Shown here: piece by piece, positions 1-64,000 of the stretch | How the letters are laid out: each line of letters starts with the position of its first letter | How positions within the stretch are numbered: the stretch's first letter is position 1 | DNA from: Magallana gigas | Lineage: Eukaryota | Length of the DNA: 64,000 bases | Reading direction: 5' to 3' | Assembly: GCF_963853765.1 (NCBI RefSeq) | Contig: NC_088854.1 | Location: 44,578,001-44,642,000, forward strand | Made by a program: the position numbers and the translations under genes | The notes under the pieces: generated by a model | The model's database searches: none | Seen by the model: the letters and a program-made list of their open reading frames with translations, nothing else | Told to the model about the DNA's origin: nothing

Positions 1-3000
1 GGGATTTTAAAGATTTTATTTCCCCTACATATTGATGGCAAGTTATCATTACGACATTATGCTGGTCGGCTTGTGAATATACTGGCTTTTATTGGCCAAT
101 TGACATCTATTGCTCTCTTGGTATATTATATATCTTGCTCTAATTCTAGTGTTTCTTTTATTTTAACGCCAATGGTAATTTTGTCCCCCTTCTTAATATC
201 AATGTCGTGGTGGGAAAACTTCGTTTTTAAGAGTAGCATAAAAAGATGTCAAAGTACAATTCAGTGGATGTTTAACTTAAAAAAGAACATGAAAAAAGAG
301 ATAGTGAGGGTTGGAATCATTACTAACATATGGAAATTAATACTGACCTTACTTATCATGCCTGCTCTTTTGTTTGGTACAAGCTGCAAAGACGGGGATG
401 CTTGTATAAGAACAGTTTTCTTTGAATCAAGCGGAAAAGCTGAAATAACTATTGTTTCCTCTAATCTCACATTTGAAGTTATACCCCAATATGAATGTTA
501 TTCATACCTTCCATTTGTAGTATCAGTAATCAACGTTGTTTCCAGTGCAGCTTGCTATAAGTGTGTCAAAGTAGCCAGCAAAATTTTAGCACAACAGTTG
601 TCCTATGCTCTACCTGTTATTATTTCTACCCCAGTTGTAATAGGATTATTTTTGGGGATTTACTCACAATTCATAACTCTAAAAGTAGAAAGAAATGCCG
701 AAACTTGTGTTATTCCTCTACCAGTTTGGTCAAACCAGGATTATGATTTATCAAGCATATTCAATAACATAGAAATTTGCTGGCCTGCTATTTTAGCTGG
801 ACTTTCAGGGTTCATCTCCTTTCTTATTATTTCTAACCATGTATGGTCCTCAGGCAAGGCAAGGTTAATCGCTACTCATCGGTAAGCCTTAGATTATTGG
901 TAAATTACTATATTTAGTGTCATATAAAGTGAGAATGGTGAAATTATATTGATGACAATTATCGCTCACAAATCTTATTTTTGGCAGTATTTTTTCCCGT
1001 GCATTGTATAGTGGTGTGTTTTTGGACCAATCTTTGTTGCTGAATCGAAGACGGGTTGAGGAAGAAAAAAAAAATTATAAAATTGTGAGTTTTATTCCTT
1101 AAAGTAGATCCAGTGTTCTGTGACGTCACACTTTTTTGTAAAACTTTGAATTCTTTAAAAATTGTGCAAGATAGTTTTATTTATTTTATGTGAATATAAT
1201 CACATGGATGTAATTAGAATTATTGGTAGGTTAAAGATATTTTTGCACTTAATTTTATACTAAATTTTCAAATTTTTATATATTTTATCTATGCAAAGGG
1301 GAAATAACTCTATTTCTGACTTTTCTCTCAGTTGTATGTCTAAATGCTATAGTTTTTCTTATTCCAACGATTAATTTTAAAATATTTTTGTAATTTTAGT
1401 TTTCTGATAAAGTTGACATTAAAATTAAACAAGAAAAACACATTTCTGCCTACAAGATTTTACTTTTAACAGAAAAAAATAAATTTTTCTAATGCTAAAA
1501 TATGCTTTAGTTTATGTTTATCTGGCATCTCAAAAAGTGTGATGACATGTATATTTTTTCTAACAATTGATGATATTTAAGTATATTAAGTCGAAATCAG
1601 TTCGGTTTTTCAACTTTCCTCAGAGAATTTTACGAGTATGGAGCTACCTTAAGGTCTAATCTCTTTCTGCTTTTGATTTTACCATACAATTTAAAAAAAA
1701 TCATATTGATTTTCATCAAAACCAATATATACCAATAGATTCGATTCGCTTTGATCCGCATCAATACTCGTATTAAAATAAAATTAAACCGCTCTTGTCC
1801 TTACGTTTTGAAGTATTTTATCACACACAAATGTTAAGCACACTTTGATATTTGTTTTGTTTCATTAATCAACCTCCAAATTAATGTACATAAACTTTTT
1901 CTTAGAGATTGCACAGTACTTCTCATGAAAAATTGAAGAATATAACGACACATCGCACTTTGGCATGTGCCTGCGTATAAACGTCAATTACGTGGTCATT
2001 TTTAAAATGATATTTTATCTTTCACACGAATGTTCAATAAAAAGAGAGGTAATAGAAACATTTTTTGAAATGGTCCCTACTAAAAATTCGATTTTCATGA
2101 TATTTTTTGATTTATTTCAATATATCTTCAGTAACTCTTACTGATTAAAAATTTTCATGAAAATAACTATGGTAGAAATGAATTGGATCCGTTGTCCTTA
2201 TGAGAGTTCAATGCCGTAAAAATATAAAAATACTTTGATAAACAATTTAGAATCAAATTCTTTCATTTTCAAATTATTTGGTCCAAGATTTTCTTATGTT
2301 AAAGCTATACACGCTATAATTTACGTCAATTTTGAATGACAGTGAAAACGCATGTGTTTGTCTACTTATAAAAGTTATCCTTAATCTGTAAATTACAAGG
2401 GTGAATTCCATCTCGTTACAAAGATATAGATTTTTAATTGTTTATTTTCCTGCCAGGAAAATATACCTTTTCATGAATATTGATGAAAGAAGAGCAAACC
2501 GACCTCATTGCGCATGTCCGCGGAGAACTAGGTGGTCGTTATTGTTTGCCTTATTAAATATCCAACTTGATTTTTAATATGCTTAACAGTTGTTAATTTG
2601 AAATACATACATGTAGAATGAGTAAAATACGTTTGTCATTCACAATACCCTTACTTCTGCATTAACACTTATAGGATCTATAAATAGCACATAGGGGAAA
2701 AACACAGGTCTACGTCATTTTTTTAAAGGTAGTATTCATATCTACTCACAGGCTTGTATTTTTTTCTTTTGTTTGTACTCGTATATCGGACAGATTTATG
2801 CTTTACTGAAAATATTCTTTCCTTTGTGAAACTTTCACAATTATGAAGATGTTGACCCTTCACCAGTTTTGGTATGATAGGCTAAATTTAGCTGTCGATA
2901 TCACGTGATAGATTGATATTCACGAGGAGGCATTACTTTCCTGGCAGGAAAATAAATATTTTTTATTGTTTAATATTTGATATATTTGTTACGTGATCGA

Positions 3001-6000
3001 ATTGAGCATTATAATTAACAGAATAAAGATAACTTTTATTAGTAATCAAACACATACATTTTCCCCTTTATTCAAAATTGACGCAAATTATAGCGTGTAT
3101 AGCTTTAATGCAGTTTGTTTAGACAAGTTTTCAGATTTAGGTTAATAAAACTGGAAATTATCAATTTTAATAAAAATGGCTTCAAAGTAAAACTGTTGGA
3201 TAATTTGGCCTAAAAATACTTTCTGATTTTGTCTTTTACACGTTAAACAAAACCTTTTAAATATGTTCCAAATATATCACAGACTAAAAGTGTGCACTTA
3301 TTAAAAATGTAATCAACAAAATTTTTGTAATATACTAGTATTATAATTCCTCTTTACCTTCAGCACTTAAAAAAACAATTCCAACAAATTACTTGTATAT
3401 TGAACATTGATTGATTTTCTTGCTTTAATATACATGTAGTGCTCAGATAAAACGTGGTTGTTATGTGCTGATTCAATTACAAAATCATTATCACTTGAGC
3501 AATTATAATGTGTGCACACTAAACATAAAGCAAGTGACCTTTTGATATTTGTAAGGTGATTAATATATGTTTAATAATGTTTAGGATACAGAAGTTACAT
3601 GAAAAGTGATGTGAATAAGAAATTGGCCTAAGTTTCGATAAACATGTTTAATTTATATATCGTGTACATTAAATCCTTACACAGAAAGATAAGAAGAAAC
3701 TTCAAATGCCTGATGAAAATGACGAGCAGAATAACAGCTGGTCAAAACTTAGGGAAGACGATACGCCTTTGATATACATGTGTGCAACAATGTGGCATGA
3801 ATCAGAGGTTGAAATGGTGCAGATACTCAAATCAATCTTCAGGTAGTCCATTTATCGTTAAGATTGAAACTATTGTTAAATGGTTGCTCATAACCACCAT
3901 TCAGTAACGGTATTTTCAATTTATTGCAGACAAGACTATGACCAATGTGCGAGAAAACATGTGCAGCTTGGCCTTGGGATAGAGGATCCTGATTATTACG
4001 AATTTGAAGGTAATGAAGTTATGACATGTCTTCTAATTGCCATATTTAAATCGAACATTATTGATGTACTTTTAAACTGGCAACTGGCAACATAGTAACC
4101 AACAAATTACCATTATCAAATAGAGCGTACATTTTCAGCTCATATTTTCTTTGATGACGCCTTTGAATCCCAAAAGGACATCAATGGAACATACAAAGTC
4201 AACAGCTATGTTAAACAACTTATTTCATCAGTTGAAACTGCAGCAAGGTAATAAATAGGATAATTGATTGTAATGGAAATTCTTTTGTATTCTTATTAGC
4301 TCTATTCATGTTTACACTTTAAAAGTTTAATATCCCTTTTACATTTTATCTAATTTGGATTTCAGAGTAAAGTGTACATTTTAAGTCGCTATAAAACGAA
4401 AAAGATATGAAGTCAGGACTTCTGGTTCTGGTTTTAACTAAGACAAAGGTTTTGAGATTTTAAGATTCTAACTCGTCGACTAATTACTGATTAATTGAAA
4501 TGTTGTGTTAACCAAAACAGATTATTTAAAAACCATAGTACCAATCGTAAATCTTATTATGCAATAAAAGTAGATGCTAAGAATATCTGAATATTGATGT
4601 AGATATAATCATCATAATAAATGTATTATTAAATTATTAGTAAGGGTTAACACAAACGCTGTTTCTGATCAAGATTTGTCGGTTGTCTGCCGTTGCAGTC
4701 GTTTTTGTAAACTTTTCACATTTCTTTTTTCTCCTTAAGAACCATCGGGCCGATTTTAACCAAAGTTGGCAAAAAGCATCATTGGATATTGGATGAAGGA
4801 AATTCATTTTTTTTCAAATGAAGGGATACATGGAGATTATTTATAATTATTGAAAATTTGTGGGTATTTTTCAAAAATCTTCAAATAAACCATTTCACAA
4901 GAGCTGAAACTTGGGTGGAAGTATCCCCGGCTAGTGTGCATTCAAATGGTCCCAGGTAAGGGGTCACAATGGGCGAATATAGTTTTACTTAGAAATATAC
5001 GAATCTTTAAAAATCTTCTTCTTAAAAACTGTTTTGGCCAGAAAAGCTGTAACTTGTATGAAAGCATCATGTGGTAGCGTAGATTCACTTTTAATCATGA
5101 TCACTGGGGTGGAGTGGGACCACAACTAATGGGGGTCAATTTTTTACATCAATGGAAATTACAAAGTCAACAGCTACGTTAAACAACTTATTTCATCAGT
5201 TGAAACTGCAGCAAGGTAATAAATAGGATAATTGATTGTAATGGAAATTCTTTTGTATTCTTATTAACTCTATTCATGTTTACACTTTAAAAGTTTAATA
5301 TCCCTTTTACATTTTATCTAATTTGGATTTCAGAGTCAAGTGTAAATTTAAAGTCGCTATAAAATGAAAAAAGATATGAAATCAGGACTTCTGGTTCTGG
5401 TTTTAACCAAGACAAAGGTTTTGAGATTTTAAGATTCTAACTCGTCGACTAATTACTGATTAATTGAAATGTTGTGTTAACCAAAACAGATTATTTAAAA
5501 ACCATAGTACCAATCGTAAATCTTATTATGCAATAAAAGTAGATGCTAAGAATATCTGAATATTGATGTAGATATAATCATCATAATAAATGTATTATTA
5601 AATTATTAGTTAAGGTTAACACAAACGCTGTTTCTGATCAAGATTTGTCGGTTGTCTGCCGTTGCAGTCGTTTTTGTAAACTTTTCACATTTCTTTTTTC
5701 TCCTCAAGAACCATCGGGCCGATTTTAACCAAAGTTGGCAAAAAGCATCATTGGATATTGGATGAAGGAAATTCATTTTTTTTTCAAATGAAGGAATACA
5801 AGGAGATTATTTATAATTATTGAAAATTTGTGGGTATTTTTCAAAAATCTTCAAATAAACCATTTCACCAGAGCTGAAACTTGGGTGGAAGTATCCCCGG
5901 GTAGTGTGCATTCAAATGGTCCCAGGTAAGGGGTCACAATGGGCGAATGTAGTTTTACTTAGGAATATACGAATCTTTAAAAATCTTCTTCTTAAAAACT

Positions 6001-6753
6001 GTTTTGGCCAGAAAAGCTGTAACTTGTATGAAAGCATCATGTGGTTGCGTAGATTCACTTTTAATCATGATCACTGGGGTGGAGTGGGACCACAACTAAT
6101 GGGGGTCAATTTTTTACATAGGAATATTTAGAGAAAATCTTTAACAATCTTCCTCTCAAACCCATAATAGAAAGGAAAGCATCCTCATGTAATGCAAATT
6201 CAAGTCTGATCAAATTATGATTCCCAGAGGTAAGGTTTAGTCACAATTGTGGGGGGGAAAGGGGTGGTGTTGGGTCAAATTTTTACCCAAGGAAGATAAA
6301 ATGAAAAGTCTTTGAAATCCTCTGGAAAAACATTCAACCAATAAAAGCTGAACCTTGTTTGTAAACACAGATTGTGCGGACTGAAAGTTGATCAAATCAT
6401 GATTTCCTGCGAGTAGGAGTGGAAGCACAAGGGGGAGGATAAAATTTCAAAGAAATAACTTCTTACAAATACTAAAACAACAAAAGGTGCCAAATATTAA
6501 CCATAAAAATATGTGGATAAATATCGGATGATTTTTTATGTGCAATATCTACTGTACTAAATTGTCAAAATATTTTGAATTTGATACTGTTTTGCTGATT
6601 TCATAAGCTATTGTTGCTCAGGTAAGCAATGTGACCGCATTTCTCCCCCCAACAATTCAGACTTTGATATGTATTAAACAAGATGTGGAAACCGTGTTGA
6701 ATTAAATGTTTGGTTCGTTGTTTGTCACCGTGACTCGGTTTATATGATGAGAA

Positions 6754-6829
<76 letters not shown>

Positions 6830-9800
6830 CAAACATTTTTAAACAAACCAAATAAGGATCCTGCCATGCAGAAAAAACATCTTTCAGCAATGCTAATTTA
6901 TATTACAATACTTTCATAATTTTGTATTGAACTTTATTTTCATCACAGACACGTCAAGTACACAATAAAAACAATTTTTTTGTTGGATTTGATCTAGATC
7001 TGTAGCAGGAATATCAAAAGCAATTGTTCGAACAAACACGCCTTATGGAGGTAGATTAGAATGGCGACTTCCGGGTGAAAACAAACTGATTGCCCATCTC
7101 AAAGACAAAACTAAAATCAGACATCGTAAAAGATGGAGTCAGGTAATAGCTTTACATAATATGCACGTTCAAATAATTTCCAAAAGTAGAGGTTACATTT
7201 ATAAACAAGTAACTTACATTTCAACAAAATATTATGCTCCAGCTTTAAAATTTTTAAAAGTGAAGTATTTATTCACTAGTATGGAGCATAAAAATATAAT
7301 AAGTAAATAAAATGGCATACATTGTGTTCCAAATTGATTGTAGGTTATGTATATGTATTATTTCTTGGCACACAAGCTGGCTAAAAAGAGAAAAGTTGCT
7401 GAAAACACATTTTTGCTTGCTTTGGACGGCGACGTCGATTTTCAGCCCAAAGCTGTCCAACTGTTGGTGGACAGGATGCGAAAGAACCCAAATCTCGGTG
7501 CCGCGTGTGGTCGAATCCATCCAATCGGAACGGGTAAATTTGGCATTTTACTGTTTTCAAGACGGTTCAAGATTTTTATATATGTCATATTATGTTTTTT
7601 TTATTTTACAAGGTCCAATGGTTTGGTACCAACAGTTTGAATATGCTGTGAGTCACTGGCTGCAGAAAGCAGCGGAAAACATAATGGGATGTGTGCTTTG
7701 TAGTCCGGGATGTTTTAGTTTGTTCAGAGGTTCTGCGCTTATGGATGACAACGTCATGGCCAAGTATACTACACTTCCAACTGAACCCCGTCATTATGTC
7801 CAGTACGACCAAGGTCTATACTTAAAAACATCAGCCGTTCGTTTTTATTATAACATTATTTTTGAAATTCCCATTTCTTATTTTGTGAAATATTTAAAGA
7901 AGCAATGGATATTTGTCGAATTTTGCAGGTGAAGATCGATGGCTTTGCACGTTACTGCTACAACAAGGCTACAAAGTCGAGTATGTGGCTGCCAGCGATG
8001 CCCTGACCTATGCTCCTGAAGGTTTCTATGAATTCTACAATCAGCGAAGGAGGTGGTCTCCATCAACCATGGCTAATATCATAGATCTCTTAATGGACTG
8101 GAGGAATGTTACCCAAAAAAACGAAGACATAACTAAGATTTACATCCTGTATCAAATGTTTTTGATGATTTGCTCCATTCTGACTCCGGGCACAATTTTT
8201 CTAATGATTCTTGGTGCAATAAGTATGGCTTTTCCGACTATTCCTCCATTCGCAGGGATGTTAGTCAATCTTATACCTGTGAGTGGAATGATTATATTGT
8301 GTTTCGTTGCCAAACCAAATATACAGGTAAAACTGCTGTAGTGCTATATTTTAGGATATATAATTTAAATTTCTATATGTTTATTTATTTGGATTCAATT
8401 TTACTCCAAATTTACAGTTAGCGTATGCTGCTGTTGTCTCCATTTTCTACTCTCTGCTTATGATGGTTGTTCTCGTGGGTATACTACTGGAAGCGGTTAC
8501 AGCCGGATTGTGTTCAGTCACAACACTGTTTCTTTTGTTTGTCGTCGGAGTTTTCTTCATTTCGGCAGTACTCCNNNNNNNNNNNNNNNNNNNNNNNNNN
8601 NNNNNNNNNNNNNNNNNNNNNNNNNNNNNNNNNNNNNNNNNNNNNNNNNNNNNNNNNNNNNNNNNNNNNNNNNNNNNNNNNNNNNNNNNNNNNNNNNNNN
8701 NNNNNNNNNATTGTGTTTTGCATGGGTTTCTGTATTTCCTTTCCATTCCATCGATGTCCATGCTGTTAATGATTTATTCCCTTGGAAACCTACACGTAAT
8801 ATCCTGGGGAACACGAGACACAAAAAAGACTGCGCCACAACTAGAAACCAATGATAGAATGCCTTCCAGATCTCCGAGTTTCTTAAAATCATTTGGTTTT
8901 AATGGTGATGAGGAATCTGAATATTTGTTTACGTGTGGAAAGTTTATAAGGTAATGTTCATTTATACTTAAGTTGTATTTTACGTTTCCAAATAAAAACA
9001 TTGACATAATAAATTGAAAGGATAAATACGCATATAAATAGTAAATAAGCTAACTGCATAACTGGTCACTAACTTCTGTTTAGTTTTTAAGAACAATTAT
9101 TTTTTTATGAACGTATAACTGATATATTGTGGGACATAATCTTTAATGCTAATATTGACTGTTTGCTTCTGTTAATTTTTTTAGATGTTGTCCTATAAGA
9201 CCGATAAGAATGATTCTAGAAAGACTCGATAACCTAGGAGCGCAGAGAATAAAAACAACAGTAGAATCTGAACCCAGTGAGATAAAACTGGACGAAAATG
9301 CTTATATCTCAACTCTAAATGTCCAAATTGATGACACCGCAGAGAAAAGTATGTTTAATAGTCAATGATATTGCAACTAGTCGTCAAAATCAGGTTTTTG
9401 TTTGTCAAATAAGATTATTAAATGTGCTACAGGTAATCCTTTATTCAAAGAAGACAACGAATTCGAACACGAACAAATGAGTTCTCAGTCATGGATGGAC
9501 GACAGCGATCTAAAACAGGGATCTGTTGCTGTACTGGACAATGATGAAACACTATTTTGGGAAGAATTTATTTCGAAGTACTTGAAGCCACTTTACACCG
9601 ATAAAGAACACGAAGAACAGGTACTTGGTTTGTTGACGATTTTGTTAGCTCACCTGAAAAAATATCTTTAAGAACTTTAACCGAAATGTCCGTCCATCTT
9701 GTACATATGTGAACCAAAAATGTTAACATTTTTAAATTGGCTTGTTAAAGAGGCTGAGTGGTGAACAAATTAACTATCAAATCTATTTAACTTTGAAATA

Positions 9801-12301
9801 TGATGTTTAGGACCATAACCTATCATTTAATAAAGAAAAAATCCAAATAGTTTAGCTTTAAGATTTTAACATTTTCCTATATCTTTCTACAGAGCTCTTT
9901 GTATAATGGGGGAAACATAGCCTAAAAATGGCCACGACCAGCCAGCTCTCTTAATGCCAAAAACTTAACAAAACTCTTTTTATATATATAAAAAGCAACA
10001 GATATAAGGTTTTACATTATGTTGTGTTGTACAGTACGGCGCATCTTATCCAAAAAACCGACTTTAAAAAAATTTCCGATCGGAATCGGTATTTTTGTAC
10101 TACTCATGAATGTATAAACTTTCAGAAAATTACTAATTTCTCAATAAAATAAATCTAATTATTTCATTAAAATGATTAATTACCTATAACCCATAGATAT
10201 TTACATCACAACGTGTTACGGTGTTCAGCCTTCTATACTATTATGCATGCGTATTTACTGTAAACAAAATACATGCAGGGCTCGCGAAGATTTTCCTGGA
10301 CATGTTTGTTGATAGAAATATGTACTTCTCCCAGGTAATAAATGTTTAAAGTTTTTAAATAACCACAATTATTATTTTGTAAGCATGTATTTTGCGTGAT
10401 AATCACAAGGTTTGCTAAAACCTAAATTCATTTTTGTAAGTGAGGCCCCCTGAGGGGTTGTTTGACATATTTATGACATATGTAGGTTCATTTTAAAATG
10501 AACCGAAATGAGTAAACCATTAATAAATTATCGAGAAAGTGATGATGTGTTCCGTTTAGAGAGTCCCTTTTACCTCGTATACCATGATTACTGTAGTCAA
10601 ACGAAGATCTTAAAGTTTTCAGTACGTGTCAATTCACGTGGTACAAAAAAACGATATAAGATTATTCCGTTTTGTACGACCTTTAAATTTCCGGAAACTC
10701 ATAATTACGTTACTTAGGTGTGTGAAAGGGATTTTTATGTATTTCAACAATTATAATCAACGTTATTTCTAATTTCCTAATGATACAATAGGTAAATCTG
10801 AATTTATTCACACATGTGTTTTCAGCTGTATTGTCTCTTAAAAGAATATGACACCCTATTTTGAGACAAAGCTAGAACCAAAATGTGCAATTTTTCCCTC
10901 AACATGGTTGTAGAGTGGACACCAAAGAATATCTTTTATATTTTTCAAGATTTTTAGATATAATGTTTAAGTCTGTCACTGTGCAGTTCTTAGTGATTAA
11001 AAAGGCATTATCTTGTACTTGTGTGCACGACAAGACATAGTTAACATCATGTAAAACCTCCTAGTTTGTTTCTTTATCTTTTAGAAACAATTTTGGTTAG
11101 TGTTTGGCTTTAACAAGCCAGTTTAAGAAATTTTTACAATTATGGTCCTAATATGTACAAGATAAACCGAAATCTCACTTAAACACTAATTTGTATTTTG
11201 TTAAAGTCTTGTTCTTTTTTCTGATTTGTTTTCAATATTAATATTATTCTTCATTTACAGATGCGCCAAGGTCTAAAAGAACTTAGAAACAAAGTGTGCC
11301 TCGCTTTTCTGTTAATGAATGCACTCTTCGTTACCATTGTTTACGTCTTAACAGAGGTTAACGCAAGTTTTAACCATGCACTTTCCATAAAACTTCCGTG
11401 TACTGTCTCAGAAGGACCACCTGGTCGAGGATATATAGAACCAATATCAATCGCCTTTACAGCAATATTTGGAATCATGTTATTTTTGCAATTTATATGT
11501 ATGCTTATGCATCGAATGTCGACATTAGTCCACATTGTTGCTTCAGTTAAGTTGGATTGGAAAAGGAAATTAGTTGCTGTTAATAATAAAGACCAGCCAG
11601 ACAATGTCGAAGTCGAAGTCGAAGATGGCTTGGAACTTGTTAAGGGACTTCAAGCCGTAAAGGAAGATGATACAATATCTATTGCCTCAACGGATACAAC
11701 GTACAGTGTTGAGTCTTATGTGCGCCCTAAACAGAAGAGCAAAATTATGTGGAAAAAATACCAAAAGCGATTGAAAAAACAAACACAACAACAACATGAC
11801 TACTGTTTACAATTTACAAACAACTTAAACAAATTCACCGAAGCATTAGAAAAAAATGATAACAAAAGCGTTAAAAAATTGTTAGAAAATAAAGTGAAGG
11901 GAAAAACGATAGCAGCAGTTAGTTCAATGCTAAAAAATGAAACAAAAATGAACGAAATCAAAATACGAGCAACGGCTCTTAATAAAAAGGAAGTTGTTAA
12001 AAGACGTTGGCAAGATTTTGGAGCAAAACTTGGGCTAAATAAAGAAGATGAAAATGATAAAAATCCCGGTAAGTTTTTCAAGGATGTCACCAAAGCTGCT
12101 TTAGCCCAAGACAGAAGGAAACGTTTAGAAGAGGGCGAGATTTCCTTAGGCGAAACAAATGTGAATAAGATAAAAAGAGAAACATCTGAGAGTAGGAGGG
12201 ACATTCCGCTTGATATTATGAAGAGGGGGACTGACGAAAAAAACTCGATTCCAAATGTTCAAAAGGAGCAAATTACATCTGTTAAAACAACCGAGTTTTA
12301 A
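1..12301 (+). CDS. CHS: Chitin synthase (GT2, metazoan type), tandem paralog 1; 5' end lies outside the window
   Basis: Exons with GT-AG boundaries and consistent phases: <1-881, 988-1084, 3685-3842, 3930-4009, 4139-4247, 6998-7142, 7344-7533, 7613-7813, 7929-8326, 8418-(gap at 8575), (gap to 8709)-8950, 9185-9348, 9433-9620, 11261-12301. Motifs CATMWHE, IRHRKRWSQ, LDGDVD, CSPGCFSLFR, QYDQGEDRW, QRRRW and SWGTRD are present. Intron positions and phases match paralog 2. No stop or frameshift in the visible exons; one intron and its exon edges are hidden in the N gap. Confidence 0.93.
1103..1648. mobile_element. TTAA-flanked non-autonomous TIR element (Kolobok-like)
   Basis: TTAA|AGTAGATCCA at the left end and TGGAGCTACC|TTAA at the right end form imperfect TIRs with purine-purine termini. 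Confidence 0.55.
2303..3104. mobile_element. TTAA-flanked MITE with ~160-bp imperfect inverted arms (Kolobok-like)
   Basis: TTAA|AGCTATACACGCTATAATTT ... AAATTATAGCGTGTATAGCT|TTAA. The arms stay alignable inward to TTTTCCTGCCAGGAAA / TTTCCTGGCAGGAAAA. Confidence 0.8.
4178..6119 (+). repeat. Near-identical ~970-bp tandem duplication
   Basis: Unit 1 is 4178-5145 and unit 2 is 5146-6115, with ACAT microhomology at the junctions. Each unit carries the 3' half of a CHS exon, its donor and part of a HINE-like element. Confidence 0.9.
5620..6640 (+). mobile_element. Helentron/HINE-like non-autonomous element with degenerate satellite-like internal repeats
   Basis: Starts TTTCTGATCAAGATTTGTCGGTTGTCTG...GTAAACTTTTCACATT, contains degenerate repeats (AACCAAAGTTGGC, CTGAAACTTGGGTGGAAG) and ends GCTCAGGTAAGCAATGTGACC. 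A 5' partial copy lies at about 4650-5145. Family assignment is from recalled oyster repeat architecture, not a database search. Confidence 0.6.
6758..6826. repeat. (TA)n microsatellite
   Basis: Perfect TA run. Confidence 0.98.
8575..8709. other. Assembly gap (135 N) inside CHS paralog 1
   Basis: N run at the position of the (TATC)n-containing intron of paralog 2. Confidence 0.99.
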
Positions 12302-13154
12302 TTTTCACATATATTTAGCTTGAATAAAAAGTTTTGGCATTATTAAAGAAATCAATCAATCACTCAAACGTTACTTATGAAAGTTTTGAAAACATTTTGA
12401 AAAATGTATAAACATTTCATATTGGTATATTAATCACTTATTATTATGTGACATTATAAATTATCAATGTTAAATGATAAAACATGATTTTGTACGGAAA
12501 GATACATTTGTATACATATTTATGCGATGGTATTTAATCAGCTGTTACGCTTAAAAATCCTTTGGAAAATAATCTCTTCACCCCTCCAAAATCCTCTGGT
12601 ATCTAACAAGTTTTCTTTTTCGTTCATGGTTGTTGTTTTGTTTTTTGTTTTTTTTACAGAATAATGAAAATCAACATTTTACTGCAACATGTTTGCCATA
12701 TATCTCCATTACGAGTTTTCTGTAAGCACAACCAGCTCATCGTCACAAAATTAAAACTAAACAAAATTTTATTATGAAAATTTTGTGAAAATAAAACATT
12801 GAATGTATTCATACAGTCAACAGATGTTCTAGATTTGATCTTGGTTACATTAGCGTTAATTATTTAAATAAAGGTCCAATACATATTTATCTTAATCTCA
12901 TCAATCGTCTTTTGTGCATCTGTAGAAGTTTTAATAAATGTCATTGATTTAATTATTTTTCCTTAATTTGAAGAAAAATTGCATAGTATAAAATGTATTG
13001 GTCATCTTCTTATGTTACTTAGTTTATTTGAAACTTGTCTATCTCTTAAATCTATCGCATTACTAAGATTGGAATGTAATAAAGCTTTAAAATCTCAAAA
13101 AAAATATTTTATCTTTACTCTGATGGCAATGGATTTTTTCAAATAGATTTAAAT

Positions 13155-13320
13155 AAACTTCTATGACGTCACCCATTGTATTTAGTCAACGTTTATTTTC
13201 ACTATTCAACCAGCAGGTGTTGGATATATAATTAAAAAACTTCTATGACGTCACCCATTGTATTTCGTCAACGTTTATTTTTACTATTCAACCAACAGTC
13301 GTTGGATATATAAATATCCT
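13155..13320. repeat. 82-bp tandem duplication, each unit containing TGACGTCA
   Basis: AAACTTCTATGACGTCACCCATTGTATTT...GTTGGATATATAA occurs twice with an 82-nt period. Confidence 0.85.
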
Positions 13321-14023
13321 ACTGATGGGCAGTTGGATATTTTTAATATCCAACCGTTCAAAATATTCAAAATATCCAACAGTGCATAAAACAAATAAAA
13401 ATGACAAAATGTTGAAACGTGTATTTCCAATATAAATCCAACATACACAGAATTCTGTCATCCATAAATGTAAATCCGATAAGCCAGGAATGAAATTTCA
13501 GCAGAAATATATCCTTTTCTTAATTTTGATAGATTTGGGATCACATATAAATCACTTCTATAAACACTTGTAGACTTCCTTTTTGAACCTTGAACCATAT
13601 CACTCCTTTTCCCTAGTTTGAACAATTTAAGGAATATTGTCGCACTACGACTTCATAAGACTCCTATCAAAATTTTTAACGAATAATCGTCTGTTGATTT
13701 TCGTCAAATTTCTGATTCATGTGATTTGTCCTTTCTCCTTGCAAGTCTAAAATATAATTCAAATGGTAGTGTAGACCTCTATATACATTGAATGTACGTT
13801 AAAAAAAATCATCATCTAAATTTAAGTCTGCTCAGTACAGCGGAATGGTTTATTTTAACATGCGCACCTGTTCACTCGTCCATGAATAAAGGGTGTGTTT
13901 GGTTAGGCTATTGTGTATGGTACTATTTGAATCATAAATGAGCTAGATCCTTTTGTATTACAGCACAGTTGGATATATGAATGGGTCAATGCTTCTTTGA
14001 GGCTCAATGGGAGAATTTTTTTA

Positions 14024-14150
14024 AGTAAGATAAATAACTCGATAGTGTTGAATAGTTTAGAGAAAACATCCCCTCCTCGGGCCTTCGGCCCTCGGAGGGA
14101 ATGTTTTCTCTAAACTATTCAACACTACCTCGTTATTTATCCATTACATA
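14024..14150. mobile_element. Short fold-back (palindromic) element
   Basis: Arms of about 45 bp (GATAAATAAC...GAGAAAACAT / ATGTTTTCTC...GTTATTTATC) around a GC-rich core CCTCGGGCCTTCGGCCCTCGG. Confidence 0.7.
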
Positions 14151-15819
14151 ATTCCTGCAATTCTATCAGATGTATTTAATTTGTTTACTTGACTTTTATA
14201 CTTTATTATATAATTTAACAAAGGCTTAAACAATGGCTGACTAATAATACATGTTTGAGTGATGAACTTCTGTTTGTTTGGTTGTTTGTTATTTTCTTGT
14301 CCTCAAAATTGCTCTTAAAGCGAAATACCGTCATAAACCCTTCGACTTCGTTACATCCGATTGCAAACATGTATCCAACGTGTAGAATTCTTTTCGTGGT
14401 CTTTTAGATTTTATACATTTATTTAATATTGATTTTAATTTGTATGTGCATATTCTGTTTGTAAATAATGCATTGATCTGTTTATTTGATGATAGTATTA
14501 TTCTGGTTTTAAAACAGTACGTAAAATTTGATAATTTTATCGCGACCGAGAAACACAGTGAGGCAAGATGTACGTCGACACAGGTGGAAATACTTTTTAT
14601 TAACTCTTTAAAATAAAATGTTAGTGTAGTGAAATTGCCTTTTACTTTTTTAATATATGCATATACTCACTTTAAATCTTCTGTTCATTTCGTCATTGAT
14701 ATTGTTTAACTTAGTAAATCATTTGCAATTCGTACAAAAGGTTAATTTAAATTTTTTAAAATACTGTTAGGATATCGTCACTTCCTTTGACAACCAGCAA
14801 CAATCCGAAACCTCTTGATCGAAACAAAACCAAACTGAAAGTGTTTAAAATATATCAAGCAAAGGTCTAATTCTCGGGTCGCAACCAGATGTCAGGATCG
14901 CCCTATTATTCTTAACATCTTGAGATTAAGGTGGAAATTAGCCACCCCGAGGGCAAAACAAGTGAATGTGCTTATTATATAAAATAGATACATTGTAGAA
15001 CTTTGGTTCAGTGTATTGTAACGGCGTAACTCATTTGATGAAAATATCAGCTGGTCATGACATATGTATACAAGTCATGAGTTGGCTAAGCTCAATTGGG
15101 GCTTTTAAATCTTTTAAATATTTTGGAATTCTTTGAGTATAATTTTGGTCCAACAATTTTCTTAACAAGTTTATAATAGCTCTGCGGATACACACGGCTA
15201 CTACATATCTTAAAACCGACCGCCTTTGACGGCCAGTAATTAATATTTTTTAATCATAAGATACAAAGCTATGCAAAGAATAACTCGAATAAATGTAAAT
15301 TGATAATTTTAACCATATATATCTTGATTTTCCCTTTTTTTAATTTGGAAGTATTTTTACGTCCAAAAATATCCAAAAAAAACTTTCCATTTTTTACCCG
15401 TGGTCGGAAACTATTAGAAAAACTGTTTGTCATTGATCTGGTCTGAAAAGTTTACTGGTAACAGTGACCCGAGTCTTGTTTACTCGAAACAAAAACTATA
15501 TGACACTGATATCATTAAATAAGCAGTCTCAAGTATCCTTATATTTTAATTGACCAAACAGATAGCAGAGATATATAGTTGATCTATTTATCTTTGATTT
15601 GACTTATCAAAAATTTACAAATTGAATAAATATACACGTATATCACGCTGATTTTAAAATCACTGTGCACATAAACCAATAGAGGAAAGATCACCTTGCA
15701 TGTATATATACTTAAGTGTTATCTGAAAAATTTGTAAACAGGAGTGGGTACAGTGTACACGGAAGAGGGCACTCTGTATCAACCTGTTTTGATTTATCAG
15801 TATCAAAAGCATTTATCGT

Positions 15820-15880
15820 AAAAACTCAACCTAGTTACTTGGACTTCATGCATTGTAGAGCAGGCTTTCTGTGACTCAAG
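15820..15880 (+). other. Probable 5' UTR exon of chitin synthase paralog 2 (start approximate)
   Basis: Strong donor CAAG|GTAAGG at 15880/15881 pairs with acceptor TTCAG| at 16255, 4 nt before the ATG. The frame running into that ATG has a TAA at 15819-15821 and no ATG after it. Confidence 0.45.
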
Positions 15881-16259
15881 GTAAGGGTGATTTTTGAAAA
15901 TAAAACTAACGACATGACACTTATTTTTCAACAAGCAAATATACATTTATATATTAAGTGTAAGTTTTCACTTTATCTAGTTAAATTTTCACTAGCGTCA
16001 TGACTTACTTTATGTTAAAGTTTATATAAAGATATTTATCGAATCATAAGACATAATTGATGATTATATCAATCGAAGAATAAAAATTATTATGTTTACA
16101 AACATCACATATAGTTTACATAATTGGAAAACATCTTGTATAATGAATTTTATAATGTATCAAAATAAGAAATTCTCGAAAAATACGTAAACAAAAAACA
16201 GTATATTAGTTAGAAATTTACTTATATATGCAAATGTCTAATTTTTGGTATTCAGTAAG

Positions 16260-19200
16260 ATGGAAATGGCATCATACCCTGGAGGATCAGTGCTTAGAAC
16301 GAAAGAAACAGAAATGATGCAAGGTTAGCTCATTTTTCTCATTTAAAAAACCTTTTTATGTGAACGGTTACAATTTGATACTGTCTCATATACAGATTAC
16401 TTCTGATCCGTATATATCCAAATGTTAAATTACGTTTATAATCGTATATAACATGTTAAAAAATGAAACGTTTAACATGCAATTGACATTTATTGATACA
16501 TTTATTTGTAAAAATGTCCATACATGTGCTTAGAAACGAAAAGGGTATCAATGAAGGTTACAAAATGATACTAGTCACCTTAAAATTAATCGTAAAAAAA
16601 CAAATGTTTAACATGCAATTGCCATTTATTGATAGGGGTGAAAATGTCCATAAATTCAATTAGCAACGAAATGGACATTGGCGGACAGAGGAACCAAGCT
16701 TATGAGGAAGATTCCTGCGACTCGATTGATTCTGCAAGTGACGATACAGACACAGAATCATCCGCTGCAGATGGTTATAGTATAGAGGAAACAAAAGAAG
16801 TCCAGTACCGCCAAACAGAACCTTCATTTAAATCACCAAATCAAGAAAGGTCTGCACTAAAGCTTATATTAGTTTCTTTAAAAATTATATTTTTAAATAT
16901 GTTTACACACATAACACATATTGTACTTCATTAAATTTATGTTTCAGGTCTGAAGCCAAGTCCTGGGATGTTTTCCGAGTAACTTCAGAAGATAATGTGT
17001 CGAGCTCTTCTATTGCATGTTGGAACGCTTGTTTTCTAATCAGCAGAATAATGTTCTCTTCTCTTCTCTTTATGTTGGTGTTTTCAACGTCAATTATATC
17101 GAAAATGACATTTCTGTTTATGACGGCCAATATATTTCCTTCTACAACCGAAAAAAATCTGAAGACTTTAAACGGAACTTTGTCGTATACTTTAAACGCT
17201 ACTGATGTGAGATGGATTTGGGGAATTCTTATTACCATTACAGCTCCCTATATGTTTACCATACTCAAATATTTGTGGGTGCTGATGTTACAGAGAACCT
17301 GGCCTATGCAGTGGAATACCTTTATAGTGGTATATTTTTTTTACAACTGAAAACGGACTGAGTTTTAAAATATAATTTCTATTTTTCAACACAGTTTCAT
17401 ATTTGGAATACAATTTAAGTTTTCTCTTTTTTTCAGGCACTTATCCTTGAATCACTTCATTCTGTAGGATTGTGCGTTTTTGTTCTAGTAGTGCTACCAA
17501 GTTTTGATCCGTTGACAGCGTGTGCCGTTTCTTTCTGTATATGCCCAATACCTGGGATACTAAAGATTGTATTTCCTTTAAGAGAACACGACGACAAAAG
17601 CAAGTTGCCAACACGTATCCATGTTGCTCGCGTTTTGAATATACTGGCTTTTGCTGGTCAGATAGCATCAATTTGTCTCTGGGCCTACTATATTTATTGC
17701 TCCAAAACCAGCAACTCTCTCGTTCTCATATCACTAGTGATTTTATCTCCATTTTTAATATCAATTTCATGGTGGGAAAACTTCATTCCGCAGTCTAGTA
17801 CAGAGAGGCTTAAAACTTCTTTAAGATACACTAAAACTGAAAGTAATGTTCCATGGGTTTTTCGCTTCAAAAAGAAAATGAGGAGGGAGAAAGTGAGAAT
17901 TGGTATCATAACCAACTTATGGAAGATAATATTGACACTTCTTGTCATGCCTGCTCTCTTATTTGGTGCAAGTTGCAAGGACGGGGATGCTTGCATTAAA
18001 ACCATTTTCTTCGAGTCAACCGAGAAAGCTGAATTGAACATTGTTTATACAAATCTCACATTTGAAACTCCTCAAAAAGATAGCTGCTATTCTTACCTTC
18101 CATTTGTTGTAGCAATCATTAACGTAATGTCCAGCGTGATTTGCTATAAATGTGCCAAATCAGCCAGCAAAATCCTTGCACAAAAATTGTCGTATGCGGT
18201 TCCGGTTGTGTTATCTACGCCGGTTGTTATTGGTTTATTTTGGGGAATATATTCAGAGTTTATAACTCTGAAAATCGCAACAGATGCTCAAACTTGTGCC
18301 ATTCCTTTGCCAGTTTGGGCAAGTAAAAACTATGATCCATCTTCAATGTTCAAGAATATCCAGTTCTCTTGGTCTGCTGTTTTAGCTGGGCTCTTTGGAT
18401 TCTTCTCCTTTTTGATGATTTCTAATCATATATGGTCACCAGACAAGGAACGATTAATTGCTACTGACCGGTAAGTCTGACATATTGAGATAAACTATTA
18501 CAGTAAGTATTCTATAATTGTGAGAATAATGTAAATGTTTTTTCTTACAGTCTTTTTGTCCGCTCATTGTATGATGGAGTGTTCCCGGATCAGTCTCTGT
18601 TTTTGAATAGAAGGAGGATTGTTAAGGAAACAAAAACAGAAAAACATGTGAGTTAAACACCGCATAAGAACATTTCAAGCTTCAAAAATTTTTCACTTTT
18701 TAAATGCATATATGTGCATTGCTTTTACAGAAAGAAATCAAAGAGCTTCCAATACCTAATGATACTGACGAAAATTCACAAAATAAAGAGTGGTCCGAAC
18801 TTAGGGAGGATGATACACCGATGATATATATGTGTGCAACAATGTGGCATGAATCAGAGGTTGAAATGGTGCAGATACTCAAGTCTATATTCAGGTAAAA
18901 CATCCATTGAAATGATTGATATTTTAGTTATATGTGATTTACAAAACAGAATACTCATAGCAACTATTTTCAATGTTTTACAGACAAGATTATGACCAAT
19001 GCGCTAGGAGAAATTTGCAATTAGGTCTTGGGGTTAAAGATCCTGATTACTATGAATTCGAAGGTATTGTTGATATAACAACTTTGTTAAATAGGCTTTC
19101 AGTTAAGAAAAAACGAGTAGTAGGTTCCGACACCTTCTTAAATTAATACGAAAAAAAGATTTCAAAGATTTAAATGTCCTTTTTAGCACATATTTTCTTT

Positions 19201-21629
19201 GATGACGCCTTTGAATCCCGACAAGACAGCAATGGAATATACAAAGTCAACAGCTATGTTAAACAACTTATCACATCAGTAGAAACTGCAGCAAGGTATT
19301 TGTTTTATATTTATTTCTTATCACAATGGCATTAGACTCATCATTATTTGTTGACAACCAATTTTAGACGGTTAAACCATGAAATACGAAAAGTATTGTC
19401 AAAATAAGAACAAAACATATAAATCCTCAAAACTTTTCTGTTAAAGTTTAAAAATTAATGCCCAAATATATTGTCAACTGATATTATTAAAACCACAGTT
19501 TAATGCAACATTTGTAGATAGATTGTTTTAAAATAAAGTTTTTAGGTTAATCCCTTTCTAGTGTAGCACACATCAACTGAATATTCAGAATCGTTACGTA
19601 ATTAGGGGACATGGTAATAATTGGCGTTGACCAAAAAACGCTATATTTTACTTTTTTAAGCTACGGTAACACCTTACATATTTTACTGATGACAAATCCA
19701 AAAAGATAATTTAGGAATAGAACATTGCTTTACATGTATATATTACATTTAATCTCCTTTGTTCTTGTGTAGATCTGTACCAGGAATATCAAAGACAATT
19801 GATTCACCTGTTCGAACAAACACGCCTTATGGAGGTAGATTAGAATGGCGACTTCCGGGTGAAAACAAACTGATTGCCCATCTCAAAGACAAAACTAAAA
19901 TCAGACATCGTAAAAGATGGAGTCAGGTAAAACATAGCAATATACTAGTACTAGCACAAGTTCTGCTGTAACAACTTTAACATGCAATTGGATTAAAATT
20001 GATAATTAGTGAAAATATTTTGAAGAGTTTTGTCGCTTCATTTATAGTGATTTAAAAATTTTAGTATTCATAGAGTGACAGTGAGAAACAAAGAAAAGTC
20101 AAACAAAAAGAGAGCAGCTGGATGGTCGGGGTTAATTTAAGACCGAATTGATCTTCTTTAGGAGAAGATTTCTGTTTAAAGATAAAGGAAAATTCTTCAA
20201 TTCAAACGCTTGAATTTATGGGATTTTTCTTCACTAAATAATAAGTTATAGGCTCCCATCATATCTTAAACTTTAGGATTTATCTAATGGGCAATTTGTT
20301 TACCAACCAGCCTCCTTAAATCTTATTTAGATAATTTCGCGTTTACAATTTTGTAGGTGATGTACATGTATTATTTTTTGGCGCATAAACTGGCAAAACT
20401 TCCTGGAAAGTCGCGGCGTCAAAAGCGAACAATTGCTGAAAACACATTCTTACTGGCACTGGACGGCGACGTCGATTTTCAACCTAATGCTGTTCAACTG
20501 TTGGTCGACAGGATGCGAAAGAACCCTAACGTCGGTGCCGCGTGTGGCCGAATCCATCCTATCGGATCGGGTAATATTCCTTTTCTATCACTTAACAATA
20601 TACCACATAGAAGTGTGAATCGTTAGTAATATTCTGTTGTTATAAATTTAAAAAGGTCCAATGGTTTGGTACCAACAATTCGAATATGCTGTTAGTCACT
20701 GGCTGCAGAAAGCAGCGGAGAACATAATGGGATGTGTGCTTTGTAGTCCGGGGTGTTTTAGTTTGTTCAGAGGTTCTGCGCTTATGGATGACAACGTCAT
20801 GGCCAAGTATACAAAAGTTCCAACTGAGCCGCATCATTATGTCCAGTACGATCAAGGTATAAATTAAAAACTTGTATTTTAAGGAATTGTTGTACCAATA
20901 ATTGACTTAGTTTAGGACATTTTTGCTCATATATTTTACTTTCTCAGGAGAAGACCGATGGCTTTGCACATTGATGTTACAACAAGGTTACAAAGTCGAG
21001 TATGTGGCTGCCAGTGATGCACTGACCTATGCTCCGGAAACTTTCAATGAATTCTACAATCAGCGAAGGAGGTGGTCTCCGTCAACCATGGCTAATATCA
21101 TAGATCTCTTAATGGACTGGAGGAATGTTACCCGAAAAAACGAAGACATAACTAAGATTTACATCTTGTATCAAATGTTTTTGATGATTTGTTCGATTCT
21201 GACTCCGGGTACAATTTTCCTAATGGTTCTTGGTGCAATAAGCATGGCTTTTCCGGCTATTCCTCCATTCGCAGGGATGATAGTAAATCTTATACCGGTG
21301 ATTGGAATGATTATATTGTGTTTTGTTGCCAAATCAAGCACACAGGTAAAAATACATTGTAATACTATGGTGCTGATTTTTAATAACAGATGTACATTTG
21401 TTCACTAATGGTTGTTTTATTTCCTTAAAGTTGGCTTATGCCGCTGTTGTGTCCACCTTCTACTCTCTTCTGATGATGGTTGTTCTTGTTGGTATACTAC
21501 TGGAGGCTGTTACAGCCGGAGTATGTTCCGTCACAACACTGTTTCTTTTGTTTGTCGTTGGAGTTTTCTTCGTTTCGGCAGTTATCCATCCACAGGTAAC
21601 AATTATCTATTTATCCATCTACTACCTAC

Positions 21630-21694
<65 letters not shown>

Positions 21695-24415
21695 ATTTCA
21701 TATTTGTCTTCTTTTGTACAGGAGTTTTATTGTGTTTTGCATGGGTTTTTGTATTTCCTTTCCATTCCGTCCATGTCCATGCTGTTAATGATTTATTCCC
21801 TTGGAAATTTGCATGTGGTATCCTGGGGAACACGGGAAACTAAAGAAACACCGACACAACAAACAAACCAAGCTACAACTACAAAATCAGCCAGATCATC
21901 GACGTTATTAGACTCGTTTGGTCTTGGTGAAGAGAAATCTGAATATTTGTTATCATGTGGAAAATTTATTAGGTATGGTTGAATTGGATTAATTTATAAT
22001 CATAATACAGCTTACTGATACAGTGTGTTTGTTCTTTATTTTTTTTTAGAAAGCGGCTTTGATTTCATATTGATTATCACATATTTGATAAATTGTAAGT
22101 GTTATTTGAAACCTTAAAGATGTTGTCCAGTAAAGAGAACAGACGACAGACCATTCAGAATTATACTGGAGAGACTTGACGGCATAGAAGCTCAAATAAT
22201 GAAAGATACAGAGGAGTATAAACCAGAGGAACAGAAAGAGGAAGAAAATGTTCATTTTTCAAGTCTAAGCGACATGATTGATGGACATATAGAACGAAGT
22301 ATGCATCATTTATAGACATAATTATTGAGAATAGTTTCTATAGCAACTGAACTTGTTTAACACATTTTAATGTGTTTCAGGCAATCCATTATTTAACGAC
22401 GAAGAGCACAAGCACATGATGAATTCTCAGACATGGATGGACGACAACGATCTAAAAAGGGGATCTGTTGCTGTACTGGACAATGAAGAAAAACTCTTTT
22501 GGGAAGAATTCATACCAAAGTATTTGAAGCCACTAGATACCGATAAAGAACATGAAAAACAGGTATTTGTTTTTGTTGACGCTTTTGTTAGCTTACCTGA
22601 GTATGACATTCTCGGGTGAATTTCGGCGTTCATCAGCATAGGTTAGGAAAAGAGGAAAATAAAGAAAATACCTCTAAAGATGTTATTTCTAAAATTGGAT
22701 TGGAAGAACAGAGGTAGGGATGGGGATCGGTGAAAAAGAAAAATTAATTTGAGGAAAAAATATGAAGAGAAAGTAGTATGAAACATTTTTTCTTTAAAAA
22801 AGATGTAATCCTGAGAGTCATAAAGAGGTCATACGTGGGGAAGTCCCATTTCACATTAGAAAAACCTAGAAAAAAATCATAGAGGCAGATATCTGTTAAA
22901 TTTAACGGATTGCATTCTACTTCTGGAAATGAATTCAAATATAAACAAATGGAATCAGAAAGAACTACTTTTGATCGGAAGGGACATCTTCAACGTAGAA
23001 TCACATATTAAAAAAGTCACAAAAAGTTAATAAATGCTCTAATCAAAGAATCTATATTAAAAATTGCTAAAAAAAAAAAACCAGGCTTCAATTTTCTTCA
23101 TACTAAAATCTTTTAAGGTCAGAGATAGGCAACTATTTACAAGAATATAATCGTACTAATTTGATTTTCAGTGTTCTTCACATTTTTTGTCTATTTTCAG
23201 ATGCACCAAGGTTTGATTGAACTTAGGAACAAAGTTTGTCTCGCTTTCCTGTTGATGAACGCACTCTTTGTTACAATTGTTTACGTCTTAACAGAAGTGA
23301 ATGCAAATACTAAACATGCACTTTCCGTTAAACTGCCCTGCACTGTCTCAGAGGGGCCACCTGGTCGAGGATATATAGAACCAATATCATTCGCTTTTAC
23401 GGCAATATTTGGAATCATGTTATTCTTGCAATTCATTTGCATGCTTATGCATCGAATGTCGACATTTGTTCACATTGTTGCTTCAAACAAGTTGGACTGG
23501 AAAAGGAAACTAATTGCTGGGATAACTGCTCAGACTGAAGTTCCAACTGACATTGGAGTCGAAGATGGGTTGGAAATTGTTAAAGGACTTCAAGCCGTGA
23601 AGGAAGACGATACAATATCTATTGCTTCAGTGGATACCACCTTCAGTGAAGATTCCTATAAACGTACGGAAAACAAGAGCAGAGACATGTGGAAAAGATA
23701 CACTAAGCGACTGAGGGAACAAACACAACAACAAACACAACCACAAGAATTACGTGTACAATTTGCAAAGAATTTGTCTAAATTTACCAAAGCTTTAGAA
23801 GAAGGGGATGACGCGAGCACACGGGGAATGCAAGAGGAAAATAATGCTGTTCTTTATGAACAGAAAATATCTGGGGTTAAACGGCTTCTAAAAGATAGAT
23901 TTAATAGAAAAACACTTGCCGCGGTCAGAACGATTGCTGAAAATCAACAAAGAACTAGTGAGATAAAAAGAAGAGCAACAGCTCTGAATAGAAAGAGAAT
24001 TGTTCAAAGTCGTTGGCAAGCCATTGAAGAGAAAATAAGACTAACCCAAGAAATTGATAAAGGTGTTACTAGTTATCCCGATAGGCCTACTAAAGTTGGT
24101 TTCGCGGCAGTGACCAAAGCTGCTTTGGCCCAGGAGAAAAGGAGACGCCTTGAGGAGGGAGAAGAAGTCCAAGAAACAAGCATCAGTGAAACCACATTCA
24201 AGAAACCGTACAAAAAATTAGACCATGATGAGAAAGATAATAATGAACAAAGTGAGGACAACACGCAACGTCAACCTGATCCTGAAAATCAAAGAGAAAT
24301 TTTGTTAGACATTGAAGAGAAGGGGACTGATGAAGAAGACTCAATTTCAAATTCCCAGAAGAAAGAAGAAAGTAAGGATGAGCAAGATGCATCCGTCGAA
24401 GTAACTAATTTTTAA
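16260..24415 (+). CDS. CHS: Chitin synthase (GT2, metazoan type), tandem paralog 2; complete, about 1700 aa, no myosin motor domain
   Basis: 17 exons: 16260-16323, 16636-16849, 16948-17329, 17437-18470, 18551-18647, 18731-18894, 18984-19063, 19187-19295, 19773-19926, 20357-20570, 20656-20856, 20948-21345, 21431-21595, 21722-21972, 22120-22298, 22381-22562, 23201-24415. Total 5103 nt = 1700 aa plus stop, phases consistent throughout. N-terminal WDVFR, multiple TM segments, CATMWHE, LDGD, EDR, QRRRW, SWGTRE. The first two coding exons are the least certain. Confidence 0.93.
20110..20319. mobile_element. Degenerate Kolobok-like MITE in CHS paralog 2 intron 9
   Basis: Right end CAACCAGCCTCC|TTAA and left relic CAGCTGGATGGTC match the termini of the element at 42402-42628. 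Confidence 0.45.
21604..21694 (+). repeat. (TATC)n microsatellite in the 126-nt intron 13 of CHS paralog 2
   Basis: Pure TATC run from about 21631 to 21694, with degenerate units upstream. Confidence 0.97.
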
Positions 24416-25295
24416 CGTTCATCGGGTTTAAATATCATTATGAAATATTGACAACACATCAGCATCATTAAAATTTTTAGAACATCAAAAAACTTGTAAC
24501 TGGTAATAGTTATTTTTATTATGTAAATATTTTGTTATAAAATAAAGATTAAAGATGTAAGATGTATTAAGTTTGAGAATTTGAAAACAAAAAATAACAT
24601 GTTACTCATAACTTGAAAAATAGCTAATATGAAATAAAAATCATCAAGATATGCATTAAAACTTTTTTTTAAAATTCGGTATTGAATTATATTGACATGA
24701 ATAACGAAAAAAAATGTATTCAAACAATTTTCGACTTTGTACTTGGAACAAACAAAAAATCCAGATATGATTTGCAAATACATATATAGATTAACAAGAA
24801 AATGTTCCAGTCATGTTGACATATCATATGTATATAAATATCACGTGTCTGTAACGTCAACAGAAATGACAGATAAGATTATATAAAATGATATGGCTTG
24901 ATATAATAATTTGGGGAAATACCACAAGCTGCAACGAAGGAAAGAAAATATCATAAAACAAAGGTTAGGTGATGACATATATTTTCTCGATTATCAGTAT
25001 TTTATAAAACGAGATAAACCAAAATAAATCAAGATAAAGTCGTAAAAAATGATAACCTTTCAGTGTATGATATATTTGTATGATTAAATTACAGGCATGA
25101 AGCACATATATACATTGATCTATATTGGGATTTTTAGAACAGCTTATTGAAGCCCTGAGGACCGGGGTATTTTTAAATAAGAATTTAATGTGTTTTAGTG
25201 ATATTGAGATTTTAAAATCCTATTAAAAGTGCTCCGTTTTCGTCTTTTATCATCTTTATAAGAAGAATAGTTCTATATCAAGATTATGAGAAAAA

Positions 25296-25430
25296 NNNNN
25301 NNNNNNNNNNNNNNNNNNNNNNNNNNNNNNNNNNNNNNNNNNNNNNNNNNNNNNNNNNNNNNNNNNNNNNNNNNNNNNNNNNNNNNNNNNNNNNNNNNNN
25401 NNNNNNNNNNNNNNNNNNNNNNNNNNNNNN
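25296..25430. other. Assembly gap (135 N)
   Basis: N run. Confidence 0.99.
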
Positions 25431-26027
25431 TAGCTTAAAACATCTGATGGTCAATTTATTGACCTCCAACCTTGTTGAACTAAATCATTATCGCTTGATA
25501 AATGTCAAGAAAGCGATTGTCGACTCAATAAAAAAAAATAAAAGTGATAAAAAATGTTAAATCAAAGAAGTCAATATTTTGAATGATTTACTGAATGCAA
25601 TTACAAAACACAATAAGATTAATATGATACATGTATATTATGCTTCTGATTATGGACATGTAGATTTTACCGCTTATTTGAAAGAGTTTACACTGAACAT
25701 GAAACAAGCATATTGGCGAATTCAATGCTTTCTGTTTGCCAAGCTTGAAACCAGACTTTATATGCATGTGAAGTCAAAATAAAAGTGACATTAGATCAAA
25801 CTCCCAGTAAACAAAGTAAGATGGTTTGAACATAATTTGTACATCTGTTGGTGTGTTTACTTGCTTGAATGGATTGTCAAGGACTTGAAAAGAGCAAATT
25901 TAAAACATATTTTAGGCTATTATTGATCATATATGGGTAAAGAAAGATTAAAAATTTACGTCATGAGGATTTTTTTTGTTTATTATCTCTTATTTTAAGC
26001 AAATATGATTAAAACTTATTGCATTGG

Positions 26028-26029
<2 letters not shown>

Positions 26030-26096
<67 letters not shown>
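26030..26096. repeat. (TA)n microsatellite
   Basis: Perfect TA run. Confidence 0.98.
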
Positions 26097-26098
<2 letters not shown>

Positions 26099-29000
26099 GC
26101 CTTAAATAACATTTTCTGAATCAAAACTATAAGAATTCTTTTGTAATCAATTACCCGAAGGCCTTGAACTTTTCTTTTAAAAATATGATAATATTATTAG
26201 TTTAAAGTGAAATGATGTTTCAGACAAGATTAAACTAACGTTGCTACATGTACAATACAAGTAAGGGAAATCTACGCGAACAATACCTCTCCTTGATTAT
26301 CAGAAAATTATTAAAATGAATGAATTTTTTTTAAAATGCTATATATTGCTATATTTAAGTAGATGTACCTGTAATAATGTACCCCCCCCCTTTTTCGGGG
26401 GGGGGGGGGCTATCTTTTTTTATTTCCAGAAAACGTCAAATGAAAATATCAGGAGCGGGCTACATGTAAATACGTTACTGCAGCTATTATATATGGTTTT
26501 ACAATAATTCAATATCAAAACTTATAAACGAACATATCCATTCAGCTTTGTCATAATTTAAAGAAGATAATGAGCCTAGTATAATAAGACATGTTACCTG
26601 ATAATAAACCAAAAGTATTCCCATAAACTGCAGACTTGTGCTAGCTACTGTTTTGTCTTTGGTTCGTCCTTTTAAAAAGTCCTGCTCATCGGAACTCGAC
26701 ATTAAAAAAAAATTGTTTTCACATACCTCTGCAAGCTGGCTTCGTTCGGATGTGATGTCGAAATGAGATTTAAAACTGAATTCTACAATCTCTGTTAAAA
26801 AATAAAATAACTGTCAAAAACTTCAATCATTCATAATTTTATTTTCATTGACCTTTCTATTTACAGGTATAAGAAAATAAATATGGTGTTGAAGACAACA
26901 GTGTGCATTCATCAATCGTACAATATCTTTTCACACGTGGTTTAAAAAATATTACTGTAATAACAATAAATTGAAGTTAAAAATATGCTTAAGATCCTTT
27001 AAACAAACATATATAGTATTTCTTTATTCGGAAGCATTAACACTTGTTTGGCACATATCAGTTACAATCTTTCACATCAATTTGTTTTACTGTGTCAAAG
27101 CAGAACAGAAACAATATTGCTATCACCATGGATAAAACAGTTGTATAAATGTCTAGGAAATCAAACATTGTAGGCATTAGCTGTCTATTGAAAAACTGTC
27201 TATATTCTGAAGTATACCTATGATGTTTTAACTAAGTTACAAATAATAGCTGAACATCATCAAATAATGAATTGAAATGAAGCTAAAGGATTTTTATTTT
27301 TCTTATAAAAATCTTCATTTATTTAGAAAGCTGGACAAAACATATGTAAGACACATGAGCCACGTACCATTTAATTGTAACATTTGAATTGTCAAATCAA
27401 TTCAAAGAGAATCTAATATCAATCAAATTGTAGAAAATTTATATGACCGAAAGGGTTTTTTCACAAATATAATTAATGTAAGGTACAATTCATTGGGATA
27501 TGCAGAATACAGGTTTTGAAATTTTTCTGATATATGGCATAAATATTTCAGCTTCATATTCCTATGAATACGCATTTACATGTAGTTACTGTTTTCCCTA
27601 ATTACCGGTAGATGATATATTAGTACATCTATAAGTATTGACTGTTTTGTTATCAGTATTACTAATACATAGGTTAATATGACGAAATGAATTTTCCACA
27701 TGTACAGATTATATTTTGTTAAGAATCCAACATACATTTCAAATTTGCAAAGCCAATGAAAAGGTGTGTACGTTGCCAATTCTAATACTCGTGAAAAATA
27801 TTTCATAGTTTCACATGAATATTACACAAAATGATTAAAACAAAAAACATAAACGAGATTGAGACAAACGGTGCACCATGATATGATGTATATACTATAT
27901 AGATCTATTACATGTATATACACACATGAGATTTTGAACACAATATTCTTCACAAAAAGATACTTTTATCACAATTTATATGTCACTTGTTTCCAATTGA
28001 AGGCACTTAATCAAAGGACAAGGAATGTTTGTTGAATTTTTTTTTTTTCACAATGTGATGTAATAATGGAGACTGTATTCAATGTAAATTAAATTCAATT
28101 GAAGGCATGTGAATACAAGTTGTAAATTCATCAAGATACATTTTATAAATTATGTCACATTTTTTGAAAATAAAAATGTATAGCAGGTTATGTCAGAAGC
28201 ATATATATTTTGAGATTTTATACCAAATCAACAAAATTTCGCTTGTGAATATTTGAATAGCGAGAAAAAATTTTAAATTCGCAAAACTTCAAGTGACAAA
28301 ATAAATTATACACTCTAATTACATCATTACTTCAAAAATATGTTTGAGAAAAAGCTTTTAACTTCTGGTATTTTTTGCCTAAAAATAAAATGTATATTTT
28401 ATTTCTACTAATACATGTATCTGATTTATGATTCTGTAAAATTTTACAGGATTCTTTTCCATTTAATAACCTCCATTGTCACATTTATAGATTGAGACTT
28501 TTAAAAAGAGGCAAAAGTGTATTTCATTGATAAACAAATGCATCATTTGATATAACATTAGAGTTTGAAAAAAGTCAATATTATAAATATCGGTCTTTTT
28601 AGAAAATAAAATACAACCATATATTGCAGTAAAAGACAACAAATATTAATAAATTACGTTAAAATATTTAGCAAGAAATAGGTACACACAAAAAAAACCA
28701 TGGATGATTATCATGAGCATCGATACCACCATTCACAGGCAAGACTAAATAGCCAACAGCACATAAAACACGAGTACCTCCATACCAGTACAATGGAAAC
28801 AAAGGATCTTTCTAGGATTTTAAACAAGATTAAATCTTAGGTTTACATATAAGTTTAAATTCATCACACAAGGTTTTTTCATCACCAGATCTTGAAACTA
28901 AGGTGGAAAAGACCCCTCATTTTTTTGGATCAAGAATTATTCATCCCTACATGTATGTACATGAAATGGGATATTCTTTATATTCTATCACATGCTATTA

Positions 29001-29339
29001 ACCTTAACTTATCCTCAGAATTTTCACAATACATGTAACTATTTAGAAAATCAAGATTTTTATCCTTGTGTCAGAATAGCTATAGGAACCTCCATATATT
29101 CTTAATTTTTTTTATATTTTCATCTTGTTGGAGTAGAGACTCACATGCAGTTTGATGTACAAAACTTTGTACTGGCCTTATTTAACTGGATATTAAAATT
29201 AACAGTCATTTGATAAAAAGTATTTTCAAACTTGAATTAATTAAAATATACTGTATAACATTCGACTGACTAGATAGGTAGATTCTATATGTTCAGTGAC
29301 TAAGTCCTACTTCAATTATTGCTACAAATAATATTGTTA

Positions 29340-29706
29340 TACTTTCATGTTAAATACTGAAATCTGATTGGTTAAGACGCAGTTAATAATATTTACTATT
29401 ACCCTCAGCGTTAGCAACGCCTTTGGCAACGGGTAACATTAAAAAATGTTACATGCGCGAAAATTATGCGCGTACGGTTCGCTGTAGAATTCACGTTATT
29501 CCTATATAAAAGCAGTAAAATTTTCTTAAAAATTTTAAAAAAGACATTCAGTACAACAAAATAAATAGTGCCTGTTTGGGAGGATAACAGTTGAAATTGA
29601 CACCCCTCGAAAACCATTGTCAACCTCCGCTTCGCGTCGGTTGACAATGGTTTTCTCGGGGTGTCAATTTCAACTGTTACCCTCCCAAACAGGCACTATT
29701 TATATA
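29340..29706 (+). mobile_element. Non-autonomous element with a large terminal hairpin (family unassigned)
   Basis: TACTTTCATGTTAAATACTGAAATCTGATTGG... followed by a hairpin of about 143 nt (29561-29703) with a CGCTTCGCG loop. A near-identical copy lies at 33769-34123. Confidence 0.85.
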
Positions 29707-29898
29707 CTGTGCATTGTTTGATATATACATGTACATAATAATATTACATGACATTGTTTAAAAATAAGCATCATCAGATCATCAACACATAGAAAGTACC
29801 CAAATCTAAAAAAATATATCAATGTTAAAATTTGTCACATCACCCTTGTAGAACATAAAAAAAATGAACTCTTTGTTAAAACCTAATCTTGGGTTTCA

Positions 29899-32800
29899 TC
29901 AGAGTTCGTCATGGTCTAATGGATTTCTATCAGCTTCAGGCTGCTGAAACATAAGAATACAACACATTTCAGGAATTGCCAAAATCTGATACATTTTACT
30001 AGCACTTTGTCTACACTGGGTAAAAATTTAGTCACATTTGAAAAAATCAGAAATTTGATTAAATATTGCATGCTACATTTACTATGAAGTTGTAGTTTTG
30101 ATATTTCCCCTACATGTACTGAGTGGAAAGGGAAAGGGATATATATGTTTAAATTACAAGCACGTTCAGATGTTTTTGTACCTGCTCTGAAACTTCTGGA
30201 AGGATTTCATGAAGATAATCTAAAAGTTCCTGTGCTTCATATATCTCTATGTCTTCACCAAAAGGATGCTACAATCAAACAGTTCACAAAATCATCTAAC
30301 AAATTTTTATTTGAATGACAAAAAAGTTTTAGACATTTCTCTAACTCTATACCTGTGTATCTTGGGACATCAAATCAAACATTTAAAAAATCATCAACGA
30401 AGTAAAATTTTATTTGAAGGACCAAAAATTTCAGACAATTTTATAACTATACCTGAGCATCCTGGCCAGGATAGATTCCCCTATAAAGTCTGATGGAGGG
30501 AAAGCCAGATAGACCAACTTGCTGGCAAAGTCCCTGGTCCCTATCACAGTTCACTTTCCCAATATTTACACGTCCTTTTAATTTCTGCAATGATCAAAAC
30601 AAAAATAGAAAATACAACGTACAAGTAAATGTGGTCAATATTTTTGCAGTAACAGCGAAAAAGGTCAAATAATCACAGGAAAAAAAAAAGAGACTTACTT
30701 TGGCTACTACCTCAATCTTAGGCCTGAACATATGACAATGGTTGCACCATGGAGCATAAAAGTCAATCAGCCATGGTTTTGAACTTCTTAACACATTCCA
30801 GTAAAAGTTATTGTTATTAATGTCTTGGAGGTTAGAAGGCACTAAATTTGATTCAAACATCCAGGCCATAATAGCTGTGGCATCTCTAGCCCAATTGTTG
30901 TAAGGACTGCAAAATACAGTTTAAATAGCTATGATCATTTCAATTCATTTCAAACACAACCAACTAAGGTTAAGAGATAAGCAGGGAACAACATATTGTT
31001 AAAATAAACTTGTATTAATGTAATAACTACATGACAAAAATACGCAATAAAAAGTCAATATACATATAGTTGTAAACTATACAATACTTTGTACTTCAAC
31101 TACTGTAGATTCCTTATTTTATGCGAGTATTAATTCCGCGATTCAACGGTTTTCCATCAAATTGCAAGAACATAAAATCGCGAATACCGAAATTTTATCA
31201 TAGTTTCATGTAGTTGACATATGTTAGAAAATTAAAAGCGAGATTTAAAAATTTGCGAGACAGGCTTCTTGTGATTTTACACGGATATTAATTCCTCGCA
31301 TTTAATTAGGAATTTACAGTAACTAACTTTATGTGACAATTAATTAAATACATGGGTTACATACTGGAACTGAGAAAAGCCCTGTTCACTTTTGCTGTAC
31401 AATCTTATGGTGGGGTAAGAGTTGACATTCTCAGAGCCACACAGGTCTCCATGGGCCTGACAATCCACCTGGCCAACTTTAACTCCATCAAAGTCTCGTA
31501 ACATCTAAAAGTTAAAAAATATCAAATGTACATGTTCATGTTTTTATTACCCTTAAGTTAGTTTTTCTTGAATATTTGTTAAATTAATATCATGCAGTAG
31601 ATCATAATCATAATAGAAGCAGTCTTATCTACTGGAAATATAATTATGTACATGTATTATCACGTGAATGTATAATTTTTTTGGTTTTGAATCAAGTGCA
31701 ACATAAAATATCAGTGGTTTGCTTGACAATTGTACCTTGGCCAGTTTCCTCCACTGTGGGGCTAGCTGCTGGCAGGGACCACACCACGGAGCAAAGAAGT
31801 CCACAAACCAGCGAGTGTCCTTGTCTGCTCCATGTACAAGCTGTGTGAACTTCTCTCTGTCCAGAACTACCACTGGAGGACTCAGTGTGTCCTACAATGT
31901 ACAAGAGCCCATTCAGTCATCAAAAGGCCTTGTATCACTTCTTTCTTAGCATGAATATATGCATGAACTTTACTCTTACAAATTCTATTTTTTAAGATAA
32001 CATATAACAGTATTTTTTCAGTGTTGTATTATGTTTTGCTTATAGCTTTGTGGTATTAACTCAAAGGAAAAACATAAATCACAAAAAATGTATTTAAAAT
32101 TATTCATATATTTCCTCTAATTTACAACATAAAAAATATAAAATTACAAATTTACCTATTTTTAAATCAAAATGCAATAAATTGCACCACAGAAAGACAA
32201 CCCAGTCCTGTATGTGGTATATATATTTACCTGTATGAATTCCAGAATATGGTAGGAGTCATGGTGGCCATGGTATTGATGAGGAATAGACTGGTTGTAG
32301 AAAATGGTGGTGGGGTACGACCGAATATTATACTGAAAAATTTGTAAAAATGTAGAATAGTGAAAGCAACAATAAACATGATTATTTGGATCAAAATTAA
32401 TCATTTATAGTACATGTAAATGAAATGAAGATAATTGTGGGATTTTTTTTTTCACTCACCACTTGACATAGATCTCCATGAATGGTACAGTCCACTGTTC
32501 CAAAGTTGACTCCACCATTGTAATCCCGTGCAGCCTTTCTGAACTCTGGTAACAGTCTCATGCAGGGGGGACACCACTGCAAAAGTAGTATTTCAATAAT
32601 TGGAATGTAATGCATGCACATGCATACACATTGTTCATAAAAGCTACTATGTTTTGAAATTCAAAACAAATCTTCCTCTCTTTTGTAACCATCCTTCCTT
32701 TAAAATTGACCTGTACCTAGAGAAAGAACTTACAGGTGCAAAGAAATCCACAAACCAGGGTTCCCTGCTATCAGGCCCGACTTTGCTGGGGTTGAAATCA

Positions 32801-35800
32801 TCAGGACCCAGGGAGACCAGCTTAGTTCCAGCACTGTCTCTGGCAAAAGCAGACACATCATGTGCTGTTGCTCTTCCTTAAATAAAAAAACAGAATCATC
32901 AATTTGATTTTGCTTTCTTCACTATCATACAGTGAAACATGCTTACAGCAAGATCAAAGAATACAAGTCATTTAATTAAATACAGGTCAATTAACAAGCA
33001 TTAAGAAGCAAATGGTACCATAATAAATCTCATATCCTCCACTTCTTTTGAAGACATAAAATGCTGGGAATTTGTTGACATGAAGCTTTCTGCAGATTTC
33101 CCAAAGTTTCCTGCAATTGACTCTTCCTACCTAGTGCATAAATTAAATAATTAATGACTTGATGAATTTAAATCTGGGCAAATTCTAATGTCTCAAATTA
33201 TCTTTCTTCATGCACAATTGTGTCTGTGCATATTTAATACGGGGCGAAACTGTTTGACAATGTTTTAGGGCAAAAATTATATGAGGTGAAAATAGCACTG
33301 TTTACAGTAGTTATTATGCTATAAATTATCACTGAATGAATGAACTGACCCTGAACTCTGGCAGCATGGCGGGTAGTTTCCTGAACTCGATATCCTGATG
33401 TTCCTCATCATCCACAAAATGGATCAACCAGTTCTTCTCCTGTCCCTTTGACATCCTCCTTATTATGTTCTTAATTAAAATAACAAATGATATTATTTTA
33501 ATACTTACATGGTAAATATTGATATCTGAATGGTTTAGATGCAGTTTATAATCTGTTCTATTACCCTTAGCATTAGCAACACACTTGGCAACGGGTAACA
33601 CTATATAAATAGTGCCTGTTTGGGAGGGTAACAGTTGAAATTGACAACCCGAGAAAACCATTGTCAACCGACGCTTCGCGTCCGGTTCGGTTGACAATGC
33701 ATGGTTTTCTCGGGTTGTCAATTTCAACTGTTACCCAAACAGGCACTATTTATATATTATTATACATGTACTTTCATGTTAAATACTGAAATCTGATTGG
33801 ATTAGACGCAGTTGGTAATCCTTTCTATTACCCTCAGCGTTAGCAACCCACTTGGCAACGGGTAACACAACGAATTGTTACATGCGTGTAAATTATGTGT
33901 GCACGGTTCACCGTAGAATTCACTTCATTTCTATATAAAAGCAGTAAAATTTCTTTAAAATTAAGACATTCAGTATAATAAATAGTGCCTGTTTGGGAGG
34001 GTAACTGTTGAAATTGACACCCCTCGAAAACCATTGTCAACATCCGCTTCGCGTCGGTTGACAATGGTTTTCTCGGGGTGTCAATTTCAACAGTTACCCT
34101 CTCAAACAGGCACTATTTATATAATGTTACCCGTTGCCAAATGTGTTGCTAACGCTGAGAGTAATAGAACGGATTACCAACTGCATCTAAACCGATCAGA
34201 TTTCAGCCCTCCCAAACCGGCACTATTTATATATTGCTAACTTCACCAAAGTTTCATAATAATATGATTTGATTCATGAAATTTTGATATTTCAAAAATT
34301 TAGATTCATTTACAGAGTGAACTACATGCAGGTCAGATGTAGGAGTAAAAGTGCAAAATATGTGGTCATGCAAGCATTGAATTGTGGGCAAAGAGAAAAG
34401 AAAGTCAGTCGAAACAGACATGACAAAAAAATTCATATTTTTATATCACAAACATGCAACTATGCTATTCAATAATAACAAAATTCAAGTATTAACCTGT
34501 ATTCATTGGACATAAAACATTTCTCACCTCAAATATATCCTTGTTGAGATTTTGAACATCAGGGAGCTGAGACATCACCTGGAAAGCTATTTCTTGAGGA
34601 TCTGCTCCAGAGATTTCCTTTTCGAACAGAAATATACACATCTTATTTATTTCAATGATAGATATTTATCAATTTTCTTGATTGTCCAATGTGTGTTTGA
34701 TTTTAAAAGAAAAGGGAGACAACAAGTGAAACAAAGATACAGACAGAAACTAAAACAGAATACTGTGGCTAACTTACAATGCCTTTATCTTTCTCCACAC
34801 CCTCTGTTCCATAGTAGATAATCCCATGCTCCCTGCCTAGTTTGTCACACAGGTTTTCATTGTGTTTACATCTCAGTGTTCCAAAGTTCACCACATCTGA
34901 CTAAAGAATTAAGAAGTACACATTATTTAAACGTTGTGACATTTCAAAACTTTCTCACAATATCATCAATATCCATATTTTACAGTTCCTGGGCAATGAC
35001 AGTGTTATACTTACCAGAATGGCCGCCAGCTTTAGTCTGTTAGTTTTTGATAAACATGCTTTAAAAAAAAACAACAACAAAAATTATGATTACCTGTATA
35101 AGTACTTAACAATGCATATAAAAACAATATTTGAATATCTAGTGAATGATTTTTTAGCATTAGAGGATAATTTTTTCCTAACTTTCTAGCTATATCTTTA
35201 AATCTATTTGCTTTGATAAAATTGCATACAACCAATTACTGCTAAAGCACAATTTTTCCTTGAGGCACTTGTTGGTTAATTAGCATGAAATCAAATAAAT
35301 AAATTTTTCTTCCATCACAACACAATGTTTTTTAATCTGATATTGAAATAAAATACTTAAAGAACTTTACCTACCTTCTTCTCCACAGAATGCAATCATC
35401 CATGGTTTCTCTAATCGCTCATCCAAAGACTTCTGAAAATTTCCATCCCACAATTCAACCACCTCTGCCTTGACAAACTTCAAGGCATGCTTGACAAGAT
35501 CACGGTTTTCTCTGCTGCCATGGTATTTCTCTCTCTATTAAATTGAAACAGAAAAAGTTTCAGAAATAAGATGATTCATTTGTTACATGTATATGTACTT
35601 CAAGACAGAATTTTTAAAAAATTGGAGAGTTGCACCTAAACTGATCTTGATCTATTTAGATTCAATGTGGCAGAGGGTGAATTTTATGTTGCAAATAATA
35701 TCTCTGTTACCACAACTTTTTCTGGGTGAATTCAAGACAGGGCGAAACTGTTTGCAAATGTAATAGGGCGAAAATTACACGGAGCGAAAATAACCCTGTA

Positions 35801-37584
35801 TACAGTAACATGAATACTTACAGCTGGGAACATGACGAGTGACGGGAAGGAGTGGATGCCGTTTTGTCGACAGAGCATGAAATCGTCCTCACAGTTGACA
35901 GCTCCGATACGTATAACCCCCTCCAATTCCTTAGCAACCTCTCTCCACTATCAAAAAGAACATTTTTAAAAATTAAGCACCATTTTGCCTCTCTTTCACC
36001 TCATTAAACAAAAGTTTATATATTGAGATTTTATTTCAAATTCATAGTTTGCTGCAGCTTACAGACACAGGAAGTTTTCTCTATGTGTCTTGTGTGAGAT
36101 AAGTGTCAAATAAGCATACCCATTAGTTTCTATGGGCAGATTAAAAATTCAATCTTGGACATTTTGAAATCAAATTCCATAATCTTAAGATGATCATAAC
36201 AGTTCATGCTGCTTTAAGATGAAAGCTTTGTCTTATTGTTATGAATTATAGAATTGATAATATAAACCCTCGTTAACACCAAGCACCATTTTAATTAAAG
36301 TAAAAAATATAAACCTGCTTGCTAAAAAATCTACAAATACATGTATACAGCATGTCATGTGTTTAATAATTTTCTCAATTTCAATTTGAATTTCGCAATG
36401 TACAAATTTATCAAAGGCTTTCTAAGAATTGCTTGTGATTAGCAAACTTTCTAGGTATTTCAGAATATGTACAAAATACATTAGTTATATATTGTTACAA
36501 GGGTGAACAGATTACTTACAGTTGGAGCCAGTTCGTGACAGTGTGAACAGTGAGGCGAGTAGAAGTTGATAAACCAAATGTCCTCTGTACCATCCACTGA
36601 CTGCTCTGCATAACAATGATATACATGCATGTTGAATATATAATACAGATCTAAAAAATTAATAATGTACACTTACAGTATATGTTTCTTAATTTTAATT
36701 CACCTTTTCATCTTCAATTTGTAGCATGAATAGCTTTGTATCTAAATATTTAAACTCTTCTGTCATAAACTGATCTTGTTCATCAAGATATCAACATACC
36801 AAAATCTGAACGACTTAGAGTGATTATTTCTTGGTCATCATCATATATTCCTGAAATGAGAGGAAAAATTTGTTTTCAGTAGAATAAAATATGAAAACAA
36901 CTGATCATACAATGTTTTGAAAAATCTCATTCTTATGAATTATAGGAATAAGTCATCTCTGACATAAATACAAATGCTCCTTAATTTCTTTTAGAATGAA
37001 CAATGTTTAACAATTTGCTAATTCGATGACAGAGTTTGAAATTGAAAGCATAAAAAGATAAGATTTTCTACCAAATTCCTCATTGTAAAAGTGCCAGCTC
37101 TCATATTGCCCTCCTCCGTGGAAGTCCTCCTTAAGCCCCTCCTCTCCATGCATGTCATATTTCTTCCGTAAATCCTCATCCTTCAGGACCTCATAGGCAC
37201 GTGTTATTTTTAGGAAGTTGTCATGGGCTTTGGAATCTTCCTACAAACAGAGGAGATAAAACAAAATTCTATCAAATATTACAAATTAAGGTTTAAAGTA
37301 CTCTAACTAACTTTTAATCACAATGACTTTATTTGGTTGCTAAATAGTAATACATGTACATCTATTGAATAATTTTACATGCACCTATAAAAGACAAAAA
37401 TTTTTAATTGAGTCCTCACCGGGTTCTTATCTGGGTGTTTGGTTATAGCAAGCTTCTTAAAGGCTTTCCGGATTTCTTTGGTTGTTGCAGATCTCTCTAC
37501 CCCCAACAGCAGATAGAAATCCTCCCCGGCCAGTACCCCCAACAAAGCCACCAGACACCAGACCAAGATCCTCATACAGTGCAT
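29899..37584 (-). CDS. DNAJC10: DnaJ homolog subfamily C member 10 (ERdj5), ER J-domain/thioredoxin disulfide reductase, 791 aa
   Basis: 20 exons (minus strand): 37420-37584, 37072-37240, 36800-36850, 36520-36605, 35822-35947, 35375-35534, 35015-35058, 34778-34900, 34528-34617, 33350-33469, 33019-33130, 32734-32876, 32460-32576, 32231-32332, 31736-31891, 31365-31504, 30699-30906, 30453-30584, 30182-30268, 29899-29943. Total 2376 nt. Signal peptide, J domain with HPD, four CXXC motifs (CSHC, CPPC, CGPC, CNHC) and C-terminal HDEL. Confidence 0.96.
31101..31321. mobile_element. TA-flanked MITE with 27-bp TIRs in a DNAJC10 intron
   Basis: TACTGTAGATTCCTTATTTTATGCGAG versus the reverse complement of the right end, TACTGTAAATTCCTAATTAAATGCGAG. 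Confidence 0.8.
33521..34233. mobile_element. Composite cluster of the hairpin element family in a DNAJC10 intron
   Basis: Internally deleted copy 33521-33756, full copy 33769-34123, inverted 5' arm 34124-34206 and terminal fragment 34207-34233. Confidence 0.85.
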
Positions 37585-40139
37585 TGTTCTGATCTCTGTG
37601 TCTACAATGAGAAAATTAAGATATAGATACATTTCAGTTTTATATTAAGTGAATAAATTAACTGTCAGTTTTATATTAAGTAAATAAACTGCCTGTACCA
37701 GACAATGTCATGCAATGACTGTGAAGGTAACTTTTATAACTAAAATACATTTGCATATTTTGTGAAATAAAAGTAGATTAAATCACAATCAAATGTAAGC
37801 AGTAGTTATTCAAGTATAAGAGCAGATATTCAAGTATGCTGAGTATAATCAAATTTACAATATCAAAATAAACTACATGTACATACATGGATTGATCATG
37901 ATAAATTTGAATTATGATATATTTGTAATTTAAAAAAATTAAATAAATCTTATATTAACTAACTATTTGGCGGTTATTAAGGTCGTTTTTTTTTTAAACA
38001 AAATTATAACCCACAAAATCAATTAAACCTTGACTATAAGTTGAGAAATATAATGCTTACCCATGGGTATGTTGATGTTGAAGAAAAAATATTATAACTT
38101 TACAAACATGTAAGCATAAAAAACTTTCAGGGTATCTTTGCTTCTACAGAAATATCAAGGGTACCAATCAAATTTATTCAGACTCAATCTTAGAATTGAA
38201 CTATTGGCAGTGTGTTTTCAGTGTCAGATTATGAAATCATTTGTAAAATCATTAGATGATATATAGTTATGGATCTTGGAGGGGGGGGGGGGTCAATAAA
38301 ACATCAATTTTTCACACAATAAGCACTCGATCTCCTTTCAAAAAATACATATTCGCTTTATATACATACAAAAAAATATTTAAGGAAGTTTTTGCTGAGA
38401 TTGGGATCATTTCCATTATGCAATGCCTGTAAATATTTGATCCATCCTAATTAAGGTTAATTATAAAATGTTTTGATCCATGCTTAATCCTATATTCCCT
38501 GTCTCAAAATAATCCTCAAATACATGTACATGTATTACGAAGCGGCATTCCTAAAGTTGATTAAAAAAAATAAATACTAATTTATAGGGCACATTACATT
38601 AGTTTTAAAACATTCCACGGATTTATTACCTCTGGGCCAGTATATGTTAATGGATAACAGGTCTGTTAAATGTTAATCCAGGAAGTGGATATAACGTATT
38701 TTTTTTTAGCAATTTCATGAGTTGCTGCATGCGTGTTTTATTCTTTCAACAATGTGTCTGAAGCCAGTCACCTTAGTCATACATTTAGTACCAGTAGTTT
38801 CTTCTGAAAAAATATCGACCGAGCCCTCATATGTTTCAGATAGTCATATGTTCCCCAGAGTCAATTTTCATCACGTTAGTTTAATTTATACCCAAAAATG
38901 ACATCATTTTTATTCTTTACAACACTGGATATACAGAATCTCCCTGTGTCCTTATATACATCTTCACCGCACAAGTTATTGTATTGTATTGCAAAGGTTT
39001 AAATCACACAATTGCTCAAGAGACTGATAAAAAAAGTATTTTTCAATATTATTTAAAGTCATTTAAATTGCCTAAAATCCTAACTATATATATTAAGTAA
39101 ACACATTATCTAAACTGTAGTTTTTTGTCTGGTAATATATGTACTTCTGATTGCGTTTGTTCATGCTAAAATTATCAAATAACTATGCAAATATTTTTTT
39201 AGTATCAAAGCCATGAAACACTATTAATTAAGCGCTTTCTGAAATATAAATGTACTGTAACTAATATAATCATACAAATTATGGAATTGTATTGTGATTA
39301 AGTGATGATATGTATACATATATAATGTAATAGTTGAATGGTATAAGTTGAATGAAAGCTTTAAAAACCATTGAAAATATTGTAATTTATATTCATATGG
39401 TTATGTCACTTTTATTTTAACTACCGGTATTTTGAATAAATTTGATGATGAATTATACTACATGTATTGAAAACATGTGACTCGATCTCATCTTCATTGG
39501 TCAAATATGTGGCATCAAGTCAATTTAGTATACAGTATTTACACCTAGAAACTGCATATGATGATGACTTTTCTTAGTATCGTCGATTTTCTATGCTATG
39601 TCTGAGGTTAAAAATATTGTGATCTATAAACATGCTAAATATATTTAAGTGACAAACAATAGGGGTATTATAGTGTTTAGTGCATGAATGTGATTGTTAG
39701 ACTATCCATGCAAAACCCATGACACCAGGAATGAGGATGCAACTGTTCATTTTGATCTCTCACTTGTACATGCATCCTAGGCAGATTTTTAACACCAAGC
39801 TTCAAAGTTTTATAAAAGGAAAAAAGGCAAGATAATATCAAAGAGTTTGAAAGTGAAATTAGAATATAACTACGTATACAGTGTATGATTGCTTCTTACT
39901 GAAAAGCCATTAGTCCAATCTCAAGACATTATTAGTGTTGCACTTTATATCATTTTTGAAACATTATCCAATATCCTGAGTTAACATTTACCCGTTTAAC
40001 TTAAGAAGTTTATGCAGATTGCGTTTTTAGTGAAAGTTTAATCAGATACCTCTGGTTTAATGAAATTCGTTTCATTCTCACGTAGGGAAGTACATCTGCA
40101 GTTGTATAAGATGCGCTATAAAACATTCAATTCCTTTAC

Positions 40140-40350
40140 CTACCCTTTTCATTCACCTTTCACTCCGTGACGTTTCTCCAACTTGCCATTGATTAGATAA
40201 AGTTACATGTGGGTGACAGCTGTAGTAAATGTCAACACGTGTAACTACGCATGCGCAAATGGTAATCGTACTCCAAGCATTTTACGTTCAAGTTGTCTTT
40301 TTATAAATCGCGAATCGTTTTTGGATCAAATTGATTTCATAACATTAGGT
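40140..40350. promoter_or_regulatory. Probable bidirectional promoter shared by DNAJC10 and DCTN5
   Basis: Divergent non-coding-exon donors: minus GGTAG|GTAAAG at 40140/40139 and plus TTAG|GTAGAT at 40348/40349. Between them lie an NRF1-like TACGCATGCGCA (40246-40257), CACGTG (40236-40241), TGACGT and TCGCGA. Confidence 0.6.
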
Positions 40351-40413
40351 AGATTTTTATAATTTTGTCATTTATGGTGATATTTAGAAGCGAAGTATTT
40401 GGTTAAACAAGTA

Positions 40414-43257
40414 ATGGAGCTGCAGGACGAGTTTTATAGCAATGCTGAGTATATTGAAACGGTATGTGTGGTTAAATATTATGTGAAAAACACAGTTCAA
40501 ATTATCTCGTCTTTACAGATTTACTGGGGGGAAAAAACCAAAAAAGAAACTGACAGTTAATGTCAGACAACTTCCATTTTTTCACTGGCTGAATTTTTAT
40601 TACAGGCATCTGGAAATAAAGTGAGCAGACAGTCCGTCCTCTGTGGAAGTCAGAATATAGTAATAAATGGAAAAGTAAGATACAGCTGGGTTGTTGAATT
40701 CACAAGCCTACTGCAGTATACATGCTGAATCACAGAGACTTCTTATCCCACACTACTAAATTTCAAATGTTAATTAAAGTACATGTTGAAATAGAATAGT
40801 ACTACGGAATTAACGCATATTGTATAAATTGAAGAGAGATGTGTCGGATAAGATGCCCCCTTGTCATGGTTGTTGAAATGTGTTTTTACAGCACATATCA
40901 ATATTATATCATCATTTATAATCTCTGACACCTGAGAAACTGAATTTGCTATGCTTACTGTACATGAAAATTCCAGGGAATAAGAAGTATTTAGCTTCCT
41001 TTATATCTTTACATATACATGATATAATATTAGGTATTTACTTAAATTATCTGTCAGATGACATGATGATTGACATTAATGATAATCTAGTTGTTGTTTT
41101 TTTTATTCCAAATCTTTCTATAATTTTCATTACAGACCATTATTATGACAGATTGTGTAATTCGGGGAGATTTAGCCAATGTTAGAATTGGAAGACACTG
41201 TGTTGTCAGTAAAAGGGCTGTGATAAGGCCACCATTTAAGAAGTTTAGTAAAGGGTAAGTTCAATGATAAATCAAACAAAAAATGTTGAATTGTATCTTT
41301 TTTTGTATAATTATACTATTATACCTTCAGTATCATACTCGTTTTTTTTTACAGTATACATACTGTATGTTTACTGTAAAAAAAAACTTTCAATTGTATA
41401 TCAGAGAATTTTGAAATGGAAGTTTGCAAGAATGTCCTAAGTAGCAAATATTTCTCATTTCAAATGTGTACTAGCTAGTCGTTAAATGGAGTGCATGTAC
41501 TTATATGTATTTAAGTTTATGGGCAGTTAATGGGCTTTTTTATGATGGTCATTTGTCGTGAACTATATGATTAAAATGCTGGTTAATCAAGAATTAAAGT
41601 CGATCACCATGTTGTAGTCTTAATTACCAAGAACAAAGATACATTATATTATTGTTCTACAGTGTTGCTTTCTTTCCCCTTCATATTGGAGATCATGTTT
41701 TCATTGGAGAGGACTCCATTGTAAATGCAGCACAAGTTGGAAATTATGTTCACATTGGGAAAAATTGTGTTATAGTGAGTAATTTACAGAATATTTATAT
41801 TAAAGACTCTTAAAATCTCATTTGTATCTCCACTATTTTTGAATACTTCTAATGGAAATTGTGCTAGATTGCCCTCAGTATAATGAAATTTATTATATTT
41901 AAAAATGTTCAACCATTAAATATATAAGTATTCTGACATAGTATATTGTAACACTTCATTTATCAATTTTGAACATTGATATCGTCAATCTTCTCTAACA
42001 TTAATCTGAACAAACTCTTCAGTATAAAATCAGTCTCAACTACGGTACCAACTAAAGAAGTGATCAGCAACAAAATACTAACCACAATTTTTTTTAAAAA
42101 TCTGTAAGAACAAGTACATTCTGTTTGTACACGTACATACAAAAAAGACTATTTCTTTGCTAGTGGAAAAACATGTATGTATAGCATAGTACATGTACAA
42201 TGTTGGATAACTGCAGATAATTATAACCCCTCTGCACAACATGCTTTATATTTCAGGGTAGGCGATGTGTGCTGAAGGATTGCTGTGCTATCGCTGATGA
42301 CACTGTGCTTCCACCTGAGACGGTGGTGCCACCCTTCACAGTGTTCTCAGGCTCTCCAGGTTTGTCAATTCTGATTAGAGATAAAACTTTCACCATATTA
42401 AGAGGGCTGGATGGTGATGGGAATTTTTAGGATATATTTACCTCTTTTAGACAAAGAGTTTTGTAAAAAGATATAGAAAAATGTTCAACTTTTAAAGCTA
42501 AAATATATACATTACTAAAATGTTTTCTTTATTAAATGAAGATTTATATATAATTATGGCCCAATTTTAATATCATGTTTTAAAGCTTACAGCAGATCTG
42601 ATGGTTAATTGTTGACCACCCAGCCTCCTTAAAGTATAATTACTGCTGAATCCATTGAATTCAAGCACGGTGACTTCATTTTCATGGATTTTTTGGGCAC
42701 CTCAAGCCCTCCAGGTCAATCTCTTTTAAGTCTCTCTGTGGTATGGTAGATAATTCCTTCTGCATGAAATTATTATGTCAGAATGCAGAATCATTAGAAT
42801 ATATGGTGGCATAATTGCCTTGAATTTTGTTGGTATATATCCTAATCACCCAATTGACCCAAATCATAAATGAATATGAAACATTATATTCATTTATAAA
42901 TGATGTATGATAGTCCATGAAATTACACCTTCATAAACTGTGAAATAACAGACATTCCACAAAAATTTGCACTTTAATTTTTTTAATGATTCCACAGTAA
43001 GTTCTTAAAATTACATTGTACATGTATTTGTTTTCATAAAAGCAAAACACTCTATTTTGTTTAGGGAGATGTTGCATCTGAAATGCAAGACATTATGCAT
43101 TTATCCTAATTTCTTATCTTTAATGTTTGTTTTTATAGGGCAGTTTACTGAAGAGCTGCCAGAATGTACCCAAGATCTGATGGTTGATGTTACCATGAGC
43201 TATTACCAGCATTTTAAAGCCACACCTTCCAGTAAGACAAAAGAGAGGAATAAATAG
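40414..43257 (+). CDS. DCTN5: Dynactin subunit 5 (p25), 189 aa
   Basis: 6 exons: 40414-40461, 40606-40674, 41136-41254, 41663-41774, 42257-42359, 43139-43257 (570 nt). Translation [34 protein letters not shown]...[24 protein letters not shown]...[13 protein letters not shown] matches the known left-handed beta-helix p25 sequence. Confidence 0.96.
42402..42628. mobile_element. TTAA-flanked MITE (Kolobok-like) in DCTN5 intron 5
   Basis: TTAA|GAGGGCTGGATGGTGA ... TGACCACCCAGCCTCC|TTAA. Confidence 0.7.
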
Positions 43258-46200
43258 GTAAGCTCTGAAAAATTACCAGTACTCTTACATGGATAATGTA
43301 ATGCATTAGATGGATGTACTTTTAATTTAATTTGTATTAAGCTGTATATTTTGCTCAGTTGTTTGAAAAAAAAAATCATTTTATTTCAGATTTGGAGACT
43401 ATGAACAAGGGGCCATGATCTAGTGCAATATAATTATGTGGATTAATTTATGAAGTGGAGGAAAAGCCGTCAAATATATCACGTATATCTTATGAACTCT
43501 ATAAGTGCATCATTATCGTGGACACACAAGTGCTTATATATTATGTTTTGTTTTTTGTCTGCCATTATGTATGACTTACATGTATCCTATAAAACGAAAA
43601 ACAACAGCAACTCAAAGTGTTTCTTTTCAATTTGAAATGAAAAAAAAACCATTTTATTAAATACTAGTATGAAAAGTGTAAAATTGTCATCGTTATTTGA
43701 GTTTTGCTCAAATTACTGCAAGGTACATGTATGTAAGCACCTTTGCTTGAAGAGGGTAATTTCATAAGATACATGTACATGTACTATCAGAAATCTTGAG
43801 CAACTCAAAATGTGAAACAGTACCTGAAAAAAGTGCTATTGAAAAAGATGGATTATTTGTAATACTGAAAATTCACAAAATTCAAGAGTAATGTCTCTTT
43901 CCTAAGTAGATCTCTTCAGTGTTTTCCCCAGACCGCCATGCATTAAAGATTCCCCGCCATGCATCACAAAGTGCCGCCATGCTTCCCACTATGCATGTTT
44001 ATTTCAAAGCAAAATTCGAAGATCATCTGACACAATTTTGCAAAACTTAAATGCAACCAATATTCTGTCACCTATTAGATCAGTTCAATGTATGCGAGAA
44101 AAGTCTATAGGTCTTAATTATTTTCTTGAGGACCGATATATTAAAACCCAGCTTTAAAAAGGTCAATTTTTGCACCTGCAAGTCCTCAAATCCATACACT
44201 TGAGACATGTTCAGTGACTTTAACACAGCAATGATATGAACATTTGTAAATCAATGAGTACATGACCACCTATTTAATTTTCACAGTTTTTACAGTCACA
44301 CTTTCGTACATTGCAAAAAATATGGGTAATAATATTCAATGAATAAGTCTTTCTTACTTATATTTACATAATATTCAGTAATTGTACAATTAAATATTGA
44401 AATAGTCATTGATTATATTTATGAAACTATGCTCATAGTTTTATCTCGACGACACTGGAAAATGTAAATATAAGGGGTTATCCCCCTTTTTGTCATTCAA
44501 ACTCCACTCTAAATATTTGGATGTACATGTAATTAGTGGGTCATTTGAAGAAAAAAAATATACGTGTAATTTTTATGTATAATAATGTGACTTAATAAAT
44601 ATGTGTTTGGTCTTCAATGGTGCAGGGATAAATGGTAGGAAGAGGGTTTCTTGGATCGAGAGAATGGGTGGATGTGTATTGTGAGACATAACAATTTTTT
44701 AGTCATTTTTTAGAGATGAGTTGGTGGGGTTGGTTAATGGGTATGGCCTCGCAGACATTTGAATAAAAATTTTGTTATAGGTAAGATGTAAACATTGTAA
44801 ATTGTTACAATAAATTTTGCATTTTGCATTTTACATGCCAGAAGAGGGTAATGTTTAGATCCTTTATATGGTTGTATTATACATTATTACAATAACGTTA
44901 TCAAGGCTCTTAATTTGCCTTACTTATATGTTATCCTATCCTACTCATGTGTACCCTGTATCTTAGCCATGAAAGGCTTGAGGATGTAAAACCTCCAAAT
45001 GTTATATCAAATTATTTTCCATCACAAATCACATAAAATTTATTTTATGAATACACGAACATGGCCAAAAAGCATTTTAAGGTTCACTTAGTTTAACTTG
45101 GCACCAGATGAAAACTTGATGAATTTCTCTGGGGAAACCCATTCCATCATAAATCATATATCTTTTTTTTATTATTTAAATCCATTTTATATACATGCAT
45201 TTCATTTCCTGTGAAATTTGCTTCAGGCAAAGAAGATAATTATGAAAAAATGAATTTGCAATAAACCTCATGGATTTAATCTTGCTGTTGTTGCTGAATA
45301 TTGCATATTTTTTCAATATAGCTTATTCAATAAAATGTTGAGATTGATATCTGTACTGTAGCAATACATTTACCACAACAGAACTAATCTCGGCTCATGT
45401 AGCAAATAATTGTTTTTCGTCAATTCAAAATATTCCCTCCCAATCTCAAGTCTTATATATCTGATAAAAACCTTCAATAATATCTCTATAAGAGTGCAAA
45501 GATTTAAAATAACAATTAAATTTGCACTGATATATGTCAATACCTGTTGAAATATATACCTGTTATACAACTCCTCCAACACTGATCAACAATTAATATT
45601 ATGTACGTTTCCTGTTGACTGGGTTCACTTTATCATTACTATAGTCTCGAAAGTTTAAGGAAAGAAATGGAACATTGCAGAGCATTCCTCTCTACCACAG
45701 GCAATTGATTCATAACATATAGACTTATTTACTATAAACAATAGCACAATAAGCATACTTTATGAAATAAGTGCCTGCATGAGGATAGATCTGCATATGA
45801 GCAAGATTTTAACTTATTAAAAAGTAAGCACTTTTTTTATAAACAATTGCTTCCTTAAACCGAAAAACTTTCATTTCAAGTTCTTTATAATTTCATGATT
45901 TACTATCTGACAATAAACTAACATATTTTATGGCAACTATAATTTTAGCTATAACATGATTTGCGACAAGAAATACACACATAGATGATGATATTGCAAA
46001 CCTAGCTTATTTTTTCTTGCACAGAAACTTAAGTTCAAAACCTAGGTAACATTGACATTTAAATGAATTTATAACTTTATGCAAGTCAATCTTAATAATT
46101 TAGAAATTGACTATTGAATAAAGCACTGAATAAATTATACATGTAATCATTTATTGAACATCATTGGTCATTGAGAATCTGCAAAAGCAACACTTGACTA

Positions 46201-46484
46201 TGCAAAATATATGTTACTGTTATCAAAGGATTTCAAAGACTTTATTCTCAGCCATCAAATGGTGAATAGAAGAAAGTTATGATAAAATTATCACAGGAGG
46301 AATGTAGAAAGTTCCTTCAAAACAATTAGGAATAAATATGATAAGAAATAGAAGTAACTTGGACCCAGATTTACAACACATACATGTATGACTTTAGTTG
46401 TGAAACAAGTCATTTCACTACCTTAGTTTAAAAAATACAGTTGTTTTATGCCTTTGTAAAGATTGGAATGTTCGACATCAGAGG

Positions 46485-49400
46485 TTAATTGTGTTTGATT
46501 CTTTTTTTGACACTCGAACATAAATTACTTATATCCTCCTCAGCACCTGTCAGTCCCTTGAATTCGATCTTATTGATAATCAACTTGTAAAACAGGAAGA
46601 ACGCCACTAACAAGGTCAAGGTCACAAAAATGACGGCCCTCCCAACGACCACCAGATGACTGGTCTCTCGCTCCATCTCGGTGCACCAGAACCCGTAGAG
46701 AGCGATGGTGCAGACAATGCACAGAATCGTGTAAAACAGGTTGTCAGACCTCGCCTTGGTCAGGCCCTTCTGTACGATCGTCTTGGACTCCAGTAGTAGA
46801 TCGTATAGCTTATTCTCGTCAGTGGAATCTGGAGATTTTTCCAAATCTGGAATGCACCAAAATAAATTTGATTTCCAGAAATTTTAATGACAGCTCTAAA
46901 ATCTGATTCTGAAATCCATTTACTTAGTGTGAATATGTTCCATGCAAAAGTTAACTACATATAAACAATTTAACTTTTGATTTTATTTTGGACAGGGTTG
47001 AGGGGGTTTGCAGTTGTAGTGCATTTATATTATAATCTAAAAATGCACTACAGCTGCATGCCCCCTCCCCCCTATCATTTTTTATTTCATCACAATTGCC
47101 ATTTTTGTTAGTGTGCAAATTTAGCATGAGACAATTAAACCTACATGTTATACAGTATGATTGGTGAAAAAGCATAGAGAAAAAAGCACCATATATACTA
47201 AGTGTTTTTCATGTTTTGTTCATTTGGTCTTCAATTATTTTGATACATTTAAGTCAATACTATCATCAAAACTCCTAGTTTTTGATCAGGAAGATCATTT
47301 GTGGCTGGGCACCTTTTTTCCTTTGTACAAGCAGGCGAGCAGCCACTCCTTCATGATCCGAGTAGTTGTAGGGCTTGTCCGGGATTTTACCAAAGTCCAG
47401 CTTACAACTGCCCACCTCTACATCCACACCTGAGAAAATAAAACCCAGAATACTGATGGAATAAAACAAGTCTAATTAATTACCTGGAGGTGATAAATCA
47501 GCCAATATCAGGTTACCGTATAAGATATAATGAAAACAAGCTGGGTTTGTTGGGTCATTGACCAAAGAATGAGCAACCAAATGAAATATTTGACACATTA
47601 TATCTCCAATAGCTAACATTAATTATTATAATAAGATGAATGACAATTAATCAAACAGGGCACATTAAATAATAAGGTGAATATACATGTATAATGATGC
47701 TTGAATGTATATATATATATTAAGCTTATTAACGAAAATTATTAATTTAAATGTAAAATACCGTCTGAAATAATTAAATGCACTCAAACTTTGGAAAGGA
47801 TATATATCATTTGTTGGATATACCAATTATTATGCATTTCATTCATGTTAAAATCAATCAAAGGTTTCAATGTACGTGCATGTAGATATCAGTATTTGAA
47901 CACTGCTAGCTGACGTGATATAAATGTTATTCATAAATTCATATAAATGTTGTACACAGTCTGAAAAAACTTCCTTTGGTAGTCATTATACTTCAGTTTG
48001 CTTAATTAGCTTAAGTATATAGTCTGATAATACAGATAATATAAATGTTATTCCCTTGTACACAGTCTGAAAAACCTAACTTTGGTAGTCATTATATATA
48101 CTCCAGTCTGCTTAATTAGCTTATTTAAGTATATAGTCTGATATATTACAGTTAAAACAAGATGGTTGCAGCTTAACTGAAATACATGTACATGTACTTC
48201 AGTCCTGAACTGTCTCTAGGCTAGTAAATTAACAAAACAAATAAAGATATCTTAAGGAATTTTTTAAATTATCATATATGCCGGATATATTTTTGTATGT
48301 AAAAATAGGCCCCAAACTCTTTGATACATTTTTTCATACACATCTAGAGCTTTATTTGGCATATATCCAACACAAAGCATACGTCACAGTCTATTTATTT
48401 GTATCTGGTATATGTATACATGTATCTATGGCAACACCAACTGACCTATATGTACCAGTACATTACTGGACAGGTATATTCATTTATCAATACTCCGAAA
48501 ATTAAGGAGCTAGGCTGGATGGTCAACAAATTGGTCATCATCCTACCTCAAATTTTAAGGTATGATTTGTTTAGCTATATATATAACTATATAGTAAAGA
48601 AAAATCCTATGTTGAACCTTTTAAAATTGGGTATATTTTTTTTTTATATTTCTATATAGATTCTTCTTCTGCAGAACGATAGTCTAAAAATGGCCAAGGC
48701 CATATCGTACCCTCCTTTACAAACAATTTCATGGAACCCAAATTCTGCCATTATACACACGATACAAATGACTAATCATAGTTTTGATTTTTATCTTAAT
48801 TAATATGCAGCTGTGTACCTGGGTAGAATTGTCTTTTTAATGTTACCGAATATCAGTGGCCAAGCAAACCCGATATGGAATGTAATTAGTGTTACGCAGT
48901 TTTCCTAGGAAAAATTGTTGACATGCATTTTTTGTATACCATAATCCATTTTCTTGATAACTGACCTATTACATAATCATATCAATGATGTTAAAGGCAA
49001 GGTGAACGATATATCACCACAAAGTATTATAAAAGAAGAAATTTTTATTGTCTTAAAGTGGAAAACCTCCATATTGTGACATACTTGCTATCAAAATAAA
49101 CAATAAAATCAAGTATAACATTAAACAACTGTTTACCCTCAAATTCATAACCTAACAGCTTAGCGCAATAGGTTTTAGCATTAGCTACGTATCTGTAAGT
49201 CAAAAGTTTGAACCCTGCTGAGCCTTTATTATTTTTCCCATTTCAAAATTTTTTAAAAACATTTTTTGGGGTCAAATATTGTAAATTTTGAAAATTCAAA
49301 AAAGATGAAAGTAGTTTGATTACAATGTACTTTTATCCACATCAATATCAATATCAACAGGTGTCCCATACCACCTTAATGCATACACTGTGCACACATG

Positions 49401-50489
49401 CATAGACGGACAGACAACCAAACGAAATCAATGCCTTTTTATTATGCTCTCCGAAGAAAGCCAACTTCAAATTTGTTTATGTAAGCTATTTTCAAGTGTA
49501 TTAATTACAGCTTAAAGCTAAAAGATAATGTTCTACTCAATTTCATTGAAAATTCTGCTGAAATTACCCCATGAAACCTTCAAACCAAACACAATGAAAT
49601 AGCATTGATCTAAAGCGATATTCTCTTTTACATGGTAGCTAGTACATGATGTAGGAAATCAAGTGATGTGAAAATTTTTATTGTCTGAGAGCAATTTTCG
49701 TTACCCAACGTAAAATGACACAGAGTAATGTGTGTTACAGCAGTAGTAAATCGTACTTCACCTTGGTCTTTCCTGCGTTTAATTGCTTCACTCACCTTCA
49801 TTGGCCTTGTATAGGAGGTAATCCAGCCTTCGCCCCACGGGTTCTAACCGCTGGACATTGTGCGTGCTGAAACTGTTGTCTTTCCTCTCATTAGTGTGTC
49901 CTGATTCATTCTCCTCATTCTGTGGACAAAGTAATGGAAATAAAGAAGTGAATTGATTCACATTGTCAATTTAGATATTACCAGTATCTGTATTCCCTAG
50001 TCTTTTCATTAAATTCAAGGCATATTCTAAATGCTGGCCTGGACTGATTGGCCTGGTCTTGCCTCATATTTGGTCCTACCTCACTTTCGGTCTCAATTTT
50101 ATAGCTTACTCGCAAAATTTGACCTGACGTAAAAAAAAAAATTGGCATCATCTCAAATTTGTCCTCTTCAGACATTAATGGCATCATTTCTTTATCATCA
50201 ATTTAATTGTCTTACTTTTTCCTCCTTTTTATTAATTTTTTATTGATTTCTGTCTAGGAAACATGAAACAGCACACTTCCTGGTTTTCCCTATCTTTATA
50301 TTTATGTTTATTGTTAAGAACAAAAATATAACAAAATATGTTTGAATTGTATATATACCAGGGTTGTTAGATTATTTCACAGACATGGTGATTTGCGGAA
50401 AAATTACTGTGTACTTTGTTGGATGACGTATATCTTATTAAATGAGTGACTGCGCTCGTGTCGATTGAAAATAGGCAGTTACGTAGCAT

Positions 50490-50526
<37 letters not shown>

Positions 50527-53500
50527 GGGGGCCCACTTTTTCTTGCAGCAACTAATTTTTTAGTATATACATACAAAAAATTAAATTATCATGGAGTTGG
50601 CCCCCCACCTATTTGGTAGCATGTAAAAAATTGATATGAAGATAAGGAAATTAGGATTGAAATTGAAGTTATATACTACGCGTACAAAATATAAAAATAT
50701 CAAAAGCTGACATGCTCTATGAAGCATATCTTATCAATAAGCTGTACATTTTTTATGATGCATTTTAAAATAAAAAATCTTTACATATTTATCAGAATTT
50801 AAATTACTAGTACGTCAAGTTTAAAATGAAAAGTTTCGCTGGTATCGTGCAAATAGTCTGCTCACAATTAAAACTTCTAAGTTTTAAGTCCAAGATAAGA
50901 AAGAATATTAAATATAAGGATCATTGGGAAGAGTTGAGGTCAGAAAATCATGAAAAACATGCGAATGTGTATTTAAATTGCTCTCCCAAATTACTGATCT
51001 TCTAAGTACATGTGTATGATCGAGGGTTAACTTTATGAAAATACAGTTGAAGTTTGGAATCTCGCACACTGATATCTCGAATACAATGGATATGTCAAAG
51101 TGATTTGTAAGTCTAAACTACTTATTTTTTAAGTATTTTACTCTCGATATCACGTATATCTCGAAGTTTTTAAACAGTTCCATCTAGATAACAAAGTTTG
51201 ACTGTAATTTAAATTTTATAAAATTATCACAAAGATATTAAAGAGTTTAACTATTTTTAATGATGAAAACATTATAATTTAAAAAGATCTGCTAATTAAA
51301 CCATCCTTGGTATATACAAATACAGTAGTAATTCAACTTCAAGATTATCCACTTACACAATTCAAAACCTAAAGTTACTTAATTCTAGTTTGGATGACAT
51401 TTTATATGGAAAATATAATTACATTGTATTTATATTTATTTCAATATGTCAAGGTAATCTGCAGCAAATTATTTCTGGTACACGCTCTAGTTTAAGGAGA
51501 ACAATGCAAGGTTATAACATAGTTTCAATAATTATCAAGGATACATGTACTAGCTGACTTGGTACACCCATTAAAATTGAACTCTCCCTTGCAGCCAAAT
51601 GGTGTAAAATTATCTCCATTTATTGAAATTTCTTTGCAAGATATGGTAGTAGCATACAATTTTTTTCTTCATTTTTTTAACAAACAAATGAATTATATAG
51701 ATTTGTAGGTTCTGCCTTTAATCTTATGATACCTAAAGGGATTAGCAACACAAGGCCTGTTTATCATCAAAAGAAAAGAGATTAACTTATCTTTGATGAC
51801 TTATGCATGCTATCAAATTACTTCCTGTATCATATTAATCCATTCTGGTACTTTTGTCATGTAGATTCTCTGATTTTGAACATATTGATCAATGCAACTA
51901 TTGTGGAAAAAACTTACAGAAAATGTAAAGGCACTAAGTATTGAATTAAAACATTTCATTTTATTGAAAGACAGTTCTTCATACTTTTAGCTTTCAATTT
52001 TATAAAAATAAATTGGTTTTCATATTATCAAATGTGAATGATAAATGGTACACATATGCATGTACTTGCTTCCAACTTAACTCTGTGGGAGAAATTTTAG
52101 ACAAATGAGATTGTTTTTATCTGCCAACAATCCATAAAGCACCTCTCTTCAATGCTAGCATACACAAATCTCTAGCTATTGTTTTTGTCGATAAGAACAT
52201 TGCATAATAAACCCCTCAGCCTATGAGTCCAAGGGTCACTATTTTAACAATTAAGAATCTATGTTAAAAGAGGATGCTTGCAAAGTAATATCACAAATTG
52301 TAGCTTTGTAGTTCTTGAGAAATTTTTTTAGACTTTTACCCTATATATTTTTATGATAAATCTGAACCCCTCTTGGGTCCCCAGTATAAGTCCAGGGGTC
52401 ACAATTTTAACAGTTTATAATCTTAACTATATGTTCAAGCTTTGGTGTAAGTATTGGCATTTCTAGTAAAGTGGTTCTTGATCTTTAAAGACATGCACCC
52501 TATTTTCACTGTTTCGCAATTATCTCCCCTTTAAAAAGGGTTGTGCCCTTTATTTTTACAATTTAAAATCCTCTTCCCACAAGGATGCTTTGTCCCAAGT
52601 TTAGTTACATTTGACCCATTGGTTTTAGAGAAGAAGTAAGCAGAAAAGTTTATAGATGGACAGACGGAAAGACAACAGATGTTCAGAAAAGCTAACTTGA
52701 ACCTTGGTGTCAAATTAATTAAAAAACTATTCAATGAATCTGCTCTATCTGCAGTCTTGATATCGTCAAAGTAATTCATTTCTTAACCACATCTAGTGAT
52801 GCAGGTCAAGAAAACAGGGCCAATTTCAACTTCTTTTATTTTCAGTCAAATGTTCAACTTACTTTTGCGAGCCAACAGTCATGTAAGTTTCCATTGGTGA
52901 CAATCATCTTGTATCCTAGGTCAGTGGGTCGAAGGTTAAAGTCACCCCCAACAATGGCCAAGTCACATGACCCTGATGTATACTTGATGAACTGGCTCAT
53001 GTCAAATGCCTGCGCCACACGATGGGCAATGTATTCATCCGATTCCATATCATATTCAGCATGCAGCTGAAAGCCAACAAATTAATATGTATGATAAATG
53101 AGTGATGAAAATATGAAAAATAATGGGTTTTTTCTGAATTTCTTTTCCTCTGGTTTGTTCTACACAGTCTTATCGACTAGCTACATTACATGCATTAAGA
53201 TTCAATGCCATCAATTATTTTAAGTACAATTCTGAAAGGTCTCATGCTATCTCTGTTATCTGTTATCCTTACAGGGCAACATCTGTAAGGTAATAAAGGG
53301 TAGCATACAGGTTATCAAGCACTTGTACAAAATTCGACAATAAGTCCATTTGTAAAAATAGAACAGCTTCCCTAAAAACAAGGACATATTATTGAATCAA
53401 ATTTATCAGCATACCCACACTTACATGGGTACAGTATATGTTGATGCTGATTCCCTGGATGGAGACTCTACACATACCCAGGCCCTTCCCACCAAACCAG

Positions 53501-56500
53501 TCCCCATGCTGAACCTTGTGGAAGTAGCCGTTCAGTGGAAACAGGTGGTAGAACGAGTCCTCTATAGCAAGCTTGGAGAAAACACAGACACCGCTCCCTA
53601 TGGTCCCACTGCAACGGGATCAAACATCACGAATAACATTTAAATATTAGAATCAAGCAATAACTTTCTATAAACCATTTATTATTGAAATATATGAAGG
53701 AATTTGAATTCCACTTATGTGCTTGACAGAACTTCTAGCTTTCTGAGGAGATTTAGCATAACAACCACCTAAAGAGCATTCAGTTAACCATTTTTCCATT
53801 TTCATTCATATTACATTATTACATTACATCCTAGAATGGCATGCAAAAACGAAGTATTAACAGAAGGTGGAAATTTTACTAAACATTTCTTCAAAAGGTG
53901 AGATATGTTTTAATATCAAGAAGCCAATGGGCCTCATCAGTCACCTGAGTAACTGAATTGTGGTTTTTGCAATGAATATTTGTGTGCAATATAATAACAG
54001 GGCCAATCATTTTTAGTATTCCAGAATTTTTTAATCCAATAAACTTTCTAAATCCTAAAAAAAAAAAAATTAAAAGATTGTAGCATAACATACAGTGGAA
54101 TAATTGAAAACATCAATTGAAATTACACTACCCTGCCCTATATAATAATTAGAGCCCTGCCCTAACAACCAGAACCCCTGACCAAGGGCCATGAAATTCA
54201 CAATTTTGGAAGAGACACTCTTTCACATCATAACTATATATTTATAGTTTATCTGCTTATCAATATACAGGATCAAAGGAGAAAATTTCCAAAGAATCAA
54301 CACATTTTCACTATATAATCATTAGAGCCCTGTCCTTATACCAGAACCCCGGACCCAAGGGTCCATGAACTTTACAATTTTGGAAGAGGCATTTTTCCTC
54401 ATCATTATTATGTACTTAGTTTATCTGCTCAATACACAGGAGCAGAGGCGGAGATTTTTGAAGAATTCATACATTTTCACTATATAATCATTTGAGCTCC
54501 ACCCTAACACAACAACCCCTGACCCAGGGGCCTTGAATTTCACAATTTTGGAAGAAGCATTCTTCCTTATCAGTACTACCAGTATGTACTTAGATACTCT
54601 GCTGAATATTCAGGAGCAGAGAAGATTTTTGAAGAATTAATGCATTTTCCCTGTAAAATCATTAGAGCCCTGCCCTAACACCAGAATCCCTGACACAGAA
54701 GCCATGAGATACCAATCAATTTTGGAAAGGCAAGCTTCCTCATCATAACTATGTACTTAGTAGCTTTATACCCAGGAGCAGAGAAGAAGATGTTCAAAGA
54801 ATTAATGTGTTTTCACTATATAATCATAGAGACCCATCCTAACACCAAGACCCCTGACCCAGGGGCCCGGATGATGAACTTAACATTTATTGGAAGAGAC
54901 ACTCTTCTAGTTACTCTTTGAGTTACTCAGGTGACCTAATAAATGCAGAACAATCTTCCTGGCTCAAACCTTTGATTATCTGAGTTGAAGAACCTTAATT
55001 TTTTATTATTTATGAATGATTTCCTTATACAGGTACATGTAAATATTTAAGAGTTTTGGCCCATTGCATCGTGGGGTCACTATTTTTCCCAAATTTAAAA
55101 GATCAATGAACTCTAAATCAGAACAAGCTTGGTCAAAGAACTATGTTGATTAAGATTTACTGCAAGACAAAACAGAGTGAAATGCTTCCGTTACCTTTGA
55201 AAGTAATGACAATATGGCATCGTCTTCAGTATGTGTTGCTGCAGAAGTTTATAGTCACTTTCAGCCCATACCTGTTTCAGAGAATCCACAAAAAAAGATA
55301 AGAGGTTAAAAACAATAACAATAAAAGTTACCACTTCATATCAAATGATTTTAAGGCAATCATATCTGATACAAAATACTCGTCTTGTAAAAATGCAGCT
55401 TAAATTGTACATTTCAAAATTAACTTTTTAATAGTTACATGAATATAATATTTTGTGCTTCAGTATTTGCAATGAACATATCATCTTTACATTTCAGTGC
55501 GAGTGCATGGCTACATCAAATGGGCTCTAGCTAATTAAAGCATTGTCTGAACTTGCAGGGTTTTTTGTAAGCAAAGATTTTCTTCCACAAAAATTATTAC
55601 CTACTCTATAGCTGTATTAGCTTTGTTTTTACATAAGAACCAGAGAAAAAAACTATTATTTTAACCTCTTGCAAGATAACAATGTCAAAATTCCTCTTGG
55701 AAATCTCTTCAGCAATAGATAGGAATCGCTCTTTCCTATATTTGCATGCAAATGGCACAGGAACACCCCTGAAAATTTAAAAATAAAATTAATTTAGAAG
55801 TTTCATTTCTGCATGTCTGAAGAAGCATGAATTTGTAGCAAAGAAAAATACATGAACATTATAACCTCATCATCAAGTAGATATTGTGACTGAGTAAGTA
55901 ACATTACCGTATTTAGAGTAAATACATAAATTTTAATATTAGCCCAAAGTCATTTAACCAAATTTACCCTTACTTTCAAACAACTCCCTTAGATTAAGTT
56001 TTCTCCCATTTTGATGTGTTGTTTTCTTTGTTGCTTAACTGGTGCATAAAAAACATGATATCAGATCATATATTCATACTACCATTTTTACTAATGTGTC
56101 TGACCAGTTAGTTCATTTGGGCCAGAAACATGTAGCTCAATTGGTGGTGCACTAGAGAGAAAAATTTTACCGTGACCAGGCTGCGCTCAGGTCACAGTAA
56201 GAATTCATCCCATATACTTGCAATGTAGCAGCCGCATCAATATTAAGTCTGTTAAAAATAATCTGCAGGGAAAAAACGCATTTTTATGCAGTACAAACCT
56301 TTTTGAACATGCATAAGTAGCTAGTTAAGTCCACATAAAATACCAATTTAATGGGCCGTACCAAGGCATTTTTGTTAATTTTCACATTTGAATTTGCCTG
56401 CCTTTGTTGGAAATCGCACTCGGAATTTCTCGGATTTTATCATGAACATGGTGACTGTAAACAGCGAATTTTCAAACATGATGTTAAATGTGACAGTGAT

Positions 56501-57337
56501 TTTGTTGCAAAAAAGTTAATGTGGTAAAATGGGATTATAAAAGAGCAACATTGTAGGTATTTGAGACCAATCATATGAATATTTAGGCGACATACAATGC
56601 AATATTTTTTTTTCATTTGCTACGAAGCAAGTATAGGGGACGAATTCTATTGTTAAACCAGGTCCGTAGGACATCAAAGAGTCTAATGGTGCACCAGACT
56701 AGAGATTCAGGAGGCCCACATTTGGATTTGACATTATTACTCCCATCCTGTTATATTTGGTGCCCCAACCATTGGCGACCCATCCTTGGAACAGATAGGT
56801 TACCTCCTGCCAGGGTAATGAACTTTGGATGCATATATACAAAGGTCATTTAAAGCTCAACACTACTCGTAAAAGGCATAGTACGCCTATTTTCCTATCA
56901 TTGCAGCTATTTCTACAACCCTTATTATGTTATATAAGCTGCACACCTTATAACAGTCCAAAGTATTTCGCTGTAGGGTTCTAACCTGTAACCTACATCT
57001 TCCGATCTTACATCGCTGTGTTACTCGGTCGCTACGAAATTATTATTCTATGCACTTCCTCTAGGCCAGGAGTATACTGCCATTATATATACAGGTGCAC
57101 CGTCAACAAACAGAAAAAATGTCCATAAAACAAAGCAGCTGGTAAAGATTTGAGTGTAAAGATTTTTTTAAATCAATTCTTAAATATCAAGCACATGTTC
57201 AGATGGGACTTTTTATGCTATATCTAGCTTTTATTAAAACGATTCATAAAGTTTCCATTTAACAAATATATATATATACCGTACCAACAATTCAACGTTA
57301 ACACTTCCAAAGAAAACTGCTTTTCCTCCGCCGACAT
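46485..57337 (-). CDS. SMPD2: Neutral sphingomyelinase 1 (sphingomyelin phosphodiesterase 2), 407 aa
   Basis: 8 exons (minus strand): 57285-57337, 55666-55768, 55195-55271, 53425-53608, 52863-53066, 49796-49919, 47313-47429, 46485-46846 (1224 nt). EEP-fold motifs TLNCWG, LQEVW, GSGVCVFSK, HGDWFGGKG, THLHAEY, GGDFN, RLDY and SDHEGV, followed by two C-terminal hydrophobic helices. The donor at 47312 (GTGCCC) is weak. Confidence 0.93.
47915..48150. repeat. ~106-bp tandem duplication in an SMPD2 intron
   Basis: TTGTACACAGTCTGAAAAA...TTTGGTAGTCATTATA...GCTTAATTAGCTTA...AGTATATAGTCTGATA occurs at 47950 and 48056. Confidence 0.85.
49057..49375. mobile_element. TTAA-flanked MITE (Kolobok-like) carrying a degenerate tRNA-like segment
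   Basis: TTAA|AGTGG..AAACCTCC at the left and CAGGTGTCCCATACCACC|TTAA at the right. Internal A-box-like TAGCGCAATAGG and B-box-like AGTTTGAACCC. Confidence 0.55.
51044..51204. mobile_element. Tc1/mariner-type MITE (TA|CAGT...ACTG|TA)
   Basis: TA target duplication, imperfect TIRs CAGTTGAAGTTTGGAATCTCG / CAGTCAAACTTTGTTATCTAG, and internal GATATCTCGAA repeats. Confidence 0.7.
52210..52710 (-). mobile_element. Helentron/HINE-like element fragment
   Basis: Reverse-oriented satellite-like units (AAGGATGCTTTGTCCCAAGTTT...GAAGAAG) followed by GGACAGACGG microsatellite-like sequence and CAGAAAAGCTAACTTGA. Boundaries approximate. Confidence 0.55.
53915..54943 (-). mobile_element. Helentron/HINE-like non-autonomous element with ~4.5 tandem ~170-bp repeats
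   Basis: Sub-terminal GTCACCTGAG motifs in inverted orientation (about 53941 and 54927). One end is CAAGAAGCCAATGGGCCTC, the other CTCAGGTGACCTAATAAA. Repeat units start at about 54149, 54321, 54490, 54661 and 54826. Confidence 0.75.
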
Positions 57338-57613
57338 CTTCAACACTCAGACTGATCACGAGAAGGTCGTCGACGACAAATTCGATACCGGATGTTTATT
57401 GCTTTTGTATAAAATCTGGCACTGTGGACGCTTGAAATCCGGAAAACTAATTGTGTGCTCGCGCAGATTTTCCTGGCATGTAAAATATAAAAAAAAACGT
57501 TATTAAAAATCTAGGAAAACGATAGATATTTTGGACTAAGAAACATTAGCTAGTCATATAAAAAGTTATATGCTTTCCACTTTTCAGTATTTTTGCTCTT
57601 TATGACCAAAGTA

Positions 57614-57618
<5 letters not shown>

Positions 57619-57690
<72 letters not shown>
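57619..57690. repeat. (CT)n microsatellite
   Basis: Perfect CT run just upstream of SMPD2. Confidence 0.98.
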
Positions 57691-57692
<2 letters not shown>

Positions 57693-60600
57693 ATTTGCAA
57701 TCAAAGAATGAATAAACCATATAAATTCAAGACTGCAGGGTTTCTCTTAGACCGTGATTTACATGTTAATATGCTATTTGCGGCGTATAGGCTCTATCAC
57801 AGTGGACCATTATGACTGGAACTTGGAACTAAAGCGACAAGACTTATTCCGATCATGCACAAAACCTGAACATTTATCAAAGTGTCAGCTTACCGATGGT
57901 CTTTCAAAACACGGAATTGTTATTCGTCGCATTCAAATATATGGAATCTTACATTGAGACTTCGTGGCGACAAGTTCAGAATACAAAACATTAATTTACA
58001 CGATTCCTGACAACTATATATCGATCTTTGAGTTAATTTTACATCGTATCATTCAATGCAAAAGTGATTGCATTTTTTTCCATGTTGAAATATGTTTTTT
58101 TTTCATTTAACATCTCTATATTATTACAACATAAGCTGCAACTTTTGTAGCAAATGTTAAAATTTCTTACTAATATTCATATATATTTTCTTCATGCACA
58201 AAAAGACACCTATACGTACTATTGAAGCTGTGGTTAAATCAAATTATTGCCACCATGTACCAAAATTGTTTTGCATATATTTCATTGAACTACAGAAATA
58301 TTTCTTCTAAAACGACTTCACTATTTGATTTATTTTTGCTCATTAAATTACCTGTAGAATTAATCACAACACCACTTTTATGCACCAGAATAAAATTTTG
58401 AAAATATACAGACAACTTATATTTCAAAGGTAACTTTCTGCGCGCTTAAAATGCCACCTTGCAATTTAGAGGAATACAGCAGTAGTGTTTTCTTTTACAA
58501 TGTCAGTACATGTGAAAATTGATAAAATGATTCTTTGATCTTTGCTATTTTCATTGGTATTGATCAAAATACTTCTTTACACGAATTTTGTTTATTAGAA
58601 GAATATATTTTTGGGGGGAAATGTCATACATGCACTGCACGTGGCGATTTTTTTTCTTTCAGTTAAATGTCATCATGCAATGTAAAAAATAAATGTTTAC
58701 TTGAAAGTAAAATGTCAAATTTTGAACATACATTAACCGAGAAAAAAAGATAGTGAGTACGAGTAATTTCAATATTTTTCATATCATTTGTTTCTTAACT
58801 CAAATCGTCTACCTTTGAAGTGTCACCACGCATGCAATATGAATGATATGTACCACTTATAAACATGAGCTAGTTCGTGCTAAGAATATTTTTGTCGGAC
58901 TTGCAAACTTCTAAGAAAAGTATAGATCCATCTTTATATCGACAACCAGAGTTCTTGAAGCAAATTCTTTCTAGTTCTGTCGTTTACTGAAATTCAGTTA
59001 CATGTTATTTCAGAACCATTTTAACAAGAGCTTGGACTTTGAGTAACAATGTGACGTATGCTTGTCTATTCCAATGTCGGCCATGGCTCGCTGAAATCAA
59101 CAAGATTTTTCTGGCTTTTGAGCTAAGACTACCCAATCGGTGCACATTTCGCTTGAAACTGCGTCATTTTTAGTTTGTTTTGACTTAAGAATTAGATAGC
59201 TACGTCCTACTAAAAGTCCAAGGTCTTGTTTAAATCGTTTTAGTTTAGTCAGGAACAGTTCTAATTAGTCTGAGTTTATAAATACATGTACATCTACATG
59301 TACCTGCTATATAATTTATGTTGTACAATGGAAACCGAATCTTGACGTTGATTTAGTTTGCCTCATCAATAAAAGCATAAAAATGTGATTAAGTTGTCTA
59401 TTAAAACTAGCATTCGATAACAAGAATTTAATTTGTACAGATTTTGTCGATTATTTAGTAGCTGCAATAATGTAGCCCTCTCCCGATTTTTTCCCAGTAG
59501 ACATTAGATTTAAAAATCGTAGATGGCTATATTATTGCAGCTAATCATTTAGATATGCAGCCTCGAATCAGTTCATTGCAGTAAATTTCGCTCAAAAATC
59601 ATGCAATGGCACAAGAGGTATACATGTGGAACTTTTGTAAAGGTACACCATGGTAATGATCATACAGAGACTGTGAGGAGAAAAGACACAATTACATGTA
59701 TCACTCTTCAAATAACCACATAAGTCTCGTAAAGACGAAGATTAACTAGCCAGACATAATTTCAAATTCCCTAATTTATTTGTCGACAATGGAAATAAAA
59801 TGAAAGGCGTTGAATTCAAGCTACATACAGTACTAGCGTACATGTACATCTCTATAAGTCAAGCGAAAGGAAAACCTGTATGGACGAGGGTCCTGGAATA
59901 GTCAGGTAAGTCGGAATTGTACTTCGTCACTTTCATTTCATATCATACACATGGAATTCAAAATGTCGTTGACTATATATATTTTGAGAGTAAACCTTTT
60001 TATTGAAAAAAAATCATATCCTGACTTTGCTTTTAATGGTGTCACTTGCAAGCGTTTATTAACAGTCTATTCAGAAAAAAGCACCGTTGGGCTGTTCTTC
60101 TGGACATCTTACAGGACTATGACTATAATGAGAATATCACACCTTTGTTCGTTAAGAGCTCTTGTCTTTATTCTTTATTAATCTGAATAGAGTATACAAA
60201 CAAGGGGGGTGTAGAAAAGGACGAATTTCGCCCTCTTAACCTTGAGAGACTGAAGTGCCTGAAAATCAATCCGAGTGAACATGGAATGCTAATACTTTTA
60301 TTCTGATTCATGATATTTTACGTTTGGTGCAGATTTCTATGGGTTCAAGCCTCGGTAAAGAGAGCGGTTATCATTAAGGAATCAATGCCGATTCTTGATA
60401 CACGTGCGGACTTTCTGCAAAAGGATACAATATTGGCGACGCAATTATCAAGAAAAAAACGACGCCGACGCGTGATAGAAAACTGAATTGGCTTTTCATA
60501 AGGAGAAAGAAAATATTAAATATAATAAGCATATCTGAAGGACAGGTACATATATAGATGGACGAAATACGAAAGCGTGGGTTTAGCTGTTGTTCGTTCG

Positions 60601-62087
60601 ATTTCTCAATTTAAATTGAACGCAAAAACAGTGCCATATATGTTTCTGAATCGTTCAAACAGGCAAAGAAAGAGAGAAAAAAAAACTAGGTTAATCAACA
60701 AGTATACCTGTTTGACGTCATCCTATTATCCAACAAATGTTATTATTAAAAAGAAACAGGTACCATAGTGCAGTACTAGAACGCAGGGTTCTGATGTAGA
60801 ATTTTAGATCACCGTCGCTTTGGTGTTCTCTACACAGGGGAAGTCCAACAGTTTTGTTCTTTAAGCTACACAGGTTTTCTTGCGTATTTATTACAGAATA
60901 AATAATGATATACGTTGTTGACAGGGAACCAGTGGATTGATTTGGACTGAACGACATACGGAAATGGAGCCCGCAACACGCGGAAGGTCTGCAGAATCAA
61001 TTGAGGGCATCTCCAATATCTAATCGAAAAGAAAATTGCACACTTAATCGTTTATCATTTGTTATTTTCCAGAAAAACAAATGCCAAATGGCCAAAAAAC
61101 GTATCTCATAAATAAAGCCAAAAACTGTTCGTATTTTGAAAGCAAGTAGCCTCTAATTGAGAATAATTATTCCTTCGAATTGCCTGCAATATCAAAGTGT
61201 GTTATGCTGTGACTGAAATATTAAACGGTTGACAAATGAATGGAGTGCACATAAAAGAATATATCGATCCATGCAGTATCAGGATAGACACAGGGAGAGT
61301 TCCTTTCTAATCCTCACTCCTCCCCTAGCCAGTGTAGATGCAGCTTCAGCAACTCCAATAACACCGGACCCAGGTGAGTCGGGGAGGGGTGTGAAGGGGA
61401 TCTTTAAAAAAAAACATTTTGCCTTTTACTTCTGATAAGCCCATTGCATACCGACTGTTATACTATGCTACACTCATATAAATTTGTCGTCAGGTCGGTT
61501 TTTATAACAGATGTCGCATTTTAATCTGTTTATCTAGTTATATTTTACTCCTACGACCTTCGTTGTTATTTTTTAATGTTGAGACAACAAACATCGTTAT
61601 TACGAACTAATTTTATGATCGGTCTGCAGCAAACCCCTTTGGAAATATGTCTCCAGTATAATGGCGTCTCCGCTACCGTCGAAATTTGTTTCCTTCAATT
61701 TGCACAAGACATGTCTGTAAACTAAACGGTATTTATATAGTCTCAAAGCTGCGCCACGAGAGTATATTAAAGCCGAATATAGGAATATACCTAGACGACT
61801 TCTATTTCTTTCAAGAATCAAAGTACTGAAGAACTGACGGGAGTTGATTTTATCGATTATCATTTATTTTAAAATCAATTTATCTTGCATGGCAATTAGT
61901 TTCTAGTCTGTATTTGAATTAAGCACTTTTTCATACTATGAATTTTTAGACTTTTCCGGCAAGAATTTCAAGAAACTTCATATGGCTCATGTTGTTTAAA
62001 ATATAAAGATAGATCTCAAACTATGTATTAGTAATTGAAACAATTCTAAAAATTGTATGGATCCAAACACTATTGACATCGAACTCT

Positions 62088-62199
62088 AGTATCGTTCAAA
62101 CAGACGCTCGGCTGTCTCCGTTAATCTCCGACAAGCAAGAGAGCCTCTCTGCTTGTCGGAGATTTACGGAGACAGCCGAGCGTTTGGTTAAACGAGACT
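62088..62199. mobile_element. Short fold-back MITE
   Basis: Nearly the whole 112 nt is self-complementary: GACGCTCGGCTGTCTCCGTTAATCTCCGACAAGCA / TGCTTGTCGGAGATTTACGGAGACAGCCGAGCGTT. Confidence 0.75.
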
Positions 62200-63893
62200 T
62201 TATTAAATTCTGGCGTAGGAATACATGAGACTACAAAAAACTCTATATTGTTCGTATTATATAAAATCTGACTATTTTCAAAGTGTTTATAGATAAGTTA
62301 CCTTGAAAAACAATGCTTCAGCATACATAACATCGAATTTTTCTATCATTTTCAAAACTAAGTATTGTCAGCGGTGATGATTTGTGCTTAGGTCCAAACA
62401 CTGTTTCACTTTCGGTTTGCCAGAGTAACTGCATAGGAGAGTTGATTAAAATCAACTCCCAAAAATGATGTTAGAAAAAAAATATACTGAAGTAAAAGAA
62501 AGGTTAAAGATTTGTAAATATTTGTTACATTTTCACCACGTTGAAAATTGCAGGACACTGGATACTTATGACTGTTTCCACAACCACATATGCATGATCT
62601 GTTCACTTTCAAGTGTCTCTCCAGCTTTCCTTGATGGACAGATAGTAAAACAGACAGATACATGTACTACACCTTTAAAAAAATCAATTATTGAGCCATT
62701 GTGGGATGGTTTTAAAAGCTCTTCTTGTAATCTATAGATCAAGTTGGCTCTCATTATGTGGCTGTATGCCGTAATGCTGCATATGTTACTGATAGTCTCT
62801 GCATAGTTCAAAGCTGCAAAATTGTCATGCCTTAGTTATTTTCATGATATCTAAAATGTATTTTTAAAAATGAAAGATAGTTTTCTTTTGAAAAAGTACA
62901 AGGTATTTATTTCATTTTGTGATCAAATTTGGCACTATGTTACTACATTCACATACATGTAGTATTCTAGACTTAATGAAGTATTCATTTGCTGTTGGTT
63001 TCAAATGAAAAGTACACTAATCTATAAAATCTGGAAATTAAATGCTATTCAATGAATTCAGGATACCTTCATTTGCATAAATGTCAAATTGTTACAACAT
63101 ACTTCAATTAGTTGGGCTCACAACGTATTTCAAGGAGTTGTATTGGAGACTTAACAATGGAACACCTTAATATACTACGAGTAATTACAATTGTTTTGTT
63201 TATTGAATTGCCTCACGAATTCCCTTTGAAACAAGCCTTGAATGTTAGTATGGAAATATTATAATAATCTTTTGATCTTTTAGTATGTTGTTTGTTAGAC
63301 AAAGTTGAATGGACACAAATGCCTACAGCAGAATCATCATCATGTCTTTGGAACTGTCAATCAATATTATCATCATTATCATTAACGAAGATAATCTAAA
63401 TGCGGTGAACATTCGTTGTTATAAAACATGTAATGGCAACCTTTGACGGCATTATCTATTAGTGTTAATTTTAGTCAGTTGTTTTCACCAGGAGGAAAAA
63501 CTATACGTCGTGGAAGAGAAAGGGGAAACCAAAGAAAAGTGTATGGCATTACAAAACATTGGTAATTGGTTACAAAATGAAATGCTCCCTTTGTTTTAGT
63601 ACTCTGTGCCATCTTTGACCTCGTTTTCGATATCCTCCCACTCCGCAACGTAAAACGGAAAGTGTACAAAAAATATATTGGCCAGTAAACTTGACAATCA
63701 TCTGTGGAAGCCCCGATTGCAATGGGTTCCCTTTAGAACAATTGAAACTGCAAACAAGTGCACGAAATAAAATTAATGTGTAAATGGCTGCAATAAAAAA
63801 ATATCGATTTGTAGAGGGACTGCAGCGGGGGAAATGTCAGTGGAACAGTGTCATTTAATGGCGGGAGCGCTCTGTTTCCTGCGTTTGATTTAC

Positions 63894-64000
63894 CATTCTC
63901 TTAGATCTCGCGGCTTTAAACTGAACATTCGAGGTGTTTGTCCTGGCGCTGGAAGGCAGCTTCTCGTTCCCGCCAGAACTACTGTCGTCTGCTGAAGCTA
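63894..64000 (-). CDS. Possible coding exon of a minus-strand gene entering from beyond the window; product unknown
   Basis: GC-richer open frame ASADDSSSGGNEKLPSSARTNTSNVQFKAARSKRM ending at a candidate donor ATG|GTAAAT. No recognisable homology. Confidence 0.3.

What the first reader, a model, noticed from the sequence alone, without database searches (positions are those of the whole stretch)
1..24415. Tandem pair (possibly part of a larger array) of diverged chitin synthases, at least one without a myosin head
Seen: two head-to-tail CHS genes with identical intron positions and phases but divergent TM exons and C-terminal tails. Paralog 2 begins at ATG 16260, only ~4 kb after the paralog 1 stop, and that interval has no myosin-like ORF or exon series. 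Established: the classic bivalve shell chitin synthases (Atrina/Mytilus type) carry an N-terminal myosin motor domain. Inference: this is a locally expanded, myosin-less CHS clade that may be sub-functionalised between tissues (mantle, gut, larval shell). The N-terminus of paralog 1 and any further copies lie upstream of the window.
Basis: partly seen in the sequence, partly recalled or inferred. Interest (0 to 1): 0.7.

Follow-up and report, generated by a model that had tools for sequence, protein, structure and literature searches.

The report
Tandem myosin-less oyster chitin synthases
Two neighbouring, intact chitin synthase genes in an oyster genome lack the myosin motor of the classic shell enzymes, but such motor-less, tandemly duplicated copies are already described in molluscs, so this is ordinary.

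Summary
The window (G000:C2:44578001-44642000) carries two head-to-tail chitin synthase (CHS) genes on the + strand. Paralog 1 (P1) starts about 1 kb upstream of the window and stops at 12301. Paralog 2 (P2) runs from ATG 16260 to the stop at 24415: 17 exons, 1,700 codons, no internal stops. All 15 comparable introns share position and phase. Protein identity is 73.5% overall, 92-96% in catalytic exons and 51-76% in the N-terminal/TM exons and tail.

Nothing splices in from further upstream. No myosin-type exon lies anywhere in 224 kb around the pair, although the same search recovers the myosin exons of this genome's fusion genes.

The N gap at 8575-8709 lies where P2 has a 126-nt intron holding a (TATC)23 microsatellite. 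It hides both splice sites of that P1 intron. The flanking frames are open and compatible.

The pair belongs to a four-gene cluster. Genome-wide only 3 of about 21 CHS loci are myosin-linked. Tissue sub-functionalisation was not tested.

The parts
1..12301 (+). Paralog 1 (P1) gene body inside the window. Exons 2-3 and the start of exon 4 lie upstream at window coordinates -943..-682, -591..-210 and -116..0 (G000:C2:44577057-44578000). The stop codon is 12299-12301 and the protein ends ...TTEF.
1..881 (+). P1 exon 4, the part inside the window (N-terminal multi-TM block)
   Evidence: 68% aa identity to P2 exon 4
988..1084 (+). P1 exon 5 (97 nt, the same length as in P2)
3685..4247 (+). P1 exons 6-8 (3685-3842, 3930-4009, 4139-4247), including the CATMWHE motif region
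4178..6115 (+). Tandem duplication of about 969 bp (96-99% identical copies) starting inside P1 exon 8 and filling part of intron 8. It duplicates the last ~70 nt of exon 8 and its donor site (second copy from 5146).
6998..8574 (+). P1 exons 9-13 (6998-7142, 7344-7533, 7613-7813, 7929-8326, 8418-8574, the last running into the gap): catalytic domain with DGD, GEDRW and QRRRW
8575..8709 (.). Assembly gap (135 N). It covers the end of P1 exon 13, all of intron 13 and the start of exon 14. Not filled.
8710..12301 (+). P1 exons 14-17 (8710-8950, 9185-9348, 9433-9620, 11261-12301): SWGTRD motif, last TM helices and a K/E-rich tail
12302..16247 (.). Interval between the P1 stop and the start of P2 exon 1. 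It holds no myosin-like or CHS-like exon, only short repeat-like RNA contigs at 13.1-14.7 kb.
16223..16228 (+). TATA-like element about 25 nt upstream of where the RNA contigs begin; an in-frame TAA lies at 16239-16241
   Evidence: sequence; contig starts at 16248 and 16254
16248..16323 (+). P2 exon 1 (5' UTR plus ATG 16260 and 21 codons; donor in phase 1)
   Evidence: joint 16323|16636 in runs X2 and X6; a matching loose end in X11
16636..18470 (+). P2 exons 2-4 (16636-16849 acidic N-terminus, 16948-17329, 17437-18470): N-terminal TM block with a PF23000 match
   Evidence: (introns 16850-16947 and 17330-17436 in four runs)
18551..19926 (+). P2 exons 5-9 (18551-18647, 18731-18894, 18984-19063, 19187-19295, 19773-19926)
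   Evidence: The exon 5 start is confirmed by the RNA loose end behind 18470.
20357..21595 (+). P2 exons 10-13 (20357-20570, 20656-20856, 20948-21345, 21431-21595): catalytic core with DGD, GEDRW and QRRRW
21596..21721 (+). P2 intron 13 (phase 0) with a (TATC)23 microsatellite at 21604-21694; the counterpart of the P1 gap
21722..24415 (+). P2 exons 14-17 (21722-21972, 22120-22298, 22381-22562, 23201-24415): SWGTRE motif, last TM helices and a charged tail ending ...VTNF; stop codon at 24413-24415

Best explanation
P1 and P2 are two intact, tandemly duplicated metazoan type II chitin synthase genes of an oyster. They belong to a four-gene, same-strand CHS cluster spanning about 160 kb on contig C2. 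Each encodes a roughly 1,600-1,700-aa membrane enzyme with five parts: a short acidic N-terminus, an N-terminal multi-TM block, a cytosolic GT2 catalytic domain, a second TM block carrying the SWGTR(E/D) motif, and a long charged cytosolic tail ending in T-x-F. Neither gene has a myosin motor. P2's mRNA starts at a short first exon about 4 kb after the P1 stop. By inference from the family, both enzymes polymerise UDP-GlcNAc into chitin and extrude it through the membrane, as arthropod CHS does, without a built-in link to actin. The duplication is old (dS about 0.7) and both copies are under purifying selection. Change is concentrated in the N-terminus, TM loops and tail, which suggests divergence in regulation or localisation rather than in catalysis. 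Shown here: gene structure, motifs, transcription and the 5' end of P2, absence of myosin exons, and cluster context. Inferred: enzymatic activity, the function of P1, and any division of labour between tissues.
For: Pfam PF03142 matches the catalytic exons of both genes and PF23000 matches exon 4. P2 has a complete 1,700-codon ORF; P1 is open on both sides of the gap; both carry CATMWHE, DGD, GEDRW, QRRRW and SWGTR(E/D). All 15 comparable introns have the same position and phase. RNA contigs from four studies give GT-AG joints for P2 introns 1-3 and the intron 4 donor, and the loose end behind 18470 matches the predicted exon 5 start. No joint enters exon 1 from upstream. A TATA-like element and an in-frame stop precede the ATG. 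ORF pieces from the two in-genome myosin-CHS loci find no myosin exon in 224 kb around the pair, while they do find each other's myosin exons at E 1e-10 to 1e-21. Genome-wide profile and protein searches put no myosin head on C2 between 44.5 and 44.7 Mb. dN/dS is 0.23 overall and 0.11 in the core. The other cluster members, U and D, were mapped. The unrooted tree gives ((P1,P2),U) 100%, then D, then the two myosin-linked loci together at 99%.
Against: P1's transcription was not tested, its first exon was not located, and two of its splice sites are hidden in the gap, so its integrity is not fully shown. RNA evidence comes from assembled contigs, which cannot prove a transcription start site or exclude rare isoforms. 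Only P2 introns 1-4 have RNA support; the remaining junctions rest on homology and consensus splice sites. No enzyme assay exists. The tree has no outgroup.
Confidence: 0.9

Rival explanations
1. P2, P1 or both are really myosin-CHS fusions whose motor exons lie far upstream and are spliced onto the exons seen here.
For: P1 exon 2 and P2 exon 2 both begin at a phase-1 acceptor, so an upstream exon exists. For P1 that exon was not found. Contigs cannot prove a transcription start.
Against: P2's upstream exon is a 76-nt first exon with its own ATG, a preceding in-frame stop and a TATA-like element, and no contig continues upstream. No myosin-like exon was found in the 80 kb upstream of the window, inside it, or in the 80 kb downstream, with a working positive control. 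Genome-wide myosin searches give nothing on C2 at 44.5-44.7 Mb. Copy U occupies the DNA about 27 kb upstream of P1.
Confidence: 0.03
2. One copy, most plausibly P1, is a decaying or silent pseudogene rather than a working enzyme.
For: P1 expression was not tested and its first exon was not located. The gap hides two splice sites and about 15 coding nt. A recent 969-bp tandem duplication copies part of exon 8 and its donor into intron 8.
Against: About 1,600 visible codons have no stop. All catalytic motifs are intact. Every visible splice site is canonical and matches P2. dN/dS is 0.23 at dS about 0.7, which is not what neutral decay gives.
Confidence: 0.08
3. The two copies are an assembly or haplotype artefact of a single gene.
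For: Assembly gaps lie inside and beside the pair, at 8575-8709 and 25296-25430.
Against: The copies differ at 26.5% of residues, with dS about 0.7 and unalignable long introns. A third copy, U, is more distant still. Several genome-type runs hold 95-100% of the P2 words.
Confidence: 0.01

Closest known systems
Lophotrochozoan chitin synthases not linked to a myosin domain ('group D' of Zakrzewski et al. 2014, PMC3942024)
   Same: They are type II metazoan CHS without a myosin motor domain, occur as several paralogs per genome, and are tandemly repeated in Lottia (CS7-8). Here there is a four-gene tandem cluster with no myosin exons.
   Different: Placement of these genes in group D was not tested against reference sequences. 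A secondary loss of the motor within groups B or C, also described in that paper, is not excluded.
Myosin-linked bivalve shell chitin synthases (Atrina rigida / Mytilus / Pinctada type; Weiss et al. 2006 as cited in PMC3942024 and PMC5379566)
   Same: They share the catalytic core and signature motifs (52-62% aa identity to this genome's own myosin-linked loci on C5 and C6) and the general TM-catalytic-TM layout.
   Different: P1 and P2 have no N-terminal myosin head. Their N-terminal TM block is only 23-37% identical to the myosin-linked copies, and the two myosin-linked loci group apart from them in the tree.
Arthropod chitin synthases (for example insect CHS-1/kkv and CHS-2)
   Same: They have the same domain order without a motor and the same motifs (CATMWHE, EDR, QRRRW, SWGTR). 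Gene duplicates are used in different tissues (cuticle versus gut), as stated in PMC3942024.
   Different: They belong to a different lineage. P1 and P2 also have an acidic N-terminal segment and a 300-400-aa K/E-rich tail ending in T-x-F. No direct sequence comparison with insect proteins was run here.

Membership tests
Chitin synthase, GT2 (Pfam Chitin_synth_2, PF03142; metazoan type II) | Profile match to PF03142 above the curated cut-off | tested here: met
   exons 11 and 12 of P2 score 36.6 and 45.6 bits and exon 12 of P1 scores 41.3 bits, against a cut-off of 27. One search gives the same places genome-wide.
Chitin synthase, GT2 (Pfam Chitin_synth_2, PF03142; metazoan type II) | Catalytic motifs of processive GT2 enzymes (DGD, (G)EDR, Q(R/Q)RRW) and the CHS-specific CATMWHE and SWGTR(E/D) | tested here: met
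   all are present once in both spliced models, in the expected order.
Chitin synthase, GT2 (Pfam Chitin_synth_2, PF03142; metazoan type II) | Multi-pass membrane topology on both sides of the catalytic domain | tested here: met
   PF23000 matches exon 4 at 24.5 bits (cut-off 23.5); hydropathy peaks cluster at roughly aa 120-530, 970-1100 and 1300-1360. This is a crude Kyte-Doolittle scan, not a topology predictor.
Chitin synthase, GT2 (Pfam Chitin_synth_2, PF03142; metazoan type II) | Chitin-polymerising activity | not testable with these tools
   Needs an enzyme assay or genetics.
Myosin-linked lophotrochozoan CHS (groups A-C; Atrina/Mytilus type) | N-terminal myosin motor domain (PF00063) encoded in the same transcript | tested here: not met
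   no myosin head on C2 at 44.5-44.7 Mb; no myosin exon in 224 kb, with a positive control. P2's mRNA begins at a short exon at about 16248; no P2 exon matches a myosin family.
Myosin-linked lophotrochozoan CHS (groups A-C; Atrina/Mytilus type) | Phylogenetic placement inside groups A-C (which would imply secondary loss of the motor) | tested here: inconclusive
   the two in-genome myosin-linked loci group together (99%) apart from P1, P2 and U. The tree has six taxa, no outgroup and no reference sequences.
Unlinked lophotrochozoan CHS (group D) | Clusters with reference group D sequences (for example Lottia CS7-8) | not tested
   Reference full-length proteins could not be reached. Spliced models may not be sent to the search tools, single-exon queries are limited to hits of 0.55-1.75 times their length, and the large search was reserved by the operators for other cases.

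The most novel reading that the evidence does not exclude
The U/P1/P2 lineage may descend from a myosin-linked ancestor by secondary loss of the motor, with a mini first exon and an acidic N-terminus taking its place. The diverged charged tails with a C-terminal T-x-F (class I PDZ-type) motif may then provide an alternative cortical anchor that directs each paralog to a different secretory surface.
Probability: 0.12. Interest if true: 0.4.

Novelty: already known. Interest (0 to 1): 0.15.

Why it matters
Chitin frameworks underlie mollusc shell, radula and gut linings, and oysters carry about 20 CHS genes. Knowing which copies have a built-in actin motor and which do not matters for assigning them to shell, larval shell or gut. 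This locus supplies clean models for two motor-less copies, including an RNA-supported 5' end, and shows they sit in a four-gene array. It confirms published knowledge rather than extending it: unlinked CHS and their tandem duplication in lophotrochozoans were described in 2014 (PMC3942024).

Tried and rejected
Only six loci already held could be used.
2. The ESM Atlas look-up of the exon 4 protein gave best scores of 0.83-0.84 to unnamed clusters, which is uninformative.
3. A PDB sequence search with the QRRRW exon found no hit at E <= 0.001.
4. P1's first exon could not be located. It has no similarity to P2 exon 1 or its promoter, and only one weak ATG/donor candidate turned up.
5. Side lead: the stand-alone myosin at C5:15.45 Mb, the best non-self match of the CHS-type motor exon, might have been the 'myosin with Expansion-type MH2 tail' noted earlier in this scan. 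No PF03166 match lies near it, so no link could be made.
6. The hits of C5 intronic ORFs at -26 kb, 62 kb and 66 kb were considered as possible myosin exons. They were rejected because they come from non-myosin parts of the C5 locus and occur on both strands in several places, which marks them as dispersed repeats.
7. Joined (spliced) protein models were built only inside local scripts, for ORF, motif, identity, dN/dS and tree work.
8. The large protein-representative search was not used, because the family was not in doubt.
Full report
WHERE THE WINDOW LIES
The window is G000:C2:44578001-44642000, + strand, in a 564-Mb assembly with ten chromosome-sized contigs. RNA runs that hold the sequence are labelled 'oyster metagenome'.

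THE OBSERVATION
ORF listing and self-comparison show two collinear series of coding blocks on the + strand, at about 1-12301 and 16260-24415. Exon nucleotide identity is 71-92%. The blocks match Pfam Chitin_synth_2 above its cut-off.

I used blocks conserved among four copies on this contig as anchors and resolved GT-AG junctions with frame and homology constraints.
- P2 has 17 exons and a 5,103-nt ORF of 1,700 codons with no internal stop.
- P1 has the same structure and is open on both sides of the gap, with 1,601 codons visible.
- All 15 introns that can be compared have the same position and phase. Exon lengths are identical or differ by whole codons.
- Protein identity is 73.5% overall.

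| Region | aa identity P1 vs P2 |
|---|---|
| Catalytic exons 9-13 | 92-96% |
| Acidic N-terminal exon | 51% |
| TM exons | 59-76% |
| Last exon (tail) | 64% |

THE GAP
The 135 N at 8575-8709 do not interrupt continuous coding sequence. By alignment of the flanks the gap lies where P2 has intron 13 (21596-21721, phase 0). That intron is 126 nt long and consists mostly of a (TATC)23 microsatellite, which is a plausible reason for the assembly break.

The gap hides the end of P1 exon 13, the whole intron, the start of exon 14 and both splice sites. That amounts to about 15 coding nt if the lengths equal those of P2. The left flank ends 1 nt into a codon and the right flank begins with 2 nt that complete a codon. 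The frame is therefore kept whether read straight across the gap or with a phase-0 intron as in P2.

THE 5' ENDS
Contigs of four RNA-type runs from four studies were laid on 12481-18480.
- They show GT-AG joints at 16324-16635 (two runs), 16850-16947 (four runs) and 17330-17436 (four runs).
- In all four runs a loose end behind 18470 matches the predicted start of exon 5 at 18551 with one mismatch.
- No contig or joint enters exon 1 from upstream.
- A TATA-like element (16223-16228) lies about 25 nt before the contig starts, and an in-frame TAA (16239-16241) precedes the ATG.

Contigs cannot prove a transcription start, but everything fits a promoter about 3.9 kb after the P1 stop.

P1's exons 2 and 3 and the start of exon 4 lie at window coordinates -943 to 0, so its N-terminus is just outside the window. 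P1 exon 2 begins at a strong acceptor in the same phase as P2's. A short upstream exon is therefore expected, but I could not locate it.

NO MYOSIN HEAD
This genome has true myosin-CHS fusions. Myosin_head matches lie directly upstream of CHS matches at C6:46.56-46.58 Mb, C5:7.54-7.57 Mb and C5:7.59-7.62 Mb.

I cut all + strand ORF pieces from two of these loci and searched them against 224 kb of C2, meaning 80 kb on each side of the window plus the window itself. Only the CHS parts matched, and they matched in four places.

A more sensitive run on the critical intervals gave nothing beyond dispersed intronic repeats and noise. Those intervals were the end of U to P1 exon 2 (27 kb), the P1 stop to the P2 ATG (4 kb), upstream of U (43 kb), and the P2 stop to D (94 kb). 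The same queries recover each other's myosin exons at E 1e-10 to 1e-21. No P2 exon matches a myosin family in Pfam.

CONTEXT
The pair is the middle of a cluster of four same-strand CHS genes:
- copy U at about -36.7 to -27.1 kb
- P1
- P2
- copy D at about +118 to +124 kb

There is also a 59-aa relic of exon 4 at -22.2 kb.

Genome-wide, the QRRRW exon of P2 finds about 21 CHS loci plus weaker ones. It is 92% identical to P1, 86% to U, 60-62% to D and to a second trio at C2:38.0 Mb, and 50-66% to the rest. Only three loci have a myosin head upstream. Lack of a motor is the rule here, not the exception.

EVOLUTION
Core identity (aa 560-1180 of P2) is 84% for P1-P2, 74-76% to U, 63-66% to D, and 52-62% to the two myosin-linked loci.

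An ML tree on 447 shared columns gives ((P1,P2),U) at 100% support. D branches next, and the two myosin-linked loci group together at 99%. The tree is unrooted and has six taxa. It therefore cannot say whether the cluster was never linked to a motor or lost one.

Nei-Gojobori estimates for P1 versus P2:

| Region | dS | dN/dS |
|---|---|---|
| All | 0.71 | 0.23 |
| Catalytic core | 0.40 | 0.11 |
| N-terminal TM block | about 1.0 | 0.20 |
| Tail | about 1.0 | 0.37 |

Both copies have been kept by selection since an old duplication. They are far too different to be alleles or an assembly artefact.

LIKELY FUNCTION
Both models carry CATMWHE, DGD, GEDRW, QRRRW and SWGTR(E/D) in the expected order. 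They also have a PF23000-type N-terminal TM block and hydrophobic clusters on both sides of the catalytic domain.

By inference from the family, they are processive UDP-GlcNAc transferases that extrude chitin across the plasma membrane. Without a motor they resemble arthropod CHS in layout. Where they act must be set by promoter use and by the diverged N-terminus and the 300-400-aa K/E-rich tail. The tail ends in TEF in P1 and TNF in P2, and D ends in THL but U in VLF. The PDZ-type reading of that motif was noted by another reader and is untested.

COMPARISON WITH WHAT IS KNOWN
- Zakrzewski et al. 2014 (PMC3942024) report that nearly all lophotrochozoans have several copies of both myosin-linked CHS (groups A-C, with secondary losses in B and C) and unlinked CHS (group D). 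They also report that Lottia CS2-4 and CS7-8 are tandem repeats.
- Pinctada has 14 genes with the PF03142 domain, and the paper singles out one as having a myosin head (PMC6231486).
- CHS counts with and without the myosin head, including Pacific oyster genes, are given in PMC4595640.

A tandem array of unlinked CHS in an oyster is therefore an instance of published knowledge.

LIMITS
- Only P2 introns 1-4 have RNA support.
Public annotation of these exact genes and their placement among reference groups A-D therefore remain unchecked.

Noticed in passing
window:4178-6115: A ~969-bp tandem duplication (copies 96-99% identical) begins inside P1 exon 8 and repeats its last ~70 nt plus the donor site within intron 8. 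It is either a recent event or an assembly artefact, and it could create an alternative donor.
   Followed up: partly
window:1099-1500: A ~400-bp element in P1 intron 5 has at least 40 copies at 95-99% identity on all large contigs. It is probably a young dispersed repeat.
   Followed up: no
window:30594-37632 (- strand): ORF pieces with a Thioredoxin domain (30594-30869) and a DnaJ domain (37375-37632) on the minus strand point to a DnaJ/thioredoxin (ERdj5/DNAJC10-like) gene downstream of P2.
   Followed up: no
G000:C2:44555784-44555960 (window coordinates -22217..-22041): An isolated 59-aa fragment is 76% identical to the start of copy U's exon 4. It is a relic of a partial CHS duplication between U and P1.
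   Followed up: partly
window:20357-21595 versus 7344-8574: Synonymous divergence in the catalytic core (dS 0.40) is less than half that of the flanking regions (about 1.0). This could reflect past gene conversion between the tandem copies or constraint at the nucleotide level.
   Followed up: no
window:13081-14680: Short, high-depth, rearranged RNA contigs with non-canonical joints lie in the P1-P2 intergenic interval. They look like transcribed repeats rather than exons of either gene.
   Followed up: no
G000:C5:15449772-15452191 (- strand): A stand-alone myosin locus has a motor exon that is the closest non-self match (48%) to the CHS-linked motor of C6, closer than the other CHS-linked motors. 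No CHS or MH2 match lies beside it.
   Followed up: partly
window:25296-25430 and 6752-6845 / 26006-26096: A second 135-N assembly gap lies just downstream of P2. Long (TA)n-type simple repeats occur in P1 intron 8 and at 26.0 kb.
   Followed up: no
window:12290-12301 and 24404-24415: The C-termini are T-E-F (P1) and T-N-F (P2). Copy D ends T-H-L but copy U ends V-L-F, so the class I PDZ-type ending is not shared by the whole cluster.
   Followed up: partly
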